A stretch of 64,000 bases of DNA, taken from positions 1 through 64,000 of IMG/VR virus record IMGVR_UViG_3300044835_000075. One strand, written 5' to 3'. The notes below the pieces were generated by a model that worked only from the letters and a program-made list of their open reading frames with translations, did no database searches and was not told the origin of the DNA. A program made the position numbers and the translations under genes. The DNA comes from a virus. Below are positions 1-64,000 of the stretch, one piece after another (positions within the stretch are counted from its first letter, which is position 1; every line of letters starts with the position of its first letter).

Positions 1-743
1 TCTGCTCGCAGTTTGCGCGCGGTCGGCCCCTTCGGGCGCATGTTCGCCGTGATGGGGGTGCCGGTCGGGTAGCCCCAATACGTCGAGTCCTTGACGGTGC
101 GGGTTTTCTCCTCGATCGCGTCGGGCTCTCCGGACTTCACGGAGTGCTGGCGGGCGGCGTTGTGCGCGCCGTGCAGGACGGGCCCGTACTCGTAGAGGTC
201 GAGGTCGTGGATGTAGCGGGTCTTGCGGCGCTTCTCGTCGAGCCCGATGCGCTTCTGCTTGACGACGTAGCCGATCGAGTAGGCCGTCTTCGGGCCGTAG
301 AACTTGGCGTGCTCGTAGGCGTCGCGGCCGTCTTGGGTGCCGAGAATGTAGCGGTTCTTCGTGTACAGCGCCCCGGCCTCTTTCGGCCACGGCTCGTAGC
401 CGGTGCCGGTCCAGATCTGCTCGGGCAGCCGGGGGTCGCCGGGCATGAGTTCGATGCCGACCTCGGGCATCCCGATCGGCCGGTTCCAGTCGTGGCCGAG
501 TGCCATCTTCGGCTCAAGAGCCTTGAGGGTGCGGGTGAAAGCGCCCGGGACGATGACGTCGCCGACCTCGTCGCGGGTGCCGGTGACGGCGACGAACGCC
601 TCGACCACGCCGACGGTGTCGCCGTTCTCGTCGGTCTCGATGGTGATTGCGGGCGTTTCGGGGGTGGTGATGGTGGTGGTCGACTTGTATTCGAGCACCG
701 GCACGCCGATGGTCTTGTACTCCAGCTCGGGCGGCCTGTGCAC
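1..743 (-). CDS. HK97-type prohead (capsid maturation) protease, runs off window start
   Basis: Manual translation from GTG 743 (SD GAGGAG): VEAFVAVTGTRDEVGDVIVPGAFTRTL..MALGHDWNRPIG..AYSIGY..DLDLYEYGPV; peptidase S78-like motifs. Confidence 0.85.
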   Translation of the reverse strand, partial: MHRPPELEYKTIGVPVLEYKSTTTITTPETPAITIETDENGDTVGVVEAFVAVTGTRDEVGDVIVPGAFTRTLKALEPKMALGHDWNRPIGMPEVGIELMPGDPRLPEQIWTGTGYEPWPKEAGALYTKNRYILGTQDGRDAYEHAKFYGPKTAYSIGYVVKQKRIGLDEKRRKTRYIHDLDLYEYGPVLHGAHNAARQHSVKSGEPDAIEEKTRTVKDSTYWGYPTGTPITANMRPKGPTARKLRA

Positions 744-779
744 TGGGTGTCTCCTCTGTGGGCGCAAGATGGAACGTCT

Positions 780-809
780 AGTATAGCCGCGCTAGCGGCG
801 GTTAATCAA
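780..809 (-). promoter_or_regulatory. Promoter/operator repeat, class A
   Basis: TTGATT AACCG-N9-CGGC TATACT. Confidence 0.7.
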
Positions 810-2209
810 TCGTCCCAGAGGGAGAACTCCGCGCGCGGCCCCGGCACTGCCGGAGTCGCCACATCGTCGTCCTCGAAGTTCTCCGCGTCGTCGCCGTCCG
901 GCCCGTCGTCCGCACGCCGCAACTCCCCCGCGCCGACCATCGTCCAGTCCACGTCATCGACCAACGCCTGCTCGTAGGCGTCGTCCTCGTCGTTCGGGTC
1001 GTCACTGCCGTCGTCGTCGGCACCCGAGTCGTCGTCGGAGCCCAGGAACGTGCTCAGCGAGTCGTCGTCGATCGAGTCGATGTCGGAGTCCGGATCCGCC
1101 ATGAGCATCGCGGCCTTGAACTCCTCGGCGGAGATCGTCAGCGCCTTGTGCGCGTTCTTCCCCGGCCACACGCCGGTGGCGAGCTTGTGGATGTTCGCGG
1201 TCAGGCCGTCGAGGATGTGCGGGTCCTGGACGAACTTGGCGAGATGCCTGCGCAGCCGCTTGAAGTCCCCCGGCGTGCCCGGCCGCCACTTCGCCGCACC
1301 CTTGCCGTGCGCCCAGTACTCGCGCAGCTTCGCGGCGTTCGGGCTCGGGCTCATGATCTTCTGCTCGATGGCCTTTTTGATCTCGAACTCAGTCAGCCCG
1401 GCGTGCTTCTTCTCCGGCGCCGCCGCGTTCCAGTCCTTCGGGAGCATGTTCGTCGCCTTGAGCCGCTTCGCGGCCGCGTTGATCACCGTCTTGCGCGCGG
1501 CCTTGTCGGCGGCCGGGACCTTCGCGAACGCCTTGATGGCAGCCGCCAGATCGCCAATGCTCTTGATCGTGTCGCCGTCGGTCGCGCCCTGCGGAGGACC
1601 GCCCTTGGCGCCCTTCTTCGGGCCCTTCTTCGCGAAGTGCGCGGCCAGACCGGCGGGCATCTTGCCCTTCGTCTCACCGTCGTCCTCGCCGTCACCGTCC
1701 CCGGAGTCGTCGACATCACCGTCGGCCGCGCCGAACGGGAAGTCGTACACCTGCTCGGGGAACTCCAGGCGCAGCCGGTCGAATGTCACCGGCCCCACCT
1801 TGGCGAGCTTGTCTGCCGACAGGCCGAACCCGGCCGTCATGTGCGGGAAGTACGGCTCATGCTGCGGTTCGTCACAGCACTGGTCGAAATGCTGCTGCAA
1901 CGCCGTGAGCAGGCCGGTGCCGCCGACCAGGTACACCGCGCACGGCTTGCGGTCGGCGAAACCGTCCGGGTTGAACGTCGCCGTGGCGAACAGCCGGGCG
2001 TCTATCGGCCCGAAATGACTCGCCACGTTCGCGACCTCGGCCGCCAGCAGGTTCCGCTGCGATGCCGTCATACCGCTGACGTCGTCGCCCAGGAACGCCA
2101 GGGTGACATGCAGCTCGGTGGGATCGTCGCCGCCGTCGACCGCGTACGTCTGTGCATCCTCCGCGCGCGGGATGAGTGCGATCATGCCGCCGTTCTGCTC
2201 GTCTGCCAT
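806..2209 (-). CDS. 2H phosphoesterase (2'-5' RNA ligase/Acb1-like) N-terminal domain fused to helical domains and an acidic tail
   Basis: Two HxT motifs (ELHVTLAFLG, YFPHMTAG); C-terminal LREYWAHGKGAAKWRPGTPGDF segment; lies inside the head module. Confidence 0.75.
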   Translation of the reverse strand: MADEQNGGMIALIPRAEDAQTYAVDGGDDPTELHVTLAFLGDDVSGMTASQRNLLAAEVANVASHFGPIDARLFATATFNPDGFADRKPCAVYLVGGTGLLTALQQHFDQCCDEPQHEPYFPHMTAGFGLSADKLAKVGPVTFDRLRLEFPEQVYDFPFGAADGDVDDSGDGDGEDDGETKGKMPAGLAAHFAKKGPKKGAKGGPPQGATDGDTIKSIGDLAAAIKAFAKVPAADKAARKTVINAAAKRLKATNMLPKDWNAAAPEKKHAGLTEFEIKKAIEQKIMSPSPNAAKLREYWAHGKGAAKWRPGTPGDFKRLRRHLAKFVQDPHILDGLTANIHKLATGVWPGKNAHKALTISAEEFKAAMLMADPDSDIDSIDDDSLSTFLGSDDDSGADDDGSDDPNDEDDAYEQALVDDVDWTMVGAGELRRADDGPDGDDAENFEDDDVATPAVPGPRAEFSLWDD

Positions 2210-2380
2210 GCCGCACATCGTTGCAGGAGAGAGCCCCTGCGGGCGGCTGACACGCGCAGCCGGTTTGACCTGGCGCGAATACGCACGCTAAGGTCAGGGC
2301 CTCTTCTCGATCGTGTGTCGAAGAAGCGGAACCGGCCAAACCCTCGCACCCCGTGCGGGGGTTTCGTCGTTGTGGGGCAC

Positions 2381-4659
2381 CTATGCCACCACCTGTGCAC
2401 TCACCGTGCCCGCGCCGACGCCGAGCAGCTCGAACGTCGTCCCGGCCGCCAGCACGATCGCGCCCCCGGCCACTCCGATCGCCACCCCCGCCGGAATCAG
2501 CACCGTAAGCACCACGGCCGCGTCCGACGGAATCGCCAGCCCCAGCACCGGCGTCCCCGGCATCGAGATCGACTGACCGGGCAGCGCCGCCAGCGGTGCG
2601 GTCAACGCGCGGTAGGCGATGATCGGCTGCTTGAGCGTCACCAGCGACGCCACCGGCGGCAGTCCATACCCATCCGGGGTAGGGGTAAGGGTCTCGCCCA
2701 TCGAGCGAGCCGCCGACTTCGCCACGGCCGCCGTGAGCATGTCGAGCGTCCTGCCGGGAGCGCCGGAGTCGGTGCGCGCGGACTCGGCCATCTCGTTCAT
2801 CCTGCGGGCCGCGTCGCCCGGCTTGCGGAACAGCAGTCCGCACCGGCAGTTTTTTGTAGGTATACTGTTCGCTAAGAACATCCCCGCCGTCGTCTGGAGC
2901 GTGTACACGTGGCCCCTAAACGCCTTCCTCTCGATCTTGACCACGCGGTCAAGCTCTACAACTCCGGCCAGCCTCTCCGTGAGGTCGCCTCTCATTTCGG
3001 CATGAGCCAAACCACCCTTTTCCTGAGATTTCGTGAAGCCGAAGTCCCTATGCGCATCGGATCGCAGAAGATCCTGCCCCTTCGCGTCTCGATTGATGCC
3101 GAGGAAGTCGCCACTCGTTACCGGAACGGCGAGAGCGAGAAGGCTCTCAGCGAAGCGCTCGGGGTCGACCGGTCCACCATCCGAACCCGCCTTGAGCGCA
3201 GCGGCATACAGCCACGCGGGCGCTCGGAATCCTTGCTTTTGCGTTGGTCCCGGCTCGATGTCGCCGAACGTGAGGCACTCGTTGTCGCTGCCCACATCGC
3301 CGGTCGCGGACGAATCGCCAGCACCGAAGAACTGACCCGCCGGGCTCAGTCCCGCGCCTCGCTCGACTGCTTCACCTCGCCCTGGGAAGTCGTTCTTGCT
3401 GACCTGCTCGCCGACCGAGGCGTGACGGCCGATCCGCAACGCGCTGTCCACCACTACAATGTCGACCTGGCCTGCTGGCCGGTCGCCGTGGAAATTCACC
3501 GCGACCCCGGGCATCCCCTGAACCGGCGCGCGCGTCGCCAGCGCATCGTGGACCTGCTCGATCGTGGCTGGCTTCCCCTCTACGTCTGGCTCAACCCGCG
3601 CACCAGCGCCGTGACCAACGCGTGTGCCGATCACGTAGTCGAACTCATTCAGCTCGCCCAACGTGACCCAGCCGCGTTCGGTGAGTACCGGGTGATTCGG
3701 GGTACCGGTGAGGCTGCGTCCCTGCGCAGTGCGAAGGGTCACGACCTGTCCGACATACGGCGCACGAAATGAACCTTCGACGTCGGGCCCTGCAACCTCC
3801 GTCTCCGGCACAAAGCAGTTCGCGACCTCGCCCCACGACGCGGGTAGATCCGCCGGATCGCCGGGGTGCTTGAGCTGGAACTTGCCGACCGTGAACGTCT
3901 CCCCCACCGGCCGCACCTGCCCGTCGGCGACCACGTGGGTGTGCCGGACGCGGTCGTCCCGCTTTGAGAGCCATTGAGTGTGGGTCACGCCGAGCCGCAC
4001 GGCGGTGCGCAGGGCGGCGTCGTTGACCAGCGCGTTGCCGAGTGTCCGCCCGGCCATCAGAAGCCAATTGCCCCCCCTGTCGTGCGCGGCCTTGATGTTG
4101 TCGAGCACCTCGTCGAGGTCTTCGGCGGTCTTGTCGGAGTCGAGCACGGCCGCCCGGACGACCTTGGCGTGCGCGTCGGCGACCCCGAGGATCCGGCTGA
4201 TGACGTCCTCGACGGCTGCGGTGAGGTCTCCCATGTCGAACGCGGTGAGGTCGGAGCCGCCACCCAGGTTGGACGATGTCTCTTTCGCCGCCTCGGTGGC
4301 GATCCGGAGCACGACGGGGCGGATCTCCTCGCGCAACTCCGCTTCGAGTTTGTCCGGCACCACGTAGGCCGGGTCCAGCGCTTTGAGTTCGCGGGTGAGT
4401 ACGGCCGTGCCGCCGCCCTTGGTCTCGACCTGGTCCCACCACCGGGTGTGCTTGCGCGCCTTGGGGCCCTTGACGCGGGCGGTGACGACGGCCAGCGAGC
4501 GCTGCAAGTAGCTGTCGAGTACGGCGGTGAGGGCGTCCTCGGCGCGCCGGGCGCGGGCGTCTACCGCGTTGACGAGCCGCTGGCGGTCGGGCCCGGGGGC
4601 GGGGCTGGGCGAGGCCTCGGCAATCGTGAGTTGCGGCGTGGCCAGCGGCGGGAAGTCAT
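2381..4659 (-). CDS. MuF/SPP1 gp7-like minor head protein containing an intein; ATG 4659 is one base out of frame with the body (open frame 2381-4507+)
   Basis: QWLSKRDDRVRHTH..DGQ..F.VG..L.HPGDP..EVAN|CRC motif after intein removal; directly downstream of portal. Confidence 0.85.
2849..3817 (-). mobile_element. Intein (323 aa) inserted in the MuF N|CRC motif
   Basis: Block A CFVPETEV, block B LTGTPNHPVLTERGW, block F VVKIERKAFRGHVYTLQT, block G FLANSIPTKN followed by Cys+1. Confidence 0.9.
2909..3772 (+). CDS. HTH-HTH + Vsr/DUF559-like PD-(D/E)xK endonuclease, nested antisense within the intein (putative homing endonuclease)
   Basis: Two HTH repeats (LYNSGQPLREVASHFGMSQTTL; RYRNGESEKALSEALGVDRSTIRTRL), then SPWE..L..Q..YNVDLA..VAVEIH..H..L.DRGW..L.VW; GGAG 9 nt before GTG. 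Confidence 0.8.
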   Translation: MAPKRLPLDLDHAVKLYNSGQPLREVASHFGMSQTTLFLRFREAEVPMRIGSQKILPLRVSIDAEEVATRYRNGESEKALSEALGVDRSTIRTRLERSGIQPRGRSESLLLRWSRLDVAEREALVVAAHIAGRGRIASTEELTRRAQSRASLDCFTSPWEVVLADLLADRGVTADPQRAVHHYNVDLACWPVAVEIHRDPGHPLNRRARRQRIVDLLDRGWLPLYVWLNPRTSAVTNACADHVVELIQLAQRDPAAFGEYRVIRGTGEAASLRSAKGHDLSDIRRTK

Positions 4660-6239
4660 CGCCAGATCGAGGCGTCGGCGCTGCCGACTTCAGCTCGCGC
4701 GCGGGACTGCCTATCCTCCAGCTCGATCATCTCTTCGAGGCTGCGCTGCTCCAGCGCGCCGGGCCGGGAGTCGACCAAGCGCAGCGAGCGGGCGTTGTTG
4801 TCGTTCTCTGCGGCCTGGGCGCCCATCATGCTGCCCTGCTGGGCACCGGCCTCGGCCTCGGCGGCCGGGTCCGGGGGCGGCGGGGTGCCGAGCATTTGCA
4901 GCTTGTTGACTTCGGCGAGGTCGTCGGCCGCACCGGCTGGGACTTTGCCACCGGGGAGCATGACGACGCGGGACCACGGCTGATCGAAGGGCGGTTTGCC
5001 TGCGATGACGCGGTATTCGTCGAGGGTGCAGAGTCCGGCGGCGAAGTCGGCGGCGGCTTGGGTGATGTCACTGCGCTTGTGTCGGTTGAGGACCCATACG
5101 TCGGAGACGTCGTGCCGGAGGAACAGGGTGTCGTCGTAGTCTCCGGTGAGGATGTCCATTTGGTCGTCGAGCATTTCGAGCAGCGGGAGCATCGTCTGCG
5201 CCCAGAAGATCTCGTACTCGGCGTCGGCGTTGTCGAACGTCCGGCCGGACGCGTCGCCCAGGACGGACTCGGGCACGCCGAAGACCATGGCGATCTCGGT
5301 CCGCATCCGGTCCATCGTGTCGGCCCACTGGGTGTCCCGTGGGTTGCCGGACGTGTCGACATACTCCATCGCGTCGGCCTGGATGGCGGTGGTGCGGCCG
5401 ATACCGGCGGGGCCGCCGTTCATGCGGGTTTCGAGGATGTCGATCACGTCGGGCGAGACGTTGCCCTTGACGGCGAGGATGCCGCCAGGACGGCCGTCCT
5501 GATCCATGAAGCGGCGGTTGTACATCCGGGCGGCGCGGTCGAGATCGGCCGACATTCCAGCGGCCTGGGCGGGGCTCATGCCCCGGAACATCAACGTCGG
5601 GTGCGGCGAGCGGACCCACAGGACCGAGTTCGGCTGGTCGGCGAAGTCGGCCTTGGGGTCGTAGCGCGGGAGGTAGTTGTACGGGCCGGACTGGTCGTTC
5701 GTAGTGATGCGGAACGAGCCGAGCGGGTCGACGTACTTCTGCCCGGTCCTGCTCAGGACAGTGGTGGGGATGATCTCCACCATGTCCGGGTCGATCAAGT
5801 TCATCATCGCCACGCGGCCGCTGCGGCTGCGCACGATCTCGATGTAGACCCCGCGTGAGGACAGGAGCCATTGTGCGATGAGGCGGTACTGGAAGACCTT
5901 CGCGCGCTCCCAGCGGTTGGCCTGGATGTTCATCAGGCGCAGCAGGCCGGTGGGGTCGGCTTCGGGCAGGATCGGTTCGCCGTCCGGGGAGCCGTCGCGG
6001 ATGACCACGGTGCGGGCGATGACGGCGCAGGCGATGACGTGGACGGCCCGGTAGATCCACGGGTTGACCTCGAAGCCCTCTTTGACCGCGCGGTCGGTGT
6101 TCCAGGCCTGGTTGTAGGGCTGACCTGGGACGACGTACTGCCGGAAGAACGACCGGGCACGGCCGGACAGGCCCTTGGTCTCGATCGCCTTGCCGGTGAT
6201 CGCGCGTCGTAGAGCCGGGGCGAGCGTGCGCCGAGCCAT
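4656..6239 (-). CDS. Phage portal protein (HK97-like)
   Basis: NPWIYRAVHVIA, RGMSPAQAA, FMDQDGRPGGIL, IAMVFGVPESVLG, TLDEYR motifs. Confidence 0.9.
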   Translation of the reverse strand: MARRTLAPALRRAITGKAIETKGLSGRARSFFRQYVVPGQPYNQAWNTDRAVKEGFEVNPWIYRAVHVIACAVIARTVVIRDGSPDGEPILPEADPTGLLRLMNIQANRWERAKVFQYRLIAQWLLSSRGVYIEIVRSRSGRVAMMNLIDPDMVEIIPTTVLSRTGQKYVDPLGSFRITTNDQSGPYNYLPRYDPKADFADQPNSVLWVRSPHPTLMFRGMSPAQAAGMSADLDRAARMYNRRFMDQDGRPGGILAVKGNVSPDVIDILETRMNGGPAGIGRTTAIQADAMEYVDTSGNPRDTQWADTMDRMRTEIAMVFGVPESVLGDASGRTFDNADAEYEIFWAQTMLPLLEMLDDQMDILTGDYDDTLFLRHDVSDVWVLNRHKRSDITQAAADFAAGLCTLDEYRVIAGKPPFDQPWSRVVMLPGGKVPAGAADDLAEVNKLQMLGTPPPPDPAAEAEAGAQQGSMMGAQAAENDNNARSLRLVDSRPGALEQRSLEEMIELEDRQSRARAEVGSADASIWR

Positions 6240-6399
6240 CCTCACCCCTCACGTCTGGACGTTTTGCCTGATCGTGAGGGTATCCGGCGTCGGGGTGCGT
6301 TCTTGCGCAGACGCGCGGCGGAGAGCTGGACGAACTCGACCCGACGGCGTTCGTCAGCTGGGTTTCGCGACGGCATTGGCCGCCGGGTCGAGGGGCCTG

Positions 6400-6549
6400 T
6401 CAGCGGGGTGCGACGACCGTCACGGACTGGACATCCGTCGCGGTGAAGGGCAGGTCTTCGGCGCGACGTGCCTCGTCTTTTGTCATCTTCACGGGTCGAG
6501 ACTTCCCGTCGGTGGTGCGGACGGTGACTGTGTGATCCCTGTTGCCCAT
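6400..6549 (-). CDS. 49-aa hypothetical microprotein (MGNRDHTVTVR...)
   Basis: SD GAAAGG; own promoter copy at 6599-6628. Confidence 0.55.
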   Translation of the reverse strand: MGNRDHTVTVRTTDGKSRPVKMTKDEARRAEDLPFTATDVQSVTVVAPR

Positions 6550-6598
6550 CGGGTGGTTCGCCTTTCGTCGGAGCTGCCTGGCGCGGCTCGATGGGAAA

Positions 6599-6628
6599 AA
6601 ACTAGCCGACTTGGTAATGGCTTGTCAA
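6599..6628 (-). promoter_or_regulatory. Promoter/operator repeat, class A
   Basis: TTGACA AGCCA-N9-CGGC TAGTTT. Confidence 0.75.
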
Positions 6629-6720
6629 CCCCTGATCTTGACGGGTTTGGTATCCGACTGGACTCCGGTACCCCTACCCCGCTAGGGTATGCGTAAATAC
6701 GCACAGCTGAGGACCGGTGA

Positions 6721-6999
6721 ATGAACGACACAGCGCTCGGCACGGAGATCACGGCCACGGCCGCGCGGATCCGCGCCCTGCTCGACCTCGACGCCAGCGG
6801 CACACCCGGGGATCTCCTCCCCGAGCTGGCCATCCTGGACGAGGCCGAACGGAACCTGCGTGTCGTCCGCGACTCAGTCCTTGTCCACGTCCGCAGACGC
6901 GGAAGCTCGTGGAACACGATCGAAGCCAGCACCGATGTACCCGCCACCACCTGGCGCGGCCGCTACGTACGACACACAGAGGAGACCAGCCGACCATGA
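6721..6999 (+). CDS. Small HTH-like protein heading the transfer operon
   Basis: RRRGSSWNTIEASTDVPATTWRGRY resembles actinobacterial HTH; ATGA-coupled to next gene. Confidence 0.55.
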   Translation: MNDTALGTEITATAARIRALLDLDASGTPGDLLPELAILDEAERNLRVVRDSVLVHVRRRGSSWNTIEASTDVPATTWRGRYVRHTEETSRP

Positions 7000-7892
7000 T
7001 CGCCCAGACGTCGCGCTCCCGACGTTGGAAGGCCCCCAAGACACCGAAGCCGCCCAAGACCCCGCGCGTCCGGCGCAAGCCGATCGCCGCGCTCAAGGGC
7101 AAGCTGACCCCCAAGCGGGCGACGCCGGTGCCGGTGGACCTCCGCAAGCGGGAACTGGTCGCGGTCACCGCGCTGGCCGCGCTGGCAGTGCTCTCCGTCG
7201 CCGCCATCGGGTTCGTAATTAGCTACTCCCACATGCACGATTGGGCCTTGGCGAACCACGAACCGGACTGGCGCGCGAAGCTCTTCCCCCTGTCCGTCGA
7301 TGGCGCGATCCTCGCCGCCACCCTCGTGCTCTACGCCGACTCACGCGCCGGTCGCAAGGCCGACAAGCTGGCGTACTTCATCACCGCGCTGGGCATCGCC
7401 TGGTCGGTCGGGGCGAACATCGGGCACACGTGGGTGAGCGCCGGTGCGGCCATGCTGATCGCGGGCTGGCCGCCGGTGGCGATGGCGCTCTCGGTCGAGC
7501 AGCTGCTCAAGTTCCTGCGCCGGTGGCGCGGGCAGGCCGACGCCGAGGTGCGCAAGGCCGCGAAGCAGCGGACCGACCGGCCCGCCGCCGAGCCGGACAC
7601 CGTCGAGGTCGCGCCGAAGCCGGTTCCCGCGCCGCGCCCGAAGCCGTCGGCACCGAAGCAGGCTGAGGTGATGGCGCCGCACGTGGTGCCGATGGAGGTG
7701 CCGAGCTGGGTGCCCACGATCCTCAAGGCTGGCGACGCGTGCCAGGCCTATCTCACCCAGGTCAATCCGGACGCCGAGGCGCCGGAAGTCGACCGCGAGG
7801 TCGGCAAGTACATCCGCATGTCGGATGGGTACGCCCGCCGCCAGGTGCGGGTATTCAACGAGGCCCGGCAGGCCGCCGGGCAGGGAGGGTAG
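6996..7892 (+). CDS. DUF2637/SpdA-like membrane protein of actinomycete conjugative elements
   Basis: 4 TM segments; ISYSHM, LFPLSVDGAIL, SVGANIGH, IAGWPPVAMALSVEQL motifs. Confidence 0.75.
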   Translation: MIAQTSRSRRWKAPKTPKPPKTPRVRRKPIAALKGKLTPKRATPVPVDLRKRELVAVTALAALAVLSVAAIGFVISYSHMHDWALANHEPDWRAKLFPLSVDGAILAATLVLYADSRAGRKADKLAYFITALGIAWSVGANIGHTWVSAGAAMLIAGWPPVAMALSVEQLLKFLRRWRGQADAEVRKAAKQRTDRPAAEPDTVEVAPKPVPAPRPKPSAPKQAEVMAPHVVPMEVPSWVPTILKAGDACQAYLTQVNPDAEAPEVDREVGKYIRMSDGYARRQVRVFNEARQAAGQGG

Positions 7893-7894
7893 TC

Positions 7895-8884
7895 ATGGCG
7901 AAGCGCAGGAAGACGCGGGCGAAGCCTCGCGGGAAGGCGAGGGCGCGGACGAAAGCCCCGTCTCGCCGGTCCGTTGACAGGGCGATCCGCAAAGTCACCG
8001 ACGACGGCGGAAGTACCCGCAAGCGCAAGCGGAACGGCAAGGCCCGCAAGCCCATGGGTGACCGCCTGTGGTGGCGAATCGCCAAGGGAACCTCGAAGGG
8101 CACCGTTCGCGGCATCGCGGTCGGCACCCCGAAGGCTGTCAACGGCGTCAAGGCGGCACACGCGAAGTTCAAGGACGGCCGGACGTTCGCAACGGCGTTC
8201 GACGACGAGTACGTGCCCGATTCCGGGGAGATCCCGCCCCGCAAGTTCTCCTGGAAGTCGACTTTCACGTGCTGCGGGCGCCGGTACAAGACGGTCGAGC
8301 ACCTCAATCGGCACCACCTGGCCGAGCACGACGGCGAGTCTCCCGAGGTCGCGGCGCGGGCCCTGCCGACGCTGCATATCTCGAAGACCGCGAAGACCCT
8401 GGACAAGCGGACGGTGACCCCTGTGGCGAACACGCCGACGGGTCGGCACCGGCCGAGCAGTTCGAAACCGAAGGCAACGTCGGTGGCCGACCTGGTCGCC
8501 AAGCACCGCGCCAAGATCACCGAGATCGGAAAGAAGGCAGTCATGGATAACGAGTCCGCGCGGCTGGTTCATAACGGGTTCCTGTCCCTGGACGCCGAGC
8601 GTCCCGGGCCGCTGAGTCACATCGAGGCGACGGCGCTGGGCTTCGAGCAGGCGTTCGCCGTCGGCTCGGAGTCGATCGCGAACTACCGGCGCAAGCTGAT
8701 TCAGGCCGGTTTCGACCCGGCTCACCTTCAGCACTACACGCGTGCCCAGGCGGACCTGGAGAGCGCGGCGACGCACATGTCGTCGGCCATCGCGACCATC
8801 AAGGACGAGATGCGCAGCGACATCGCGGCGGCGAAGGCGCGGCTCAACGGCGAGAAGCCGAACGACAAAACCCTCGCGAACTGA
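7895..8884 (+). CDS. Basic protein with C2H2-like motif upstream of TraB (TraA-position protein)
   Basis: CCGRRYKTVEHLNRHHLAEH; helical C-terminus; operon position. Confidence 0.55.
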   Translation: MAKRRKTRAKPRGKARARTKAPSRRSVDRAIRKVTDDGGSTRKRKRNGKARKPMGDRLWWRIAKGTSKGTVRGIAVGTPKAVNGVKAAHAKFKDGRTFATAFDDEYVPDSGEIPPRKFSWKSTFTCCGRRYKTVEHLNRHHLAEHDGESPEVAARALPTLHISKTAKTLDKRTVTPVANTPTGRHRPSSSKPKATSVADLVAKHRAKITEIGKKAVMDNESARLVHNGFLSLDAERPGPLSHIEATALGFEQAFAVGSESIANYRRKLIQAGFDPAHLQHYTRAQADLESAATHMSSAIATIKDEMRSDIAAAKARLNGEKPNDKTLAN

Positions 8885-8914
8885 CCAGTAACAAACTCTG
8901 AAAGGAAGATCAAC

Positions 8915-10969
8915 ATGTCCAAGCCCGAGATCAACTTGTGGGAGGTGCTCTACCGCAAGCGGCTCGGCCTCGGCCCCTTCTACGTCGGGGTCGGTGCCGC
9001 CGCGCTTGCGGGGCTCTCCTCCCTGCTCGGCGACGTCGAAACGATCATCGCCGTCGTGGCGGTAGCTCTCGCGCTCGGCGCTTGGGCACACACCCGCGTG
9101 AAGGACGGCCTGCGCCGTGGCTACGCCTTCACCGTCATCGGCTCGTCGGCGCTCTGGATCATCGTCGCCCACCTGTACTCGACCAGCCTGCTCTCCGCCC
9201 TGATCGTGGCGAACCTGTCCGCCACGCTCGTGCTGGGCATCGGCTGGTGGACCTCGCACCGCCAGCGTGCCCAGGTCCGCATGGCCGAGGCGCTCAAGGA
9301 CTGGCCGGAGCTGGTCAAGCGGATCAACTACGACAAGATCCCCGCGCCGGGTGTCACCATCTCCCCCATCGGCTACGGCGGCAAGCTCAAGTGGGCGCCG
9401 GGCGAGTACGACGTCGCCGACATCATCCGGGACAAGGGCAAGTTCGAGAACATGCTGGGCGCCGACCACGGCCAGATGCGGATGGAGCGCGACGGCAAGT
9501 CGACGAACTCGGTGAAGTTCCAGGTCATCACCAACGACCCGCACTCGCTGGCGCAGGACTGGGCGCCGCCGACGTCGGTCGTCCAGGCGACGGACCCGCT
9601 GGCGATCGGTCCGCGTGAGGACGGGATCGTCGCGACGATCCGCCGATTCGAGCGCAACTCCGGTGTCCGGCACGCCCTGATCGCGGGAGCCACGGAGTCG
9701 GGCAAGTCGAGCCTGGTCAACCTCATGGTCGCCACGGACGTCTGCTCGGATGAGGTGTTCCAGATCGGGTTCGACTTCAAGCAGGTCGAGTTGACCCCGT
9801 GGGAGCGGGCGATGGGGTTCGTGATCACCAAGGTCCCCAGCGCTGTGGAGATGGTGCGCGGGTTCGCCGCGCCGGGCGGCTTGCTGGAGACGCGGGGCGA
9901 CATCCTCGCGGAGCGTGGCCGCCGGGAAGGCAAGGGTGTCCGGATATGGGACACGAAGAAAGACGGCCCGATCATTTCCATTGTCGTCGACGAGGCGAAG
10001 GATTTGCTTGGAACGACTGATTCCAAGACGGTTGATGCCTTTGCCTTGATCGCGACAAAGGGTCGCGCGCTGGGTGTCCGTTTCGTTATCGCTACGCAAT
10101 TCCCGACGCTTGAGGCTATCGGTTCTTCGCAGATCCGCCAGCAGGTCCGGCACCGGTTCTGCTTCCGGATGCAGGACTCGGCCGGGGAGAGCTTCGTGAT
10201 GCCGGGGCACCGCGTGCGGGCCGAGGCGATCGACGCGGAGCGCAAGGGCACGTGCTACATGCTCGACGGCGACCGGCTGGAGTCGATGCCGATCCGGGTC
10301 TACTGGATCGACGACGACATGGTCGCCGCCGTCGTCGCGGCCCGCGCGGGCCGGACGCCGGAACTCGACGCGCGCAGCGCCGAGGCGATCGAGCTGTACT
10401 TCCCGGATTTCGCGAACCGCATGGTGCGCATCCCGGAGCCGACCGGGACGAGTACCGGGACTGACGGCGGGACCGGGACCGGGACTAGTCCCGGGACTGA
10501 TGACGGCGGGACCGGGACTAGTCCCGGGACGACCGGGACCGACGTCGGGACTGTCCCGGCCGGTGATGAGGAGGGCGACGCGATGGCCGGGACTGGCGAC
10601 GAGTGGGTCGACTTGAACAAGGGCCCGCAGGTGGAGATCGAGGACGTCATGGCGTCCCGGGACTCGCACCTGACCGAAGAGGAGCGGGAGCGGCTGGAGC
10701 GGGACCGGCGGGTGGCGTTGGCCGAGGTCCCGGGACAGCGGTTGAACGAGGAGCAGGCCCGGGACGCGTTGATCCGGGCGCTGGAGGCGGCGGGACCGGA
10801 GGGCGCGAAGGCGAAGGATCTTCAGGTTGCGGCTGACCGCTCGTCGAGCTGGTTCTACAAGGTCGCGGCGCAGATGGCCGAGGACGGAATCGTGAAGCGG
10901 ACGACGCGAGGCAAGTGGATGATCCTCAAGCCGAAACTGTCGTTGGTGACTACCGCACCGAAGGGGTAG
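8915..10969 (+). CDS. traB: FtsK/SpoIIIE-family conjugal DNA translocase (Streptomyces TraB type)
   Basis: N-terminal TMs, Walker A GATESGKS, Walker B IVVDEA, KGRALGVRFVIATQ, C-terminal wHTH (SSSWFYK..GIVKR..GKW). Confidence 0.85.
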   Translation: MSKPEINLWEVLYRKRLGLGPFYVGVGAAALAGLSSLLGDVETIIAVVAVALALGAWAHTRVKDGLRRGYAFTVIGSSALWIIVAHLYSTSLLSALIVANLSATLVLGIGWWTSHRQRAQVRMAEALKDWPELVKRINYDKIPAPGVTISPIGYGGKLKWAPGEYDVADIIRDKGKFENMLGADHGQMRMERDGKSTNSVKFQVITNDPHSLAQDWAPPTSVVQATDPLAIGPREDGIVATIRRFERNSGVRHALIAGATESGKSSLVNLMVATDVCSDEVFQIGFDFKQVELTPWERAMGFVITKVPSAVEMVRGFAAPGGLLETRGDILAERGRREGKGVRIWDTKKDGPIISIVVDEAKDLLGTTDSKTVDAFALIATKGRALGVRFVIATQFPTLEAIGSSQIRQQVRHRFCFRMQDSAGESFVMPGHRVRAEAIDAERKGTCYMLDGDRLESMPIRVYWIDDDMVAAVVAARAGRTPELDARSAEAIELYFPDFANRMVRIPEPTGTSTGTDGGTGTGTSPGTDDGGTGTSPGTTGTDVGTVPAGDEEGDAMAGTGDEWVDLNKGPQVEIEDVMASRDSHLTEEERERLERDRRVALAEVPGQRLNEEQARDALIRALEAAGPEGAKAKDLQVAADRSSSWFYKVAAQMAEDGIVKRTTRGKWMILKPKLSLVTTAPKG
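10441..10800 (+). repeat. Cluster of about 12 CCGGGAC repeats inside the traB linker
   Basis: e.g. gaccgggaccgggactagtcccgggac; encodes GTGTSPGT. Confidence 0.8.
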
Positions 10970-11019
10970 TCGGAGAAGGTTCTACCGCGCGGGGTGAGCG
11001 AGTTCGATGCTCACCCCGC

Positions 11020-11170
11020 GTAATCGTCCAGTGGACAAACTCGATCGTCCACCGGCCTCGAAATGTCCGTTTTCCATCGTCCAGTGGACAGTGGAAAGTG
11101 ATCGTTTACCTGTAATAACTCCCCCAGCCCCCTCGCTCGCGGGACAGTGGACGATCTGATCGTCCACTCT
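11020..11170. repeat. ATCGTCCA / CAGTGGA iteron-like repeats downstream of traB
   Basis: ATCGTCCA at about 11023, 11044, 11076, 11159, inverted at about 11148; near-palindrome GTCCAGTGGAC twice. Confidence 0.7.
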
Positions 11171-11550
11171 CACGCTCCGTGAGGCATTGCGCCCGGCTGT
11201 TCACTGTGAGCGCCGGGCGTTTCCGTGCCCGGGAGCGGACGTCTCGGGTGCCGCGCCCGCCACGCGACGCCACGAACGACGTACGCGGCGTGGCTGTCGG
11301 AAAATCCATGCTTCGGCTCGGCGTCGCTCGGTTCGGCGGGCGGCATCTCGGGAAGTCGGCCGGGGTAGCTCGCGGCGGGGTACCCGGCGTCGCGGAGCAA
11401 CTCGTCGAGCACGTCGTAGAGCGGGTCTCCGGCGTCAACCCAGAGGTGACGGTCAGTGGTCCCGCCGTTGGCGATGTAGCGGATCCGTCCCGCCTCGCCC
11501 CGGCGACGCCAGGCGTTGCGGATGACGGGTGTCCCGGTCAGTGCGGGCAT
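11170..11550 (-). CDS. Hypothetical protein
   Basis: SD AGGAAGG before ATG. Confidence 0.55.
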   Translation of the reverse strand: MPALTGTPVIRNAWRRRGEAGRIRYIANGGTTDRHLWVDAGDPLYDVLDELLRDAGYPAASYPGRLPEMPPAEPSDAEPKHGFSDSHAAYVVRGVAWRARHPRRPLPGTETPGAHSEQPGAMPHGA

Positions 11551-11840
11551 CGGGTGGTCCTTCCTGTCCCGGTGGTCCCGGGACTTCTCTGAGCTGGGAT
11601 TCCATGATGTCCCGGGACTGGTCCCGGTGGTTGTCCCGGTCTGGTCCCGGTGTCCCGGGACCGAGTCCCGGGACTTGTCCCGGTCTAGTCCCGGGTGGAG
11701 TCCCGGGACTGCGGGGGCGGGGTGAAGGTCCCGGGTGCGTCGGGGATGAACGCACCGGGATCGGGGTTGTCGGTGTCGATCTCGATGTCCCGGTCGTCCC
11801 GGTAGGACGTCCCGGTCCCGGTCCCGGGACTAGTCCCGGT
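11530..11840 (-). repeat. Cluster of about 18 CCGGGAC repeats on the minus strand (clt/TRS-like)
   Basis: gtcccgg repeated densely, often as the palindrome GTCCCGGGAC. Confidence 0.8.
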
Positions 11841-12044
11841 ACTCGGCTCGTCGGTGGAGGAGGCGAGGAACCATCCCCAGAGGACGAGGGCGAGTCCGGC
11901 GAAGAGGCTGAGCGACCAGGGACCGAATACGACGATGAAGGTGGCGACGATGGCGAGGGAGCCGAGGGCGGCGAGGGCGATGCCGGTCAGTTCGATGCGG
12001 CGGCGGCGCGCTTCGATGGCCCGTCGGTGCTGGGGTTCGGTCAT
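11685..12044 (-). CDS. Two-TM membrane protein with GTSPGT repeat tail
   Basis: Hydrophobic helices; SD GGAAGG. Confidence 0.6.
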   Translation of the reverse strand: MTEPQHRRAIEARRRRIELTGIALAALGSLAIVATFIVVFGPWSLSLFAGLALVLWGWFLASSTDEPSTGTSPGTGTGTSYRDDRDIEIDTDNPDPGAFIPDAPGTFTPPPQSRDSTRD

Positions 12045-12063
12045 GGCGAGAGTCGTGCCTTCC

Positions 12064-12083
12064 TGTGGATAACCTGTGGATAA
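12064..12083 (-). promoter_or_regulatory. Two tandem perfect DnaA boxes (TTATCCACA)
   Basis: TGTGGATAA at 12064-12072 and 12075-12083. Confidence 0.65.
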
Positions 12084-12137
12084 CGTGGTGTCGGCTCCCC
12101 GCCCGGCCAATGAGGCAGCGGGTGGGGAGCCGAGGTT

Positions 12138-12341
12138 TCAGGAGACTTTCGCACCCTTGGGGTAGTGGCGAACGGTCTCGATTTCCGCGATCATGTCCGA
12201 CGGGCGATCTGCCTTGTTGTTCTGCTCGTCGCGCAATTCTTTTGCCGTCTCGAATGACTCCGTCGTCGCCAGGGTGAATCGGTCGGAATAGCGGCCGATG
12301 TAGACGATGTAGTTCTCGTTCGCCTTTTTGTTGAGCGCCAT
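12138..12341 (-). CDS. Hypothetical protein
   Basis: Promoter copy, GTTCCGC leader, SD GAGGAG. Confidence 0.7.
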   Translation of the reverse strand: MALNKKANENYIVYIGRYSDRFTLATTESFETAKELRDEQNNKADRPSDMIAEIETVRHYPKGAKVS

Positions 12342-12387
12342 GACGGGGTCTCCTCGGTTCGATTTGGTCGGTTGCGGAACTAGGGAT

Positions 12388-12417
12388 AGACTAGCCGACG
12401 TATAGCCGGTTAGTCAA
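12388..12417 (-). promoter_or_regulatory. Promoter/operator repeat, class A
   Basis: TTGACT AACCG-N9-CGGC TAGTCT. Confidence 0.8.
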
Positions 12418-12449
12418 CACCCGCACTCGAACGAGGAGGAACTCAACGC

Positions 12450-13307
12450 ATGATGGGACACGACCACGCCCGGTCAGGAGTACCGGCCGCCTGCGTCGCC
12501 GTACTGGTGGCGCGCGCGTTCGGCGAGGATCTGTCGGTGTTCATGATCGCGCTCAGCATCGTGCTCACCTGCGGCGCCGCACTGCTGCCCGATCTCGACC
12601 ACCCGTCCGCCACGGCCGCCCACACGTTCGGCCCGATCACGCGCGGCATCGCCGAGGTGCTCAACGGGTTCGGCGAATGGCTGTACTACCGGACGCGGTC
12701 GAACGCGGACAAGCCGCACATCAAGGACGGGCACCGGACGTTCAGCCACACCGTCGTCTTCGCTCTCCTGGCGGGGGTTTTCGTGGCCCTGGCTTGCTCT
12801 CTCGGCGGCAAATGGGCGCTTCTGGTGACCCTGTTCATCCTGGCGTCGCTGGCCCTGCGCGGCGCGGCAGGGCACCACGGGCACGGCCGACGGCGGCACC
12901 GTCTTCTGCCGCGTCTTCCACGCGGCCCGATCGGCATTTCGTTCGCCGCCGCCGCACTGAGCGCGGCCGCGTACTTCCTCATGCCGACCACGGTCAACGG
13001 CGTGTTCATCGGCATCTGCGTCGCGGTCGGCTGCATCACGCACGACCTCGGGGACGCGTGCACCCTGTACGGCGATCCGCTGTTCTGGCCGCTCCCGATC
13101 AAGGGGCAGCGCTGGTACCTGGTCGGCACGCCGCGTGCTCTTCGGTTCCGCACCGGCAACGGGCCGGAGCACGTCGGCGAGCGGCGGTTCCGGGTGCTGC
13201 TCAACATCGTCACGGTGATCCTGCTCGTGACGCTGGCGCCGGGGTCGTGGACGTGGCTGTTCGAGGTGGGGCAGCGCGGTTGGTCGACGGTTGTGGCGTT
13301 GGTCTAG
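12450..13307 (+). CDS. YdjM-like membrane metal-dependent hydrolase
   Basis: MMGHDH, ALLPDLDHP, HRTFSH, HDLGD..T..G.PLFWP motifs. Confidence 0.8.
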   Translation: MMGHDHARSGVPAACVAVLVARAFGEDLSVFMIALSIVLTCGAALLPDLDHPSATAAHTFGPITRGIAEVLNGFGEWLYYRTRSNADKPHIKDGHRTFSHTVVFALLAGVFVALACSLGGKWALLVTLFILASLALRGAAGHHGHGRRRHRLLPRLPRGPIGISFAAAALSAAAYFLMPTTVNGVFIGICVAVGCITHDLGDACTLYGDPLFWPLPIKGQRWYLVGTPRALRFRTGNGPEHVGERRFRVLLNIVTVILLVTLAPGSWTWLFEVGQRGWSTVVALV

Positions 13308-13370
13308 GCTCGATCCCGGAGTACCCCGGAAGGTCCCTGGCGAGAGCCACATCACCGGGGTTGTGGAGAC

Positions 13371-13407
13371 ACAAAAGCCCCCGCCGGTCACCCGGCGGGG
13401 GCTTTGT
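13371..13407. terminator. Bidirectional intrinsic terminator
   Basis: ACAAAAGCCCCCGCCGG-tcac-CCGGCGGGGGCTTTGT between convergent genes. Confidence 0.8.
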
Positions 13408-13416
13408 CGTTCCTGG

Positions 13417-13707
13417 CTAGCGGGGCAGGGCCGCCGCGTCTTCGGCGGCCTGGACCGGATTGGCCGACTTCGAGCCGTAGAACACGTTCGCGCCCTCGGG
13501 GGCGTCGGCCAGGATCAGCCGGACGTGGCGCCGGTCGCGGGCCGCCGCGTCGTGCCAGAGCTGCCTGGCCATGGTGAGCGTGGTGCCGGTGAAGCCGCCG
13601 ATGCGGACCCACTGGGAAAACGACTCGTTGAACGCCTGCAACTCGAAGGAGATGTTTTCCTCGACCAGGGAGGCGGTGGCGAAGGCGAAGGTTTCGGCGG
13701 CGTTCAT
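13417..13707 (-). CDS. Hypothetical protein
   Basis: Promoter copy and SD GAGGAG. Confidence 0.7.
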   Translation of the reverse strand: MNAAETFAFATASLVEENISFELQAFNESFSQWVRIGGFTGTTLTMARQLWHDAAARDRRHVRLILADAPEGANVFYGSKSANPVQAAEDAAALPR

Positions 13708-13728
13708 GGGGTTCTCCTCGGTTCGGCG

Positions 13729-13836
13729 GGTCGCTTGCGGTACCTCTAAAAGATAGCCTGTTCGGGAGCGGCTTGTCAACCCCCGAGCAGCAGAAAACCC
13801 CCGCCGGGTTTCGGCGAGGGCATTTCTGCTGGTCAG
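13729..13836 (-). repeat. 108-bp stop-terminator-promoter-leader unit, copy 1
   Basis: About 8 mismatches to 14633-14740. Confidence 0.9.
13750..13779 (-). promoter_or_regulatory. Promoter/operator repeat, class A
   Basis: TTGACA AGCCG-N9-AGGC TATCTT. Confidence 0.8.
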
Positions 13837-14189
13837 AGCATACTTCCGATCATCTTCGCGAGTGCGCAACTGGTGTCGGCCATCTCAGCTCGCTTGTACT
13901 TCGCGGCGTCGGCGGCGATCCAGAGCATTTTCGCGGCGTCGGCGTTGGCTTTCGCCATCCCCTCCCGCTCAGCCTGGCGTGCGGCCAGGTGCTCGGGGGC
14001 GAAGTCCTGCGGGACCTTCTCGGCGATGAACACTTCATCGACCATGCCGGTGCGGGTGACGATCTCGCCGTTGCTCATGAGCACGGTGACCTGAGTGCCG
14101 CTGGTGCGGGCGACGACCAGGCCGTGGGCGTTCTTCTCGGGGATGTGCAGGAAGTCGCCGACGATGACGGCGGCGGGGGCGACGAGCAT
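13833..14189 (-). CDS. Hypothetical protein
   Basis: SD AGAGG; GC3-rich frame. Confidence 0.65.
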   Translation of the reverse strand: MLVAPAAVIVGDFLHIPEKNAHGLVVARTSGTQVTVLMSNGEIVTRTGMVDEVFIAEKVPQDFAPEHLAARQAEREGMAKANADAAKMLWIAADAAKYKRAEMADTSCALAKMIGSML

Positions 14190-14259
14190 GACGGGCCTCT
14201 TTCTCGGGGTGTGAAGTAGAGGGTGAAGTGGGGCCCGCGCGGCGGCGGGCCCCGGTCGA

Positions 14260-14616
14260 CTAGGCGTTGGTGACGGGGGTGAGCAGGTAGTCGAGGAAGG
14301 TCATGCCCTCGGGCAGGACGAACGCGGGGCGGGCCGCGTCCTCGGCGGCGCGGATGGCAGCGTCGCGGTCACGATTGGCCTTGGCGGCGGCGAGGATGCG
14401 CACGGCGTAGCGGCGGACGAGGCCGGGGTTAGTGGCGGGGGTGATGGTGCCGATGTGGCCCATGGCGAAGCCGAAGACCTCGCGGCCGTACACGGTGACG
14501 GTGCCGATGGTGGTCTCGATGACCACGCCATCGCGGCCCTGGTGGCAGACGGTGTAGACGTCGACGAGGTGTGCGTCACCGATGACGGTGGCGATGGTCT
14601 GCGGGGTGAAGTGCAT
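14260..14616 (-). CDS. Hypothetical protein
   Basis: Promoter copy and SD GAGGAG. Confidence 0.7.
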   Translation of the reverse strand: MHFTPQTIATVIGDAHLVDVYTVCHQGRDGVVIETTIGTVTVYGREVFGFAMGHIGTITPATNPGLVRRYAVRILAAAKANRDRDAAIRAAEDAARPAFVLPEGMTFLDYLLTPVTNA

Positions 14617-14632
14617 CGTGATCTCCTCGGCT

Positions 14633-14740
14633 GGTCGCTTGCGGTACCTCTAAAAGATAGCCTGTCCGGGAGCGGCTTGTCAACCCCTGGGCAGAAGAAA
14701 GCCCCCGCCGGGTTCCGGCGAGGGCGTCTCTGCTGGTCAG
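14633..14740 (-). repeat. 108-bp stop-terminator-promoter-leader unit, copy 2
   Basis: Near-identical to 13729-13836. Confidence 0.9.
14654..14683 (-). promoter_or_regulatory. Promoter/operator repeat, class A
   Basis: TTGACA AGCCG-N9-AGGC TATCTT. Confidence 0.8.
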
Positions 14741-15057
14741 GCTTTCGGTTCGTACAGCGGCAGATCCTTGTCCTCCACCACCAACGCGTAGCCCCGGTAC
14801 CCGAGCATCTCGGAGGCCTTGAGGAAGCGCCAGTTCGAGACGTCGTCGTTCTCCCGGTAGACGCCGCTGGTCAGATCCAGTTCCGAGAACAGGCGGGTCT
14901 CCCCCGTCTTGCGGTGCCGGTAGAGGCTGGTCCGCATACGCATCGCCTCGGTGACCGCCTCCGTGTGGTCCTCGGTGTTGAGGAAGATCCGCTCGTGGGT
15001 CGGCAGGTCGGTGAGCAGCTTGCCGTCGTTGTCAACGGTGCGCAGAACGTGGTACAT
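14737..15057 (-). CDS. Hypothetical protein
   Basis: SD AGGAGG preceded by GTTCCGCAC. Confidence 0.7.
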   Translation of the reverse strand: MYHVLRTVDNDGKLLTDLPTHERIFLNTEDHTEAVTEAMRMRTSLYRHRKTGETRLFSELDLTSGVYRENDDVSNWRFLKASEMLGYRGYALVVEDKDLPLYEPKA

Positions 15058-15091
15058 GGGGTCCTCCTGGTTGTGTGCGGAACGGGATGGG

Positions 15092-15433
15092 TCAGCGGAT
15101 GGCGAGAGTGTCGAGGATGTCCAGCTCGGCGCGGCGGGCGTCGAGGCCGGACTGCCTGCGGAAGTGCGCGAGACTGATGCGCAGGTCGGCCTCGGGCACG
15201 CCGGTCAGGGTGGCGAGTCGCTCGGCGCGCGGCGCCGGGAGGGGCAGCTTGCCGTCGACGTAGGCGAAGACGTCGTCCCATGCGGCGGCGAAGGTGTCGT
15301 AGCGGCCGACGGTGTCGCCGTCGTCGAGGCGGGCGACGGTGTAGCGGCCGCCGATCTCGGCGACGACACCGAAGTTGCCGTGTCGGGCGACTGTCAGAGG
15401 GGCTTTGCGTGTGGGGGCTGCTGTCGCGGTCAT
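15092..15433 (-). CDS. Hypothetical protein (leaderless)
   Basis: ATG 10 nt after promoter dyad. Confidence 0.65.
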   Translation of the reverse strand: MTATAAPTRKAPLTVARHGNFGVVAEIGGRYTVARLDDGDTVGRYDTFAAAWDDVFAYVDGKLPLPAPRAERLATLTGVPEADLRISLAHFRRQSGLDARRAELDILDTLAIR

Positions 15434-15438
15434 GAGAT

Positions 15439-15468
15439 AAGTAAACCGCGATGACAGCGGCTTGTCAA
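15439..15468 (-). promoter_or_regulatory. Promoter/operator repeat, class B
   Basis: TTGACA AGCCG-N9-CGGTT TACTT. Confidence 0.8.
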
Positions 15469-15520
15469 CCCATGGACAGAAGAAAACCCCCACCGTGGCG
15501 GGGGCTCTCCTGTCAGGTGG

Positions 15521-15772
15521 TCAGCCCGCGAAGGTCATGATCCAGATGACGGCCTCGCGGAACTGGATGATCTCGAAGTCCTGCTTCTCGCCGTCCCACG
15601 TCCGGGCGGCGAAGCCGGAGCCTGCGGCGTTGAGGACGACGTAACCCTCGGACATGCTCAGCCGTGCGGCGTCGCGGATCTTCCACTCGCCCGACTTGAC
15701 CAGGGTGACGTTGGCGACCTTGCCGTTGCCGCGTTCGCCGGTGATCTGAACTTCGAACTCGGTGTGCACCAC
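15521..15772 (-). CDS. Hypothetical protein
   Basis: Promoter copy and SD GAGGAG. Confidence 0.65.
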   Translation of the reverse strand: MVHTEFEVQITGERGNGKVANVTLVKSGEWKIRDAARLSMSEGYVVLNAAGSGFAARTWDGEKQDFEIIQFREAVIWIMTFAG

Positions 15773-15808
15773 GGGTTTCTCCTCTGCGCTCGTCGTGCGG
15801 AACATGGA

Positions 15809-15838
15809 TAGCTAACCATGCTGAGCGCGGCTTGTCAA
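15809..15838 (-). promoter_or_regulatory. Promoter/operator repeat, class B
   Basis: TTGACA AGCCG-N9-TGGTT AGCTA. Confidence 0.8.
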
Positions 15839-16026
15839 CCCTGGTGACGTTGCGAGTTCCAGCGAGTGGACTCAGAGCTGCGGGAGCACGCGCGGACGTC
15901 GTCGACGCTGGCGTGCCTGCCGTGGCAGTGCCCGCACGCGATGCGGCCGCGCTGGGGCGGCGGACTCGGGACGGGCCGCGCCGGTGGCGGGCCGGGTACG
16001 GGGCGATTGACGGCGGGTGCGGACAT
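15835..16026 (-). CDS. Small Pro-rich protein with CGHCHGRH..VRAC metal-binding motif
   Basis: Motif shared with 40920-41267. Confidence 0.5.
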   Translation of the reverse strand: MSAPAVNRPVPGPPPARPVPSPPPQRGRIACGHCHGRHASVDDVRACSRSSESTRWNSQRHQG

Positions 16027-16034
16027 GGCGGGGC

Positions 16035-16457
16035 CTACCCGTTCTCTGCGGTGATGCGGCGGGAGAAGTCGACAGCAGTGACGTGGCCATCCTCGTCGAC
16101 ACGGACCCAGGTCTGGTAGTCGTGCGAGTCGGCGTACATGCCAGCCCAGCGCTGGATCACAGCGTCGGCTTCCTCGGCGGAGCGCCTGCCTGCCAGGATC
16201 ATCGCGGGAACTTCCACGCGGACCGTCTCGATTCGGGAATCCACCGGCCACACCTGGACGTCGTCGGGCGTGGTGACGCTCTGCGGCTCCCACTCCCCCG
16301 ACTCGTCGACGCGCGCGTCACCGAAGGCCTGGTGGCAGATCCGGCCGGGCATGTCGTCGTGGTTCTCGAAGTCCTCCAGAGCTTCCTCGGGAGACTCGGC
16401 CTCGATCCTCAAGACCGCGCTCACGGTCTGGGTGATGTGGACCAGGTAGGTGGGCAT
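16035..16457 (-). CDS. Hypothetical protein
   Basis: Promoter copy and SD GAGGAG. Confidence 0.7.
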   Translation of the reverse strand: MPTYLVHITQTVSAVLRIEAESPEEALEDFENHDDMPGRICHQAFGDARVDESGEWEPQSVTTPDDVQVWPVDSRIETVRVEVPAMILAGRRSAEEADAVIQRWAGMYADSHDYQTWVRVDEDGHVTAVDFSRRITAENG

Positions 16458-16492
16458 CGCGGGCTCCTCGGGTTGTCGATGCGGAACAACCT

Positions 16493-16522
16493 AAGTAAAC
16501 CATTCTGAGAGCGGCTAGTCAA
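16493..16522 (-). promoter_or_regulatory. Promoter/operator repeat, class B
   Basis: TTGACT AGCCG-N9-TGGTT TACTT. Confidence 0.8.
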
Positions 16523-16608
16523 CTACCCCGGCGCGTCGAGCGCCCAACTCCCCCGCCCGGCTGGATACTGGCCAGGCATCCGGATGCCACTACCAGGGAG
16601 AACGCACC

Positions 16609-17076
16609 ATGAGCTCACTTCGGGACGCCAGCGGCAACGTCCTCAACAAGACCCAGCTGCTGGCGCTGATGACGGCCCAGACGGCCCAGACGGTCTACAC
16701 CGCGAACGCCAACGTCGACCAGCGCTTCACCTACGACGGCGGCGCGTTTGAAGACGGCGACCGGTCGCTGTTCTACGCCGGTCAGACGGGCATCACGCAG
16801 GCCTTCATCGACGGCCTCTTCCTGACGGCGACCGCCGACGCCATCGCCCCCGCGACCGGCCTCGCCGCCGGTGGCACGAACGTCGTCATCACCGGTACGA
16901 ACCTCGCCGGTTCGGCGGGCGTCACGTTCGGCGGCGTCGCGGCGACCAACTTCGTGGTCACCTCGAACACCACCATCACGTGCACCGCCCCCGCGCACGC
17001 GGCCGGTGCCGTCTCCGTGGTCGTCAAGGACGACGCGGGCGACATCACCAAGGCGGCCTTCTATACCTACACCTGA
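16609..17076 (+). CDS. IPT/TIG (Ig-like) domain protein, possibly virion-associated
   Basis: IAPATGLAAGGTNVVITGTNL..VTFGG..SNTTITCTAPAHAAGAVSVVV..FYTY. Confidence 0.8.
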   Translation: MSSLRDASGNVLNKTQLLALMTAQTAQTVYTANANVDQRFTYDGGAFEDGDRSLFYAGQTGITQAFIDGLFLTATADAIAPATGLAAGGTNVVITGTNLAGSAGVTFGGVAATNFVVTSNTTITCTAPAHAAGAVSVVVKDDAGDITKAAFYTYT

Positions 17077-17104
17077 CAGGCGGCCAGCGGACGCGCTGGC
17101 GCAG

Positions 17105-17144
17105 AAAAAAGCCCCGACCAGGTGCGCCCTGGTCGGGGCTTTTT
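17105..17144. terminator. Bidirectional intrinsic terminator
   Basis: AAAAAAGCCCCGACCA..TGGTCGGGGCTTTT. Confidence 0.8.
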
Positions 17145-17155
17145 CGTGCTGTCGG

Positions 17156-17317
17156 TCAGCCGCGCCGACCACTCTCGCGACGCTCGTTGATCCCGTCCGC
17201 GACCTCCTTCACGTGCGCGGACGCGCCCGACTGCTGGGCGGCCTTCCGTACGGCGTTCTCGTTGGCGATGACGGCGCGACGGTTGGCCGCGTCCTTCTCG
17301 TCGGTGCGCTGGCTCAT
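17156..17317 (-). CDS. 53-aa hydrophilic microprotein
   Basis: MSQRTDEKDAANRRAV...; last gene before terminator. Confidence 0.5.
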   Translation of the reverse strand: MSQRTDEKDAANRRAVIANENAVRKAAQQSGASAHVKEVADGINERRESGRRG

Positions 17318-17362
17318 GTTGATCTCACTTTCGGTTGAGGGGTTGAACTCTGGGGGCGCCGG

Positions 17363-17680
17363 TCAGCGCAGGTGCGGGAAGGTGTCCCCGACTTTGTACG
17401 TCTTGTAGTCCTGTTCGGACAGGCAGGCGTCGCCGTCCTTGTCGTCCTTGGCGTTGTGGAATTCGACGTGCCAGCATTCCGGGACGGACGTGTAGACCGG
17501 GATGCTCACGCGGCACACACCGTTGGAGCCGTAGGAAACGCACTGGCTGGAGTCGCTCTCGTCGTGCCGGGCGACGAACTTCATGCCGGTGATGGTGCCG
17601 GTCGTGGCGTCGTCGCACGCGGTAAGCGTGAGCAGTGCGGCACCGGCGAGCGCGGCCAGGGCGACAGTTCGGCGGATCAT
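17363..17680 (-). CDS. Lipoprotein
   Basis: Signal peptide with lipobox LTAC; SD GAGGAG. Confidence 0.7.
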   Translation of the reverse strand: MIRRTVALAALAGAALLTLTACDDATTGTITGMKFVARHDESDSSQCVSYGSNGVCRVSIPVYTSVPECWHVEFHNAKDDKDGDACLSEQDYKTYKVGDTFPHLR

Positions 17681-17713
17681 GTCTCTCCTCGGATTGGCGG
17701 GCGGGGAATCCTG

Positions 17714-18445
17714 CTAGCGCAGGACGTTGATGCGGAACGGCGGCTCACCTTCGGCGAGGGTGCCCGGGGCGACCGGATACGGGTGGTTGGGATCGCTGGC
17801 CGGGAACACGAAATGCTCCCCGTCGCGGAACTGGTACGCGCCGGTGGCGTACTTCCCCGCGCCGACATGGCCGGTGACGACTTCGCCCCACACCGTTTTG
17901 TCGGCGTAGCGGGCGGTCATCAGCTGGCCGACGGCCCAGCGGCCGCCGGGGCCGTCGATGTCGATCGCGCGCCTGTCGTGCGGGTAGGCGAACCGGATCA
18001 CCCAGCCCTTCTCGTCGGCGGCGTCGCGCACGACGCGGGACTCGTCCTCGGTGAGCGGGAAGTACCGCAGGGTGGACTTGTAGGGCACATCGTTTCCTCT
18101 CTGTGCGAGCTGGTCGAGGTGGGCGTTTTCGATCGCGCGGATCGCCGCACCGTGAACCGGGCAGCCGTAGCGCGCGCGCCACATCAGGCAGGTGCAGCGG
18201 GGGTCGCGCGGGTAGCCGAATGCCGGGGTGATCAGTTCGTACGGACGGCACGTCTTGCACTGCGAAGTACGGCGATCGGGGGCGCCGATGCCGGTGATCC
18301 GCTGCGCCTCTTCCAGGCTGATGGGCAGCGAGTGCTTCGCGTGTCCGGCGTGGACGCAGGTGACGAGGTGGATCATGCGCCGGGTCGTGATGGACCCGAC
18401 GCATGATCCACTGTCGCGCACGACGTGGACGACGAACGCGCTCAC
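17714..18445 (-). CDS. Hypothetical Cys/His-containing protein
   Basis: GTGA overlap with whiB stop. Confidence 0.55.
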   Translation of the reverse strand: MSAFVVHVVRDSGSCVGSITTRRMIHLVTCVHAGHAKHSLPISLEEAQRITGIGAPDRRTSQCKTCRPYELITPAFGYPRDPRCTCLMWRARYGCPVHGAAIRAIENAHLDQLAQRGNDVPYKSTLRYFPLTEDESRVVRDAADEKGWVIRFAYPHDRRAIDIDGPGGRWAVGQLMTARYADKTVWGEVVTGHVGAGKYATGAYQFRDGEHFVFPASDPNHPYPVAPGTLAEGEPPFRINVLR

Positions 18446-18735
18446 GGGTGTGTGCGCTTGCGCTTGAGGGCGCGCCGCTCGTCCTCGTCCATGCCGCCCC
18501 AGACTCCGGCGTCCTGGCCGGTGTCGAGGGCCCACTTGCGGCAGTCTTCGAGCACCGGGCAGCCCTGGCAGACGCTCTTGGCCAGCGCGGTTTGCGCCAG
18601 CGCGGGGCCGGAGATGCCGACGGGGAAGAACAGCTCGGGGTCCTCGGTGGCGCAGGCGGCGTCGAAGCGCCAGTCGGCGGGGCGGGTGACGTCGGCGAGC
18701 ACGTCGCCGAGCAGTTCGTGGGTGGACGTGGACAT
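18442..18735 (-). CDS. whiB: WhiB-family Fe-S transcription factor (WhiB1-like)
   Basis: WR..AAC..EDPELFFPVG..AK.VC..CPV...C..WAL..GQDAGVWGGMDEDERRAL. Confidence 0.95.
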   Translation of the reverse strand: MSTSTHELLGDVLADVTRPADWRFDAACATEDPELFFPVGISGPALAQTALAKSVCQGCPVLEDCRKWALDTGQDAGVWGGMDEDERRALKRKRTHP

Positions 18736-18809
18736 GGCGGTACCTCCTCGGTATGCGTGCGGGAAAGTGCGCCCCGGCCGGTGGCGGCCGGGGCGGTCGA
18801 GCGGAACGG

Positions 18810-19019
18810 TTACGGGGTGACGTCGACGGTGACGTTGGTGGCGACCTCGACGGTGAAAGCCTCGGTGACCGCGACGATCGCGCCGCCGCAGTGGGTGCAG
18901 GCGATCAGGTCACCGACGGCCCGGAAGCCCATGATCTGGGCGCCGTGGCCGCAGGCGTAGTCGACCAGGGTGGCGGTCTCAGTGACGATGCCGGTGGCGG
19001 CGGTGAGCTGGGCGTTCAT
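18810..19019 (-). CDS. Small Zn-ribbon-like protein
   Basis: ACGH..CTHC; promoter copy and SD. Confidence 0.6.
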   Translation of the reverse strand: MNAQLTAATGIVTETATLVDYACGHGAQIMGFRAVGDLIACTHCGGAIVAVTEAFTVEVATNVTVDVTP

Positions 19020-19053
19020 CGTGATCTCCTCGGGGTCGCTTGCGGAACATGAT

Positions 19054-19083
19054 TAGCAAACCATGTACCGGGCGGCTTGTCAA
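19054..19083 (-). promoter_or_regulatory. Promoter/operator repeat, class B
   Basis: TTGACA AGCCG-N9-TGGTT TGCTA. Confidence 0.8.
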
Positions 19084-19086
19084 CCC

Positions 19087-19425
19087 CTAGCAGAGGTGGA
19101 TGTCAGCGAGCTGCACGACCTGGGTGGCCTGCGCCAGCGACCACACGCCCATGCTCGCAAGGCCGGTGGCGAGCTGGTCCGGATTCGCACCGGCGGCAAG
19201 TTGCTGGCACACTCCCCGGCCGGTCAACCGCTCACCCTCACCGCTCGTCGACACCGGGACACCGGCGGCCCGCAGGGCGTCCAGAAACTCGGTCATGTTG
19301 TCCACGGTCGCATCCGCGTGCGAGGGCGTCACCGACGGCGCTGGGCGCGGCGCAGGGGCGTTCTGCGCGCAGCCGGATACGGCGGCGAGCACGGCGACGG
19401 CGAGCAGGATGCGCAGACGGATCAT
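19087..19425 (-). CDS. DUF732-like lipoprotein
   Basis: Lipobox VSGC; FLDALRAAGV..GRGVCQQLAAG. Confidence 0.7.
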   Translation of the reverse strand: MIRLRILLAVAVLAAVSGCAQNAPAPRPAPSVTPSHADATVDNMTEFLDALRAAGVPVSTSGEGERLTGRGVCQQLAAGANPDQLATGLASMGVWSLAQATQVVQLADIHLC

Positions 19426-19489
19426 GCGCCGATGGTAGACCCCGGACGCGACGAAACCCCGGCCGTTTCAGGCCGGGGTCTCGCGGGTG

Positions 19490-19624
19490 CTACCTGCCCT
19501 TGATCGCGTCGCGGAGGGCCTTGTTGGAATCCGTATTCGTGCTGGCCCTGTCGACCGCCTTGTCGGTCGCCTTGGTGGCCTTGTTGTCGCCGGAGGGATT
19601 GGTGGACTTGCCGCCGCGTGCCAT
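19490..19624 (-). CDS. 44-aa basic microprotein
   Basis: MARGGKSTNPSGDNKATK...; purine-rich leader; terminator follows. Confidence 0.5.
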   Translation of the reverse strand: MARGGKSTNPSGDNKATKATDKAVDRASTNTDSNKALRDAIKGR

Positions 19625-19686
19625 GGTGATCTTCTTTCTTCGAGGGATTTCGGGGGCCGGACAACCGGCCCCCGCGTCTGTGGGGG

Positions 19687-20565
19687 TTAGCGCGTCTCGC
19701 GGACGAACTTGGTCTCGACCCGCTTCGCCAGCGCCGCGCGCTCGGCCTCGACGTCCGTGCCGCGCTTGTGGGCGAGGGCCGTCAGGCAGAGGGTGATCGT
19801 CTTTTCCCACTCCGGAGTGGCGGGGTGGGCGGTGCTGTAGTGGGCGGTGTCGTTGTACCAGCGGATGCTGAACGCTGCCTCGCTGGCGGCGCGCTGGGCG
19901 GCGATCTCGGTCTTGATCGTGCGTCCCTGCGTGCCGTCGGGGATGACCAGCGTCGAGCCGTCCGGGTTGGTGATGGCCTTCGCGGCGGCGGCGGCGCGCT
20001 TGTCCGCCTTCGCCTTGGCGTCGGCCTCGCGCTGCTCGCGGGTCCTGGTCATGCGCGGAGTCTCGACGCGGCAGGGGCGACCGGCCTCGATTTCGGCGCG
20101 CTGGCCGGGGAAGCAGGTGAGGCACGAGAGTTCACCGGCCTGCTCGACGGCCTCGTCGGCGGTCAGGCCCGACAGTCCGGTCATCCAGTACCACTCGGTG
20201 GTCGGGTAGGTGTTGCGGCATTCGGTGTGCGTGTGCAGGTGGCCATTGTTGTTGTCGACCATGTAGTAGCGGGTCCAGCCGCCGCGACGGTTGTACTCGG
20301 CGTTGAGCGGCATGAGCTGCTCGGTGCGGATGCGGTTGGCCTTGGCGTAGGCGGTCTCGGCGTCGCGGTTGGCCCCGGCCCTCTTCTCGCGGTAGTAGAC
20401 CAGCGTCTCCTCGTCGAGGTTCTCCCCGAGCTTCTCCAGATCCTTGACGAGGCTCACGATGAGCCTCTCGGCGCGGGCAGCGTTGGCGCTCCAGTAGGCG
20501 ATCTCTCCGCCGATGCGGGCGATCTCGGTGTCGATCTCGGCGGGGGTGGCGGTGGTGAGCTGCAT
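19687..20565 (-). CDS. Hypothetical protein with GHLH..C..CLTCFP metal motif
   Basis: Promoter copy; SD GGGAG. Confidence 0.7.
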   Translation of the reverse strand: MQLTTATPAEIDTEIARIGGEIAYWSANAARAERLIVSLVKDLEKLGENLDEETLVYYREKRAGANRDAETAYAKANRIRTEQLMPLNAEYNRRGGWTRYYMVDNNNGHLHTHTECRNTYPTTEWYWMTGLSGLTADEAVEQAGELSCLTCFPGQRAEIEAGRPCRVETPRMTRTREQREADAKAKADKRAAAAAKAITNPDGSTLVIPDGTQGRTIKTEIAAQRAASEAAFSIRWYNDTAHYSTAHPATPEWEKTITLCLTALAHKRGTDVEAERAALAKRVETKFVRETR

Positions 20566-20601
20566 CTCGATCTCCCTGGTGTCTCTCTTGCGGAACACCA
20601 T

Positions 20602-20631
20602 TAGCTAACCATGCTGACAGCGGCTTGTCAA
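20602..20631 (-). promoter_or_regulatory. Promoter/operator repeat, class B
   Basis: TTGACA AGCCG-N9-TGGTT AGCTA. Confidence 0.8.
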
Positions 20632-20696
20632 CTATCTGGCCAGAAAAGATCCCGGCGCCGCGTGCCGACGAGCACGCGGGACCGGGAAATCGCAGG

Positions 20697-20873
20697 TCAC
20701 TCCCGGTCGCGGTGGCAGCCGTGGATGTGCAGCTCGGCGGGGCAGGTGCCGGATCCGTCGCAGGTGGACAAAGCGGTGACCTCGTCAGGGGTCGCGGTGC
20801 CGGGCGTGTCGTCGCGGTGGACGGTTCGCCCGGTCTCCAGGTCGATTCCGAGTGGGCGTTGCGTGGTGCGCAT
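20697..20873 (-). CDS. 58-aa protein with C/H motif
   Basis: Promoter copy and SD AAGGAAGG. Confidence 0.55.
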   Translation of the reverse strand: MRTTQRPLGIDLETGRTVHRDDTPGTATPDEVTALSTCDGSGTCPAELHIHGCHRDRE

Positions 20874-20901
20874 GGGCGCGTCCCTTCCTTGTTCGTACCG
20901 T

Positions 20902-20931
20902 AAGTAAACCAGTGTCGGCGCGGCTAGTCAA
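20902..20931 (-). promoter_or_regulatory. Promoter/operator repeat, class B (divergent pair)
   Basis: TTGACT AGCCG-N9-TGGTT TACTT. Confidence 0.8.
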
Positions 20932-20946
20932 CCCGTGGACAGATAG

Positions 20947-20976
20947 TTGACAAGCCTCGCTGGCCATGGTTAGCTA
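20947..20976 (+). promoter_or_regulatory. Promoter/operator repeat, class B (divergent pair)
   Basis: TTGACA AGCCT-N9-TGGTT AGCTA. Confidence 0.8.
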
Positions 20977-21010
20977 TCCATGTTCCGCACCGATACCCCG
21001 AGGAGACCCC

Positions 21011-21466
21011 GTGACCGAGCTGCTGACCACCCGGGCCATCGACCACGCGAACCTGCTGCGCCGCCTGGCTTTCGTCGCCCGGCACCCCGAGCCGGAGCAG
21101 ATCTACGGCCCGGCGCCGATCACCGACCCGGTCGTCGGCGACCTCGCGCTCGTCGATGTCCGGGGCAAGTGGCGCTACGGCATCGTGACCGCGATCGGCG
21201 ACACGGAGGCGACGATCACCTACGTCACCGTCGCCGGTCTGAACAAGGCCCGTCGGGACGCGCACTACCACCAGAACGTCAAGCTGGACGGTTACCCGGA
21301 GCAGATGCGCGACCGGGCGCCGGAGGCCAAGCGTGACGCCGTGTTCGCGGCCGCACTGATCGAGCAGTACGCGACCCGCATCGTCACCACCGAACCGTGG
21401 GTCGCGTGGACTCCGCTGGCCACGAAGATCGTCGAGCTGGACGAACTGATCGTCATCCGGGGCTAG
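21011..21466 (+). CDS. Hypothetical protein
   Basis: Promoter copy and SD GAGGAG. Confidence 0.7.
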   Translation: MTELLTTRAIDHANLLRRLAFVARHPEPEQIYGPAPITDPVVGDLALVDVRGKWRYGIVTAIGDTEATITYVTVAGLNKARRDAHYHQNVKLDGYPEQMRDRAPEAKRDAVFAAALIEQYATRIVTTEPWVAWTPLATKIVELDELIVIRG

Positions 21467-21469
21467 GGG

Positions 21470-21499
21470 TTGACAAGCCGCGCTCATAGCGGCTATCTT
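21470..21499 (+). promoter_or_regulatory. Promoter/operator repeat, class A
   Basis: TTGACA AGCCG-N9-CGGC TATCTT. Confidence 0.8.
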
Positions 21500-21545
21500 T
21501 CAGAGGTACCGCAAGCGACCCACCCACCACCTCCCGGAGGTCACC

Positions 21546-21911
21546 ATGAACAAGCGCCCCGCCCCCGCCGCTTTCGCCCGGATCGTCGCCAACGTCGCGA
21601 CCTACCCAGTCGGAATCGAGACCTACTTCGGGATGGGCGCCGCGTTCGTCGAGGTGTGGCGCCCCACCGAAGGCGTGTGGGTCTTCCACCTCGTCGAGGT
21701 GACCGACGACCTCGAAGAGATCAACCGCCTCAAGACGGTCGCCGTCACCCCCAGCGAGTACCGGGGCCACGACGTCATCGGCGGCGACGGCACCTTCGCC
21801 TACGCCACCGACTTCCGGGGCATCGAGACGGCGATCGGCTACGCGTTCGACGAGCTGGCCGCCGAGGTGTGGCGCGGCTCGCAGAACGAGCACGACCCCG
21901 TCGCCGTCTAG
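21546..21911 (+). CDS. Hypothetical protein
   Basis: Promoter copy and SD GGAGG. Confidence 0.7.
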   Translation: MNKRPAPAAFARIVANVATYPVGIETYFGMGAAFVEVWRPTEGVWVFHLVEVTDDLEEINRLKTVAVTPSEYRGHDVIGGDGTFAYATDFRGIETAIGYAFDELAAEVWRGSQNEHDPVAV

Positions 21912-21967
21912 GCGACACCAGCCGGGCGCACACGCGCCCGGCTTTTGTGGACCGAGAGGAGAAACCC

Positions 21968-22456
21968 TTGCCCGCCAAGACGATTTACCCCTGCCCCGAA
22001 TGCGAGACCGGAGACTGCGTCTGCGGCGTCGGCTGCGCGGACTGCGGCTACACCCGGATGTGCTCGAACTGCGCGGGCACCGGCGACGTCGAGATCCCGG
22101 TTATGGTCCCGAAGCAGCCGAAGGCGCCCGGGATCACGTTCAACGTCCCGTCCGACCTCGTGGACCGGCGGGGCGGCGGCAAGCCTCGCAAGCATCCCCG
22201 CTGCGTCGAGTGCAACCGGTTCATCTCGGCCCGTCCGGACAGGGATCCGATGGCGCTCATGACGATCGAAGAGCGGCACAAGCATGTCGGCGGAGACCCG
22301 CGCCAGCGGCACCTGCCGCGCTGCTCGGGGTGCGCCAGGCCGTTCCGCCTGATGGTGTCGGAGCACGCGCGGCAGGCTCGTACGCGCGGCGCGGTGCAGC
22401 TCTGGTCGTACTACAGCAACGGCAAGACCAGTGTGCGCACCATGAGCCGTAATTGA
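21968..22456 (+). CDS. Cys-rich zinc-finger-like protein
   Basis: Multiple CxxC; SD GAGGAG before TTG. Confidence 0.6.
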   Translation: MPAKTIYPCPECETGDCVCGVGCADCGYTRMCSNCAGTGDVEIPVMVPKQPKAPGITFNVPSDLVDRRGGGKPRKHPRCVECNRFISARPDRDPMALMTIEERHKHVGGDPRQRHLPRCSGCARPFRLMVSEHARQARTRGAVQLWSYYSNGKTSVRTMSRN

Positions 22457-22482
22457 CAAGCCGCTTTGAGAGTGGTTCACTT
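22453..22482 (+). promoter_or_regulatory. Promoter/operator repeat, class B
   Basis: TTGACA AGCCG-N9-TGGTT CACTT. Confidence 0.8.
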
Positions 22483-22519
22483 ATCTAGTACGACGTTCCG
22501 CACGACCGAGAGGCACACC

Positions 22520-23275
22520 GTGACCGACCAGGACGACAAGATCCGCGAACGCGTCCGCAAGATGCTCGCACTCGCCGAAGACGAGGGCACCACCCAGGGA
22601 GAGCGCGACAGCGCCTTCGCCCGCGCGACCCAGCTCATGGCGCGCCACCAGATCGAGCGCCAGATGCTCGACGACACCGCCCCGCGCAAAGAGGCCGTCG
22701 GTCAGCGCGATTTCACCTTCGATGCCCCCTACACGCGGCAGAAGTGCGACCTGCTCTGCTGGACGGCGAACGCCATGGGGATGCGCTCAATCGTCTACCG
22801 CCGAGGCGCCGAGGTCACCCGGACAATCATCTACGGGTTCGAGTCGGACTTGGAAATTCTCGACATGCTCTACACATCCCTGCTGTTGCAGCAGGTAAGC
22901 GGACTACGCAAAGCCGCCGTACCCGAATACCTGTCCGGAAGCTCGGTCGCCATGTGGCGCCGCGACTGGCAGAGCGCCTTCGCCAACACCGTGCACTTCC
23001 GGATCAAGTCGGCCCGGGAGAGCGAAGTGAAAACCTACGACCGGGAGCACACCGGCGGCGGCGGCGGCGGCGCGGCTCTCGTACTGGTCGATCGGTCCAA
23101 GGCAGTCGAGTTGCGTGTCGCCGAACTTCACCCGAATCTCGGGAAACCGCTCAAGTCGCGCTCGATCGGCCACCAGAGCGCGAGAATCTCCGGCCAGGAA
23201 GCCGGACGCAACGCCGACATCGGCGGCGGCAACCGCGTCCGCAACGTCGACCGCACCCAGATCGGGAGCCGGTGA
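22520..23275 (+). CDS. DUF2786 domain protein
   Basis: KIRERVRKMLALAE..ERDSAFARATQLMARHQI; IYGFESDLE..LYTSLLLQ. Confidence 0.8.
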   Translation: MTDQDDKIRERVRKMLALAEDEGTTQGERDSAFARATQLMARHQIERQMLDDTAPRKEAVGQRDFTFDAPYTRQKCDLLCWTANAMGMRSIVYRRGAEVTRTIIYGFESDLEILDMLYTSLLLQQVSGLRKAAVPEYLSGSSVAMWRRDWQSAFANTVHFRIKSARESEVKTYDREHTGGGGGGAALVLVDRSKAVELRVAELHPNLGKPLKSRSIGHQSARISGQEAGRNADIGGGNRVRNVDRTQIGSR

Positions 23276-23517
23276 TGAACGAGACCGCGAACGGCGTCCA
23301 GGTGCGCCAGAGCTACGGCACCCGAATCGCCGAGGCCGAGATCTTCATGGCCGCGTGGACCGGGCGCGACGAAGACGAGCGCAACCCGGACGCCGGTCTG
23401 ACCGACTTGCGCGCGCAGCTGGCCGAGTCGAACGACCGGGAACTCGCCGAACTGCGCGACGCGGCCGATGCGTTGCACCGGGAGGTGGAGAACGAGCAGA
23501 TGCGGCGTCGCCTGTAG
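23275..23517 (+). CDS. Hypothetical protein
   Basis: TGATG coupling. Confidence 0.55.
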   Translation: MNETANGVQVRQSYGTRIAEAEIFMAAWTGRDEDERNPDAGLTDLRAQLAESNDRELAELRDAADALHREVENEQMRRRL

Positions 23518-23554
23518 TCAGAATAGTTGAACACCAACGAAAAAGGAGCACAGC

Positions 23555-23695
23555 ATGTCGGTAATCAAGGACGCGATCGACGCGGCCAAGGAACTCACGA
23601 AGTTGACCGTTCGGGACTTCCGGGAGACGCAGCCGCGAAGTCCTGGATCGGCCCGGAAGCTCGAAGGCACCAAGGCGCCTCGCCGGAAGGCGTAG
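23555..23695 (+). CDS. 46-aa basic microprotein
   Basis: SD AAGGAG; terminator at 23704-23740 follows. Confidence 0.55.
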   Translation: MSVIKDAIDAAKELTKLTVRDFRETQPRSPGSARKLEGTKAPRRKA

Positions 23696-23753
23696 TCGGA
23701 CGCGAAAAGCCCCCGCCGAAGAATCCGGCGGGGGCTTTTCTGTCGTGTGTGGA

Positions 23754-23942
23754 CTAGTGGAAAATGCCCCAGGTCTGAATCCAGCCGACGAACTTGTTCA
23801 GATTGGTGGTGATCCACACACCGGCGGGCGTTGCAGCGCAGAGAATACCGGCGACGAACACCACGGCGCCGGTGATCCATTCCTTGTTGCGGACGGTGAG
23901 GATGATCGCCGCGACGATGGCAATCAGTGCGAGAGGAACCAT
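23754..23942 (-). CDS. Small membrane protein
   Basis: Two hydrophobic segments; SD GGAG. Confidence 0.55.
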   Translation of the reverse strand: MVPLALIAIVAAIILTVRNKEWITGAVVFVAGILCAATPAGVWITTNLNKFVGWIQTWGIFH

Positions 23943-24104
23943 GCTGGTCGTTGTCTCCAAAGGTCGAGGGGTAGGCGGAACCTGACTGAGTGTAGCCGGT
24001 CCGGGCCCGGTGATCAAAATGACCCCTCGACCTGCGGTTCTCTTTGTGATCCGGCCCCAGCGCGGCTAGTATAGAGGCAAGCCTCACCGACCACAGGAGA
24101 CTCA

Positions 24105-24545
24105 GTGACCACGGAAACCGACTACGCCACGGGCATCCAGTCCCGCATCCGGGCGGCGCTCAAAGACGTCGCCGACGAGGTGGCCGTCAAGAGCACCCGC
24201 ATCGCCATCGCCGTTCCGGGCCAGGAGATCGCCGCCGCCATGTGGAAGATCTTCAACGACGTTCCCCACATTCCCGACTACGACCCCGAGAACGGCAAGC
24301 GCACCTGGTCGTCCGCCGTCGAGTTCGCCAGCGACGAGATCCCTGAGGACCCGGCGGAGGTCAGCGTGCGCGCGACCACCGGCGATCTCTACGAGCAGCG
24401 GGTCACCATCACCCTCAAGACCGCCGACGGCGTCCATGAGGTCGAACTGGACCGAGCGCAGGCCGAGGAATTCTTCCTCACCGGGTTGTCCGCGACCACG
24501 TTCCTACTCTCCCTCGGGGGACGCGGCGCACCCGAAGTTGACTAA
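24105..24545 (+). CDS. Hypothetical protein
   Basis: SD AGGAG; degenerate promoter copy (CGGC-TAGTAT) at about 24044-24072. Confidence 0.65.
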   Translation: MTTETDYATGIQSRIRAALKDVADEVAVKSTRIAIAVPGQEIAAAMWKIFNDVPHIPDYDPENGKRTWSSAVEFASDEIPEDPAEVSVRATTGDLYEQRVTITLKTADGVHEVELDRAQAEEFFLTGLSATTFLLSLGGRGAPEVD

Positions 24546-24567
24546 CCACGCCGGTATCGGCTATTCT
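24538..24567 (+). promoter_or_regulatory. Promoter/operator repeat, class A, upstream of tandem-HTH gene
   Basis: TTGACT AACCA-N9-CGGC TATTCT. Confidence 0.75.
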
Positions 24568-24602
24568 TTCCAGTAAGGCGCATCCCGCGCACACGAAAGG
24601 AA

Positions 24603-25187
24603 GTGAACACCCAGATGAAGAGCCGAGCACGATGGGCAGAAGACGCCATCGACCTGAGCACCAACCTCGCCAAGGCCGCCGAGCAACTCCACATCGGGAT
24701 GCTTGCCGACAAGACCGGCCTGAGCGTCCGCACGATCGAGGACTCCCTCACCCGGGAGAAGATCACCGCACCCGACAACCCGCGCGGCGCGCTCGACCGG
24801 CCCGCCTACATGGTCGGCGGCGACCCGCTGTGGAGCCACGAACAGCTGACCGAGTACTACCGGCGGATGTCCGCCACCGCCGACCGCAAGGACGTCAAGG
24901 TCGACCTCCCGCTCGTCACTCCCGAGGAGGCGCGTGAGCGCGGCCTCGTGACCACCAGCGCCGTCGGCAAGCTGCTCAAGGTCCACGACCAGACCGTCCG
25001 CCGGTGGGAGGCCAACTACCAGAACTACCCGCCCAAGGTCGCCCGCCAGTCCCGCAACGGCCTGCCCGGCGTGCCGGAGCACATCCGCGAACTGGCGAAG
25101 ATCATCGAGTGGGCCATCGCGCGCAACGAAGAGCGGCGCGGAACCGACGTGCCGCTGATCGAGATCCCGGCCGACGCGACCGCATGA
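24603..25187 (+). CDS. Tandem MerR/excisionase-type winged-HTH DNA-binding protein
   Basis: LHIGMLADKTGLSVRTI..PLWSHEQL and VTTSAVGKLLKVHDQTVRRW..IIEW. Confidence 0.65.
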   Translation: MNTQMKSRARWAEDAIDLSTNLAKAAEQLHIGMLADKTGLSVRTIEDSLTREKITAPDNPRGALDRPAYMVGGDPLWSHEQLTEYYRRMSATADRKDVKVDLPLVTPEEARERGLVTTSAVGKLLKVHDQTVRRWEANYQNYPPKVARQSRNGLPGVPEHIRELAKIIEWAIARNEERRGTDVPLIEIPADATA

Positions 25188-25885
25188 AAATCGTAGGAAG
25201 TCCGCTCATCCCGCTGGGTAGGGCGTTCATCGCGCTCGACCCGGCGGGATCGGACCCCGAAAATGAAGGGATCGTTTTCGTGAACGACGTCGACGAACCG
25301 ACTGCCGGAAAGCGGCTGGACTTCCAGGATCTCGCCCGGCGCGCCCGAGTGGGCGAAATTATCGACCCGCTTCCGGGGCCGCCGATCGCCATGGTCATCG
25401 ACGAGGCACGGGCATTGCTGCCCCACCCCGGGGGCTACACGGAGGACTTCCGCAGAATGCTCAAGGGCATCCGCAAGCCCGGTGTCGCCGCCCTGCCCGC
25501 CCTGCCGTCGACGACTCAGTTCGGCAACCTGGCCGCCCTGATGGCCTCGATCGGCGAGACGTTCCGGGACTTCGCCGTCTCGATCACCCCGCCGCCGCCC
25601 GCCTACGTGCGGCCGGTGCCGCCCCTGGCGTGCCGGTACGCGTTCCCCGAGCATGTCGGCTGCCCCCTGCTGGACTGCGACGCGAACTGCCAGCACTCGC
25701 CTGCCGACCACGCGCACCTGCGCGCGGCCCGGACGGCGAAGCTGCGCGAGCGGCGCCGCGCGATCCGGCGCAACGCCAAGCATGTCCGCAAGTTCGGTCG
25801 GCCCCGCCGACTTCCGAAGATCAAGATCAGCAGTGTCGACGACCGCGCCGACGCGCTGATGTACGCGTTCGACCCCAAGTCCTGA
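25184..25885 (+). CDS. Hypothetical protein
   Basis: ATGA coupling. Confidence 0.5.
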   Translation: MKIVGSPLIPLGRAFIALDPAGSDPENEGIVFVNDVDEPTAGKRLDFQDLARRARVGEIIDPLPGPPIAMVIDEARALLPHPGGYTEDFRRMLKGIRKPGVAALPALPSTTQFGNLAALMASIGETFRDFAVSITPPPPAYVRPVPPLACRYAFPEHVGCPLLDCDANCQHSPADHAHLRAARTAKLRERRRAIRRNAKHVRKFGRPRRLPKIKISSVDDRADALMYAFDPKS

Positions 25886-25920
25886 CCAGAGCACCAACCC
25901 GAGAGGATCCTTTACCCGCC

Positions 25921-26028
25921 ATGGCAAATCAGGCCAAGTCCGAGTATCACTGCAACGCGTGTGGCCACGTCTCCCGGTCGGCCAGCGAGGCCGATGCCCA
26001 CAACGACACGGTGCACGGCGACGAGTAG
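25921..26028 (+). CDS. 35-aa single C2H2 zinc-finger microprotein
   Basis: YHCNACGHVSRSASEADAHNDTVH; SD GAGGA. Confidence 0.55.
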   Translation: MANQAKSEYHCNACGHVSRSASEADAHNDTVHGDE

Positions 26029-26094
26029 CGAGACCTTGCCCGGCCCCTCTGACCTGCGTGGTTAGGTGGGGCCGGGTTTCTTTTGCCCAGATAG

Positions 26095-26124
26095 TTGACA
26101 AGCCGCTGCCAGAGAGGCTATCTT
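26095..26124 (+). promoter_or_regulatory. Promoter/operator repeat, class A
   Basis: TTGACA AGCCG-N9-AGGC TATCTT. Confidence 0.8.
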
Positions 26125-26162
26125 TCAGAGGTACCGCAAGCGACCAGCCCGAGGAGATCCCC

Positions 26163-26924
26163 GTGAACGACACGATCACCGCCCCCGCCGTCCCGAAGGA
26201 CCTGGAAACCCGCACCAACGCCAACGGCGTCGAGGTCATCTTCGAGGCCTGCGGCCGCTGCGGTGGCACCGGCGCCTTCGGCCCCATGGTCGTCTTCGGC
26301 GGGCAGTGCTTCGACTGCCAGGGAAAATGCGGCACCTGGGTCACTCTCGCCGACCACAACCGGCGCAAGCACAATCGCGAACTCGCCGCCGCCCGCCGGG
26401 CTCGCAAGGCCGCCGCGTTCGCCCAGGACGCCGCCGCGCGCCAGGCCGACCTGGTCGCCGCTCACCCGCTGCTGGCCGACATGTTCGCCGAGGGCCGCAA
26501 CTACGCGGGCATCGTCGGGGAGATGCGCGGTACCTTCGAGCGCCTGGGCAAGCTCACCGAAAAGCAGATCGCGTTCGCCGAAAAGTTGATCACCAGGGAG
26601 CGCGCGTTCGCCGAGTCGGAGGAGGTCAGGAAAGCCGCCAAAGTGGAGAAGATCGTCGCGTCGGGCCCGATCGGCGAAGTTGGCCAGCGCCGCGACTTCA
26701 CCGGCACTGTCCGATGGACCGGGCAGTACAGCAACGCTTTCAATGGCTACACGGTCGTCGTCTTCGAGACCGCCGAGGGCACCGTGAAGCTCACGCTTTC
26801 GCGGCTCGTCCGGTTTGAAAAGGATGCGACGATCACCTTCAAGGCGACGATCAAGGCGCACACGGAGTACGCCCGTGACGAATCGATCACCACCGAGGTC
26901 TTCCGCGCCAAGTTCGCGGACTGA
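26163..26924 (+). CDS. Protein with DnaJ-like CxxCxGxG motif and possible C-terminal OB fold
   Basis: CGRCGGTG..CFDCQG; promoter copy and SD. Confidence 0.65.
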   Translation: MNDTITAPAVPKDLETRTNANGVEVIFEACGRCGGTGAFGPMVVFGGQCFDCQGKCGTWVTLADHNRRKHNRELAAARRARKAAAFAQDAAARQADLVAAHPLLADMFAEGRNYAGIVGEMRGTFERLGKLTEKQIAFAEKLITRERAFAESEEVRKAAKVEKIVASGPIGEVGQRRDFTGTVRWTGQYSNAFNGYTVVVFETAEGTVKLTLSRLVRFEKDATITFKATIKAHTEYARDESITTEVFRAKFAD

Positions 26925-26988
26925 CCTTCCCCACGCACCCCGGCCGGGATCGCCCCGGCCGGGGCTTCCCCATAGAGAGGACCCCGCC

Positions 26989-27531
26989 ATGGGTTTCAGG
27001 GATTGGCTGCGCAAGAGAATCGGGACGTTCGACCAGCAGGTCGAGTCGCACAACGCGCCGGTGAGCGACCCCGCGTTCGACCGGCCGACCGAGGTCCGCG
27101 CGCGCGGATACGGCAAAAGCCAGGCACCGATCGGCCGTCAGTCCGCGTCGCCGCGCCAGCCGCGCCACCGGCTCGGAGAGCCGCCCGCGCGCCAGGCTCC
27201 GACACCGCGCACCCTGCGCCGGTTGCGGGACGAGGACGACGGCCTGGGCGGCCTGGACGTGTACGCCTCGCCGTTCGGCGTCTCCCCGTTCGGTGAGCCG
27301 TCGGCGTTCGGCGTCGGTTCGTGGACGGATCCGTTCTACTCGGAGCCGGAGCAGCCTGCCGCGCCGGTGGATCCGGCGCCGTCCAGTGACGGGCAGTGCT
27401 TCGCCGACAGCAGCGGCACCGTGGACACCGGCCCGGCGTACGACCCGCCGAGCTATGACCCGGGGCCGAGTTGCGACCCGTCGCCGAGCTACGACTCCTC
27501 GTCGGATTCGGGCAGCTACAGCGGCGAGTGA
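26989..27531 (+). CDS. Low-complexity hypothetical protein
   Basis: SD GAGG; Ser/Asp-rich tail. Confidence 0.5.
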   Translation: MGFRDWLRKRIGTFDQQVESHNAPVSDPAFDRPTEVRARGYGKSQAPIGRQSASPRQPRHRLGEPPARQAPTPRTLRRLRDEDDGLGGLDVYASPFGVSPFGEPSAFGVGSWTDPFYSEPEQPAAPVDPAPSSDGQCFADSSGTVDTGPAYDPPSYDPGPSCDPSPSYDSSSDSGSYSGE

Positions 27532-27596
27532 ACGCCGTTTACTGATCAGGGCCGGGCGGCCGCGACGGCGCCCGGCCCTTGCCGTACGATCCGTAG

Positions 27597-27626
27597 TTGA
27601 CAAGCCGCTCTGAACGTGGTTAGCTA
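27597..27626 (+). promoter_or_regulatory. Promoter/operator repeat, class B
   Basis: TTGACA AGCCG-N9-TGGTT AGCTA. Confidence 0.8.
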
Positions 27627-27668
27627 TCCATGTTCCGCACGACGACACGAACCCGAAGGGCCCCCGCC

Positions 27669-28358
27669 ATGACGACGCTCAAGATCTACACCGCCACCGA
27701 CCTCTACGTCTCCCACGACATCGTCGGCATGGTCGGACACGCCAGCATCGGCGCGACCGTCGGCTCCCACCAGGTTTTCGTGGCCGCCGAGTCCAAGGCC
27801 GCCGCCGCGTGCGCCATCGCCGACGCGACCATGAACCCCACCGCTGCGGGCACCGCGCGGAAGGTGCTCAGGATCGCCACCAACACCTACTCCAAAGTCC
27901 TCATCGCCGCCGGTCTGCTCAGTGACGCGGACGACGTCGTCATCATCCACCGCGATGGACACGGCAACGTCGTCCAGGCGAAGGGCCTGCCCGGCCGCGA
28001 CCCCGAGATCGTCGGCCGCTGGGACAGCCGCAGGGACGAGGACGGTTACCTCACTCGCACGCTCGTCACCCTCGACGGCACCGTGCGCGACCTGCCCGAC
28101 CTTGGCGCCAAAGCGTTCTACCTGAAAACGAAAGCGCAGGAAGCCGCCGAGCGCGCCGCCAAGCTGGCCCTGACCAACGCTATCGACCGGGTCACCGCCT
28201 ACGTCCAGGAGTACGAGCAGCGCGCGGCCGTGCACGGCACCACCCTCGACCCGGATTCGGTGCACGCGTTCGCCCCCGTCGACACCGGCCACAACGCCTT
28301 CATCGAACTGACCGTCACCGACCTGCGGGCCCTGCTGGCCGCCGCCCAGAAGGACTGA
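27669..28358 (+). CDS. Hypothetical protein
   Basis: Promoter copy; first gene of coupled operon. Confidence 0.7.
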   Translation: MTTLKIYTATDLYVSHDIVGMVGHASIGATVGSHQVFVAAESKAAAACAIADATMNPTAAGTARKVLRIATNTYSKVLIAAGLLSDADDVVIIHRDGHGNVVQAKGLPGRDPEIVGRWDSRRDEDGYLTRTLVTLDGTVRDLPDLGAKAFYLKTKAQEAAERAAKLALTNAIDRVTAYVQEYEQRAAVHGTTLDPDSVHAFAPVDTGHNAFIELTVTDLRALLAAAQKD

Positions 28359-28363
28359 AAGCC

Positions 28364-28681
28364 GTGCGCGTCAGCGTGTTCAACGGCGAGGAATGGGTCG
28401 AGATCCCGCCCTTCGCCCAAGCCGCCGAACTTGCACTGGTCGTCGCCAGCAGCGAACACCCGCCCGGGTGGAACGTCATCGGCGCCGACCAGCGCGAGTT
28501 CGACCGCATCGCGGCCGCGCTCTCGGAACTATCTCCCGGGCAGCTCAAGACCGTGGCCACCGCCGCGCACATCCTCGAATACACCGCCGAGAAGCTCGCA
28601 GCCGAGAAGCACCACGCCGAGATGGGCGCCGGACTTGCCGAGATCCTCGCAGAACGCCGAGCGAAAGGTTTAGACCAGTGA
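28364..28681 (+). CDS. Hypothetical protein
   Basis: Operon coupling. Confidence 0.6.
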   Translation: MRVSVFNGEEWVEIPPFAQAAELALVVASSEHPPGWNVIGADQREFDRIAAALSELSPGQLKTVATAAHILEYTAEKLAAEKHHAEMGAGLAEILAERRAKGLDQ

Positions 28682-29325
28682 GCAGGCACTTCCCCAAGGT
28701 CCGCATCTCCCCCGACGGCAAGATCGCCGCCGTCCACGACGGCACCGACCACCCTTACCCGTGGGACGGCACCAGCGCCGAGAACTACAGCGACGCCGGA
28801 GTCGCCAATTGGCTGCCCGCGTTCGGCTCACCCGTTCACGGCGACGAGGGCGGCCCGGTCGCCGCCGCCGCCGGTCACGCCTTCGATGCCTGGGCGGCCG
28901 TCTACCCGCCGAGCACCGGCAACGGTGAGCCGGACATGGGCAAGGTCCGCGCTGTGCTCGCCGGTCTGCCGCCCGCTGATCTCGAACTGTTCGCGCTGGC
29001 CATGTCCGACGCGAAAGACATCGCCTGGGACCTGCGCAAAGAGAAGCTGATCGCCGAGATGAAAGTCGAGCGCGAATCGAAGTTGATCATCGCCGAGGTG
29101 ACCGTCAACGCCAAAGGCCAGGTCACCGACTTCAGCACCGTCACCGTGCACGGCGTATCCGAACCGCTGCCCCTGGTGTCCGACAACGGCATCCGCATGG
29201 CCGCCGTCCGGATCGGCCAAGCACTGGCGAAACTCGGCTACCGGGCAGTGCCGTCCGCCCCCACCGTCGACAACGTCGACGGCTCCGGCGTTTACCGCAT
29301 GGCCGTCGAGGCACTCGATGCCTGA
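28678..29325 (+). CDS. Hypothetical protein
   Basis: GTGA coupling. Confidence 0.6.
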   Translation: MSRHFPKVRISPDGKIAAVHDGTDHPYPWDGTSAENYSDAGVANWLPAFGSPVHGDEGGPVAAAAGHAFDAWAAVYPPSTGNGEPDMGKVRAVLAGLPPADLELFALAMSDAKDIAWDLRKEKLIAEMKVERESKLIIAEVTVNAKGQVTDFSTVTVHGVSEPLPLVSDNGIRMAAVRIGQALAKLGYRAVPSAPTVDNVDGSGVYRMAVEALDA

Positions 29326-29956
29326 ATCCGTGGTGATGATCCGTCTGTCCTGCCAATTCCGGCCATGCAGGCACACTTTCGACCTACCCGACGACGTGTT
29401 CGACGCCCCAGACTTCGCCGAGCGGTCATGCTGCCCGCAGTGCGGCGGCAACCGCGTCACTCTCGCCGACATCCAGCCGCGTCCGGCACTGTGGTGGTCC
29501 GAAACCTACGGCCTGATCACCCAGCAGGCCCGTCGTCACGGACTCGACTCGCGACACCTCACCTGGCACGAAGCTGGAATCGGCGTACGGATCCTCGCCC
29601 AACTGCCCACCGACGCCATCGCGCTGGCACCGATCCCCGCCCGGCACGACGCCGAGCGGATCGTGCGTGACGAGTACTCGATGGTGTTCGAGAACTCCCA
29701 CAGGACACGGGGCGACCACGATCGGGCGATCCGGCACGCCGTGAGCGTGCTCTACGGCGCCGCCCCGCCGCTCGAACACGGACCGTTGCAGCAGTGGACC
29801 GTGCGGCACCCCGATGTCGACCCGGTCGCGCACTGCTCGCTGGCGTCGGCGGAGTTCACTCTCTCGCAACTGCCCGGCGGGAAGATCCTCACCCGCACCA
29901 GGAAATCCGCAAGCGACCCGTGGCCGGACTGGCCCACGACCGAAGGAGAGTCATGA
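29318..29956 (+). CDS. Hypothetical protein with N-terminal Zn ribbon
   Basis: C..PC.H..CPQCG. Confidence 0.6.
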   Translation: MPESVVMIRLSCQFRPCRHTFDLPDDVFDAPDFAERSCCPQCGGNRVTLADIQPRPALWWSETYGLITQQARRHGLDSRHLTWHEAGIGVRILAQLPTDAIALAPIPARHDAERIVRDEYSMVFENSHRTRGDHDRAIRHAVSVLYGAAPPLEHGPLQQWTVRHPDVDPVAHCSLASAEFTLSQLPGGKILTRTRKSASDPWPDWPTTEGES

Positions 29957-30507
29957 CCTTGACCGAAGCGGGCGCGGAGGTGCTCGACCTCGCGAAGGCG
30001 GCCGCCGAGCGCGGCGGGCACGACGATGACGTGGCGACGCTGGCGCTGCGCAACGCCGTCGAGGCGAAGTTCTTCCCGTCGGAGGCGGGCAAGCTCGCCG
30101 CCGCCGCTGAGCTGCTCGCCAAGGTGGCCCGGTCCATCGCCAGCAGCGAACCGCCGCCGCCCGGCTCTGCGGACCGCCAGCGCGCCGCTGACCGGCTCAC
30201 GGCCTACCTCGACGAGTACGAGGAGCACGCCAGCGGCTCGGAGGTTCTCGATCCGGGCACGATGCAGATGCTCCCGGACCTTGATCCGATCCGGCTCCCC
30301 GACCTGCGCCTGCTGACCGAGGCCGCGCCGCCGCTGGACCCGAAGTGGTCGGCGCCGCTGGCGTCCGCCGCCGGGTGCGTCGTGATCGTGGTGAGCGACC
30401 AGGACACAGGCGTGCTCTACGCGTCCAGCAGCGAGGACAAAGTCGCCGACTTCCGGCTCGACCACGGTCGCAAGACCGACGTCACGCACATCGTGGTGGA
30501 CGGATGA
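29953..30507 (+). CDS. Hypothetical protein
   Basis: SD AAGGAG; ATGA coupling. Confidence 0.6.
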   Translation: MTLTEAGAEVLDLAKAAAERGGHDDDVATLALRNAVEAKFFPSEAGKLAAAAELLAKVARSIASSEPPPPGSADRQRAADRLTAYLDEYEEHASGSEVLDPGTMQMLPDLDPIRLPDLRLLTEAAPPLDPKWSAPLASAAGCVVIVVSDQDTGVLYASSSEDKVADFRLDHGRKTDVTHIVVDG

Positions 30508-31229
30508 ACGCGCCGGACGCCGACGAGACGGTGTATCTCGCACTCAACCGGGCCAACTTCGCCGAGTTGACCGAGGCGACACGCAACTACCTGGACTCGA
30601 ACGCCGATCCGGAGGCGTTGCTGCGCCGGTGGTTGTCGATCCAGGCAGCGAGCACTGAACTTGCCGTGACGCCGGGGTCCACAAAGGACTCACAGGCCGA
30701 AATCACGGGGCTGCTCAAGGCGATCGAGAAACTGCAACACCTCGTCGAGGGTCCCGAAACACGTCACGTGACGTGGACCGGACCGGATGGCGCGACGATT
30801 CACCCGACGTGGTGCCGGGAGTGCCGGGTCACTCGGATCATGAATGGTGTCCAGCTGGCGCTGGCCGAACTGCGGAAGCACACTGACCGGCCGCAGTGGG
30901 AGTCGCAGCCTGAGACGGCGAACATCTGCCGCCGCGTCGAGCGGTATCTGACGAGCTTCAATCAGCAGCCCGGTCCGGTCGAGCCGGAGAACGTCGGATT
31001 GAGTGAGATTCGTGCGCTGATCGGTTCCCGGGTAAAGGTCGGCAAGGGCTACGACGACAAATACCCATGGATTCCGACCATCGAAGCGGTGCATGAACTG
31101 CTGGGTGTCATGGACGCCATGGACAGGACGATCAAACGTCGGGGGGCGTGGCGACTGGCTGCTGAACGGAAGCTCGCCATGCTCGGACACCCGATGACGG
31201 ACGCGGACAGGAAGAAGTACTCGTCATGA
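30504..31229 (+). CDS. Hypothetical protein
   Basis: ATGA coupling. Confidence 0.6.
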   Translation: MNAPDADETVYLALNRANFAELTEATRNYLDSNADPEALLRRWLSIQAASTELAVTPGSTKDSQAEITGLLKAIEKLQHLVEGPETRHVTWTGPDGATIHPTWCRECRVTRIMNGVQLALAELRKHTDRPQWESQPETANICRRVERYLTSFNQQPGPVEPENVGLSEIRALIGSRVKVGKGYDDKYPWIPTIEAVHELLGVMDAMDRTIKRRGAWRLAAERKLAMLGHPMTDADRKKYSS

Positions 31230-31480
31230 TTTTTGGTAAGCGCAAGGTCAAGGTTGAGCCGGTGTCGGTGCTTGTCGATGCTCCTGGGCTGGTGAAGTTG
31301 ATCAAAGCTGTGTGGGATTCGTCGTCGCATTTGTCGGAACTCTCACGCGGCAAGGTGTTCCTCATCCGGCCGTCGATGCAGGATGAGGGCTACTGGGTGG
31401 TGAACTTGTCCAGTTGGCAGGTCAAGGGGTTGATGGCGATGGTGCCGGAGATCAGTATCAAGGACCGTTTCGGCGCCTAG
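31226..31480 (+). CDS. Hypothetical protein
   Basis: ATGA coupling; lower GC. Confidence 0.55.
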   Translation: MIFGKRKVKVEPVSVLVDAPGLVKLIKAVWDSSSHLSELSRGKVFLIRPSMQDEGYWVVNLSSWQVKGLMAMVPEISIKDRFGA

Positions 31481-31486
31481 GTCAGT

Positions 31487-31516
31487 TTGACTAGCCGGTG
31501 TGGACATGGTTTAATA
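31487..31516 (+). promoter_or_regulatory. Promoter/operator repeat, class B
   Basis: TTGACT AGCCG-N9-TGGTT TAATA. Confidence 0.8.
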
Positions 31517-31560
31517 ACCGTGTTCCGCACCGGCTTTCGCCACCAACAGAAAGAGAAGTC

Positions 31561-31830
31561 GTGAATCCCAAAGAGGCCGTCGGACTCGTGTTCGTCGCCA
31601 TTCTGGCGCTGTCTTTAGTCATCGGATTGGTATACCTCGCGATCTCCCGCAACGCGGGTATTCGGCGCAAGGAATATCACGCGATGCTCGATGAACGAGA
31701 CGTTGTACTGGACGCTCTCTACTCCATCGAAAAAGAATGCGACGACAACCCCGGTGACATGTTTGTCATCGGGACACTCCGACCCATTATCCGTGATTAC
31801 AAAGAGAAGCGAAGGGCACTCCGCATATGA
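31561..31830 (+). CDS. Single-TM membrane protein
   Basis: N-terminal TM; promoter copy. Confidence 0.6.
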   Translation: MNPKEAVGLVFVAILALSLVIGLVYLAISRNAGIRRKEYHAMLDERDVVLDALYSIEKECDDNPGDMFVIGTLRPIIRDYKEKRRALRI

Positions 31831-32729
31831 ACCGTAAGCGCACCGTCGGAATCGCCGCACTGGCATTGGCGACCCTCACCGTCGTCACCGGCTGCTCGGT
31901 CGGCAACACCACCGCCAGCGAGGTCGCACTCCAGTACGGCGGCGGCCCGTTCGACTCCAAGGCGTTCGTGCAGTGCATCGGCGAAGGGCAGCACACCTTC
32001 AACGATGTCAACGACGTGCACTACTACTACCCCGCCGGGCAGCGCGATTTCACCTTCTCCCCCGACAAGAGCGCCGACTCGGCGCCGCTGACCTCGACCA
32101 CGAGCGACGCGCAGGAAGTCCAGGTGACCGGCACGGTCAAGTTCACCCTGAACACCAGCTGCGCCGACTTCAAGGACTCGACCGGCAAGGACTGGCCGGG
32201 TGGCCATTTGCAGATGTTCCACGAGCTGATCGCCAGCAAGTACAACGCCGCGCCGACCGACGGCGGGCAGAACATGAACGACGGCTGGGACACGCTGCTG
32301 CGGAACTACCTCGGGGCGGCAGTCGACCGGGCCACGGACAACGAGGCGCTCAAGTACACCTGGGAAGACCTCTACACGAACACCGCGAAAAAGGCCCAGT
32401 GGGAGAAGGACGTGCTCGGCCAGCTGCCGAGCATCCTCAAGACCCTGACTCAGGGCGAGGACATGCTCACGATCAACGCGGTGCTCTTGCAGAAGCCCGG
32501 GATCTCTCCGGCGTTGCAGTCCGGGCTGACCGACAAGCAGGCTGCCGAGTTGCGCAGTCAGGCCGCCGACGTCGACAAGCAGGCCGCGCAGAGCTTCCCC
32601 GGCGGCATCGTGGGCTACCAGGCCTACCAGCAGCAGCAGGCGCTCAACCAGGCCATCAAGGATGGCAAGGTGCCGATCATCCCGGTTCCAATGGGGTCTG
32701 GCCTGAACATCCAGGTGCCGAACAAGTAG
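31827..32729 (+). CDS. SPFH/Band-7-like lipoprotein
   Basis: Lipobox VTGC; VALQYGGGPF, YYYPAGQR, KYTWEDLY, C-terminal coiled coil. Confidence 0.7.
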   Translation: MNRKRTVGIAALALATLTVVTGCSVGNTTASEVALQYGGGPFDSKAFVQCIGEGQHTFNDVNDVHYYYPAGQRDFTFSPDKSADSAPLTSTTSDAQEVQVTGTVKFTLNTSCADFKDSTGKDWPGGHLQMFHELIASKYNAAPTDGGQNMNDGWDTLLRNYLGAAVDRATDNEALKYTWEDLYTNTAKKAQWEKDVLGQLPSILKTLTQGEDMLTINAVLLQKPGISPALQSGLTDKQAAELRSQAADVDKQAAQSFPGGIVGYQAYQQQQALNQAIKDGKVPIIPVPMGSGLNIQVPNK

Positions 32730-32790
32730 TACCCGAGTGAAGCGCGGCCCGGCCGGGAATCTCCTGGTCGGGCCGTTCTCGGTTCCGAGG

Positions 32791-32820
32791 TTGACTAGCC
32801 GCTGCGAGCGTGGTTTACTT
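32791..32820 (+). promoter_or_regulatory. Promoter/operator repeat, class B
   Basis: TTGACT AGCCG-N9-TGGTT TACTT. Confidence 0.8.
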
Positions 32821-32848
32821 ACGTGGTTCCCGGAGAAAGGGGCACGCG

Positions 32849-33043
32849 ATGGAAGACGAGTGGACCCGCGACCCGGACGGGAGCTACGTCAACGCCACCA
32901 AGTGGCGGATCAAGCTGATCGGCCGCGACTGCTGGCAGATCACCCGGCCCAACGGCTTCCGCGCCGACGCCTACGTCTACCCCACCCTGGCCGCCGCACA
33001 AGCCCGCGTCACCACCGTCTACGCCGTCCAGAACGTCGCCTAG
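32849..33043 (+). CDS. Hypothetical protein
   Basis: Promoter copy and SD. Confidence 0.6.
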   Translation: MEDEWTRDPDGSYVNATKWRIKLIGRDCWQITRPNGFRADAYVYPTLAAAQARVTTVYAVQNVA

Positions 33044-33056
33044 AAAGGACCACGTC

Positions 33057-33347
33057 GTGAGCAAATCCCTGGCGTACACCAAAAACCGGCACCTCGTGCT
33101 CCGCAAACTCGCCAATGAGGGTGCGACCCTGCAACGCAACGGCGCGCTTGAGCCGAGCTGGCTCGACCGCAAAATGAGCTTCCACAACAAGAACTTCACC
33201 AACACCGCGCACGACCTCGAAGTCGCCGGACTGCTGGTCTTCCCGCAGCGTGCGATGTACGGGCTGAGCCTCGGCAAGCCGAAGCTCTCCGAGGCCGGTT
33301 CGGCGCTGCTGGCGAAGTGGGACGCTGCCCGACCGTTAGTTGACTAG
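33057..33347 (+). CDS. Hypothetical protein (possible wHTH)
   Basis: SD AAGGA; LEVAGLL..LSEAG. Confidence 0.55.
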   Translation: MSKSLAYTKNRHLVLRKLANEGATLQRNGALEPSWLDRKMSFHNKNFTNTAHDLEVAGLLVFPQRAMYGLSLGKPKLSEAGSALLAKWDAARPLVD

Positions 33348-33369
33348 CCGCGCCCAGCGTGGTTTAATT
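33340..33369 (+). promoter_or_regulatory. Promoter/operator repeat, class B
   Basis: TTGACT AGCCG-N9-TGGTT TAATT. Confidence 0.8.
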
Positions 33370-33374
33370 ACCGA

Positions 33375-33569
33375 ATGAACTTCTCCCCGCGCCACCGCCG
33401 GTCCCTCTACCGCCTCGCCGCCGTCTCGTTCCTGCTGGCCGCTCTGCTCTGCTTCGCAGGCTGGGTGATCCACGGTCACGACCTGTACAGGCTGGTCGCG
33501 GCCGTCCTGTTCGTCATCAGCGCCCTCGGCACCAACCGGGCCGCCAAGGCCTCGCCCCAGGTCAAGTGA
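33375..33569 (+). CDS. Small two-TM protein (leaderless)
   Basis: ATG 10 nt after promoter dyad. Confidence 0.6.
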   Translation: MNFSPRHRRSLYRLAAVSFLLAALLCFAGWVIHGHDLYRLVAAVLFVISALGTNRAAKASPQVK

Positions 33570-33730
33570 GGATCACGCGGCGCCTGCTCTGGCGCCACGC
33601 GACCGTCACCGTCCTCGTGCTCGCCCTCCTGTCCGCGCTCGCCGCGACCGGCGGGCACCCGATCTACGCCGGACTCGCCGTCGCGTTCGGCATCCTCACC
33701 ATCACCTTCGGAAGGAGGGCGTTTCGATGA
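33566..33730 (+). CDS. Small two-TM protein
   Basis: Coupled at both ends (GTGA/ATGA). Confidence 0.5.
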   Translation: MRITRRLLWRHATVTVLVLALLSALAATGGHPIYAGLAVAFGILTITFGRRAFR

Positions 33731-34608
33731 CACTCACCGATGTCGGCATGTACTTCCTCGACAAGAGGGTCGAGCGCCACCGCCTCGTGACCGTGGCCGA
33801 CTCCGCGCCGGTCCGGCTGCGCAGCGGCCGGGGCAAGAGCGAGAAAGTCCACGTCGTCCCCGCCGAAGAGCAGGAAGGCGATACGTGCTCCGCGCTGTGC
33901 GGCGGCAGGACCGAACGCCAGAACTACCCGCCAGTAGTGAAACCGTGGCGCTGGACCAGCGACGACGTCGATTGCGGTGCCTGCCTGAAAGTCATCCGGG
34001 ATGCCGTCGGCCGGGGCAAGATCGCCTTTGCCACCGACGAGATGATGACCACGCGCCGCAAAGAGGCCGTCGACGCGATGTACGCCCGCCTGCGAGAGAT
34101 CTCGCCGGTCGTCCCCAGCGACATGCTGGGCCGCCTCGCAGCATCTCGGCGCCCCGCTCGCGTCGGCACTTCCGGCGCGACGTGCGTCCATCTGGTCGAG
34201 CACGCCGAATGTGGCCGGTCGGCGTGCGGGGTGCGGCCGGATCGCGGCGGAAACCAGTGGCGATGGACTGATGAGGGCCTGTCGTGCGCGAACTGCCTGT
34301 ACTTCCTGGTCGCCGACCTGTCCGACAAGGCTCGCCGCGCCGCCCTGGTCCGTACTCGTGGGGTGATCCCGTCCGGTACCGGCGGTTCGTTCGCCGCGAA
34401 CGGCGCCAGTGAGGCAGCCGGTGACGCCTGGTATGCCGCCGGGTGTCCGTCGGTGGCGTCGATGGCGCTGGAAGAGCTGAAGCCCCGGGAGCACTACCCG
34501 CAATGCGTGCTCGACGGCAACCCGTACCGGCTCGATCTGGCCACCGCGCGGTGCTCTTGCTATGACGATGACGAGCAGGACGAGGTCGACACCGACGTCG
34601 AACCGTGA
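33727..34608 (+). CDS. Protein with duplicated H..CG..WRWT..CxxCL metal-binding module
   Basis: Internal repeat; SD GGAGG. Confidence 0.6.
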   Translation: MTLTDVGMYFLDKRVERHRLVTVADSAPVRLRSGRGKSEKVHVVPAEEQEGDTCSALCGGRTERQNYPPVVKPWRWTSDDVDCGACLKVIRDAVGRGKIAFATDEMMTTRRKEAVDAMYARLREISPVVPSDMLGRLAASRRPARVGTSGATCVHLVEHAECGRSACGVRPDRGGNQWRWTDEGLSCANCLYFLVADLSDKARRAALVRTRGVIPSGTGGSFAANGASEAAGDAWYAAGCPSVASMALEELKPREHYPQCVLDGNPYRLDLATARCSCYDDDEQDEVDTDVEP

Positions 34609-34638
34609 TTGACAATCCGCCCTCACAATGGTTAGATA
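34609..34638 (+). promoter_or_regulatory. Promoter/operator repeat, class B
   Basis: TTGACA ATCCG-N9-TGGTT AGATA. Confidence 0.75.
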
Positions 34639-34705
34639 ACCGGCGAACCCCCTGTTTCTCCGCCGCGTTCGCGGCCGGAGTTTCCCCGAAAAAAGGACAC
34701 CCGCA

Positions 34706-35434
34706 ATGCGCCCTGTTCGCCTGATCGCGGCCACCCTGGCCGCCTTCCTCCTCGCGGTCCTCGCGCTGGCGCTCCCCGCCACCGCGACGGCCGCCACCGC
34801 GCCGGTCTGCTCGCCGACCGCCGTCGTGGCCACCTTCCACACCGCCGTCTCCGCCGACCAGGACAGCGGCAACCACGGCGATTGGGCCGTCGACGCGTTC
34901 GTCCGCACCACCGAGATCTACAACCTCTGCGACGGCACCTACCGCGTCAACGTCTCCGACTCCGGCGCCTTCACCACCAAAGCCGGTGCCCTGTCGCCGA
35001 CCGCCGGTCTCCCGCTGCCCTCGACCCCGGTCGTCGGCAAGTTCGCGGGCACCGACACGTTCCTCGTCACCAGCGAAACCGCACCCGTCCTCACCGCACC
35101 GGCCGCCGTCGTCGGCAGCCCGAGCACCTCGACGTGGCCGAGCCGGTTCTTCGCCGGTAACAACGGTGTCGGTGGCGCGTGGGGCTGGACGTACACCACC
35201 GCGTGCGAGAAGTGGGTCAACGCTGCCAGCGGGAACACCGGTGACATCACCGGCAAGGTCTGCCCGACCAAGCCCGCGCCGCCGACCAGCACCACCCCGG
35301 CGCCGCCGACGACCGTGACGAAGCCCGCCCCGGCGCCGGTGACGAAGGTCGTCACCGTCACCAACCCGGGTCAGTTCGCCACGGTCCCGAACGTCGCCAA
35401 GGGCGTCGACACCGGTGACGGCTCGCTCGCATGA
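34706..35434 (+). CDS. Secreted protein, putative class F sortase substrate
   Basis: Sec signal, Pro/Thr linker, C-terminal VPNVAKGVDTGDGSLA; ATGA-coupled to sortase. Confidence 0.7.
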   Translation: MRPVRLIAATLAAFLLAVLALALPATATAATAPVCSPTAVVATFHTAVSADQDSGNHGDWAVDAFVRTTEIYNLCDGTYRVNVSDSGAFTTKAGALSPTAGLPLPSTPVVGKFAGTDTFLVTSETAPVLTAPAAVVGSPSTSTWPSRFFAGNNGVGGAWGWTYTTACEKWVNAASGNTGDITGKVCPTKPAPPTSTTPAPPTTVTKPAPAPVTKVVTVTNPGQFATVPNVAKGVDTGDGSLA

Positions 35435-36030
35435 GTAAGCGGCTGATCGCCCTCATCGCGGTCGGCCTGGTAACCCTGGTCGGGTGCGGCACCACTGCCG
35501 CGCCCGACCGGGCCCCGGTGCCCGACCAGGCTGCGCCCGTCGCCGCTCCCGCCACTCCCGCAGTCACACCCGCGTACACCGTGGACGTGCCGCCGTCGCA
35601 CCTGTCGATCCCGAGCATCGGGGCCGAGTCGAGTTTCGTGCCGGTTGGCACGAACGCCGACGGCAGTCTCGCGGTCCCGTCGGTGCACACCCCGAAGCAA
35701 GCGGCGTGGTTCGAGCCGGGCCCTGAGCCCGGCCAGAACGGCCCGGCCGTGATCGTCGGACACATCGACGGCGACCACATCGAAGGCGTCTTCTGGAAGC
35801 TCAAGGACGTGAAGGACGGCGACGCGGTGAACGTCACCCGCGCCGACGGCAAGGCGCTGCACTTCGTGGTCTACCGCACTGAGCTGGTTGCGAAGGACGC
35901 CTTCCCGGCGTCCGACGTGTTCGGCTACGCGGCCGACCCTGAGTTGCGGTTGATCACGTGCGGCGGGTCGTTCGACGCGGCCGCGCATTCGTATCGTGGG
36001 AACACGATCGTCTTCGCGAAGCTCGTCTAG
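35431..36030 (+). CDS. Class F sortase (lipoprotein)
   Basis: PG..GPAVIVGHID, LRLITCGGSFD, YRGNTIVFA; lipobox LVGC. Confidence 0.9.
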   Translation: MSKRLIALIAVGLVTLVGCGTTAAPDRAPVPDQAAPVAAPATPAVTPAYTVDVPPSHLSIPSIGAESSFVPVGTNADGSLAVPSVHTPKQAAWFEPGPEPGQNGPAVIVGHIDGDHIEGVFWKLKDVKDGDAVNVTRADGKALHFVVYRTELVAKDAFPASDVFGYAADPELRLITCGGSFDAAAHSYRGNTIVFAKLV

Positions 36031-36086
36031 CGTCTGCGCTAGAAAGCCCCTGACCTGCTGGTCGGGGGCTTTCTCCGGTCCCGGGG

Positions 36087-36116
36087 TTGACAAGCCGGGC
36101 CGAGAGTGGTTAGCTA
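36087..36116 (+). promoter_or_regulatory. Promoter/operator repeat, class B
   Basis: TTGACA AGCCG-N9-TGGTT AGCTA. Confidence 0.8.
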
Positions 36117-36121
36117 TCTAC

Positions 36122-36538
36122 ATGCGCAACAACGTCCAGCTCAAGCGCCAGCCCACCGGCTGCCCCGTGTGCGGTCACACCGAGCACCACCGCACCAAGA
36201 CCGGCAAATGGGCCTCCTACAACCCCGGCATCGACGTCCTCACCGGAGTCGTCGCCACCTACACGAAATGCCCCGCATCCGGGCTGAACGACGCTGGCGT
36301 CGACGAACTCTTCCGCACCTTCGAGTCCTGGGACAACCCCGGCTCCGCCACCGGCGAGACCTACCACGAACAGCTGATCGTCAAGGACAACGCCGACTCG
36401 ATCGTCCTGGCCACTGAGCTGCGACTCGGCCGGAACCTGCCCACGACGACCCTTGAGGTCCGCATCGCCCCGAAAGACGTCCCCCGGCTGCTCGCCGAGC
36501 TGACCGCCATCGCCCAAGAACGAGGCCTGATCGCATGA
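36122..36538 (+). CDS. Hypothetical protein, paralog A (leaderless)
   Basis: TGCPVC..CPASG..VDELFRTF. Confidence 0.7.
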   Translation: MRNNVQLKRQPTGCPVCGHTEHHRTKTGKWASYNPGIDVLTGVVATYTKCPASGLNDAGVDELFRTFESWDNPGSATGETYHEQLIVKDNADSIVLATELRLGRNLPTTTLEVRIAPKDVPRLLAELTAIAQERGLIA

Positions 36539-36960
36539 CAACGAAGCCGCTCACGCGCCACTTCACCGGCTGCCCGGTCTGCGCGCTCCACATCCCGCTC
36601 ACCAAATCCAGCCGGTGGCCGAAGCACTTCCTCGGACACGGCACCGACGTCCACGTCCGGCAGAAATGGGGCAACGTCTGCCCCGCGTCCGGCAAGACCG
36701 ACACCGAAGTCGACGACCTGCTGCGCACCTTCGACAGCTGCGACGACCTGAGCACCGGCATCAAGGGCGAGAGCTACCAGCGCACCGTGACAATCCACGA
36801 CACCGGCGACGAACTCACCCTCGTGTCGTCGATGTTCATCGGAAGCATCGACGTCGGCGGTCAACTCGTATCCCGCGTGGCCGTGCGCATCGACGCGCAA
36901 GACACCTACCGCCTGATCTCGGAACTGACCCGCGTTGCGGAAAAGAGGGGCCTGCTATGA
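36535..36960 (+). CDS. Hypothetical protein, paralog B
   Basis: TGCPVC..CPASG..VDDLLRTF. Confidence 0.7.
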   Translation: MTTKPLTRHFTGCPVCALHIPLTKSSRWPKHFLGHGTDVHVRQKWGNVCPASGKTDTEVDDLLRTFDSCDDLSTGIKGESYQRTVTIHDTGDELTLVSSMFIGSIDVGGQLVSRVAVRIDAQDTYRLISELTRVAEKRGLL

Positions 36961-37526
36961 CCCGCCAGACCACCCGCCCACTGCGCGAGTACAGCATGAA
37001 CGTGCTCGCCGGAGTCCCCTACGAGATCGTCAACTCGATGCGCGAGTTCCTCATCCTCGACCCGCCCTACCAGCGCGGCACCGTGTGGACCGAAGACCAG
37101 CGCATCGCCCTGGTCAAGTCGTGGCTGATGGGCACGCCGATCCAGGCCGTCATCATGAACGACCGGCGGCGGCAGGCGTGGACCGGCGAGGCGCCGGGAC
37201 TCGACCACATCGCCGTCATCGACGGCAAGCAGCGGATCGAGACCGCCATCGCCTGGTTCGACGGCCAGCTCGCCGTACCGGCATCCTGGTTCGACGCCGA
37301 ATGGTATGAGTCCACCGTGGACACCGACGACGGCCCATACCTGACGTACGACAACCTCACCCCGGCGGGCAAGCGGTTCTGCAAGTTCCAGTGGAAGCTG
37401 CCCCGCATCGAAACCGAGCTGGGCACGGAAGCCGACGAGGCCGAGCTGTACCTGCTCGTCAACGGCGGCGGCACCGCACAGACAGCGGCCGACATGGCGA
37501 ACGCGGCAAGGGTGGCAGGACGATGA
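36957..37526 (+). CDS. Stand-alone DUF262 (ParB/Srx-fold) protein
   Basis: PPYQRGTVW..LVKS..G.PI..VIDGKQR..LVNGGG. Confidence 0.8.
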   Translation: MTRQTTRPLREYSMNVLAGVPYEIVNSMREFLILDPPYQRGTVWTEDQRIALVKSWLMGTPIQAVIMNDRRRQAWTGEAPGLDHIAVIDGKQRIETAIAWFDGQLAVPASWFDAEWYESTVDTDDGPYLTYDNLTPAGKRFCKFQWKLPRIETELGTEADEAELYLLVNGGGTAQTAADMANAARVAGR

Positions 37527-37951
37527 CCGAACCGATGCGCCTTGTCGAGATCTGCTCCGCCGACGGCGACGCACTGGACTACCCGAGCATCCACCTGCTT
37601 CGCCTGCCCGCCGTGCCGCGCGTCGGCGACGACGTCGTCGTCAAGGGCGCGACGCGACGGGTAACCCGCGTTCTGCTGGGCAATTCGGGCATCGGGGTCG
37701 GGATACAGGCCTGGACAGAGTCGTTACCGGCTCGGCAGGCGTGCCCGAACTGCGGTTCGCAGGACCTGACGTGGTCGGCGTTCGTGAAGTCCACGGCGCC
37801 GGTCGCGGTCAACCGGCTCAACACCGGTGACGTGTCCGCCCAGTTCGCGCTGGGCTGCGAGGAGTGCTCGGAGACCGTCAAGATCGTGTCCGCCCAGGCG
37901 GTCGCGGCGGTGCTCAACGAGCAGGGGATCGACGTCTCGGAGGTGGAGTAG
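37523..37951 (+). CDS. Hypothetical Zn-ribbon protein
   Basis: CPNCGS..CEECSET. Confidence 0.6.
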   Translation: MTEPMRLVEICSADGDALDYPSIHLLRLPAVPRVGDDVVVKGATRRVTRVLLGNSGIGVGIQAWTESLPARQACPNCGSQDLTWSAFVKSTAPVAVNRLNTGDVSAQFALGCEECSETVKIVSAQAVAAVLNEQGIDVSEVE

Positions 37952-38548
37952 ATGGCCGACTCGCATGACCTGTTCACCGTTAACGGCACCCGGTTCGCTT
38001 TCCCGAAACTGCCTGAGCCGCTGGAGGACTACGGACCGGCCGCCTACAAGATGCGCGACAGGCGGGACAGATTGCTCGCCGAGGCGCGTACGACACGATT
38101 CGTGAAACCCCGCGAGGTGCGGCCGCTGCCCTGCCCGAAGCCGGGCATCGGCGACTTCGCCCCGAAGCCGGGAGCGCCGGGCGCCGCGATCGAGCTGGAC
38201 GACGGCACGGTCGGGGAGGTCTGGGCGCTGGCTCCGAAAGGGCGCCGGTGGGTGGTGCGTGGCGGCGAGTACGTCGAGATCACCCCGAGCGGCCGGGTGC
38301 TGATGACGCACACCGGCGAGGGGCAGCGGCAGGCGATCGTCGCGGAGTTGCAGCGGCGCTACATCAACGCCGTGATGCGGCAGGTCATGCCGGTCACCCC
38401 GCCGATGCCATGGCGGACCGATGAGATGGCCGCATGGTTGGCGGCCACCGAACCGGCGCGCCGCTGGGCGTGTGCGTACTTGGCGAACAAGCTGTACCCG
38501 GCGGTGTATCCGCACCCCGGTGACTTCGAGCTCAAGGAAGCCTCATGA
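37952..38548 (+). CDS. Hypothetical protein
   Basis: Operon coupling. Confidence 0.6.
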   Translation: MADSHDLFTVNGTRFAFPKLPEPLEDYGPAAYKMRDRRDRLLAEARTTRFVKPREVRPLPCPKPGIGDFAPKPGAPGAAIELDDGTVGEVWALAPKGRRWVVRGGEYVEITPSGRVLMTHTGEGQRQAIVAELQRRYINAVMRQVMPVTPPMPWRTDEMAAWLAATEPARRWACAYLANKLYPAVYPHPGDFELKEAS

Positions 38549-38808
38549 TCAGCGAACGGACGTTGCTGTTGACGTTGCAGACGATGCCGACAGTGTTTCC
38601 CGAGGCGCCTGCCGGTGACGTCCGCGACCACGTCGAGCACCGCGCGAAGGACCAGGTGCATCTGTGCGTGCGGTGCGGCCGCCGGTCGCAGTGCGCGCAG
38701 GTGGCCGGGACGGCGGCGGGGCCGCGCTGGCTCGACCTGTGCGCCAGCTGCAAGAACGACTTCCTGGCCTACCTGGCCACCCAGGAGCAGCCGAGCGTGT
38801 GGGAATGA
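38545..38808 (+). CDS. Zn-finger hypothetical protein
   Basis: CVRCG..DLCASC. Confidence 0.6.
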   Translation: MISERTLLLTLQTMPTVFPEAPAGDVRDHVEHRAKDQVHLCVRCGRRSQCAQVAGTAAGPRWLDLCASCKNDFLAYLATQEQPSVWE

Positions 38809-38966
38809 GCGGCGACGCGGTGGAGTTCGTCGATGACGACGGCATGGCCGGGTGGTTCCAGATCTTGACCGGCGCCGCCCGGCAGGGTGCCGACAGTGTC
38901 CGGGGGCCGGACGGGGTGCGCGGTCCGGCTGGTGACCAGCGGCCGGACGGGGTGCGCGGAGACTAG

Positions 38967-38996
38967 TTGACAAGCCGCTGCCAGCGTGGTTGACTA
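38967..38996 (+). promoter_or_regulatory. Promoter/operator repeat, class B
   Basis: TTGACA AGCCG-N9-TGGTT GACTA. Confidence 0.8.
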
Positions 38997-39033
38997 ATGG
39001 TGTTCCGCCCGAAGAGCACCGAGAGGACACCAC

Positions 39034-40443
39034 ATGCGCCGCACCGCTGAGCAGCAGGCCGTCGTCGACGCCCGCATCGCCAACCACGCCAACCTGATCG
39101 TCGAGGCCGGAGCAGGAAGCGGCAAGACCACCACTCTCAAAGAGGCCGCGAACGCCAGCCCCAACGCCAAAGGCCTCTACATCGCGTTCAACAAGTCCAC
39201 CCAGGTCGAGGCCGCCGCGTCGTTCCCGAAGACCGTCCAGTGCCGCACCGGCCACTCGCTGGCCTACGCCACCCACGGCCGCCTCTACCGCGAGAAAATG
39301 GACTTCGCGCCGCAGAGCTACGAGACCACGGCGAACATCCTGCGCCTGCGGCCGCTCGACCTGGGCCGCGACGAGGATATCCAGCCGGACATGCTGGCCC
39401 GCCTCGCGCAGACCACCGTCCAGCGCTACGCCCGCTCCGCCGACCCCGTCATCGGCCGCGAACACGCCGCCTACCACCCGGCCCTGCGCACCGACGACGA
39501 GAAGGACGAGATCGTCCGCATCGCCAACCTGATGTGGGCCGACCTCACCGCCGTCGGCAAGGGCAAGCTCCGCTTCGCCCACGACTACTACCGCAAGCTC
39601 TGGGCGCTCACCGAGCCGAAGCTGCGCGTCGACTACGTCATGCTCGACGAGGCGCAGGACACCGCGCCGGTCCTCGCGCACGTAGTGCGCAGCCAGATCC
39701 ACGCGCAGCAGATCGCCGTCGGCGACTCCGCCCAGCAGATCTATCGGTGGGCCGGTGCCGTCGACGCCCTGAAGAACTGGGGTGATGACGCGGAGCGGCT
39801 GTTCCTCACCAAGTCGTGGCGCTTCGGCCCGGCCGTCGCCGACGAGGCGAACAAGTGGCTGGCGCAGCTGGACACCGAGATGCGGATCACCGGCAACGAG
39901 GCGCTCCCCACGGTGCTGGGCGACGTCGACGAGCCGGACGCGATCCTGTGCCGGACGAACATGGGCGCGTTCTCCGACGTGCTCTCGCAGCTGGCGCAAG
40001 GCCGCCGGGTCGCGCTCAAAGGCGGCGGCAAGGCGATGATGATGCTCGCCAAAGGCGCGCAAGACCTCATCGACGGCCGCCGGACCACGATCACCGAGCT
40101 GTCGACATTCCGCTCGTGGGGCGAGGTTCAGGCCTACGCGGAGGGCGACGGCGCGGAGGCCTCGATCAAGCAGATCGTGCGGCTGGTCAACGACTTCGGC
40201 GCGGCGGCGATTGGCGAGACGATGCGCCGCCTGGTCGACGAGCGCGACGCGGACGTCGTCGTCTCGACAGCCCACAAGGCGAAGGGCGGCGAGTGGGCGA
40301 AAGTCCGTGTCGGCAACGACTTCCCGACCCCCGATGAGGGGCAGGCCATCCCGACCGAGGACGCGAACCTGGCGTACGTGTCGGTGACGCGGGCGATGCT
40401 GGAGCTGGAGCGGGGGCCGCTGAGCTACATCGACGAGTACTGA
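39034..40443 (+). CDS. UvrD-like SF1 helicase
   Basis: AGAGSGKTT, LDEAQD, VGDSAQQIY, LTKSWRF, STAHKAKGGEW, YVSVTRA. Confidence 0.92.
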   Translation: MRRTAEQQAVVDARIANHANLIVEAGAGSGKTTTLKEAANASPNAKGLYIAFNKSTQVEAAASFPKTVQCRTGHSLAYATHGRLYREKMDFAPQSYETTANILRLRPLDLGRDEDIQPDMLARLAQTTVQRYARSADPVIGREHAAYHPALRTDDEKDEIVRIANLMWADLTAVGKGKLRFAHDYYRKLWALTEPKLRVDYVMLDEAQDTAPVLAHVVRSQIHAQQIAVGDSAQQIYRWAGAVDALKNWGDDAERLFLTKSWRFGPAVADEANKWLAQLDTEMRITGNEALPTVLGDVDEPDAILCRTNMGAFSDVLSQLAQGRRVALKGGGKAMMMLAKGAQDLIDGRRTTITELSTFRSWGEVQAYAEGDGAEASIKQIVRLVNDFGAAAIGETMRRLVDERDADVVVSTAHKAKGGEWAKVRVGNDFPTPDEGQAIPTEDANLAYVSVTRAMLELERGPLSYIDEY

Positions 40444-40486
40444 GAGGACAGTCGCCCCCGCCGGATGCACCGGCGGGGGCTCACTC

Positions 40487-40870
40487 GTGGAAAGGGTTGC
40501 TGTGGAACGAAATGAGACGTTCGACATCCTGGCCGGGCAGGTCGGGCGGGACGTGAAACTGACGGATGCGCTGGGTGCGACGATGCGCGGCGTGCTGCTG
40601 TACGTGTCGGCGCCAGGCTGGGATGGCCGGGTTGGTGCCTCGATCGAGGGTCCGCAGGTGGAGGTGATGTTCGGCGCGTCGGTGGCGGGTTCGGCTGGCC
40701 GCCGGTCGGGGCCGGTGGCTGACGCGGTGTCGGCCAGCGATTGGCGGATGACGCTGAGCACCGACGGCGGCGAGTTCGAGGATGTGGAGGGGTTGCAGGG
40801 GTCGTCGAACCACGGGCGGACGTGGTTCTCCGTGGCGGTCCCTCCGCAGATAGTTGACAAGCCGCTCTGA
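40487..40870 (+). CDS. Hypothetical protein
   Basis: Open frame between hairpin and next promoter; start uncertain. Confidence 0.45.
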   Translation: MERVAVERNETFDILAGQVGRDVKLTDALGATMRGVLLYVSAPGWDGRVGASIEGPQVEVMFGASVAGSAGRRSGPVADAVSASDWRMTLSTDGGEFEDVEGLQGSSNHGRTWFSVAVPPQIVDKPL

Positions 40871-40883
40871 GCGTGGTTGACTA
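40854..40883 (+). promoter_or_regulatory. Promoter/operator repeat, class B
   Basis: TTGACA AGCCG-N9-TGGTT GACTA. Confidence 0.8.
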
Positions 40884-40919
40884 ACGGTGTTTCGCACGAG
40901 AGACACCGAGGAGAACCCC

Positions 40920-41267
40920 ATGGCCACCATCACCTGCGCCCACTGCAAGGCCACCCACACCGCCGTCGAAGCCGTCCGCCGCTGTCACGCCGACGAGACC
41001 TTCACCTGCGGCTGGCAGTACCAGGCCCGTGACCGCTACGGCGTCCTGCGCGACGAAGACGGCCAGGAAATCATCCTCGAATGCGACGCCCTCGCCTGGG
41101 ACAACGGCCGCGCGATCGTCTGCGAAAACGGCCACGAACACGTCAACGCCGAAGCCCGCCACCGCGAAGGCTGGGACTACGCCGACGAAGAAGAAGGACC
41201 CGGACTCATGCGGGCCGGAGTTTTCCCCATCGCCATGGACGGCACCGGCCTCGCCTGCACCGTCTGA
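40920..41267 (+). CDS. Cys/His-rich hypothetical protein
   Basis: CAHCKATH..VRRC; promoter copy and SD. Confidence 0.7.
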   Translation: MATITCAHCKATHTAVEAVRRCHADETFTCGWQYQARDRYGVLRDEDGQEIILECDALAWDNGRAIVCENGHEHVNAEARHREGWDYADEEEGPGLMRAGVFPIAMDGTGLACTV

Positions 41268-41334
41268 GACCCGCCAGCACCCGGCCGCCGGACACCCGGC
41301 GGCCGGTTTCGTACCCACCGAAAGGATCCGCCCC

Positions 41335-41610
41335 GTGGAACTCAAGTCGATCACGTTCACCAAGGACGAGCAGGACGGCGACGTCGTGCCCGAATCCGCC
41401 GTCTTCGAGCTGACCATCCAGGAGATCGCCTACCTCGCGACCCTGCTCGGCCAGCAGACCGGCATCACCGCCAGTGCCGTCATGCCCGGCGGCGACGGCG
41501 TCAACTCCAGCATCTGGAACTCGCTCAACGGCGATGTCATCAACCGCTACTACGACGACGGCATCGACGACTGGAAGCTCGCCAAGTTCCTCACGCGCGC
41601 CGATAGTTGA
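41335..41610 (+). CDS. Hypothetical protein
   Basis: SD AAGGA. Confidence 0.6.
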   Translation: MELKSITFTKDEQDGDVVPESAVFELTIQEIAYLATLLGQQTGITASAVMPGGDGVNSSIWNSLNGDVINRYYDDGIDDWKLAKFLTRADS

Positions 41611-41636
41611 CAAGCCGCTCCCGGCATGGTTAGCTA
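41607..41636 (+). promoter_or_regulatory. Promoter/operator repeat, class B
   Basis: TTGACA AGCCG-N9-TGGTT AGCTA. Confidence 0.8.
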
Positions 41637-41669
41637 TCCATGTACCGCGCACAACACGAGGAGCCCGCC

Positions 41670-41981
41670 ATGACGACCGTCCGCCACGCCCCCAACGCCA
41701 AGGCCAACGCCGAATTGCGCACCGCCAACAAGGTCGCCGAAGCCATCGCCGCGTTCTACTCGACCATCGGCTACGACGTCGCCTGCTCGGACCTCTTCGC
41801 CGCCGACCACACCCACGAGCAGCTGGCGCCCGGCGGCGCGTCGGTCGCCTGGGAAGGCGGAGTCGAGGACTGGGTCTTCAACTGGCCGCGCACCAACGCG
41901 GGCAAGAGCTGGGGCGCCAAACTCGGCGTCTGGTTCGAGCCGGTCAACGCCTGCACTCTCGCGATCTACCCGGTCAACTGA
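41670..41981 (+). CDS. Hypothetical protein
   Basis: Promoter copy and SD GAGGAG. Confidence 0.7.
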   Translation: MTTVRHAPNAKANAELRTANKVAEAIAAFYSTIGYDVACSDLFAADHTHEQLAPGGASVAWEGGVEDWVFNWPRTNAGKSWGAKLGVWFEPVNACTLAIYPVN

Positions 41982-41990
41982 CCGAAACGT

Positions 41991-42022
41991 GAAGCCCCCG
42001 CCGGACACCGGCGGGGGCTTTG
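41991..42022. terminator. Bidirectional terminator
   Basis: AAGCCCCCGCCGG-aca-CCGGCGGGGGCTTT. Confidence 0.8.
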
Positions 42023-42026
42023 TCGT

Positions 42027-43526
42027 CTACGCAATCAGCCGGACCTCGGTTCCGGACTTGATCCCCAAGTTGGGCATCAACTCGACACCTGCCCACACGC
42101 TGGCGTCGAGCCGGTCGGGGCTCGTCTGCCCGGACCCCGGCACCCAGGCCTGCCATTGGTCTTCGAGGTGCTTGAGCGACCCGACGACGTGCGCCCGGTG
42201 CTGCTGCCACACGCCGCCGACCGGCTCGGCGCGGGTCCGCTTCCCAACGCTGGCGTGCACGTTCTTCAAGTGCGGGACCTTGTGCCCCTCGGCGCGCGCG
42301 ACCATCTGAGCCATCGTAAAAACGAGGTCTCCGCCCTGGTTTACCTCGGCGGTGATGCAGTCCGCCCCCCAGTCCTCGGCGGCGACCAGCGCGCGGCGCG
42401 CCCACGTCTCCGGCGTCGCCCGCAGCGAGCAGTCCTCAAGCCAGTAGATGTGTGCCGAGTTCGCCAGCGACTTCGGCGCGGTGTGCGGCGGCTCCCAGTC
42501 GATCGGCGCAGGCCCGATCCCGGCGACCATGATGCCGCACTCGTCTGAGTCCTCGGTCGAGGTGACGGCCGGGTCGACGGCGACGACGACACGCCAGAAA
42601 TCCGGCACCTGGGGCGCCAGCAGGCGCGTGTGCTCGATGATGTCGAGCGTGATCAGCGCGCCCGGGACCGCGCGCAGCAGCTCCCCGTCGAGTTCCTGGC
42701 GCCCGAGGGCGGTGCCTTCGAACTCCTCCTCGATCTCCTGCAACCACTCGGCCGAGAGGTTGGCCGCGTTGTCGCGGGTCCGGCCGCGCGTGAGGTGGGT
42801 GTTCGCGGCAAGGCCGCCGAGGATCGAGCCCCCGGCGAGCAGGAAGGCGTCGAGCAGCTTGACGAGAACCTTGTTGCCGCGCGTCGGCGTAGTGGTGATG
42901 ACGATGCGGGGGTCGCCGATTCGGGTGGCGAACTTGATGCCCTCGTTCCACACCTTGGGGTCGCGCCACGAGCCGACCTCGTCGCACCACACGCCGCGCA
43001 GGTTCCAGCCTCGGATGCGGTCGGGCGCGTCGGCGGAGCCGAGCACGATGCGCGACCCGTTCTTCAGGGTGATGACGTACTCGGACCGGTTGTAGTCGCG
43101 GATCTCGGAGTCCGGGCCGGTCTCGCCGCCGAGCGCGACGAGCAGGCCTGACGGGCCCTCGACGCAGATCTTCTTCGCGTCGCCGAGTGTGGGGGCGACG
43201 ACCGCGTAGTCGCCGACTTCGGTCAGCGCCCATTCGGCGACGACGTTGGCGCCGGTGAACGTCTTGCCCCATCCTCGACCGGCCATGATCAGCCAGTGCC
43301 GCCAGCGGCCGCACGGCGGGATCTGCTCGGGGCGGGCGGTCTTGCGCCAGGGCCGGGGGATGGGCGGCACGAGTTCGTGCAGCGCCATCTTCTGGATGCC
43401 TGCCCAGATCTCGTCTTCGAGGTCGTAGAGCAGGGGGTCGGCAAGGTCGACGTAGCCGGACAGCGTGACGGGGTCCATGCGGGGCGCATCGGCCCATAGC
43501 TGGGCGAGTTCGCTATCGGTGAGCAT
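42027..43526 (-). CDS. terL: Terminase large subunit
   Basis: AGRGWGKT Walker A, WCDE Walker B, ITTTP, VAVDPA, AEVNQGG, SPDRLDA nuclease motifs; start ATG 43526. Confidence 0.93.
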   Translation of the reverse strand: MLTDSELAQLWADAPRMDPVTLSGYVDLADPLLYDLEDEIWAGIQKMALHELVPPIPRPWRKTARPEQIPPCGRWRHWLIMAGRGWGKTFTGANVVAEWALTEVGDYAVVAPTLGDAKKICVEGPSGLLVALGGETGPDSEIRDYNRSEYVITLKNGSRIVLGSADAPDRIRGWNLRGVWCDEVGSWRDPKVWNEGIKFATRIGDPRIVITTTPTRGNKVLVKLLDAFLLAGGSILGGLAANTHLTRGRTRDNAANLSAEWLQEIEEEFEGTALGRQELDGELLRAVPGALITLDIIEHTRLLAPQVPDFWRVVVAVDPAVTSTEDSDECGIMVAGIGPAPIDWEPPHTAPKSLANSAHIYWLEDCSLRATPETWARRALVAAEDWGADCITAEVNQGGDLVFTMAQMVARAEGHKVPHLKNVHASVGKRTRAEPVGGVWQQHRAHVVGSLKHLEDQWQAWVPGSGQTSPDRLDASVWAGVELMPNLGIKSGTEVRLIA

Positions 43527-44191
43527 CAGGTGCCGCCGATGATGCGGGAGCGCTCCGTGTCGCTCAGGGCCGGGCCGACGCGTTCCATGCTGGCGACCAT
43601 CTCGCCGCCGCCGGTGCGGGCGGCGACGATCGCGCGGGACGCGGCGCGGCGGGTGGCCTCGTCGTCCCACGGGATGCCGAGCTGCTGGCAGAGCATCTTG
43701 AGGGAGGCGACGACGGTGTGGCCGTAGCCGCGCATGACGTCGACGTGCTTGGCTTCGATACCGATGCGCAGGCCGTCTTTGATGAGGCGGGCGGCGCGGT
43801 CGCGTTCGCGCTCTTCCATCGCGGCGAGGCCGCGTGTCTCCTCGGAGACCTCGTAGATCTCGCCGAACTTGTCGGAGTCGTACTTGTGGCCGACCAGGGA
43901 GCCGAGTCCTTCGTTCTCGTAGGCCTGGGCGAGCTTCTCCCCGAGGAACTCGGCGCGGGCCATGGACACGGCGACGAGCCGGGCGTAGGCCTCGGCGAAC
44001 TGGATGGGCCGGATGCCTTCGGATCCGAGGTGAGGCAGGCTGGCGGCGAGAGCTTTGACAGTGCGCTTCTCGACGTCGTCGGCGGCACCGGGCGGCGGGA
44101 GGGTGGGGTCGTCGTAGGCCGCGTACGCGGAGACGCCCGAGAGGCCTCGGGGCCACTCGTCCGGGTCGTGTTCGTCGTCGTTCTCGGCCAT
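43526..44191 (-). CDS. Putative terminase small subunit
   Basis: Helical protein TGATG-coupled directly upstream of terL. Confidence 0.55.
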   Translation of the reverse strand: MAENDDEHDPDEWPRGLSGVSAYAAYDDPTLPPPGAADDVEKRTVKALAASLPHLGSEGIRPIQFAEAYARLVAVSMARAEFLGEKLAQAYENEGLGSLVGHKYDSDKFGEIYEVSEETRGLAAMEERERDRAARLIKDGLRIGIEAKHVDVMRGYGHTVVASLKMLCQQLGIPWDDEATRRAASRAIVAARTGGGEMVASMERVGPALSDTERSRIIGGT

Positions 44192-44261
44192 GGCGCCAGC
44201 ATAAGCGGGGTGCGCATACAGGCACGCCCGCCGCGCTGGTCGGCGTGGCGGGCGTGAGCGG

Positions 44262-44813
44262 CTAGTAGGTGACGTCGTATTCGACGCGGGTGCCGCCGTC
44301 GAGGCAGCGGGCGGCGACGATCTTGCCGTCCTGGTCGCCGCACTCGGAGACCGTGACCCGGTCGCCTCTGGTCACGATGGGGACGATGGCGCCGACGGCG
44401 GCGGCGACGTCGTCGGCGTTGAACGTCTCGCCGGGCTCGGCGTGCACGGTGATGGTGGCCTGTTCGGCGGCGGGCCGGGCCCTGCGGGTGTTGGGGATGC
44501 GGCGGGTGACGGCGAGGTGGGTCGTGCCGAAGAATTCACCGTACTCGGGGTGGGGGGCAGTGGTGCATTCGACGTGGTAGCCGCCGGTTTCGAGGATCTC
44601 CTGGGCGCGCTGGGCGAGGCGTTCGCGGTGGGCGGGGGCGTCGATGGAGACAATCACGCTGACGAGGGTGGTCCTGCGGCCGCCGCCGCTGATGTAGATG
44701 CCTTCGGGCATCGCTCGGCGGTGCCGGTGGGTGGTCATGAGACCGTTTTCCTTGAGCAGGCGGGAGACGCCGGAGGCGGTGATGGGGATGGGGGCGTTCG
44801 GGGTTTCGGTCAC
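44262..44813 (-). CDS. Hypothetical protein
   Basis: Promoter copy and SD GGAGG. Confidence 0.65.
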   Translation of the reverse strand: MTETPNAPIPITASGVSRLLKENGLMTTHRHRRAMPEGIYISGGGRRTTLVSVIVSIDAPAHRERLAQRAQEILETGGYHVECTTAPHPEYGEFFGTTHLAVTRRIPNTRRARPAAEQATITVHAEPGETFNADDVAAAVGAIVPIVTRGDRVTVSECGDQDGKIVAARCLDGGTRVEYDVTY

Positions 44814-44845
44814 GGTGTCCTCCGGGTTGCTGGGCGGAACAACGT

Positions 44846-44875
44846 AAGTAAACCACTCTGGGCGCGGCTAGTCAA
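44846..44875 (-). promoter_or_regulatory. Promoter/operator repeat, class B, embedded in perfect hairpin
   Basis: TTGACT AGCCG-N9-TGGTT TACTT. Confidence 0.8.
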
Positions 44876-44893
44876 CTAGCCGCGCCCAGAGCC

Positions 44894-45001
44894 CTACTCC
44901 TCCAGCGCGTCGGCGAGGCGCTGCGCCTCCTCGGCCTCCGAGGCCTGCTTGTCCGTCGCGGCCTTCGCCGCCTCGCGGATCTCCTTCTCCGTGAACGTCA
45001 C
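44894..45001 (-). CDS. 35-aa helical microprotein
   Basis: GTGA coupling; SD GGAGG. Confidence 0.5.
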   Translation of the reverse strand: MTFTEKEIREAAKAATDKQASEAEEAQRLADALEE

Positions 45002-45633
45002 GTGATCACCTCCCCTGCTGCCTTGCGCACGACCAGGGCTTCGAGGTCGGCGAGAGTGAGCTGGATCATCGGCTCCGGCGAGTCCGAATACATCAGGCGA
45101 CCGAGGCGCACGCCGACCTCTTCCGCGACCCGCTCGATCGCCTCATAGCGCCTGAGGGCCTCCAGCTGCCTGTCCCGCTTCTCCTGCGCGGCGGCGCGGG
45201 CGGCCAACGACTCCTCGGCTCGCTTGATCGCGGCGGGCTGGTAGGCGCCGACGACCTTGCGGGCAGAGAGGGTCTTCCACACCCAGCCCTCGGGGGCGGG
45301 CTCACGGGGCAGGTCGACCTCCTCCCCGTTCTCGATCCGCTCCCCCAGCGCGAAGGCCACCCTGCGGTGCTCGTCGGTGACGGGGTCGTTCGCCGTGGTC
45401 TCCAGCACCGCCCAGTGCGCGATGTCCTTGACCATCTCGCCGGTCGCGGCGAGCAGGAGGAATTCCGCGTAGTTCCCGACATCGGTGCGGTGGTGGTAGA
45501 CGCGCTTCTCCTTGAGCCTTGTCGACACCCACAGCGGCCCGATGGCTAATGCGGGCATGAGCTTGGGCTTGATGGCCCAGCCGTTTTCCTCGTAGCCGAC
45601 CAGGAGGCCGGGCAGAACGTCCTTTTTGCGCAT
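44998..45633 (-). CDS. Hypothetical protein
   Basis: SD AGGAGG. Confidence 0.65.
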   Translation of the reverse strand: MRKKDVLPGLLVGYEENGWAIKPKLMPALAIGPLWVSTRLKEKRVYHHRTDVGNYAEFLLLAATGEMVKDIAHWAVLETTANDPVTDEHRRVAFALGERIENGEEVDLPREPAPEGWVWKTLSARKVVGAYQPAAIKRAEESLAARAAAQEKRDRQLEALRRYEAIERVAEEVGVRLGRLMYSDSPEPMIQLTLADLEALVVRKAAGEVIT

Positions 45634-45643
45634 GGTGTGCCTC

Positions 45644-45994
45644 CTAGGCGTGGATGGGAGTGAGGTCGGTGATCTGTCCGTTTCGGACGATGACGTAGCG
45701 GTTGCGTCCAGCGGCGGATCCGGCTTCGAGGGCGGGGATCCCGGCGGCGGCAAGGGCTTTGTTGCACTCGTCGAGCTGGGCGTTCCCGTGTCGCATGTAG
45801 ACCAGCGTGGCGGGGTCGGTGGCGACGATGAGGGTGTTCCAGGTGTAGCGGCCCCGGGTGCGCGTCTGAGTGAGGTGGACGTAGCCGGGCCGATTTCCGG
45901 TGGGCGGGACGACCTCGTCCACTACCCAGGTGCCGCCTCGGCCGGTCACGGTCACGGTGTCGTCGGCGGCGATGTCGGGGCCTCGGAAGGCCAT
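45644..45994 (-). CDS. Hypothetical protein
   Basis: Promoter copy and SD. Confidence 0.65.
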   Translation of the reverse strand: MAFRGPDIAADDTVTVTGRGGTWVVDEVVPPTGNRPGYVHLTQTRTRGRYTWNTLIVATDPATLVYMRHGNAQLDECNKALAAAGIPALEAGSAAGRNRYVIVRNGQITDLTPIHA

Positions 45995-46029
45995 GGTCTT
46001 CTCCTCGGGTTCGTCGGGCGGAACGTAGT

Positions 46030-46059
46030 TAGCTAACCACGCTCCGCCCGGCTTGTCAA
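46030..46059 (-). promoter_or_regulatory. Promoter/operator repeat, class B
   Basis: TTGACA AGCCG-N9-TGGTT AGCTA. Confidence 0.8.
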
Positions 46060-46069
46060 CCCGGTGGTG

Positions 46070-46387
46070 CTAGTGGAAGGCGGGGACTTCCTCGTCGGCC
46101 GAGTAACCCTCGACCGGCGAGGCATCCACGGCGTCGGTATCGACGTCGGGCTGCCCGTCCTCGTCGTCGCCCTCGGTCGCGGCGACGTCGACACCCTGCG
46201 CGGCCTGGACGGCCTTCGAGATGTGCGAGACGCGGCACGCGTAGAACTCCGCATTGCCGCCGTCGGGCAGGTTCACCAGGCCGCTGGTGCCCTTGGACGG
46301 CGGACGGCCGTCCTCGTCCGGCCGGGCGACGTCGCACTCGGGTGCGTCGCATCCGTACATGACGACCTCTTTGGTCGATGTGGCCAT
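46070..46387 (-). CDS. Hypothetical protein with acidic tail
   Basis: Degenerate promoter copy; SD GAGG. Confidence 0.6.
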   Translation of the reverse strand: MATSTKEVVMYGCDAPECDVARPDEDGRPPSKGTSGLVNLPDGGNAEFYACRVSHISKAVQAAQGVDVAATEGDDEDGQPDVDTDAVDASPVEGYSADEEVPAFH

Positions 46388-46443
46388 GGAATATTCCTCT
46401 CATCGTTGCCCGTCCGCGCGGTGCGGACGGCGCGGGACCCCGA

Positions 46444-46473
46444 TAGTTAACCACGTCGGGCGCGGCTTGCGAA
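46444..46473 (-). promoter_or_regulatory. Promoter/operator repeat with degenerate -35
   Basis: TTCGCA AGCCG-N9-TGGTT AACTA. Confidence 0.65.
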
Positions 46474-46475
46474 AC

Positions 46476-47504
46476 TCAGCCGACGCGGTAGACCCGGTGG
46501 GGCGGCCGGTAGTCCGGCGGATCCTCCGGCCCGTACTCGTAGGACTCGATCGTCACCGTCTTGCGCAGGCTCCGACCGGGCCCGTACGCCTGCTGGCGGG
46601 TGTGTTCGCGAACGTGCACCCGGTGTTCCACCGGCGCCCGCGTGCCCGGCGTGCGATCGGGATCCGGTTCCACGCGGCGACGCGGCGAATGCAGCGCGAC
46701 CTCGCACACGGTGGGCGACGTGAGGCCCTCGTTGCGGGCCCGGCGGGCGGCGGTCTTGCGGACATGCTCCTGGCCCGGCAAGGCACCGGGCGCCTCGGGG
46801 ATGCGACCCATGAGGTCCCACAGGCCCATGATCATGCGGCCGATGGAGACCACCAGGTCTTGCGGGACCTCGCCGCGTGCGCGGATCTGGGCCTTGTTCA
46901 CTTCTTTCACCTCGATAATCATCTGTCCGGCGGGGAGTTCGTTGAAGTAGTGGACGAACTGGATCGGGAAGTACAGGCCTCCTCGGCGCAGGCGGGGCAG
47001 GTCGCCGCGCTTCTCCGCGTCACGCAGGATGACCTTGCTGTAGTAGTCCGGTTCACGGTTCGCGTCGTTCCACAGCAGTGCCATGGTCCCGAAGCGGGGT
47101 TCGCTGTCGCTGGTGCTGTCGATGTAGGCCAGCGGCACCCAGGTGATCACGTGCACGAGCTGCTCACGGCCACTGTTCTCGGTGAACGCGAAGGGCTTTT
47201 CCAGCACCGCGACACCCATCGGGTGCGGGGGTGGAAAGTGTCCGGCGACCATGTCGTCGGAGTGGGACTCGGCGGTCGGCCGGATCGCGTCGGTGACGGA
47301 TTCACGGACGCGGTAGGTGGTGGCTTCGCCCAGGACGGCGCGGAACGACTCGGAGGCGGAGACGGTTCCGTGCTCGGCGTTCTCGGCGGTCGGCAATCCT
47401 GCCTCGACAGCGGCGTTGTCGACGAGCCGGGTGATGATGTTGCCGGGCTCGTTGAACCGCGCGAACAGGTCGAGGTGGATGTCGAGCACCTCTTCCGCGC
47501 GCAT
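46476..47504 (-). CDS. Hypothetical protein with C-terminal H.VREH.R.Q.YGPG..RK motif
   Basis: TGATG coupling; basic His-containing C-terminal motif. Confidence 0.65.
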   Translation of the reverse strand: MRAEEVLDIHLDLFARFNEPGNIITRLVDNAAVEAGLPTAENAEHGTVSASESFRAVLGEATTYRVRESVTDAIRPTAESHSDDMVAGHFPPPHPMGVAVLEKPFAFTENSGREQLVHVITWVPLAYIDSTSDSEPRFGTMALLWNDANREPDYYSKVILRDAEKRGDLPRLRRGGLYFPIQFVHYFNELPAGQMIIEVKEVNKAQIRARGEVPQDLVVSIGRMIMGLWDLMGRIPEAPGALPGQEHVRKTAARRARNEGLTSPTVCEVALHSPRRRVEPDPDRTPGTRAPVEHRVHVREHTRQQAYGPGRSLRKTVTIESYEYGPEDPPDYRPPHRVYRVG

Positions 47505-48151
47505 CAGCGGGCGCCGAACGCGGCCGCGAAGCCGCCGGGGAGGTACTTGTCGGCGGCCTCGCCGGGGGTGAGCGGCTCACCGGCGACGATGTAGGCGGTG
47601 CGGCCCTGGTGCTGGCCGATCTCCCAGGCGATGCCGTGGGCGGCGAAGAACTCACGGAGCTGGGTGGCGATCGACCGGCGGGTCCGCGTGACGGTGACGC
47701 CGGGGGTCGGCCGGTCGGCGGCGAGGATCGCGGCGCACTCGGCGTCGACGATCTCCTCGTAGCCCTTCTGGAAGGCGAGCATGATCTCTGTGCCGCCGCC
47801 GCCGACGGGGATGCCGTCGAGCGCGGCCATGACGACCGGGTTGAGGGCGGGCGCGCCGTGCTGGCCGTCGCGGCGGGCTTGGCGGCCGACCTCGACGAAG
47901 TCGGTGACCGGCGCGGCGACGGGCTCGGTGTGCAGGACGAACCAGCGGTTGCCGTGGATGTTGATGTTGTAGGTGCCGTTCTCGTTGTCTACGAGCCGGG
48001 CGAAGTCGTAGGTAGCGAGGTCATGCCACGCGCCTTCGGTGTTGACGATGGGGACCATCGCGCCCCGGTTCTGGTCGTACATGGTGATGTGGTCGATCGT
48101 GGCCTTGAGGGCGGCGATCTTGCGGGTGGCGGTGCGGGCGATGGTCTTCAC
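47504..48151 (-). CDS. Hypothetical protein
   Basis: Promoter copy and SD AAGGAG. Confidence 0.65.
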   Translation of the reverse strand: MKTIARTATRKIAALKATIDHITMYDQNRGAMVPIVNTEGAWHDLATYDFARLVDNENGTYNINIHGNRWFVLHTEPVAAPVTDFVEVGRQARRDGQHGAPALNPVVMAALDGIPVGGGGTEIMLAFQKGYEEIVDAECAAILAADRPTPGVTVTRTRRSIATQLREFFAAHGIAWEIGQHQGRTAYIVAGEPLTPGEAADKYLPGGFAAAFGAR

Positions 48152-48185
48152 GGTAACTCCTTCGGGCTGTCGAGCGGAACACCAA

Positions 48186-48215
48186 TAGATAACCATGCTC
48201 AGCGGGGCTTGTCAA
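48186..48215 (-). promoter_or_regulatory. Promoter/operator repeat, class B
   Basis: TTGACA AGCCC-N9-TGGTT ATCTA. Confidence 0.8.
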
Positions 48216-48232
48216 CTGTGTTACCGTGAGCC

Positions 48233-48856
48233 ATGCGAATTTACGCACCCCTGGTGCTCATAGCCCTCGCCCTCGCCGGATGCACACCGACCGGCGTCGC
48301 CGACACCCTCACCGCCCCGCCGACCGGCACCCTCTCCCAGCTGACCGTCAACGACGGTCACGCGCCGAGCGGCTACGTCCGCAGCCTGTTCGGCACCGCG
48401 TGGGCCGACACCGACCACAACGGGTGCGACCAGCGCGAAGACGTCCTCATCCGCGACACCGGCGCGGTCAAGACCACGCGCAAGGGCAGCTGCTACGCCG
48501 ACGCCTCCGCGATCCACTACGCGAGTCCGTACACGGGGCAAGTCCTCACCGTGCGGGCCACGATCCAGATCGACCACATCGTGCCGCTGGGCGACGCGTG
48601 GAAGTCCGGCGCGAATGCCTGGACTCCGGCGCAGCGTCTCGCGTTCGCGACCGACGAGACGAACCTGTGGGCCGTGGACGGGAAGTCGAACGAGGCCAAG
48701 AGCGACAAGACGCCGGATGCGTGGAAGCCGCCGCTGCACGCGACGTGGTGCGCCTACGCCCAGCGCTACATCGCCAGCAAGGTCAAGTACCACCTGAGCG
48801 TGACGTCGGCGTCGCGCGACGCGCTGGGCTCGATGCTCGGGACCTGCTCGGGATAG
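48233..48856 (+). CDS. Secreted HNH nuclease (DUF1524-type) lipoprotein
   Basis: Lipobox LAGC; CDQREDVL, IDHIVPL, NLWAVDGKSNEAKSD, W.PP..WCAYA. Confidence 0.85.
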   Translation: MRIYAPLVLIALALAGCTPTGVADTLTAPPTGTLSQLTVNDGHAPSGYVRSLFGTAWADTDHNGCDQREDVLIRDTGAVKTTRKGSCYADASAIHYASPYTGQVLTVRATIQIDHIVPLGDAWKSGANAWTPAQRLAFATDETNLWAVDGKSNEAKSDKTPDAWKPPLHATWCAYAQRYIASKVKYHLSVTSASRDALGSMLGTCSG

Positions 48857-48886
48857 TTGACAAGCCGGGGCGGGCATGGTTTACTT
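48857..48886 (+). promoter_or_regulatory. Promoter/operator repeat, class B
   Basis: TTGACA AGCCG-N9-TGGTT TACTT. Confidence 0.8.
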
Positions 48887-48891
48887 ATCTC

Positions 48892-49125
48892 ATGACCACG
48901 AACGAGACCCCCGCCCCGGCCCGCACCGTCCGCAACGACCTCCCCGTCATCGCCGCCGCCCTCGTCATCCTGGCCCTCGTCTTCATCTTCCCGGCCACCC
49001 GCCACATCGTCGTCCCCGCACTCACCACCGCCTGGACCGTCCTGTTCAACTACCTCGTCACCGCCGTCGGCACCGTCATCGGCGGCGTGGTCCTCCTGTT
49101 CGACGCCGTCACCGGACTGCTCTGA
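48892..49125 (+). CDS. Small membrane protein (leaderless)
   Basis: Hydrophobic; ATG 10 nt after dyad. Confidence 0.6.
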   Translation: MTTNETPAPARTVRNDLPVIAAALVILALVFIFPATRHIVVPALTTAWTVLFNYLVTAVGTVIGGVVLLFDAVTGLL

Positions 49126-49610
49126 TGCGCCGGTGGGTGCTCGGCAAACTCGGCGCACTCGCCTGGCTCGACGACCTGACCGAGTTCGGCCGCCGCGTGC
49201 TGGAGGCAGAAGACCGCCGCGACCGGTGGCGCGCCCGCGCCGAGGAAGCCGAAGCACGGGTCGCTCTCACCGAACAGGACACAGCCGCCGCGATCCGGCT
49301 GCTCGTCGAGCCTCCGCCGACGCTGAAATGCATCAAGATCCGGTGCTACAGCCAGGACATCGCCGACAAACTCGCACGCAGCGTCGAACGGCAATCCCGC
49401 TGGGAGCCGAACGCGATGCACGCCTACAAGTGCGACCGGTGCCCGCTGCAACCCGTCACCGGCGAACGCTGGTGGCACATCGCGATGACCGACCCTTCGA
49501 TGCGCGGGAACGGCAAGTTCGAGCACTGGAACCGGCCCCTGCACCAGCACCCGATCCAGTCCGAGCAAGGCGATGCGCTGCGCGCCCGGCTGTTCGGCGA
49601 AGCCGGATGA
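49125..49610 (+). CDS. Hypothetical protein (AYKC..C..WWH motif)
   Basis: TGATG coupling. Confidence 0.6.
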   Translation: MRRWVLGKLGALAWLDDLTEFGRRVLEAEDRRDRWRARAEEAEARVALTEQDTAAAIRLLVEPPPTLKCIKIRCYSQDIADKLARSVERQSRWEPNAMHAYKCDRCPLQPVTGERWWHIAMTDPSMRGNGKFEHWNRPLHQHPIQSEQGDALRARLFGEAG

Positions 49611-49810
49611 GTCGCCGCGTCCAGCTGGTCAACCCGTTCACCTCGCCACCCCGGGTGCTCGTCCTCATCCTGCTCTTCCCCGCCGTCGCCTTCACCCTGG
49701 CCGTGGTCATCATGGCGATCAACCCGGTCGCCGGGTACGACTACCCCGTCACCCCGCTCGCCCCGCCGACCGTCACCCGGACGATCGTGCACTCCCCCGT
49801 GGACCGCTAG
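49607..49810 (+). CDS. Small membrane protein
   Basis: ATGA coupling; one TM. Confidence 0.5.
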   Translation: MSRRVQLVNPFTSPPRVLVLILLFPAVAFTLAVVIMAINPVAGYDYPVTPLAPPTVTRTIVHSPVDR

Positions 49811-49819
49811 GAGCCCGCC

Positions 49820-49969
49820 ATGAAGGAAGTACCCCCCGAGATCGCCGAACTGGTGAAGTCGCTCGGCGCCGCCATCGCGGCCGCGACCGAGGAATTCGAC
49901 GCGCTCTGCGAGAAGCTCGACGAGATAGACCCGCGCTGGGACAGCGCCGAAGCGTCCGAAGGGAACTAG
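49820..49969 (+). CDS. 49-aa acidic microprotein
   Basis: SD AGGAG. Confidence 0.5.
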   Translation: MKEVPPEIAELVKSLGAAIAAATEEFDALCEKLDEIDPRWDSAEASEGN

Positions 49970-49972
49970 GCG

Positions 49973-50302
49973 ATGCACCTCGACAAAAAGCCCACCGTCA
50001 CCCTGACTCCCGGTACCTACGTCAAGCACATGCGCTGCTGGTACCTGCTCACCGGCGTCCTCGCGCACGGCGAAGGCGAGCACCGGTTCCAGGCGCTCAC
50101 GCCGGAAGGTGTGGTCGTGGCGATCAGCATCTACCAGGGCATGACCGAAGTCGGCGCGCCGAACTGGCTGCCCGGCCCGTTCACCCCCGCGACGCTGCGC
50201 TTGCGGGCCCGCAAGGATGACGAGAAAGCGGTGATGTACGCCGAGGCCGCGCGGTCGCGGCGCACGTTGGCCGACCGGCTGGACCCGCTCGGCCGATCGT
50301 AA
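49973..50302 (+). CDS. Hypothetical protein
   Basis: SD AAGGG; terminator 50315-50352 follows. Confidence 0.6.
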   Translation: MHLDKKPTVTLTPGTYVKHMRCWYLLTGVLAHGEGEHRFQALTPEGVVVAISIYQGMTEVGAPNWLPGPFTPATLRLRARKDDEKAVMYAEAARSRRTLADRLDPLGRS

Positions 50303-50362
50303 TCCGGATACGACAGAAGCCCCTCCCGACTGCTGCACGGGAGGGGCTTCTGTGCGTCGAGG

Positions 50363-51106
50363 CTACGCCCTAGGGACGGGGCAGGTCACATCCCCGTTTT
50401 GTTTAAGCAGGTAGGTAAACTGCTTAACCGTCATCCGGAACCGGCCCTTGTCGCCCCAGGTGTCCGACCACGAGTTGTCGAACGTGAGCACCCCGGCCGA
50501 CAGGGTCTTGCCGGGCTCGTACTCGCGACACATGATCTCGTGGCCACCCTCGACCTTGCCGGACAGGGAGACGAATCCCTTCGAGTCGGGCTGGTCCATG
50601 CCGGAGAGCCACACCGTGCCGAAGATGAACGGGGCGCGTTCGAGCGCGGCCAGCGCGGCCGAGACGCTGAACGCGTGCTCGTAGCGGTCAATGATGCCTC
50701 GGTTTTTCAGGACCGTAGCGATGGCCAGACCGTTCGATCCGGTGTCCATCGGGGGATAACTTCCCGGCTGGTCGTCGGCCTTGGTGGCGTCGCTGTAGAG
50801 CTTGACGGCGTAGGCCTCATTGAGTGAGAGCCCGCGTACCGGGGTCGTATCGAAGAACGGTTCGCAGCCGAGCATCCCGGTGCCCGCGTTGCCGGTGCAG
50901 GATCCGAGGTTGCCCTGGTCGAGGATCGGGGTGCGGCGCTCGTGCAGGATGGCGACCGGCTTCGGCGCGGACGCGTGCATGACGGGGTAGGCGAGTGATC
51001 GGGGGTCGTGTCTGACGTAGCGGCCGAGGGCCATTCCTTCGGGGCGCGGACGGCCCGGGATCAATGCGACAATTGGGTCGTGACCTGGGATTTCTTCGAG
51101 GTTCAT
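50363..51106 (-). CDS. Papain-like (C1) cysteine peptidase
   Basis: DQGNLGSCTGNA, GGHEI, NSWSDTWGDKG catalytic motifs. Confidence 0.88.
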   Translation of the reverse strand: MNLEEIPGHDPIVALIPGRPRPEGMALGRYVRHDPRSLAYPVMHASAPKPVAILHERRTPILDQGNLGSCTGNAGTGMLGCEPFFDTTPVRGLSLNEAYAVKLYSDATKADDQPGSYPPMDTGSNGLAIATVLKNRGIIDRYEHAFSVSAALAALERAPFIFGTVWLSGMDQPDSKGFVSLSGKVEGGHEIMCREYEPGKTLSAGVLTFDNSWSDTWGDKGRFRMTVKQFTYLLKQNGDVTCPVPRA

Positions 51107-51158
51107 GGGTTCAGCGTCGCATCGGTTGCGGGCATCTGGTCGGCGGCGCGCCGGTGAG

Positions 51159-51188
51159 TTGACTAGCCGCCGTCATGGTGGTTTACTT
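51159..51188 (+). promoter_or_regulatory. Promoter/operator repeat, class B
   Basis: TTGACT AGCCG-N9-TGGTT TACTT. Confidence 0.8.
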
Positions 51189-51230
51189 ACCATCCTACCC
51201 GTTCCGCATCCCGAGCCCGAAAGGTCCGCA

Positions 51231-51665
51231 ATGGACGCCTTCTTCAAGTTCATCACCGACAACCTCGGATGGATCATCGTCCTCCTGTTCGTGTTCGGCG
51301 GCGCCATCCTGGAGGTCTTCTCCGACTGGATCGGCGCACTCGTCAAAAGCCTGTCCGGGCGCGGGAAGAACCGGCAACTCAAGGCCTCGATCAAAGCCAA
51401 GGACGCCGAACTGGCGCGGGCGCACGACCTGCTCACCGCCATGGGGCCGGGGCGGGCGATCGTGATGCCGCCGCCGGATCCCCGCATCGAGACGGCCGCG
51501 CGGATGGCTCGTCTGCTCGACAAGGTGCAGGAGGCCGACACCGCGCTACCGCAGCTGAACAGCGAGTTGCGCGCGCAGATCGACGCCGAGCTTGAGCAGT
51601 TCCACGTCCAGCCTGACCCGCTGGTCATGCCCGACTGGTCCGCCCGGAAGCATCGGCGCCGGTAG
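51231..51665 (+). CDS. Membrane-anchored coiled-coil protein
   Basis: N-terminal TM; promoter copy. Confidence 0.65.
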   Translation: MDAFFKFITDNLGWIIVLLFVFGGAILEVFSDWIGALVKSLSGRGKNRQLKASIKAKDAELARAHDLLTAMGPGRAIVMPPPDPRIETAARMARLLDKVQEADTALPQLNSELRAQIDAELEQFHVQPDPLVMPDWSARKHRRR

Positions 51666-51695
51666 TTGACAAGCCGGGCTCACGGTGGTTTACTT
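51666..51695 (+). promoter_or_regulatory. Promoter/operator repeat, class B
   Basis: TTGACA AGCCG-N9-TGGTT TACTT. Confidence 0.8.
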
Positions 51696-51700
51696 ACCTC

Positions 51701-52195
51701 ATGACCGAGACGCGCACCGCCCCCGCCACCGCCCCTCGATTCCGCTACATCGGAACGACAGACGAGTGCGTGGATTGCGAGCGCCCCGGCTGCCCGAAGG
51801 TCAACCTCAAGGCCACCATCGTGCTGATGATGCTCGACGCGGAAGGCAACGACGACGACGTCACCTACTACGGCTCGACCTGCGCGGCCAAAGTGCTCGG
51901 CATGACCGGCCGGGGGCAGGGCGCGAAGGTGCTCGACAAGGCCCGCTTCGCCCACCAGAAGACCATTGAGGCCGCGAAAGACGCGCGCCGGATGCTCGGC
52001 CACTACGGCCTTCCGGAGACCGGTCAGCCGGACGTCGAGGCCATGATGACCGCCGTCGACCGCTTCCAGGACGCGCACCGAGTGGCCATCTGGTTCAACG
52101 AGAAGACGCGCGGCGACTGGTTCGACATGGTCCGCGACATGCTCGCGCGGCGACAGGCGCAGATCGCGGACGCGAAGCTGATCGGCTTCGCCTGA
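51701..52195 (+). CDS. Zn-binding hypothetical protein (leaderless)
   Basis: CVDC..C..YYGSTCA. Confidence 0.7.
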   Translation: MTETRTAPATAPRFRYIGTTDECVDCERPGCPKVNLKATIVLMMLDAEGNDDDVTYYGSTCAAKVLGMTGRGQGAKVLDKARFAHQKTIEAAKDARRMLGHYGLPETGQPDVEAMMTAVDRFQDAHRVAIWFNEKTRGDWFDMVRDMLARRQAQIADAKLIGFA

Positions 52196-52252
52196 TCCAC
52201 CCGGCCGGGGGCATCCGCCTCCGGCCTCGCTTCCCCAAACCCGGAGGGCATC

Positions 52253-52528
52253 ATGCACACCGCTTATATCAACGTCTCCCGGCACTACAGTCTGCGCGGC
52301 GACATCCGCACCAACCGGGAAATCCAGGTCGAGTCCGGTCCCGACGAGGGCCGCACCCAGACCGATGACGCCGCAACGTCGATCCAGGTTTTCAGCTGCA
52401 CCACCGGTGCCCCGATCGGCGGGCAGAGTGTGCTCGACCTTGCGCAGCTGACCGAGTTGCGCGACGCGCTGAGTGCGCGAATCGCCGAGTTGGCTCCAGC
52501 TGCCGAACCCGCCCGCGACGCCGACTGA
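52253..52528 (+). CDS. Hypothetical protein
   Basis: SD GGAGG. Confidence 0.6.
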   Translation: MHTAYINVSRHYSLRGDIRTNREIQVESGPDEGRTQTDDAATSIQVFSCTTGAPIGGQSVLDLAQLTELRDALSARIAELAPAAEPARDAD

Positions 52529-52749
52529 TGGGCGCGCTCAACCGCCGCCACCGAACAGCCGACATCGACAAGATCACGTTGAGCGCGGAGACGCTACTGG
52601 TGCTGCCCGCCGTCGCCGACTTCCTCGACGAGACAGGCAAGGGGATGCGGCTCAAGGCTGAACGGGAAGGCCTCTCGCTGGCCGCCGACATCCTGCGCGC
52701 CGAGTTGCTCGGCCCCGCGCTCGGCCTGTCTGCCCCGGGCGCCGACTGA
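52528..52749 (+). CDS. Hypothetical protein
   Basis: TGATG coupling at both ends. Confidence 0.55.
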   Translation: MGALNRRHRTADIDKITLSAETLLVLPAVADFLDETGKGMRLKAEREGLSLAADILRAELLGPALGLSAPGAD

Positions 52750-53153
52750 TGGCCGTGACGTTCGCCGCGTTCATGCTCGCGATGCTCACCGCCCACCAGC
52801 TCGGCGACCACTGGGTGCAGACCGACCACCAGGCCAACGGGAAGGGCGCCCGGGACTTCACCGGCGCCGTCCTGTGCGCGCGTCACGTCGGCACCTACAC
52901 GGCCACGACGGCCGTGTTCGGGGCGCTGGCGTGGTGGGTGCTCGACCTCGACATCACCGTCGTCGGATTCGTCGCCGGGCAGGCCGTGTCGGCGCTCACG
53001 CACTACTGGGCTGACCGGCGCTTCACGCTCAAGTGGCTTGCCCGCAAGACTCGGCACGGCGCGTACTACGACCGGGGCGGCGCATACCAGCTCGACCAGG
53101 CCTACCACTGGTCGTGGCTGTTCGTCGCGGCCCTGCTGACCGCTGCCCTGTGA
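52749..53153 (+). CDS. DUF3307 membrane protein
   Basis: AHQLGDHWVQTD, HV..Y, HYWAD, DQAYH. Confidence 0.8.
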   Translation: MAVTFAAFMLAMLTAHQLGDHWVQTDHQANGKGARDFTGAVLCARHVGTYTATTAVFGALAWWVLDLDITVVGFVAGQAVSALTHYWADRRFTLKWLARKTRHGAYYDRGGAYQLDQAYHWSWLFVAALLTAAL

Positions 53154-53207
53154 ATGCGGCAAACCCCCCTCGACCGAGACCAGGTGAGGGGGGTTTGTCG
53201 TCGGGTG

Positions 53208-53471
53208 TTACGCGTCGGGGGAGTCCGGCGCGTCGGGGGTGGGGTTCGCCGCAGGCGCGAGGCCGGAGAGCTTCGCGGTCTCCGCGCGGATCGCGTCGGC
53301 GGTCTCGCTGTCGATATTCTCGTCGGCTGCGACGATGGCGTCGATGCGCTGCCCGAGGGCGACGATGGCGGTGTCCTGCTCGGCAATGGCGTCCTGGGCT
53401 TCGGACATGTGGCGCTCCAGTCTGTCGATACGGTGGAAGATCCTGATTTTGCTGAGCAATCGCTCGAACAC
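53208..53471 (-). CDS. Small coiled-coil protein
   Basis: GC3-rich frame ending at terminator 53158-53198. Confidence 0.5.
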   Translation of the reverse strand: MFERLLSKIRIFHRIDRLERHMSEAQDAIAEQDTAIVALGQRIDAIVAADENIDSETADAIRAETAKLSGLAPAANPTPDAPDSPDA

Positions 53472-53522
53472 GGTGCCACGATACTCCGCCCTGGCCTGCG
53501 GGAAAGCCTTCGACGCGCCGAG

Positions 53523-53552
53523 TTGACAAGCCGCTGCCAGCATGGTTGAATA
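53523..53552 (+). promoter_or_regulatory. Promoter/operator repeat, class B
   Basis: TTGACA AGCCG-N9-TGGTT GAATA. Confidence 0.8.
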
Positions 53553-53586
53553 ATGATGTTCCGCAGACAACCCGAGGAGAACCGCC

Positions 53587-53844
53587 GTGGCCACCGAAAC
53601 CGCCCAGTACCTGACCATCGACGCCACCACCACCGTCAACGACGTCGGCCCCGAGACCATGGACGCCCTCGAAAAGGCCACCCTCGACATCGTCGACGGC
53701 TGGTACGAGGGCGTACAGATCGACTGGGAAGACGTCTGGGACCGCCTCGACAACGCCGACCTCCCCGACGACCGCAAACTCGACCTGATCGTCATCCACG
53801 GCCCCGTCGTCAACGCCCTCAAGCGCCGAATCTACGGCCGCTGA
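53587..53844 (+). CDS. Hypothetical protein
   Basis: Promoter copy and SD GAGGAG. Confidence 0.7.
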   Translation: MATETAQYLTIDATTTVNDVGPETMDALEKATLDIVDGWYEGVQIDWEDVWDRLDNADLPDDRKLDLIVIHGPVVNALKRRIYGR

Positions 53845-53876
53845 ACAGCACCCGACCTCGACCGAAAGAGACCGTC

Positions 53877-54125
53877 GTGACCACCTGCTTGTGGCACCGC
53901 GCCGTGCCCGCCGTCGTCATCTGGGAGACCCAGGCCTGCCAGCGGGTGCCGCTCTGCGGCGACTGCCTCACCGAATGGCGCAAGCGGTCCGCGACCACGC
54001 CGGAGACCGCGAAGATCTTCGGCTACCGCAAGCTCACCCATCTCAACCAGGACAACGAGGTGTCCGGCCAGATCGGCCGCCCCGTCCCGCTCACCTCCGC
54101 GCGCAAGCGCCGACCCCGAAAGTGA
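53877..54125 (+). CDS. Small Zn-binding hypothetical protein
   Basis: C.WH..LCGDC. Confidence 0.5.
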   Translation: MTTCLWHRAVPAVVIWETQACQRVPLCGDCLTEWRKRSATTPETAKIFGYRKLTHLNQDNEVSGQIGRPVPLTSARKRRPRK

Positions 54126-54379
54126 ACCCCGCCATGCTCCGCGCCGTCATCATGTTCACCACCGCAGCCGCCGCCGTCCTCGCGCTCACGGCCTGCCAGC
54201 CGAACGCCCGCGACAACTCCGACTCTGTGATCGGCCAGGTCAATGGCGGCCCCGGGCTCAAAGGCGACGCCTACGTCGAATGCGTCAACCCGGTGAACGT
54301 CTTCCACGTCTCCGTGGACCCGTCCCGCATCCACCTCATGCACGAGGGCGGCGTCTGCCCGGACGGACGGCACTGGTGA
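54122..54379 (+). CDS. Small lipoprotein
   Basis: Lipobox LTAC. Confidence 0.55.
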   Translation: MNPAMLRAVIMFTTAAAAVLALTACQPNARDNSDSVIGQVNGGPGLKGDAYVECVNPVNVFHVSVDPSRIHLMHEGGVCPDGRHW

Positions 54380-54546
54380 GCCTGCCCATCACGCTCACCC
54401 AAGAGCAGATGGACATCGTGAACGACGTCGTGATCCTCGACCCGGACCCGCCGTGGCGCGACAAGGTGCTCTCGATCCCCGGCCGCCACATCGTGCGCGT
54501 CGACACCGTCGAGGAGTCGACGCCCTACCTCGAAGGCCTGCTCTAG
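54376..54546 (+). CDS. Hypothetical microprotein
   Basis: GTGA coupling. Confidence 0.45.
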   Translation: MSLPITLTQEQMDIVNDVVILDPDPPWRDKVLSIPGRHIVRVDTVEESTPYLEGLL

Positions 54547-56270
54547 GGAGCGAGGGAGAACCAGGCCAGACGGCCGGACGCGACGAACGACGCGGACACG
54601 TCGAGCGTTGTCGCGGGCAGTGCCGTCTGGCCTGACCGGCCGCCGGTGATCGTCTGCGCCGCCGTCGGGTTGAGCAGGTCCGGAGTCGGCGGCCCGGCCA
54701 GCGTGGAGACCGCCGGGTCCGTGCCCGCGTTGGTGTGGATGAACCCGAGGTAGACAAACTCGCCCTTGACGACCGTGAGCGCCGAGATCACCAGCTCTTT
54801 GAGCCCCACCGCGCCGAACGACGAGGTGACGACGGTGTCGGCGATGACCTTGGTCAGCGCCGCCCGGTTCGTGCCCTTCCACAGGGCCATGGTCACGATT
54901 CCCGGCGAGCCGACCGCACCCCGGCAGTGGAAGCGCAGCTTGGTCGCGGTGAACGTCGACCGGAGCGCGAGCCCGCCGTAGATCGTCGACCAGCCGTTGC
55001 TCAGTGAGTCCTGGCTGGTCGCCGCGTAGCGCGGCATGGACTCGAAGAAGTCACCGAGGATCGCCGAGTCCGTCGAGGCGATGGCCTCGTCGTCGAGGTT
55101 GGTCTGAAGGTTCGTGACATCGGCGATCGTGTGCACGTGGGCGAGGGGCGTCCGCGCGTCGGACAGGCGCGAGTCATTGCCGATCGCCACCGTGCTCGAC
55201 GTCGCGCCGGTCGGGATCTGCGCGATCGGGATCTTGGTCGAGCCGTCCAGCGTCGCCACCCCGGACGCGGCGGCACGCTGGGTGAGCGGGATCTGCAACG
55301 CGATGGCCGTGGCCTGCGCGGTGCTGACCGGCTTCGCGGTGTCGGCGGTGTTGTCGACGCTGCCCAGGCCGACGTTCGACTTGGCGAGCACGACCACGCC
55401 GGTCTGCCCGTTCACCGAGGTGACCGCGTCCGGCGGGGTGGGCAGGAGTTTCCAGTTCGCCAGCGTCGAGGCGGGTGCGGCGGCAAGGATGTAGGTGACC
55501 GACGTGTCAGTCCGCACCGCGACATCGCCGCGCTCCGCAGTCAGCGCCAGCATGGCCGTCTGGCTGGCCACCGTGAACACGTCCGTGATCGACAGCGACG
55601 GCAGGGCCGAGGTCGCGATCAGGCCCGACGCGTCGAGTCCCGCCACCCCGTTGACCGCGTTGATCCGCGCGTTCGAAACGTATGAGCCGTCGATCGGATC
55701 CGCACCGCCCGGCGCGTGCCTGCTGGCGTGCGCGGGCGGGTGGTTCTCCAACGTCACCGTGCGCGCTGTGAGCGCGTCGAGGGCGACCTGGGTGGCGTAC
55801 CCGGCGCCGATCTCCGTGAGGTCGTCGGCGGTGAGCGCCACGTTGCCGTCCAGACCCGGGAACACCCCGGCCACCGAGCGGACCCGGAACTGCGACTCGC
55901 CGACGGTGTCGACGCGGGTCAACGCGCGCAGCGTGACCGCCGGTACGGCCGCGTCCAGCACGACACTCCAGGTATCGCGCACCCACGCGTCGACACCGAG
56001 CGCGCCGGAGGATCCGGGCGGACCGAGGATGAGGGTGACCTCGTAGGTCCAGCCCTGCGGGGTGACGCCGGTGGAGTTGGGCGCGATCAGGACGACAGTC
56101 AGGTTGCCGCCGCTGATGCGCGCCACGACCGGGTTCCTCGTGATCGTTCCGTCCGGCGTCTTCGACGTCACCGACGGCCGGAACTCGGCGCGCCCGTCGA
56201 GGGGTGCACCGCCGCTGTCGGTGAAGTAGTCGGTGATGGTGACGGTCTGCGGAACGAACGGCGAGGGCAC
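54543..56270 (-). CDS. Tail fibre / minor tail protein
   Basis: Fibre motifs HASRHAPGGADP, NGVAGLDASG, AMLALTAERGDVAVRTD, VTSVNGQTGVV..VGLGSVDNTADTAKPVSTAQ. Confidence 0.8.
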   Translation of the reverse strand: MPSPFVPQTVTITDYFTDSGGAPLDGRAEFRPSVTSKTPDGTITRNPVVARISGGNLTVVLIAPNSTGVTPQGWTYEVTLILGPPGSSGALGVDAWVRDTWSVVLDAAVPAVTLRALTRVDTVGESQFRVRSVAGVFPGLDGNVALTADDLTEIGAGYATQVALDALTARTVTLENHPPAHASRHAPGGADPIDGSYVSNARINAVNGVAGLDASGLIATSALPSLSITDVFTVASQTAMLALTAERGDVAVRTDTSVTYILAAAPASTLANWKLLPTPPDAVTSVNGQTGVVVLAKSNVGLGSVDNTADTAKPVSTAQATAIALQIPLTQRAAASGVATLDGSTKIPIAQIPTGATSSTVAIGNDSRLSDARTPLAHVHTIADVTNLQTNLDDEAIASTDSAILGDFFESMPRYAATSQDSLSNGWSTIYGGLALRSTFTATKLRFHCRGAVGSPGIVTMALWKGTNRAALTKVIADTVVTSSFGAVGLKELVISALTVVKGEFVYLGFIHTNAGTDPAVSTLAGPPTPDLLNPTAAQTITGGRSGQTALPATTLDVSASFVASGRLAWFSLAP

Positions 56271-56282
56271 GGGGTCTCCTGC

Positions 56283-56492
56283 TTACGGCTCGGGGTCGGG
56301 TTCCGGCGTGACGATGTTCAACTCGACACCGTACGGAACGGTGCGGGTGGTGACGCCCTGGTCGAGTGCCCACCTCACCATGAGGTCGACATGAGTGGGG
56401 CCGAACTGGGTTTCGGTGACGGTGTAGACGAGGTTGTCGTCGGCGTCGAGCAGCTGGTCGCCGACCAGGAAGTCCTCAGTGAGTTTCGACAT
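56283..56492 (-). CDS. Hypothetical protein
   Basis: Same-strand ORF within tail cluster. Confidence 0.55.
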   Translation of the reverse strand: MSKLTEDFLVGDQLLDADDNLVYTVTETQFGPTHVDLMVRWALDQGVTTRTVPYGVELNIVTPEPDPEP

Positions 56493-56541
56493 GGGCTCAT
56501 CATCAAGTACGCCAGGTCAGCGGCCGCATTCGGCGCGCCGG

Positions 56542-57234
56542 TCACGCGGCGAAGAAGAACGACGACGGTCGGAACGTCGGTCCGTTCGGCGGCTCGGCTT
56601 CCGTCGCCGGAGTGGTGGCGTTGGCGACCAGGTGGTGCACGTTGCCGGAGTGGTCGGTGAGGTCTGTCGCGACCGTGAGTGGCCAGTTCGCGAACAAGGC
56701 CGCTGTGACAACCGGCGTCGTCGACGCCCATTCGGCCTCGATCTGCGCTTGCGTGAGCACACTGGACCAGATACGGGCCTGCGACAGCCGCATGTCGCAG
56801 TACTCGGTCGCGTCCGTCGGCGAACGGGCGCCGAAAGTGCAGCCGGTCGGCGTCCCGCCGGGGGTGATCGTCGCCGTGTAGAGGACGGTCGTGCCGGTGG
56901 CGCCGATCATGTACAGCTTGCCGGACGTGCCGGTCAGCGTGTAGCCGACGCGGTACCAGTTGCCTGCCGTCATCGTCGGACCCGTCGCGGTACCCGAGGC
57001 CGAGTAGAGGCCCATCGCGGTGCCGGAGGCCAGCGCGCCTAGGGTCAGCGTGGTGTTCGCGCCCGCCCCGTTGTGAATGCGGAGCAGGTCGGACCAGCCG
57101 TTGGGGCTGGCCTGCGCGCCGGTGACGAAGTAGACCCACGCGGTGAAGGTGATGCCCGATCCGGGCGGCGGGATGGCGGCCGTACACGTGAGCCGGTTCG
57201 CGCCGCTGGTTGCCTTGTCGAATCGGACGCTCAT
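56542..57234 (-). CDS. LamG/concanavalin-A-like domain minor tail protein
   Basis: TFTAWV, GNWYRVGYT, SQARIWSSVLTQAQI, NWPL..DHSGN.HHL. Confidence 0.7.
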   Translation of the reverse strand: MSVRFDKATSGANRLTCTAAIPPPGSGITFTAWVYFVTGAQASPNGWSDLLRIHNGAGANTTLTLGALASGTAMGLYSASGTATGPTMTAGNWYRVGYTLTGTSGKLYMIGATGTTVLYTATITPGGTPTGCTFGARSPTDATEYCDMRLSQARIWSSVLTQAQIEAEWASTTPVVTAALFANWPLTVATDLTDHSGNVHHLVANATTPATEAEPPNGPTFRPSSFFFAA

Positions 57235-57235
57235 G

Positions 57236-60200
57236 TCACACGCTCGGCTCGAAGGCGATGACGCACCACCGCGCGCCGCCGGTGTAGCTGGCGTCGTAGA
57301 TGGCGGTCATATAGCAGACCTTGCTGGCCGTAGTGACCGGCGTGGTGTTCGCGATCTGCGAGCCGAGCACGAAGCCGCCGGTGCCTGTGGCCAGGGTGAA
57401 CGACCGGCCGCCGGTGGCGTCCTGGCGGAAGCGCCATGTTCTGCGCATACCGTCGCGGGCGTTCGTCGGGGCGCCGAGTATCCGGGTGTTGCCGATCGCC
57501 GAGGTCGCGTCGAGCGCGAAGACATCGGCCGCGCTGGCGTCGGTGGCGACGGTCGCCGCGTCGACCAGCGCGCCCGGTGTCGGGGCGGTCAGCGGTCGAG
57601 CGGCTCCGGCGGTGCCGAGCCAGAGCAGATCGCCGCCGCTGGCGTAGAGCACGCCGCCGCCGGTCGGGTTGCCGGTGGGCGGTGTGGTGGCGTTGGCCAG
57701 CGCGACGACACCGACGCCGCCGGACAACTGCGAAGTCTTGAGCCGGAGGTCGCCCTGCACGTGGGCGGTGCTGTCGAGGACGATCGTCTGCCCGGCCGAC
57801 GTGGTTCCGGCGGCGGGCCCGAGGTTGTGGGACCAGACGCCGCCGGTGATGGCCGAGGCGGATTGGAACAGCGCCCCGGTGAGGTTGCCGTTCAGGTTGT
57901 TGTCGAGCACGGTGCCGGTGGCGATGGTGCCCGGCGAGGTGACGTAAATGCCGTAGGTCTGCGTCTTGGTGGTCTGGTTGTCCCACAGGCGGTTGCCGAC
58001 GATGGTCGGGGAGTTGCATGGGCTGGCTATGGACAGGCCTGCGCGAAGGTCGGTGGTCTGCGCGGTCGCGGTGCCGTTGTTGCGGATGCGGTTGCTGATG
58101 ATCGAGCTGTCGGTGAAGGTCGATCCGATGTGGATTCCGGCTTGGCCGTTGGCGAAGATCTCGTTGTCGGCGAGGGTGATCTCCTGCGCGACGGCGGCGG
58201 AGGTGATGGGGTTGGCGAAGTTGATGCCGTGGCGGACGTTGTCGTGGATCTGGTTGCCCTGGACCACGTAGCGGCTGATGCCGTCGCCGATGGTGAGACC
58301 GTCGGTTCCGTTGCCGTTGATGACGCATCCGTTGATGACGCCGCCCTTGCCGACGGTGGTGCCGACGCCGTTTTTGGAGACGTCGAATCCGGCGGCGGTG
58401 TTGTTGATCATCGTGCAGCCTTGCACGATAAGGCCGTCCGCGCCCCAGTCGGAGATGCCCCGCACATTGGCCTCGACGTGGCAGCCGATGATCCGGATGC
58501 CGCGCGGCGGAGTCCACGCTGCGTTCTGGAGTTCGACGAAGATGCCGGATGTCCCGTTGCTCTTCGCGATGCAGTCGATGACGGTGGTGCGCTCGATGTC
58601 ACCCCAGCCGCCGATGCCGATCCCGATTCCGGCGCCGCCTGCCTGGGTGCCGTTGTTCAGCCGTCCGTTGCTGTTGGCGACGACGCGCTCGATGATGCTG
58701 TCTTGCAGGAAGTCGCAGCCGAGTCCGGTCGCGCCGCATCCGTGGATGTAGAGGTTCGAGAACCTCGCACGGACCATGTATTGCAGCACGAACGCCTTGG
58801 CGCCGGTGGAGTAGCTGGCCAACGAGACGCCGGATCCGTCGACCTCGAAGTCGGCAAAAACGCAGTCGGTGAGAGGCGCGGAAGTGCTGGCGCCGTCGAA
58901 CGCGGCGGTGTAACTGGCGAAAGGTGTGGGATTGGCAGTGGCTACGGGGTTGCTCAGCAGGATCCGGCTTGTGCCCGGCCCGGCGCCGCGTACGCCGACG
59001 CCGGATTTCCAAACGATGCCGCCGTCCTTCACCGCGTAGTTACCAGCCGGTAGGTAGATCATGCGGGGACGGCCGTCTGCCGCGTACGCCGTGCCGAGCG
59101 TGTTGACCAGCGTCTGAAACGCAGCCTTGTTGTTCGTCGTCCCATCGCCCACGATGCCGTAATCGGTGGCGTTGTACTCCACGGCCGCGCTGCCCGCCGG
59201 GCCGGTCGCCCCCGTAGCGCCCGTCGCCCCGGTCGCACCGACGGCCCCGCCGAGCCCCATCGCCCCGACCCACGGGACAGCGCCGAGCACAGCCGCCCCC
59301 TCGCGGACCGGGTGAGTGTTGTCGGTCGAGACGAGATCGGCCAGCATAGTCGACGGCGCGGCCGGGTTGCGGATCGCGAGATCGAAGTCGAACACGGCTT
59401 CCAAGCCGTCTGGAACAGCGCGCATGAACGCGTTGAACGCGACCCGGTTCGTCTCCGGCGTGCCGGTCAGGGAGCGCGGCGGAATGGTGCACCCGAAGAT
59501 CCGCTTGATGCCCAGTCCGCGCAGGTTGGTGACCATGGTGGCGTAGTTCGCGATGATCGTCGACAGGCTCGTGCCGAGGTTCAGGTCGTTGCTGGCCATG
59601 CTGCCGATGATCGCGACGTCCGGCACGGTGGTGGCGAGGTCGAAACGGGCGAACGGACGGGCCGTGGTGGACGTCCAGTCGGTGGTGGCGGAGCCGTTGA
59701 GCCCGGCATTGATGACGTGGAAGCCCTGCCGTGTCGCCCACTTCGAGGGCCACGCGTCGAGTGGGTCGTTCAGGGCGCGCGGCGCGGCGGAGAGGTCGCC
59801 GGTGGGCGTGTATCCGGACTCGCCGGACGCCCCGATGACGAGCGCCACGAGGTCGTCGGTGTTGGCCTGGAATTCGTATTCGAGCCGGATGTCGAACATG
59901 AATCCGGAGTAGTTGTAGCCGCTGCCCGGGACGCCGACCCCGGCCTGTCCGGCCGAGGCGCCGCCGTACTGGATGCCGCCGTAGCAGTCGGACATGAGGA
60001 CGCCGGACCCACCGGCGCCGGGGGTGGCGCCGAGAGACAGGACGAACGGGGTGAGTTCCTTGATCTCTCCGGCGTTGGTGATCCAGCCGGTGGTGAGGTC
60101 GGGGGTGGCGCCGGAGGTGGGGAGCGCGCCGCCGCCGCTGTAGACCTGCACGGGGCTGGCCATGTTCCCGAGCCACTTGCCGTTGTGCGCGGTGTCGTCG

Positions 60201-60529
60201 TAGAGAGGTGTGCCGATCCAGAGCGAGTTGAGGGTAATCGGGGTACCCGCGTAGGCGCCGTTCTGCGCGCCGACGTTGGCGATCTTGAACCGGTAGCGGG
60301 TCGGCGTGGCGTTGATGACGTTGAGCGCGCGGGCGGTGATCTGGTTGGAACCGATCGCCAGCGGCGGCTGATTCGCGGACCCGAACGTCAGGTCGACGCG
60401 TTTGGTGACCGTGGCCACCGGCGTACCCGGCGCGCCCGGCGTACCCGGCGCGCCGGTCGCCCCCGCAGCGCCCGCCGCGCCGGTGGCGCCAGTCGGCCCC
60501 CGGAGATTGCCGCTTATCGTCCACGTCAT
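57236..60529 (-). CDS. Tailspike/fibre: collagen repeats, SGNH esterase, right-handed beta-helix (pectin lyase-like)
   Basis: GxxGxx repeats; IGAS..INAGLNG..SND..DNTHP; DYGIVGDGTTNN..YLPAGNY and Asn-rich beta-helix repeats. Confidence 0.85.
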   Translation of the reverse strand: MTWTISGNLRGPTGATGAAGAAGATGAPGTPGAPGTPVATVTKRVDLTFGSANQPPLAIGSNQITARALNVINATPTRYRFKIANVGAQNGAYAGTPITLNSLWIGTPLYDDTAHNGKWLGNMASPVQVYSGGGALPTSGATPDLTTGWITNAGEIKELTPFVLSLGATPGAGGSGVLMSDCYGGIQYGGASAGQAGVGVPGSGYNYSGFMFDIRLEYEFQANTDDLVALVIGASGESGYTPTGDLSAAPRALNDPLDAWPSKWATRQGFHVINAGLNGSATTDWTSTTARPFARFDLATTVPDVAIIGSMASNDLNLGTSLSTIIANYATMVTNLRGLGIKRIFGCTIPPRSLTGTPETNRVAFNAFMRAVPDGLEAVFDFDLAIRNPAAPSTMLADLVSTDNTHPVREGAAVLGAVPWVGAMGLGGAVGATGATGATGATGPAGSAAVEYNATDYGIVGDGTTNNKAAFQTLVNTLGTAYAADGRPRMIYLPAGNYAVKDGGIVWKSGVGVRGAGPGTSRILLSNPVATANPTPFASYTAAFDGASTSAPLTDCVFADFEVDGSGVSLASYSTGAKAFVLQYMVRARFSNLYIHGCGATGLGCDFLQDSIIERVVANSNGRLNNGTQAGGAGIGIGIGGWGDIERTTVIDCIAKSNGTSGIFVELQNAAWTPPRGIRIIGCHVEANVRGISDWGADGLIVQGCTMINNTAAGFDVSKNGVGTTVGKGGVINGCVINGNGTDGLTIGDGISRYVVQGNQIHDNVRHGINFANPITSAAVAQEITLADNEIFANGQAGIHIGSTFTDSSIISNRIRNNGTATAQTTDLRAGLSIASPCNSPTIVGNRLWDNQTTKTQTYGIYVTSPGTIATGTVLDNNLNGNLTGALFQSASAITGGVWSHNLGPAAGTTSAGQTIVLDSTAHVQGDLRLKTSQLSGGVGVVALANATTPPTGNPTGGGVLYASGGDLLWLGTAGAARPLTAPTPGALVDAATVATDASAADVFALDATSAIGNTRILGAPTNARDGMRRTWRFRQDATGGRSFTLATGTGGFVLGSQIANTTPVTTASKVCYMTAIYDASYTGGARWCVIAFEPSV

Positions 60530-60574
60530 GCGCGGAAGACTACGGGCGGCCGGGGGCCGAGAGGGTGAGGCGCG

Positions 60575-60940
60575 CTAGCTGACCGGCGTCTTCGCCGCCT
60601 CCGTCGGCTTGTGCGGGTCGCCGTACTGCGGTGTCCGGTCGTCGACGTAGTAGTACGTCTTGCCGCCGTCGTGCGACATCGCGGCCGAGTCCCGCGTCGA
60701 CTGCCACAGCGGGGTGCTGCTCATCTCGCTTCGGTCCTGCCACTCCTCCGGATCGGCAGTCAGCGGAGTGAGCGGCCGGAATGCCAGCAGGTCAGCGAGC
60801 TGTTCGGTGGCGACCATCATGGATCCGCCGGAGTGCCCGAAGGAGGTGAGCGCGGCGATGGCCGCGACCAGTGAGGCCGAGTAGGCCGGGTCCTCGCCGA
60901 GCAGTTCGAGTTCGCGGCGGGCGTGGTCAACGAGGCTCAC
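60575..60940 (-). CDS. Hypothetical phage protein (GHSGGS..PLTPLT motif)
   Basis: GTGA coupling. Confidence 0.65.
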   Translation of the reverse strand: MSLVDHARRELELLGEDPAYSASLVAAIAALTSFGHSGGSMMVATEQLADLLAFRPLTPLTADPEEWQDRSEMSSTPLWQSTRDSAAMSHDGGKTYYYVDDRTPQYGDPHKPTEAAKTPVS

Positions 60941-61164
60941 GGGGTGTCGCCTTTCAGGGTCGGGAAGTCCTCGCACTGGTGTGCCTGGAACGCTTCTTCG
61001 AGGGCCGCGAGGGCGCGGTCCTGTTCGGTGTCCCCTTCCGCTTCGGTGAGCTGTTCGGCGTCGACAAGGTGCGTCCACGCGCAGTCTGCGCAGCGGGCGC
61101 CGGTCGAGTCCTTGTCGACGACGTAGGAGCCGTGCCGCCGGGGCTGCTTCTCGGGTTCCGTCAT
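60937..61164 (-). CDS. Hypothetical protein (CADC..HQC)
   Basis: ATGA coupling. Confidence 0.55.
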   Translation of the reverse strand: MTEPEKQPRRHGSYVVDKDSTGARCADCAWTHLVDAEQLTEAEGDTEQDRALAALEEAFQAHQCEDFPTLKGDTP

Positions 61165-61346
61165 AGGCCCATCCCTTCGATGTCCTTCGCCGTGATCCGG
61201 ATGGACCACAGGCCGGTCTTGGGGTCGGCGGGCGCGGTGGTGCCGATGTTGACGCTCTCGCCGTCGTCGTTCTCGACCTCGACGAACACCGAGTCGGGAT
61301 TGTCCTCGTTCGCGCGGAAGATGATGTTGATCGCGGGCTCGGTCAC
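61161..61346 (-). CDS. Hypothetical protein
   Basis: GTGA coupling; FVEVENDDGESV. Confidence 0.55.
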   Translation of the reverse strand: MTEPAINIIFRANEDNPDSVFVEVENDDGESVNIGTTAPADPKTGLWSIRITAKDIEGMGL

Positions 61347-62533
61347 AGCAGCGGCTCCGCCGGTGCGGGCATCTCGGAAAGCTCCTTCATGACCCACGAC
61401 GCGCGCGTCGCGTCGGCCATGCTGTGGCGGCCCAGGCCGCACGCGGTGGCGACCGCGACGGCCTGCCGACCGGCGGCCTCCTCGAACAGAGTGAGCGCCT
61501 TGCGCGAGGCCTCGGGGTTGTTCTCGTCGACGACCCCGGCGACCAGGTCGTAGGAGTCCGAGAGGCGCGCGAGGCCCTCGTAGAACGCGGGGTCGAGCGG
61601 CGGCGGCTGGTGGCCGAACGCGGCCGGGATGTGCGTCCTCGGGGTCTTCGCGCCGACGGCCTTCAACTCCACTTCGAGCGGGTTGAGGAACATCGTGACC
61701 TCATCCATCGACGACGGGTCGATGACCTGCTCGTCGTCGAGGTTGCCGTAGCACAGGTGCAGCCAGAGGGCGGGCACCCAGAGGGTCGAGATGAACGACG
61801 CGACCTGCTTGGCCAGCAGCTTCGCCAGCGTCGGGCGCATCCAGCGCGGGACCAGGTTGAGCGCGTAGAGCACGGCGGGGCTTTCGAGGTTCCACACGAT
61901 CGGCACTTCGGCGTCGGAACCGTCCATGGGCAGCGGCACGCCGGAGTCCGTGGAGTACACCTCGTTGTCGGCGAACGCCTGCACTTTGGCGGTGTCGTTG
62001 ACGGCGGCGGTGATGAACTTCCGCAGGTGGCGCAGCGCGAGGTAGGCGCCGCGCAGGGTGCGGATCGGGTGGCGCTTGAAATCGACCTTGCCGCAGAAGA
62101 CGAACAGCGCGAGGTCGAGCGGGTTGGGCAGGCTCAGTTGCAGCGGCGGCAGGGCGCCGTCGGTGGTCTCCGACCGGAGTTCGCGGTAGGCGTTGATGAC
62201 GCCGACGAGCTTGTAGTAGCGGTCCATCGAGACGTCGAGGGCGTTGAGCTTGTGGCCTTTGGCGACGCGGTAGATGGGCATCTGGTCGTAGTTCGACGAG
62301 TCACCGGCGCGCAGGGTGCGGAAGGCGTGGCCTTCGCGGGTGTCGGCGCCGAGGTGGTCGAGGTAGTCGATGATCCACCGGGTGTCGATGTCGCATGGGA
62401 CGGAGTCGAAACTGCGGTCGTACTCGTCGGCGTACTCGTCGATGCTGATGGCCCAGGCCATGGCGGCCTTCGGTCCCTGGTCGGTGAGTTCGGCGGGCAG
62501 GCTGCCGACGTAGTGGAGTTGGCGCGGGGGCAC
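61343..62533 (-). CDS. MetE/UROD-like TIM-barrel protein (cobalamin-independent methionine synthase-like family)
   Basis: HYVGSLP, LHLCYGNL (HxC), ATACGLGR Zn-ligand motifs; SD GGAAGG. Confidence 0.65.
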   Translation of the reverse strand: MPPRQLHYVGSLPAELTDQGPKAAMAWAISIDEYADEYDRSFDSVPCDIDTRWIIDYLDHLGADTREGHAFRTLRAGDSSNYDQMPIYRVAKGHKLNALDVSMDRYYKLVGVINAYRELRSETTDGALPPLQLSLPNPLDLALFVFCGKVDFKRHPIRTLRGAYLALRHLRKFITAAVNDTAKVQAFADNEVYSTDSGVPLPMDGSDAEVPIVWNLESPAVLYALNLVPRWMRPTLAKLLAKQVASFISTLWVPALWLHLCYGNLDDEQVIDPSSMDEVTMFLNPLEVELKAVGAKTPRTHIPAAFGHQPPPLDPAFYEGLARLSDSYDLVAGVVDENNPEASRKALTLFEEAAGRQAVAVATACGLGRHSMADATRASWVMKELSEMPAPAEPLL

Positions 62534-62574
62534 TGGCGTCCTTCCGGTCGTGATTCGCGAATCGCGATTCGTGG

Positions 62575-62724
62575 CTAGTTGGGGTGGCGGGGCGGCTTGC
62601 CCTTGGCCTGGTCCTGGACGTTCTCGAACCACTTTTTGGTGTTGGCGGGCGGTCCCTGGCGGGGGGCTTCCTTGCCGGTGGGCTGGACGCCCTTGGACGG
62701 CTTCGAGCTGCCTCGGTTGACCAT
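62575..62724 (-). CDS. 49-aa basic microprotein
   Basis: GTTCCGCAC leader and SD GAGG. Confidence 0.5.
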   Translation of the reverse strand: MVNRGSSKPSKGVQPTGKEAPRQGPPANTKKWFENVQDQAKGKPPRHPN

Positions 62725-62973
62725 GGTGTCGGTCCTCTCGTCTCGTGTGTGCCGGTGGTGCGGAACGGGGCGGAACCGGGCCCGGGGTTGCGGCAAGAGT
62801 GGCTGACGGCTCGGGGCACCGGCGCCGTCGGTGTGCGTCCTGCACTCCGGGTCGTGTAGTTCCTGGTCGGCGCGCCGTGCCCGTTTCCTGGGGCGCGTCG
62901 GCCTGCGGGCGGGTTATCGCCGCTCGCGCCCGGTTGGTTCTCAGGGCGGCCGGGCGCCACCACGTGCGGGGGT

Positions 62974-63300
62974 CTAGCGGACGGGCAGGTGCAGGACCAG
63001 CTCCCAGGGGTCGGTCATGCGTTCGAGGTCGATGGGGGTTCCGTAGACGCGGGTGAGGTTGCAGACCTGACCGATGATCTTGATCTGGCGCTGCTCGGCG
63101 TCGGTGAAGCGGACGTCGAGGGTGGGCACGGAGATCCGGATCGAGTCGTGGCCTCCGGGGGTGATGCTGCATTTGGCCTTGATGCCGTAGTGCTTGAGGC
63201 GGCCCCGGACGTGCGCGGCGAGCTGCTTGGCGTTCATCGCGTAGCCGAGCTGGCCGTCGATGACGGCTTGGACTTCGGCGGTGGGTGTGGTGTGCAGCAT
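62974..63300 (-). CDS. Hypothetical protein
   Basis: Promoter copy and SD GGAGG. Confidence 0.65.
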   Translation of the reverse strand: MLHTTPTAEVQAVIDGQLGYAMNAKQLAAHVRGRLKHYGIKAKCSITPGGHDSIRISVPTLDVRFTDAEQRQIKIIGQVCNLTRVYGTPIDLERMTDPWELVLHLPVR

Positions 63301-63336
63301 GGGCGCGGCCTCCGGGGTGTCGGTGCGGAACATGTT

Positions 63337-63366
63337 TAGTAAACCACGTTCGGCGCGGCTAGTCAA
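63337..63366 (-). promoter_or_regulatory. Promoter/operator repeat, class B (divergent pair)
   Basis: TTGACT AGCCG-N9-TGGTT TACTA. Confidence 0.8.
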
Positions 63367-63382
63367 CTGGGCATCTGGGTGA

Positions 63383-63412
63383 TTGACAAGCCGCGCTCAG
63401 AGTGGTTGACTT
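63383..63412 (+). promoter_or_regulatory. Promoter/operator repeat, class B (divergent pair)
   Basis: TTGACA AGCCG-N9-TGGTT GACTT. Confidence 0.8.
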
Positions 63413-63417
63413 ACATC

Positions 63418-63654
63418 ATGAACGAAACGCGCACCGCCACCCGGGCCACCGCCGAGTACCTCGGACGCAAGCTCACCGCCAAGCCCGTGAAGAACAAGAC
63501 CACCGGCGCCCGCCACTTCGAGATCCGCTGCAACGGACGCTTCTGCTGGAACGGCACCGAAACCACCGCCGACGCCGCGCTCGACATGGCCAAGAGGTAC
63601 GTCGACGAGGCCGAGCTTCGCCCCGCTGCCTACCCGGACCTCCGCGCGGCTTGA
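63418..63654 (+). CDS. Hypothetical protein (leaderless)
   Basis: ATG 10 nt after dyad. Confidence 0.65.
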   Translation: MNETRTATRATAEYLGRKLTAKPVKNKTTGARHFEIRCNGRFCWNGTETTADAALDMAKRYVDEAELRPAAYPDLRAA

Positions 63655-63659
63655 TCACC

Positions 63660-63833
63660 ATGGCCGAGACGCGCACCGCTGAAGTCGTACGCACTGCGAT
63701 CACGACCCATGGGCCACCTGCTCCCGTCATCTACGCACCGCGCTGGCCCGCCGACCACCACCCGTGGACCATTCAGCCGGGCACCATCCGGTACGCGAAC
63801 TATGAGGTGAGGGAAACGACGCCCGCTCAGTGA
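63660..63833 (+). CDS. Hypothetical microprotein
   Basis: Follows previous gene; precedes terminator. Confidence 0.45.
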   Translation: MAETRTAEVVRTAITTHGPPAPVIYAPRWPADHHPWTIQPGTIRYANYEVRETTPAQ

Positions 63834-63845
63834 CCGCCACACGAC

Positions 63846-63876
63846 AACGCCCCCGCCGGATACCGGCGGGGGCGTT
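63846..63876. terminator. Bidirectional terminator
   Basis: AACGCCCCCGCCGG-ata-CCGGCGGGGGCGTT. Confidence 0.8.
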
Positions 63877-64000
63877 CGACGTACGAAGGCCCGGAGTCTC
63901 CCCCGGGCCCGCGCTGCTCTACCAATTGAGCTACACGACCGGCTGCCGCTGGCCGCGCCCGGACTTGAACCAGGAACCACCGGCGACACTACCGGACGCG
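63877..64000 (-). ncRNA. Circularly permuted tRNA-like RNA (YrlA/bacterial Y RNA-like); 5' end beyond window
   Basis: Order on minus strand: T-arm CCTGG-TTCAAGT-CCGGG, 3' acceptor CGCGGCC, 10-nt loop, 5' acceptor GGTCGTG, TA, D-arm GCTC-AATTGGTA-GAGC. Confidence 0.75.

Follow-up and report, generated by a model that had tools for sequence, protein, structure and literature searches.

What reads a promoter-like repeat that recurs along most of a viral genome, and what does the symmetric site inside it do? This question is raised by the window analysed here, a whole stretch of 64,000 nucleotides from an uncultured virus (IMGVR_UViG_3300044835_000075). A preliminary description had seen in it about 36 copies of one promoter-operator element, 16 on the minus and 20 on the plus strand, and had taken them for the joints of self-contained cassettes under a single regulator. 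The element resembles a SigA-type host promoter combined with a leader module. We think it rather probable that it serves as the standard promoter-leader module of an uncultured actinobacteriophage using the host RNA polymerase, and that its dyad docks one sequence-specific protein.

Copies and anatomy of the module

Exact matches to TTGACW-ARCCR-N9-YGGYT number 27 in the 64-kb window, against 0.00 in 100 shuffles. With up to two mismatches there are 36 copies (16 minus, 20 plus), the first at 779–809 and the last at 63383–63413, which reproduces both the counts and the span first given. Two further copies without a −35 lie at 23988–24073. The degenerate copy reported near 24044 is one of these, being half of a divergent pair, 23988–24018(−)/24043–24073(+), in which the dyad and a TANNNT −10 are present and the −35 is absent. 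Real window copies scored 28–44 in their best orientation, and the maximum in shuffled genomes was 10.7. Copies were taken from pattern-anchored lists rather than from an iterated weight matrix, which came to score both orientations because the element is palindromic. The full 107-kb phage record (G000) holds ~47 copies, with 45 strict ones. Nearly all TTGACN-N16-19-TANNNT sites in G000 and in its relative G001 bear the dyad, and 35 of the 37 dyads in G000 lie inside promoters, where 2.1 would be expected by chance.

Counting the first T of TTGAC as position 1, the −35 hexamer TTGACW occupies positions 1–6 and a two-fold symmetric site, AGCCG-N9-CGGCT, fills the −35/−10 spacer at positions 7–25. 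One promoter element does head the transcription units, as first proposed, but it falls into two classes with different −10 regions rather than one. Class II is canonical, with TANNNT at 25–30 (GGC-TANNNT) and an 18-bp spacer. In a pooled set of 127 sites from several phages (70 class I and 57 class II), its −10 is conserved at T25 (56/57), A26 (54/57) and T30 (53/57). Class I, which accounts for 28 of the 38 copies in the window, has TGGTT as its right half followed by nACTww (TGG-TTNACT), and no register in the pooled set offers both A at −11 and T at −7. Its most likely register is a TG-extended TTNACT at 24–29 with a 17-bp spacer and no −11 A. A canonical sigma-70 scan detects class II copies only and misses class I. 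As no register of class I contains a canonical −10, it is uncertain whether unmodified SigA reads this class.

TTGAC is exact in nearly all class I and most class II sites of the pooled set, and the −35 is missing from ~10 copies in G001 as well as from the two in the window. Positions A7, C9, C10, G22 and G23 are each conserved in 70/70 class I sites and T25 in 69/70, with 52–57 of 57 at the same positions in class II. Where the ATG is not leaderless, the transcript is predicted to begin with a conserved GTTCCGC box, followed 15–30 nt further on by GAGGAG and a start codon. Module subfamilies, such as that with TATCTT, are 85–92% identical across 52–114 bp. The promoter design is familiar in kind, its sequence is new, and class I lacks the normally essential −11 A. 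The copies in the window, each a promoter module of the class given unless described otherwise, and two regulatory genes are as follows.

779–809 (−): class II, TTGATT / AACCG-N9-CGGCT / TATACT; head maturation protease gene 3–743
6598–6628 (−): class II; small ORF and portal gene downstream
12387–12417 (no strand assigned): palindromic module, 31 bp, that reads in both directions, conserved in G001 and L210; its minus reading, of class II, heads the ORF that starts at 12341, its plus reading is TAGACT...TAGTCA and faces gene 12450–13307
13749–13779 (−): class II, TATCTT subfamily; terminator hairpin 17 nt upstream
14653–14683 (−): class II, TATCTT subfamily; terminator hairpin upstream
15438–15468 (−): class I; leaderless ATG at position 36 (15433)
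15808–15838 (−): class I; the upstream gene's stop is the TGA in TTGACA
16492–16522 (−): class I
19053–19083 (−): class I; heads operon containing the WhiB-like gene
20601–20631 (−): class I; terminator hairpin upstream
20901–20931 (−): class I; back to back with 20947(+)
20947–20977 (+): class I, 1 mismatch
21470–21500 (+): class II, TATCTT subfamily; class I module at the orthologue in L203 and L205
22453–22483 (+): class I
23988–24018 (−): dyad and TACACT −10 without −35; ORF for a 62-aa membrane protein (start 23942), conserved in G001
24043–24073 (+): dyad and TAGTAT −10 without −35; heads gene 24105–24545
24538–24568 (+): class II, variant left half AACCA; heads candidate regulator gene
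26095–26125 (+): class II, TATCTT subfamily; terminator upstream
27597–27627 (+): class I
31487–31517 (+): class I
32791–32821 (+): class I; terminator upstream
33340–33370 (+): class I; leaderless ATG at 33375
34609–34639 (+): class I, 1 mismatch
36087–36117 (+): class I; leaderless ATG at 36122; terminator upstream
38967–38997 (+): class I; heads UvrD-like helicase gene
40854–40884 (+): class I
41607–41637 (+): class I
44845–44875 (−): class I; heads operon with large terminase
46029–46059 (−): class I
46443–46473 (−): class I, degenerate −35 (TTCGCA)
48185–48215 (−): class I, 1 mismatch
48857–48887 (+): class I; leaderless ATG at 48892
51159–51189 (+): class I
51666–51696 (+): class I; leaderless ATG at 51701
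53523–53553 (+): class I
63336–63366 (−): class I; heads leftward tail-fibre block
63383–63413 (+): class I; leaderless ATG at 63418
24603–25187 (+): candidate dyad-binding protein (binding predicted), 194 aa, two MerR/excisionase-type winged-helix domains
18442–18735 (−): WhiB-like transcription factor gene, marking an actinobacterial host; possible partner of host SigA

Gene starts, stops and terminators

Each of the 45 strict copies of the 107-kb genome leads towards a plausible gene start, as seen from rough gene calls for 35 (3.7 expected at random) and from direct inspection for the remaining 10, in agreement with the early impression that the element always points into a gene. These starts are either a leaderless ATG at position 36/37 or a ribosome site with a start codon at +56 to +98. 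Among the leaderless copies, the ATG stands at position 36 in class I (11 copies) and at position 37 in class II (10 copies). From these fixed positions we infer that transcription starts at about position 36 in class I and about 37 in class II, giving a predicted start 11–12 nt downstream of the dyad.

The reported abutment on preceding stop codons also holds, with 12 upstream genes ending within or right at the −35 by means of a TAG just before it, the TGA within TTGAC, or a TAG/TAA at positions 6–8. The prohead protease gene likewise has its own copy, that at 809(−). A hairpin with a T-run lies 13–18 nt upstream of ~9 of the 45 copies, and the remainder adjoin a stop codon or a divergent gene. 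Only about one-fifth of the units are therefore insulated, and the picture of self-contained cassettes, each closed by a terminator, is true of just those ~9. A leader hairpin around GTTCCGC was rejected as a general feature because the stem occurs in only ~6 copies and draws on bases upstream of the inferred start.

What reads the dyad

The dyad behaves as the palindromic protein site that it was first taken for, in that both 5-bp halves are near-invariant while the N9 between them varies without covariation. The accompanying claim that the halves swap between copies stands only weakly. The left half is AGCCG in 101 of the 127 pooled sites, and the variant AACCA was counted in 60 −10-proximal halves and in one −35-proximal half. 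For a TGGTT so nearly confined to the −10-proximal side, a role in the promoter is a better fit than that of a half-site free to change places. At ~10 G001 promoters without a −35, the dyad and TANNNT are retained at the correct distance from the gene starts. Because the N9 does not covary and the dyad is kept at these −35-less promoters, the best reading is that the dyad is a sequence-specific protein site, as predicted from these patterns. Dimers that bind one face of DNA usually have half-site centres 10–11 bp apart; here the centres are 14 bp apart, a spacing that would count against a dimer of this usual kind. In G001 the symmetry reaches into the hexamers (TTGACT / AGTCAA), which a promoter used in both directions, rather than a protein, may explain.

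It is unlikely, in our judgement, that there is no separate regulator and that the host holoenzyme itself reads the conserved spacer bases, or that these bases were kept through recent copying. The right half of the dyad overlaps −16 to −12, so that an extended −10 contact by the polymerase could account for part of its conservation. In Actinobacteria the extended −10 is known to include a G at −14, and the TGGTT form yields a perfect TGn in the 24–29 register. Such extended −10/spacer contacts might be assisted by RbpA, CarD or a phage WhiB-like protein on sigma region 4, and the WhiB-like gene is conserved in both G000 and G001. Copying does occur, as the near-identical subfamilies attest. 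The left half, however, shows the same invariance as the right, of which it is the exact reverse complement (by chance, about 1 in 1000), and its position, −30 to −26, is not a known site of polymerase contact. Moreover, across phages that share few genes the N9 has diverged and its flanks have not, which points to selection on the flanks rather than to recent copying. Far less probable still is a role for the dyad as a nucleic-acid structure, whether a hairpin in read-through RNA (a terminator or processing site) or a DNA cruciform. The class I N9 consensus is itself palindromic, and the two non-complementary positions of the class I dyad place G opposite T, which would pair as G-U in sense RNA. 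Yet complementary pairs are not above shuffled columns at 12–20, 13–19 and 14–18, the signal at 15–17 is nominal (p = 0.012) with C-A mismatches (14) as common as T-G (9), and the class II N9 is near random. The module's own transcript would also begin downstream of the dyad. The absence of base-pair covariation across the nine inner bases makes a hairpin unlikely, and with Watson-Crick counts equal to the shuffled expectation this reading of the dyad was rejected.

On the favoured reading, a promoter with a docked protein, the host SigA holoenzyme would read the module, and the 5+5-bp dyad would hold one sequence-specific protein, either a dimer or a two-domain monomer, that couples all units to one signal. 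We infer a single regulator for all units, predicted to be one protein and probably phage-encoded. Occlusion of the spacer by the docked protein would by default be expected to shut the promoter off. Activation would fit equally well, given that the dyad is kept at −35-less promoters and that the class I −10 is defective.

Among the proteins screened, the best candidate for the dyad binder, chosen by fold and conservation alone, is the putative product of gene 24603–25187. It matches MerR/HTH profiles in two places below threshold (25.3 bits for MerR, cut-off 28.2), and PHROG annotates it as 'DNA binding protein' and 'excisionase and transcriptional regulator'. Its structure model (pLDDT 90) contains two helix-turn-helix-wing units. 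Domain by domain, the fold matches are weak throughout (E 0.1–1) and comprise BldC, excisionases, gpNu1 and MerR-family regulators. The protein is conserved in G001, L203, L205 and 24 metagenome protein clusters, with 50–65% identity across clusters, and homologues occur on contigs of up to 135 kb. The promoter of the candidate gene itself carries the variant half-site AACCA.

Searches for other factors gave no sigma region 2 match in G000 or G001, no RNA polymerase among the large proteins checked, and no integrase family in G000 or the complete G001. The phage is probably lytic. A phage sigma factor was rejected, the one weak region 4-like match (16.7 bits) lying on the strand opposite an intein-bearing gene. 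A class-I-specific factor was sought among 10 genes common to class-I-bearing relatives and absent from G001, and was rejected when Pfam found no DNA-binding domain in them. A host regulon was also rejected, a scan of 185,579 genomes having given single chance-level matches per genome. The sole enrichment was one orthologous Micromonospora site, and Rfam had no family match in the window or at this look-alike.

A bolder and rather improbable proposal is that class I modules are closed to unmodified SigA and depend on the dyad-bound phage protein, with or without the WhiB-like protein on sigma region 4. If true, it would amount to a reprogramming of the actinobacterial polymerase, similar to sigma appropriation, that tolerates a missing −11 A, and class II would be the host-only early set. 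In any case, ~50 near-identical promoters and one conserved candidate DNA-binding protein provide a ready-made regulon, in which two natural promoter variants differ mainly at −10 bases considered indispensable. The dyad protein, if found, would explain gene timing in a large actinophage of lytic type that has neither a polymerase nor a sigma factor of its own, and the compact module could be put to use in high-GC Actinobacteria as a promoter part that can be switched.

Gene order and comparison with known systems

No relative was found among GenBank phages at the DNA level, the best terminase match being 38% identical, and IMG/VR locus searches with the portal and with the candidate protein returned no match. 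The module is conserved within a group of phages that for the most part have unrelated genes. The preliminary description had proposed that the repeats act as recombination joints, and a similar view, which we consider unlikely, would make it their chief role to bring in, remove and rearrange gene cassettes. The modules are the only dispersed repeats of the genome, head unrelated small genes where few genes are common to relatives, and provide stop codons in up to three frames. Whole modules have been exchanged at orthologous genes, whose module type varies from phage to phage, and a module of its own precedes the homologue of gene 36957–37526 in L198 and L208 but is absent here. Against this, comparison with 13 related metagenome loci showed no excess of gene-order and gene-content breakpoints at the motif: promoters stood at 3 of 13 conserved gene adjacencies (23%) versus 26 of 79 breakpoints (33%; Fisher p = 0.75), a comparison of low power because the relatives are too distant (30–75% protein identity) for a sharp test. 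Two-thirds of breakpoints have no module, and no recombinase was found.

The PeSL (promoter-early stem-loop) cassettes of T4-type phages combine a terminator with host-type promoter repeats (PMC2839356, PMC4122927). The present modules resemble them as short composite regulatory repeats heading small variable genes in plastic genome regions. They differ in having a stem-loop at only ~9 of 45 copies, a symmetric site inside the promoter spacer rather than before the promoter, an actinobacterial host, and breakpoints without enrichment in the test on distant relatives. Cluster O mycobacteriophages carry more than 30 copies of a 17-bp dyad of unknown function, TGTTCGG-N3-CCGAACA, mapped separately from 8–9 predicted promoters and with 10 of 34 inside genes (PMC4351075). 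Both systems have more than 30 dyads per actinophage genome, mostly at gene 5′ ends, and predicted SigA-like promoters with leaderless starts. The Cluster O dyad, however, has another sequence and a 7-3-7 geometry rather than the 5-9-5 of AGCCG-N9-CGGCT, which is locked here in the spacer of every promoter.

Cluster A stoperators are reported to be asymmetric 13–14-bp sites of temperate phages that lie mostly off promoters and block elongation (PMC9283540, PMC6550527). The likeness lies in dozens of copies of one protein site across a phage genome and in a repressor with two DNA-binding domains. The site here is symmetric and bipartite, promoters contain 35 of the 37 dyads, and the search for an integrase found none, so the analogy first drawn with stoperators fails on these defining features.

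A different parallel comes from bacterial regulators. In MerR-type promoters, for example that of CueR at PcopA, a dyad sits in an overlong −35/−10 spacer of 19–20 bp. The present dyad likewise spans the spacer from −35 edge to −10 edge, and the candidate has MerR/excisionase-type winged helices. Here, however, the spacer is 17–18 bp, the dyad centre lies ~3 bp nearer the −10, and the candidate has neither coiled coil nor effector domain and only sub-threshold MerR matches. In T4 middle promoters (MotA/AsiA), a phage-specific box beside or replacing the −35 is combined with a host −10. Most copies here keep the −35, and no MotA or AsiA relative is known in this phage; the likeness includes the G001 promoters that consist of a dyad and a −10 without a −35.

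A repeated promoter-leader module in two classes

The repeat is genuine and strongly non-random. It forms a promoter-leader module that contains a symmetric site and comes in two classes. Exact matches to its pattern number 27 in the window and none in 100 shuffles, and a search allowing up to two mismatches recovered the 36 copies (16 on the minus strand, 20 on the plus strand) counted in the preliminary description. The degenerate copy noted there is also real, being one of two copies without a −35 at 23988–24073. The full 107-kb record holds 45 strict copies and about 47 in all. Apart from the modules, which are 40–114 bp long, the genome has no dispersed repeats, and the genes behind the modules are not paralogous. 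As had been proposed, they point into gene starts in 45 of 45 cases, 35 by rough gene calls (3.7 expected at random) and 10 by inspection.

To describe the module, we pooled 127 distinct copies, drawn from 13 metagenome loci and three IMG/VR records in addition to the phage, and numbered them from the first T of TTGAC. Positions 1–6 read TTGACW, usually with RG just before; A7, C9, C10, G22, G23 and T25 are near-invariant, and positions 12–20 are variable. Class II copies (n = 57) continue as CGGC-TANNNT (T25 in 56/57, A26 in 54/57, T30 in 53/57), with a canonical −10 and an 18-bp spacer, and are found by a consensus promoter scanner. Class I copies (n = 70 pooled; 28 of the 38 window copies) read TGGTT-n-ACT-w-w with T24 and T25 invariant; no register combines an A at −11 with a T at −7, and the scanner misses these copies. 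The ten class II copies in the window lie at 0.8–26 kb, interspersed with class I copies.

Because the A of the ATG in leaderless genes is fixed at position 36 (11 class I copies) or 37 (10 class II copies), we infer that transcription starts 11–12 nt past the dyad. The same one-base difference suggests that the class I −10 is shifted one base closer to the −35, as a TG-extended TTNACT with a 17-bp spacer. This class I −10 is the most interesting feature of the module. Leadered copies first carry a conserved box that reads GTTCCGC, or GTACCGC in one subfamily, then GAGGAG and a start codon at +56 to +98. The box, GTTCCGC(A) at module positions +36 to +43 (e.g., 15796–15803, minus strand), would form the 5′ end of every leadered transcript and is common to both classes and all relatives; neither a consistent hairpin nor an Rfam match was found for it.

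The dyad and its candidate binding protein

Dyads in the phage genome are confined to promoters (35 of 37 matches, against 2.1 expected by chance). About ten promoters without any −35 in the complete relative phage G001 retain the dyad and TANNNT, correctly spaced to a ribosome site or to the ATG of a leaderless gene, and at least the right half is present in nearly all consensus-type promoters of both phages. Since it is promoter-confined, kept without a −35 and this widespread, the dyad is, on the sequence evidence, a functional unit, with its register fixed relative to the −10.

Such symmetry could serve either a nucleic acid structure or the binding of a protein. Among the inner nine bases, complementary pairs do not exceed column-shuffle expectation, which argues against a hairpin or cruciform under selection; the class I pair 15–17 alone is nominally above chance, and C–A mismatches are as frequent there as T–G. 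The 5-bp halves of class II are exact reverse complements and equally conserved. Most simply, the dyad would be read by a sequence-specific protein whose symmetry is two-fold or pseudo-two-fold, although 14 bp separate the half-site centres and the right half reaches into the extended −10 zone. An argument put forward earlier, that the halves swap between copies, is weak, as the TGGTT variant is almost restricted to the −10 side (60 to 1). The single regulator envisaged for all modules is plausible.

The following site reads in both directions:

12387–12417: 31-bp palindrome facing divergent genes on both sides

Its reverse reading has TAGACT as −35 and TAGTCA as −10, with no T at −7. The two-way arrangement is also found in G001 (9569–9599) and in the related locus L210 (2080–2110), and in G001 the symmetry runs on through the hexamers (TTGACT...AGTCAA).

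Two transcription-related genes are common to the phage and G001:

18442–18735: WhiB-like gene
24603–25187 (+): gene for a 194-aa protein, candidate dyad binder

The 194-aa protein is the best candidate for binding the dyad. Its gene follows a class II module whose left half is unusual, AACCA (AACCG in related loci L203 and L205, AGTCG in G001), and adjoins a conserved divergent promoter pair without a −35. It has sub-threshold MerR/HTH matches in two places, PHROG matches to "DNA binding protein" and "excisionase and transcriptional regulator", and homologues in 24 metagenome clusters at 50–65% identity. The structural model is confident (pLDDT 90) and contains two helix-turn-helix-wing units with a long helix after each; its fold matches, to BldC, excisionases, gpNu1 and MerR-family regulators, are all weak and confined to the domain level. 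The divergent pair is located at 23695–24105, and its leftward member heads a gene for a 62-aa two-helix membrane protein that is also found in G001.

Cassette boundaries and module turnover

The picture of self-contained cassettes holds in part. A strong hairpin with a T-run lies 13–18 nt upstream of about 9 of the 45 copies, and across the genome twelve upstream genes terminate in or at a module, but most units are without insulation. The stop codons used are TAG before the −35, TGA within TTGAC, and TAG or TAA at positions 6–8:

Modules at 809, 15838, 22453, 41607: TGA inside TTGAC
Modules at 24538, 33340: TAG or TAA at positions 6–8
Modules at 34609, 38967, 48857, 51666: stop just before the −35

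A TTGACT-bearing module gives stops in all three frames (TAG-TTGACTAG).

The repeats had also been proposed as recombination joints. When genes were called on 13 related metagenome loci and every junction was classed, modules occurred at 3/13 conserved adjacencies versus 26/79 breakpoints (p = 0.75), a comparison of low power among distant relatives, and the proposal is unsupported. Four near-identical class II modules (at 13.7, 14.6, 21.5 and 26.1 kb; 85–92% identity) precede unrelated genes, and orthologues of two of these genes have class I modules in the related loci L203, L205 and L208, and another class II module in G001. The GmrSD-like gene at 36957–37526 is operon-internal in the phage, but in L198 and L208 it comes with a module of its own. 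The modules themselves, then, are subject to turnover.

36957–37526 (+): GmrSD N-terminal domain protein, among the best conserved accessory genes (65–68% identity in L198 and L208)

GmrSD is a family of restriction endonucleases acting on modified DNA.

Comparable systems, genome and host

Among published systems, the PeSL cassettes of T4-type phages (PMC2839356, PMC4122927) and the 17-bp dyad repeats carried by Cluster O mycobacteriophages (PMC4351075) come closest. Single features are shared with stoperators and with MerR-type promoters, but the module fails the tests that define each. A Micromonospora chromosomal site, TTGACAAGCCG-N9-TGGTTAGTAT, is intergenic and immediately followed by a short hairpin and T-run (locus L141, 6338–6400, and 13 other loci, including L081, L082 and L091). 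The site, which has no Rfam match, may encode a small RNA or act as an attenuator and is at most a host clue.

The parent record (107,374 bp, 68% G+C, CheckV completeness 96%), whose first 64 kb make up the window, has no end repeats, and its phage has no close GenBank relative. G001 (101 kb, with terminal repeats) has 40 proteins in common with it, at 65–72% DNA identity in core genes. The final 146 bp of the record (107229–107374) match positions 1–146 of G002 (L072), the start of a 27-kb IMG/VR fragment, at 99%. Because about 20 kb of genes in G001 separate the homologues of the record's two ends, the record is probably missing a block, despite the completeness estimate.

Genes in the window encode a portal, large terminase, MuF-like head protein with a putative intein, head maturation protease and tail proteins, as well as a primase-polymerase, helicases and a WhiB-like factor. 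The presence of WhiB and DUF732, together with leaderless starts and GAGGAG ribosome sites, suggests an actinobacterial host. As neither a sigma region 2 match nor an integrase family was found in the phage or G001, nor an RNA polymerase among the large phage proteins checked, the phage is probably lytic and probably uses the host polymerase. Four further features were observed:

806–2218 (−): 470-aa protein with a 2′-5′ RNA ligase (LigT-like) domain and PHROG matches to head maturation protease, encoded between the MuF-like and protease genes
2381–4507 (−): MuF-like head protein, with a sub-threshold intein splicing-domain match
3116–3199: weak sigma region 4-like helix-turn-helix, on the strand opposite to the MuF-like gene
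16609–17076 (+): IPT/TIG-domain protein, 66% identical to its G001 homologue (portal, 54%)

The IPT/TIG gene is the sole rightward gene within a leftward block, and in relatives it adjoins the WhiB-like gene.

Follow-up and report, generated by a model that had tools for sequence, protein, structure and literature searches.

The window analyzed here, a stretch of 64,000 nucleotides (positions 1 to 64,000 of the IMG/VR record IMGVR_UViG_3300044835_000075), comes from an uncultured, actinophage-like virus of 107 kb and 67% GC which among named relatives is closest to Gordonia phages and actinobacterial prophages; at the DNA level, a search of phage records returned no more than short stretches of about 72% identity, in Gordonia phages. 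The locus of interest is a gene on the minus strand whose product matches head protein and head morphogenesis families in PHROGs, and whose homologues include proteins carrying the Pfam family PF04233 (Phage_Mu_F). This MuF-like gene is part of an intact head-gene module and is interrupted by an intein, opposite to which lies a second open reading frame (ORF). The features of the locus are as follows.

806-2218, minus strand: head-maturation-protease-like gene, an annotated neighbor flanking the MuF-like gene
2381-4507, minus strand: MuF-like minor capsid/head-morphogenesis gene hosting the intein, 708 codons plus stop (ORF list, translation, PHROGs)
4656-6245, minus strand: portal gene, the annotated neighbor on the other flank
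2849-3817 (969 nt), minus strand: class-1-type intein of 323 aa at the MuF N/CRC site (Cys1, block B, Asn323, +1 Cys)
3623-3817, minus strand: N-terminal splicing region, aa 1-65, with blocks A, B, and N3 (pLDDT, BLOSUM62, substitutions)
2984-3622, minus strand: intein interior, about aa 66-278, an unselected read-through linker when read in the MuF frame (pLDDT, dN/dS, BLOSUM62)
2849-2965, minus strand: C-terminal splicing region, aa 285-323, with blocks F and G (pLDDT 91-98; reading)
2909-3772, plus strand: antisense ORF for a putative homing endonuclease (HTH-HTH-Vsr-like nuclease), 287 codons plus stop, GTG start (Pfam, AlphaFold2, selection)
2936-3199, plus strand: two helix-turn-helix (HTH) DNA-binding modules, aa 10-43 and 64-97
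3371-3715, plus strand: Vsr-like (PD-(D/E)xK-type) nuclease domain, aa ~155-269, with N184, D186, E195, R212, and W221 invariant in the family
2861-2866, plus strand: candidate -10-like hexamer TATACT, antisense of block G codons (reading)
2896-2899, plus strand: candidate Shine-Dalgarno sequence GGAG, antisense of block F, 9 nt before the start (reading)
2909-2911, plus strand: GTG start, antisense of the block F His codon (reading)

The minus-strand gene reads WGEVAN/CFVPETEV...SIPTKN/CRCGL (slashes mark the junctions), and the intein therefore occupies 2849-3817. The placement given in a preliminary description of this DNA, viz. a 323 aa intein splitting the MuF N/CRC motif, is exact: the intein-less relatives P0229-P0234, which share 48-67% identity with the window protein, are without exactly these 323 residues, and their junction reads WGE[VI][AG], then N or G, then CRCGL. 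Cys1 (N/CFVPE) is invariant in alignment A2, block B reads T39-P-N-H42 with T39, N41, H42, and P43 invariant in 36 sequences, and Asn323, also invariant, is followed by a +1 Cys (TKN/CRC). The penultimate residue of block G is Lys322 and not the usual His. A penultimate His is common in inteins, although not universal. Arg or Lys at this position is common to the subclade of the window intein (the Gordonia phages Fosterous and Vivi2, and L103), and His is found in most of the other loci. The Lys residue, the score of the sole Pfam match of the minus-strand protein (Intein_splicing, under the cut-off), and an unselected insert of 200 aa that could hinder folding would all be compatible with a dead intein, in which only the nuclease gene matters and MuF either is a pseudogene or remains unspliced. 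We regard this as highly improbable, as Cys1, the TxxH of block B, the terminal Asn, and the +1 Cys are in place, relatives show purifying selection on the splicing blocks in the MuF frame (dN/dS 0.16), stops are kept out of the intein frame in low-GC relatives, the Arg/Lys residue characterizes a whole subclade, and the MuF-like gene sits within an intact head-gene module.

Structures were predicted for both frames. In the intein frame, a HINT splicing domain is predicted from the two ends and the middle is disordered. The pLDDT is 88-97 for aa 1-60 and falls to a mean of 76 over the block aa 61-70. The earlier characterization of the interior as nonsense protein holds for aa 128-284, which are predicted to be disordered (pLDDT <50), but not for aa 81-127, which score ~80-87. 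The plus-strand ORF stands in exact codon-to-codon antiparallel register with the intein frame, as is confirmed from the coordinates and the reading, and it overlaps both splicing regions (~60 N-terminal and ~20 C-terminal codons), its 3' tail lying within 3623-3817 and its first 14 residues being the antisense of block F, so that the dual coding of both splicing sub-domains is borne out. The AlphaFold2 model of its product is confident (pLDDT 87.4) and consists of two HTH domains and a Vsr-like alpha/beta nuclease fold, the architecture originally suggested for this 287 aa protein. HTH_23 (5e-9), HTH_38, and HTH_7 match the protein in Pfam, all over their cut-offs; no nuclease family in Pfam matched it, the DUF559 and Vsr models being silent. 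With Foldseek alone, neither this model nor that of the intein frame had a match at E<=0.001; a second structural comparison showed the model of the plus-strand protein to resemble the homing endonuclease I-Bth0305I. A profile of alignment A1 searched against structures recovered 3hrl (E 0.005) and 3r3p (E 0.016), and the motif YNxD...VAVE of the plus-strand protein, whose D186 and E195 are invariant among 37 sequences, aligns with the DUF559 motif of 3hrl. At E<=1e-3 the family comprises 2608 cluster representatives. PF18741 or PF04480 is present in some homologues, and the name very-short-patch-repair endonuclease is given to homologues by some sources.

An open antisense frame in this register is expected at 67% GC from the window alone (P = 0.21), and the plus-strand ORF could on this ground be a chance product of GC-rich coding DNA from which no protein is made. 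The case against chance is carried by the relatives of the locus. Of 130 related loci checked, which range from 39 to 74% GC, 129 have the two frames open; 108 of these loci were added by means of a peptide pattern which, because it mirrors intein block B, biases them to embedded copies. For phages of 39-50% GC, the chance that both frames are open is 1e-6 to 5e-9 per locus. In the antiparallel register, stop codons in one frame arise only from TTA, CTA, and TCA in the other, and hence synonymous choice alone keeps both frames open. These three codons are absent from the embedded nuclease genes of the low-GC phages (39-50% GC; 0 observed vs. 10-15 expected), and the free-standing BUCT629 homologue contains 13 of them (12 expected). 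These counts suggest that the layout is maintained through measurable codon avoidance. A general avoidance of these codons in high-GC genes, offered earlier as the reason that the layout is tolerated, is not its general cause, since the same layout occurs at 39-50% GC, where the codons are actively excluded.

Selection acts in the MuF frame in the exteins and the splicing blocks and in the antisense frame in the interior. Over five independent close pairs, the differences at MuF codon positions 1/2/3 number 30/21/140 in the exteins (P 3e-18), 28/12/67 in the splicing blocks (P 8e-5), and 203/43/93 in the interior (P 1.5e-10). The predicted restriction of interior conservation to the plus frame is found in the per-strand estimates for relatives, dN/dS in the interior being 0.20 in the antisense frame and 0.96 in the MuF frame. 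BLOSUM62 conservation across 15 highly divergent loci shows the same switch of frame, irrespective of the frame used to guide the alignment. In most of the interior the minus frame has a mean of ~0 per column, and it is outscored by the plus frame in each interior window; the minus frame has the higher BLOSUM62 per column in 3623-3817, where MuF codon position 3 takes most of the substitutions in relatives, and is better conserved than the plus frame in 2849-2965. The FHGD/VAVE columns of the interior are well conserved in both frames. For the window alone, the frames could not be told apart by GC content at the codon positions, the two outer ones being at 0.6-0.85 GC in the interior. We attach virtually no probability to a chance ORF, against which stand the interior dN/dS values, the Pfam HTH matches over curated cut-offs, the confident fold with a Vsr-like nuclease, the frame kept open at 39-50% GC, the existence of an annotated free-standing homologue, and the size of the protein family.

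The nuclease gene appears, from the reading of the bases before its start, to have expression signals of its own written into the antisense of blocks G and F (the TATACT hexamer, GGAG, and GTG listed above). Among relatives, 27 of 61 non-redundant loci have a TATAAT, TACAAT, or TAAAAT hexamer at a distance of 6 or 9 nt from the junction (background 1.6%), and in high-GC loci the last 15 bases of the intein fall to a GC of 0.37. A strict sigma-70 consensus scan of 2500-4100 found no promoter, and the one terminator-like hairpin in this interval (3838-3820, minus strand) is at chance level. The nuclease may thus have signals of its own within the splicing blocks, by which homing would be freed from late head-gene expression; such an uncoupling, proposed in the preliminary description, is plausible.

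The intein is patchily distributed. Intein-less alleles are up to 67% identical to the window protein, and the intein-bearing P0044 and P0045 are only 48-49% identical to it. The MuF N/CRC insertion site is used in 21 phage loci, and the nuclease gene occupies one insertion site per host gene, the inteins being found in at least four host genes (viz. MuF, minor capsid protein 2, family A DNA polymerase/UDG fusion, and phage metallopeptidase), with the DNA polymerase case seen in L092. The layout is present in phages of Proteobacteria, Chloroflexota, and others, and none of the 21 examined GenBank phage records that have an embedded copy, those of Aaphi23 and Jersey-like Salmonella phages among them, annotates the nuclease ORF; these observations suggest that the layout is far more widely spread than reported. 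The annotated free-standing BUCT629 homologue directly adjoins an intein-less MuF gene, near the same CKC site; a search for an intein relic on the antisense of this gene met nothing but stops, and a block-B-like motif was missing from the position expected for it.

These distributions bear on whether the plus-strand gene, though real, is or still is a homing enzyme, the alternative being a regulator or a nuclease of phage competition or exclusion that resides in a vertically inherited intein. The nearest relatives of the window intein are only 54-55% identical to it and therefore no recent transfer is visible, and most VSR-like groups are reported to look vertically inherited, with only two clusters that look horizontally transferred (bioRxiv 10.1101/2025.01.02.630785). 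A non-homing role is nevertheless unlikely in our estimation, in view of the tie of the nuclease to a single site in each of several host gene families, the position of its free-standing homologue beside an intein-less MuF gene, the proven homing activity of its closest solved relative, and the independence of intein presence from extein similarity.

Taken together, the locus very probably holds a mobile intein of the kind with an anti-sense VSR-like homing endonuclease, situated in the MuF-like gene of an actinophage-like virus. The minus strand would give rise to a MuF precursor in which intein aa ~1-65 and 285-323 would form a minimal HINT domain, excising the intein and joining EVAN to CRCGL. 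The two HINT halves would be linked by ~200 unselected, probably disordered read-through residues, this linker being the codon-for-codon antisense of the independent gene on the plus strand. The putative nuclease would cut intein-less MuF alleles of co-infecting phages at or near N/CRC, the intein-less junction being ...GTCGCGAAC/TGCCGGTGC... (also written ...GAGGTCGCGAAC/TGCCGGTGC...), and recombinational repair would then copy the intein and the nuclease gene into the cut allele. It is plausible, as was proposed at the outset, that the nuclease gene invaded a mini-intein in reverse. Whether the overlap is in addition an old, co-adapted two-strand module that has spread widely, with the signals of each strand placed in the codons of the other, we judge to be evenly balanced. 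Under such a module, the -10 hexamer would lie in the antisense of block G, the Shine-Dalgarno sequence and an ATG or GTG start facing a His codon would lie opposite block F, and the C-terminal tail of the nuclease would be the antisense of blocks B and N3; the catalytic D...VAVE core may lie opposite additional folded strands of the intein (FHGD...V.V, aa 81-127). The genomes with the module, phages and prophages, would include those assigned to Actinomycetota, Pseudomonadota, Chloroflexota, Armatimonadota, and others.

The window thus provides a clean and intact case of ~860 bases encoding two proteins on opposite strands, in which selection passes from strand to strand inside one mobile element; it is a natural model for genes that overlap in antisense and for the passage of free-standing endonuclease genes into inteins. 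The kind itself is already described for actinophages and this instance adds little as a discovery, full inteins with anti-sense VSR-like homing endonucleases (HENs) having been reported from the minor capsid proteins of actinophages and from a small number of other host genes (Gosselin, Arsenault, Gogarten, bioRxiv 10.1101/2025.01.02.630785, version 2025-10-20); the initial statement that no contiguous intein of such architecture had been described is hence outdated. In common with those inteins, the window intein is contiguous, its HEN is a separate antisense ORF, and its host gene is of the MuF type; the window differs in that it belongs to an uncultured IMG/VR virus that is not a PhagesDB phage. 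The main text of the preprint does not mention a spread beyond actinophages, the codon register, statistics of stop-codon avoidance, or promoter, ribosome-binding, and start signals inside blocks G and F, and the two-strand module considered above is likewise missing from it.

Other systems share parts of this arrangement. As cited in the same preprint, the anti-sense LAGLIDADG inteins of Synechocystis DnaX and a Chloroflexus SpoVR-like protein (Gorbalenya, 1998; Gogarten et al., 2002) likewise have the endonuclease ORF opposite the intein strand, but the window nuclease is Vsr-like and its host gene is different. In the "fractured genes" (Dassa et al., 2009, PMC2677866), found mostly in phages, a free-standing Vsr-like homing endonuclease gene lies between the halves of a split intein, and the endonuclease is again a separate gene and not an intein domain; the text of that study leaves antisense or opposite-strand placement unmentioned. 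In that arrangement the host gene is in two pieces and the intein is split, whereas read-through of the nuclease gene in antisense keeps the window intein contiguous. I-Bth0305I (Taylor et al., 2011, PMC3239194; PDB 3r3p), an EDxHD homing endonuclease from a group I intron in a phage, is the closest solved relative of the plus-strand protein, a likeness by fold at only 12% identity; unlike the window protein it is intron-encoded, and its N-terminal DNA-binding region is different. Lastly, canonical large inteins with in-frame LAGLIDADG or HNH endonucleases (e.g., PI-SceI and PI-PfuI) have the HINT domain interrupted at the same topological point, but in the window the mobility enzyme is placed outside the intein polypeptide and the in-frame insert is an unselected linker.

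The IMG/VR source record (107,374 bases, estimated to be 96% complete, ~67% GC) carries one copy of the element, which is located in a MuF-like gene between a portal gene and a head-maturation-protease-like gene. The relevant features of the window are as follows.

806-2218, - strand: head-maturation-protease-like gene
2381-4507, - strand: MuF-like ORF, 708 aa, matching phage head-morphogenesis (MuF-like) families
2849-3817, - strand: intein, 323 aa, with junctions ...WGEVAN|CFVPETEV... and ...SIPTKN|CRCGL...
2909-3772, + strand: nuclease ORF, GTG start, 287 aa, in codon-to-codon antiparallel register with the intein frame
4656-6245, - strand: portal gene

Six shorter, intein-less relatives of the MuF protein (P0229-P0234; 372-378 aa, except P0232 with 340 aa) share 57-67% identity with the window in the searched N-extein region, and the five of them that were aligned with the window protein (alignment A3) show an overall identity of 48-67%. 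These proteins lack precisely the 323 intein residues and read ...[AG][NG]CRCGL... at the junction; because they represent natural empty alleles, the intein boundaries are confirmed, and the placement first proposed from the junctions of the protein agrees with them. The penultimate intein residue (aa 322, window 2852-2854, - strand) is Lys, where block G usually has His; the Gordonia Vividuovirus phages and locus L103 have Arg here. The surrounding codons (ATA, ACA, AAA, and AGT) are AT-rich, which is unusual for 67% GC. Elsewhere in the window, an ORF of 391 aa (6717-7892, + strand) runs divergently from the head module and matches the excisionase-annotated PHROG phrog_733 (1.4e-15).

The protein encoded opposite the intein contains two HTH modules that score above curated Pfam cut-offs (HTH_23 at 5e-9, HTH_38, and HTH_7). 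Its AlphaFold2 model, built on 37 homologues (mean pLDDT 87.4, with 204 residues at or above 90), predicts two HTH units, a helical linker, and an alpha/beta domain, and Foldseek relates this model to I-Bth0305I (3r3p, probability 0.99), Vsr (1vsr, 0.96), and NGO0050 (3hrl, 0.90). The sequence profile of the family also matches 3hrl (E 0.005) and 3r3p (E 0.016), PF18741 or PF04480 is present in some homologues, and some sources name the homologues very-short-patch-repair endonucleases. These results bear out the preliminary description of the ORF as two HTH repeats joined to a Vsr-like nuclease, whose family numbers 2608 cluster representatives (E<=1e-3), 159 of them at E<=1e-30.

The model of the 323-aa intein, built on 36 homologues, is confident only at its ends (pLDDT 88-97 for residues 1-60, a block mean of 76 for 61-70, and 91-98 for 285-323). 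The proposal that the interior reads like nonsense protein holds for residues 128-284, where pLDDT is below 50, with a possible exception in residues 81-127 (window 3437-3577, - strand), for which a helix and strands are predicted at a pLDDT of about 80-87. The latter segment mirrors the most conserved nuclease motif, with FHGD opposite D...VAVE, and is highly conserved in both frames; the predicted confidence could indicate real extra strands or an artefact of covariation from the other frame.

In the window alone, an open in-register antisense frame is not beyond chance given its codon usage (P = 0.21); the question of a more-than-chance arrangement is settled by the family. A tblastn search with the nuclease matched 126 phage records (Salmonella 63, Gordonia 15, Pseudomonas 15, Klebsiella 8, and further records from Vibrio, Acinetobacter, Haemophilus/Aggregatibacter, and others), of which 21 were examined together with one IMG/VR locus (L004). 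The match is antisense to an annotated MuF or head-protein gene in 20/21 of the examined phage records, the exception being Acinetobacter phage BUCT629. All 21 embedded loci have both frames open and share the insertion site ...N|C...N|C[RK][CS], with a variant C-terminal junction, ...HN|CAK, in L013. Both frames are likewise open in all of 108 further loci from IMG/VR and bacterial genomes (39-74% GC; phyla including Chloroflexota, Actinomycetota, Pseudomonadota, Armatimonadota, and Acidobacteriota), which were found by the pattern YRVIRGxG, a mirror of intein block B that favours embedded copies. None of the 20 examined GenBank phage records that carry an embedded copy annotates the full-length antisense ORF; the record of Salmonella phage vB_StyS-sam calls no more than a short fragment of it, as hypothetical (L011 2730-3131).

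A TTA, CTA, or TCA codon in the nuclease frame reads as a stop in the intein frame, and the expected counts of these codons were derived from the extein codon usage of the same phage. None is observed in Aaphi23 (L001; 12.7 expected, P 4e-7), Klebsiella phage KpTDp1 (L009; 10.6, P 2e-6), Vibrio phage PvVp04 (L019; 15.4, P 5e-9), or Vibrio phage 1.197.A (L021; 15.5, P 5e-9). BUCT629 (MZ712044.1, L020 2411-4116) provides a natural control: the homologue QZI85355.1 is annotated and free-standing, and it converges on an intein-less MuF-like gene of 258 aa (...PMCKCRAKL...), with an overlap of 7 nt at the 3' end of that gene. Here 13 such codons are observed against 12 expected, and the antisense frame is closed. 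This homologue may serve as a model of a free-standing ancestor, or of a copy that has escaped. High GC content, which had been offered as the reason that the overlap is tolerated, is therefore an incomplete explanation, since low-GC loci exclude the three codons whereas the free-standing homologue does not.

Selection on each strand was assessed by codon position in five independent close pairs (81-97% nucleotide identity).

Nucleotide differences at MuF-frame codon positions 1/2/3, with one duplicated pair removed from the totals (P, binomial, position 1 vs 3)
Exteins: 30 / 21 / 140; P 3e-18
Splicing blocks: 28 / 12 / 67; P 8e-5
Interior: 203 / 43 / 93; P 1.5e-10

MuF position 1 is nuclease position 3, and the surplus of interior differences at position 1 therefore reflects selection on the nuclease frame; in a Gordonia trio, selection is handed over at about intein residues 60 and 260. 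Nei-Gojobori dN/dS for the close pairs, in which the duplicated pair is still counted, is 0.09 in the MuF frame and 1.90 in the antisense frame for the exteins, 0.16 and 0.99 for the splicing blocks, and 0.96 and 0.20 for the interior, so that the interior is under selection in the + frame only, as had been anticipated. At greater divergence (15 highly divergent loci), the MuF frame has the higher mean BLOSUM62 per column in blocks A, B, N3, F, and G and the nuclease frame has it across the whole interior, irrespective of the frame used to guide the alignment. In agreement with this, the Aaphi23 tblastn scores are 94 bits for the + protein vs 66 for the whole intein. These patterns show that two genes overlap here, that purifying selection acts on each of them in the parts that matter, and that the openness of both frames is actively maintained. 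The core reading, an intein with an opposite-strand nuclease gene whose frame is selected in the interior, is supported by these family-wide frame and selection data.

The nuclease ORF extends beyond the linker into the splicing blocks. The block F His codon, read in antisense, supplies its start codon (CAC giving GTG in the window, CAT giving ATG in most relatives), and GGAG or GGAGG, which lies antisense to the ...NLQ... codons of block F, is located 7-9 nt upstream; 50/61 non-redundant loci have an SD-like motif and then a start codon. In high-GC loci the last 15 intein bases have 37% GC vs 62-70% in the surroundings, and 27/61 loci have a TATAAT, TACAAT, or TAAAAT hexamer, antisense to block G Ile and Val codons, at a distance of 6 or 9 nt to the junction, vs 1.6% per 30-nt background window. 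The corresponding + strand sequences in the window are consensus matches only, and a strict promoter scan of 2500-4100 returned no promoter.

2861-2866, + strand: TATACT
2896-2899, + strand: GGAG
2909, + strand: GTG

These block G/F antisense motifs (window 2849-2911 and equivalents) look like candidate expression signals of the nuclease gene. The 3' part of the ORF, its last 45-60 codons, crosses blocks N3, B, and A, where the MuF frame dominates conservation and the conserved YRVIRGxGE mirrors ...TGTPNHPVL...; despite this dominance, nuclease aa 237-264 are confidently placed by the model. A collinear tail of about the same length is also present in the free-standing BUCT629 protein and aligns weakly (scores of 40-68).

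The host gene is MuF-type (PF04233) in most loci and Phage_min_cap2 (PF06152) in L113 and L073. In L123 (2162-3586, - strand; Actinobacteria bacterium isolate 28), the host gene lies outside the MuF family: the intein-bearing protein is a putative phage metallopeptidase, with an N-extein match to Pfam PhageMetallopep (PF18894). The intein type with its antisense nuclease ORF is also found in L092 (101-4753, - strand; IMG/VR contig 3300050821_009689), in a 1551-aa DNA_pol_A / UDG / 3'-5' exonuclease protein, with which protein P0072 (DNA polymerase) may be compared; the L092 protein has two Pfam Intein_splicing stretches and may contain a second intein.

We infer that the HINT ends would splice MuF despite an unselected linker of ~200 aa, that the nuclease would be made from its own signals and would cut empty MuF alleles near N|CRC, and that repair would then copy the whole module. 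The intein distribution is patchy, with intein-less alleles closer to the window exteins than intein-bearing ones, and the best solved structural match of the nuclease is a proven homing enzyme; these observations, together with the free-standing homologue beside an empty site, fit a homing model without proving homing.

Vsr-like / EDxHD endonucleases have been described with split inteins (Dassa et al., 2009; PMC2677866) and with introns (Taylor et al., 2011; PMC3239194), in texts that do not contain the antisense arrangement. The preliminary description knew of no contiguous intein with such an architecture, a claim that is refuted by Gosselin, Arsenault and Gogarten (bioRxiv 10.1101/2025.01.02.630785), who describe the anti-sense architecture for VSR-like endonucleases of full inteins, with minor capsid proteins of actinophages as hosts, and cite anti-sense LAGLIDADG inteins of 1998 and 2002; in its main text, this preprint is silent on promoters, ribosome-binding sites, codon usage, and Proteobacteria. 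The observation of an intein with an antisense nuclease gene is confirmed, and since the architecture is known, the window represents a further member, of value for how widely the family extends, for the statistics on selection, and for the embedded candidate expression signals, and not for the architecture as such.
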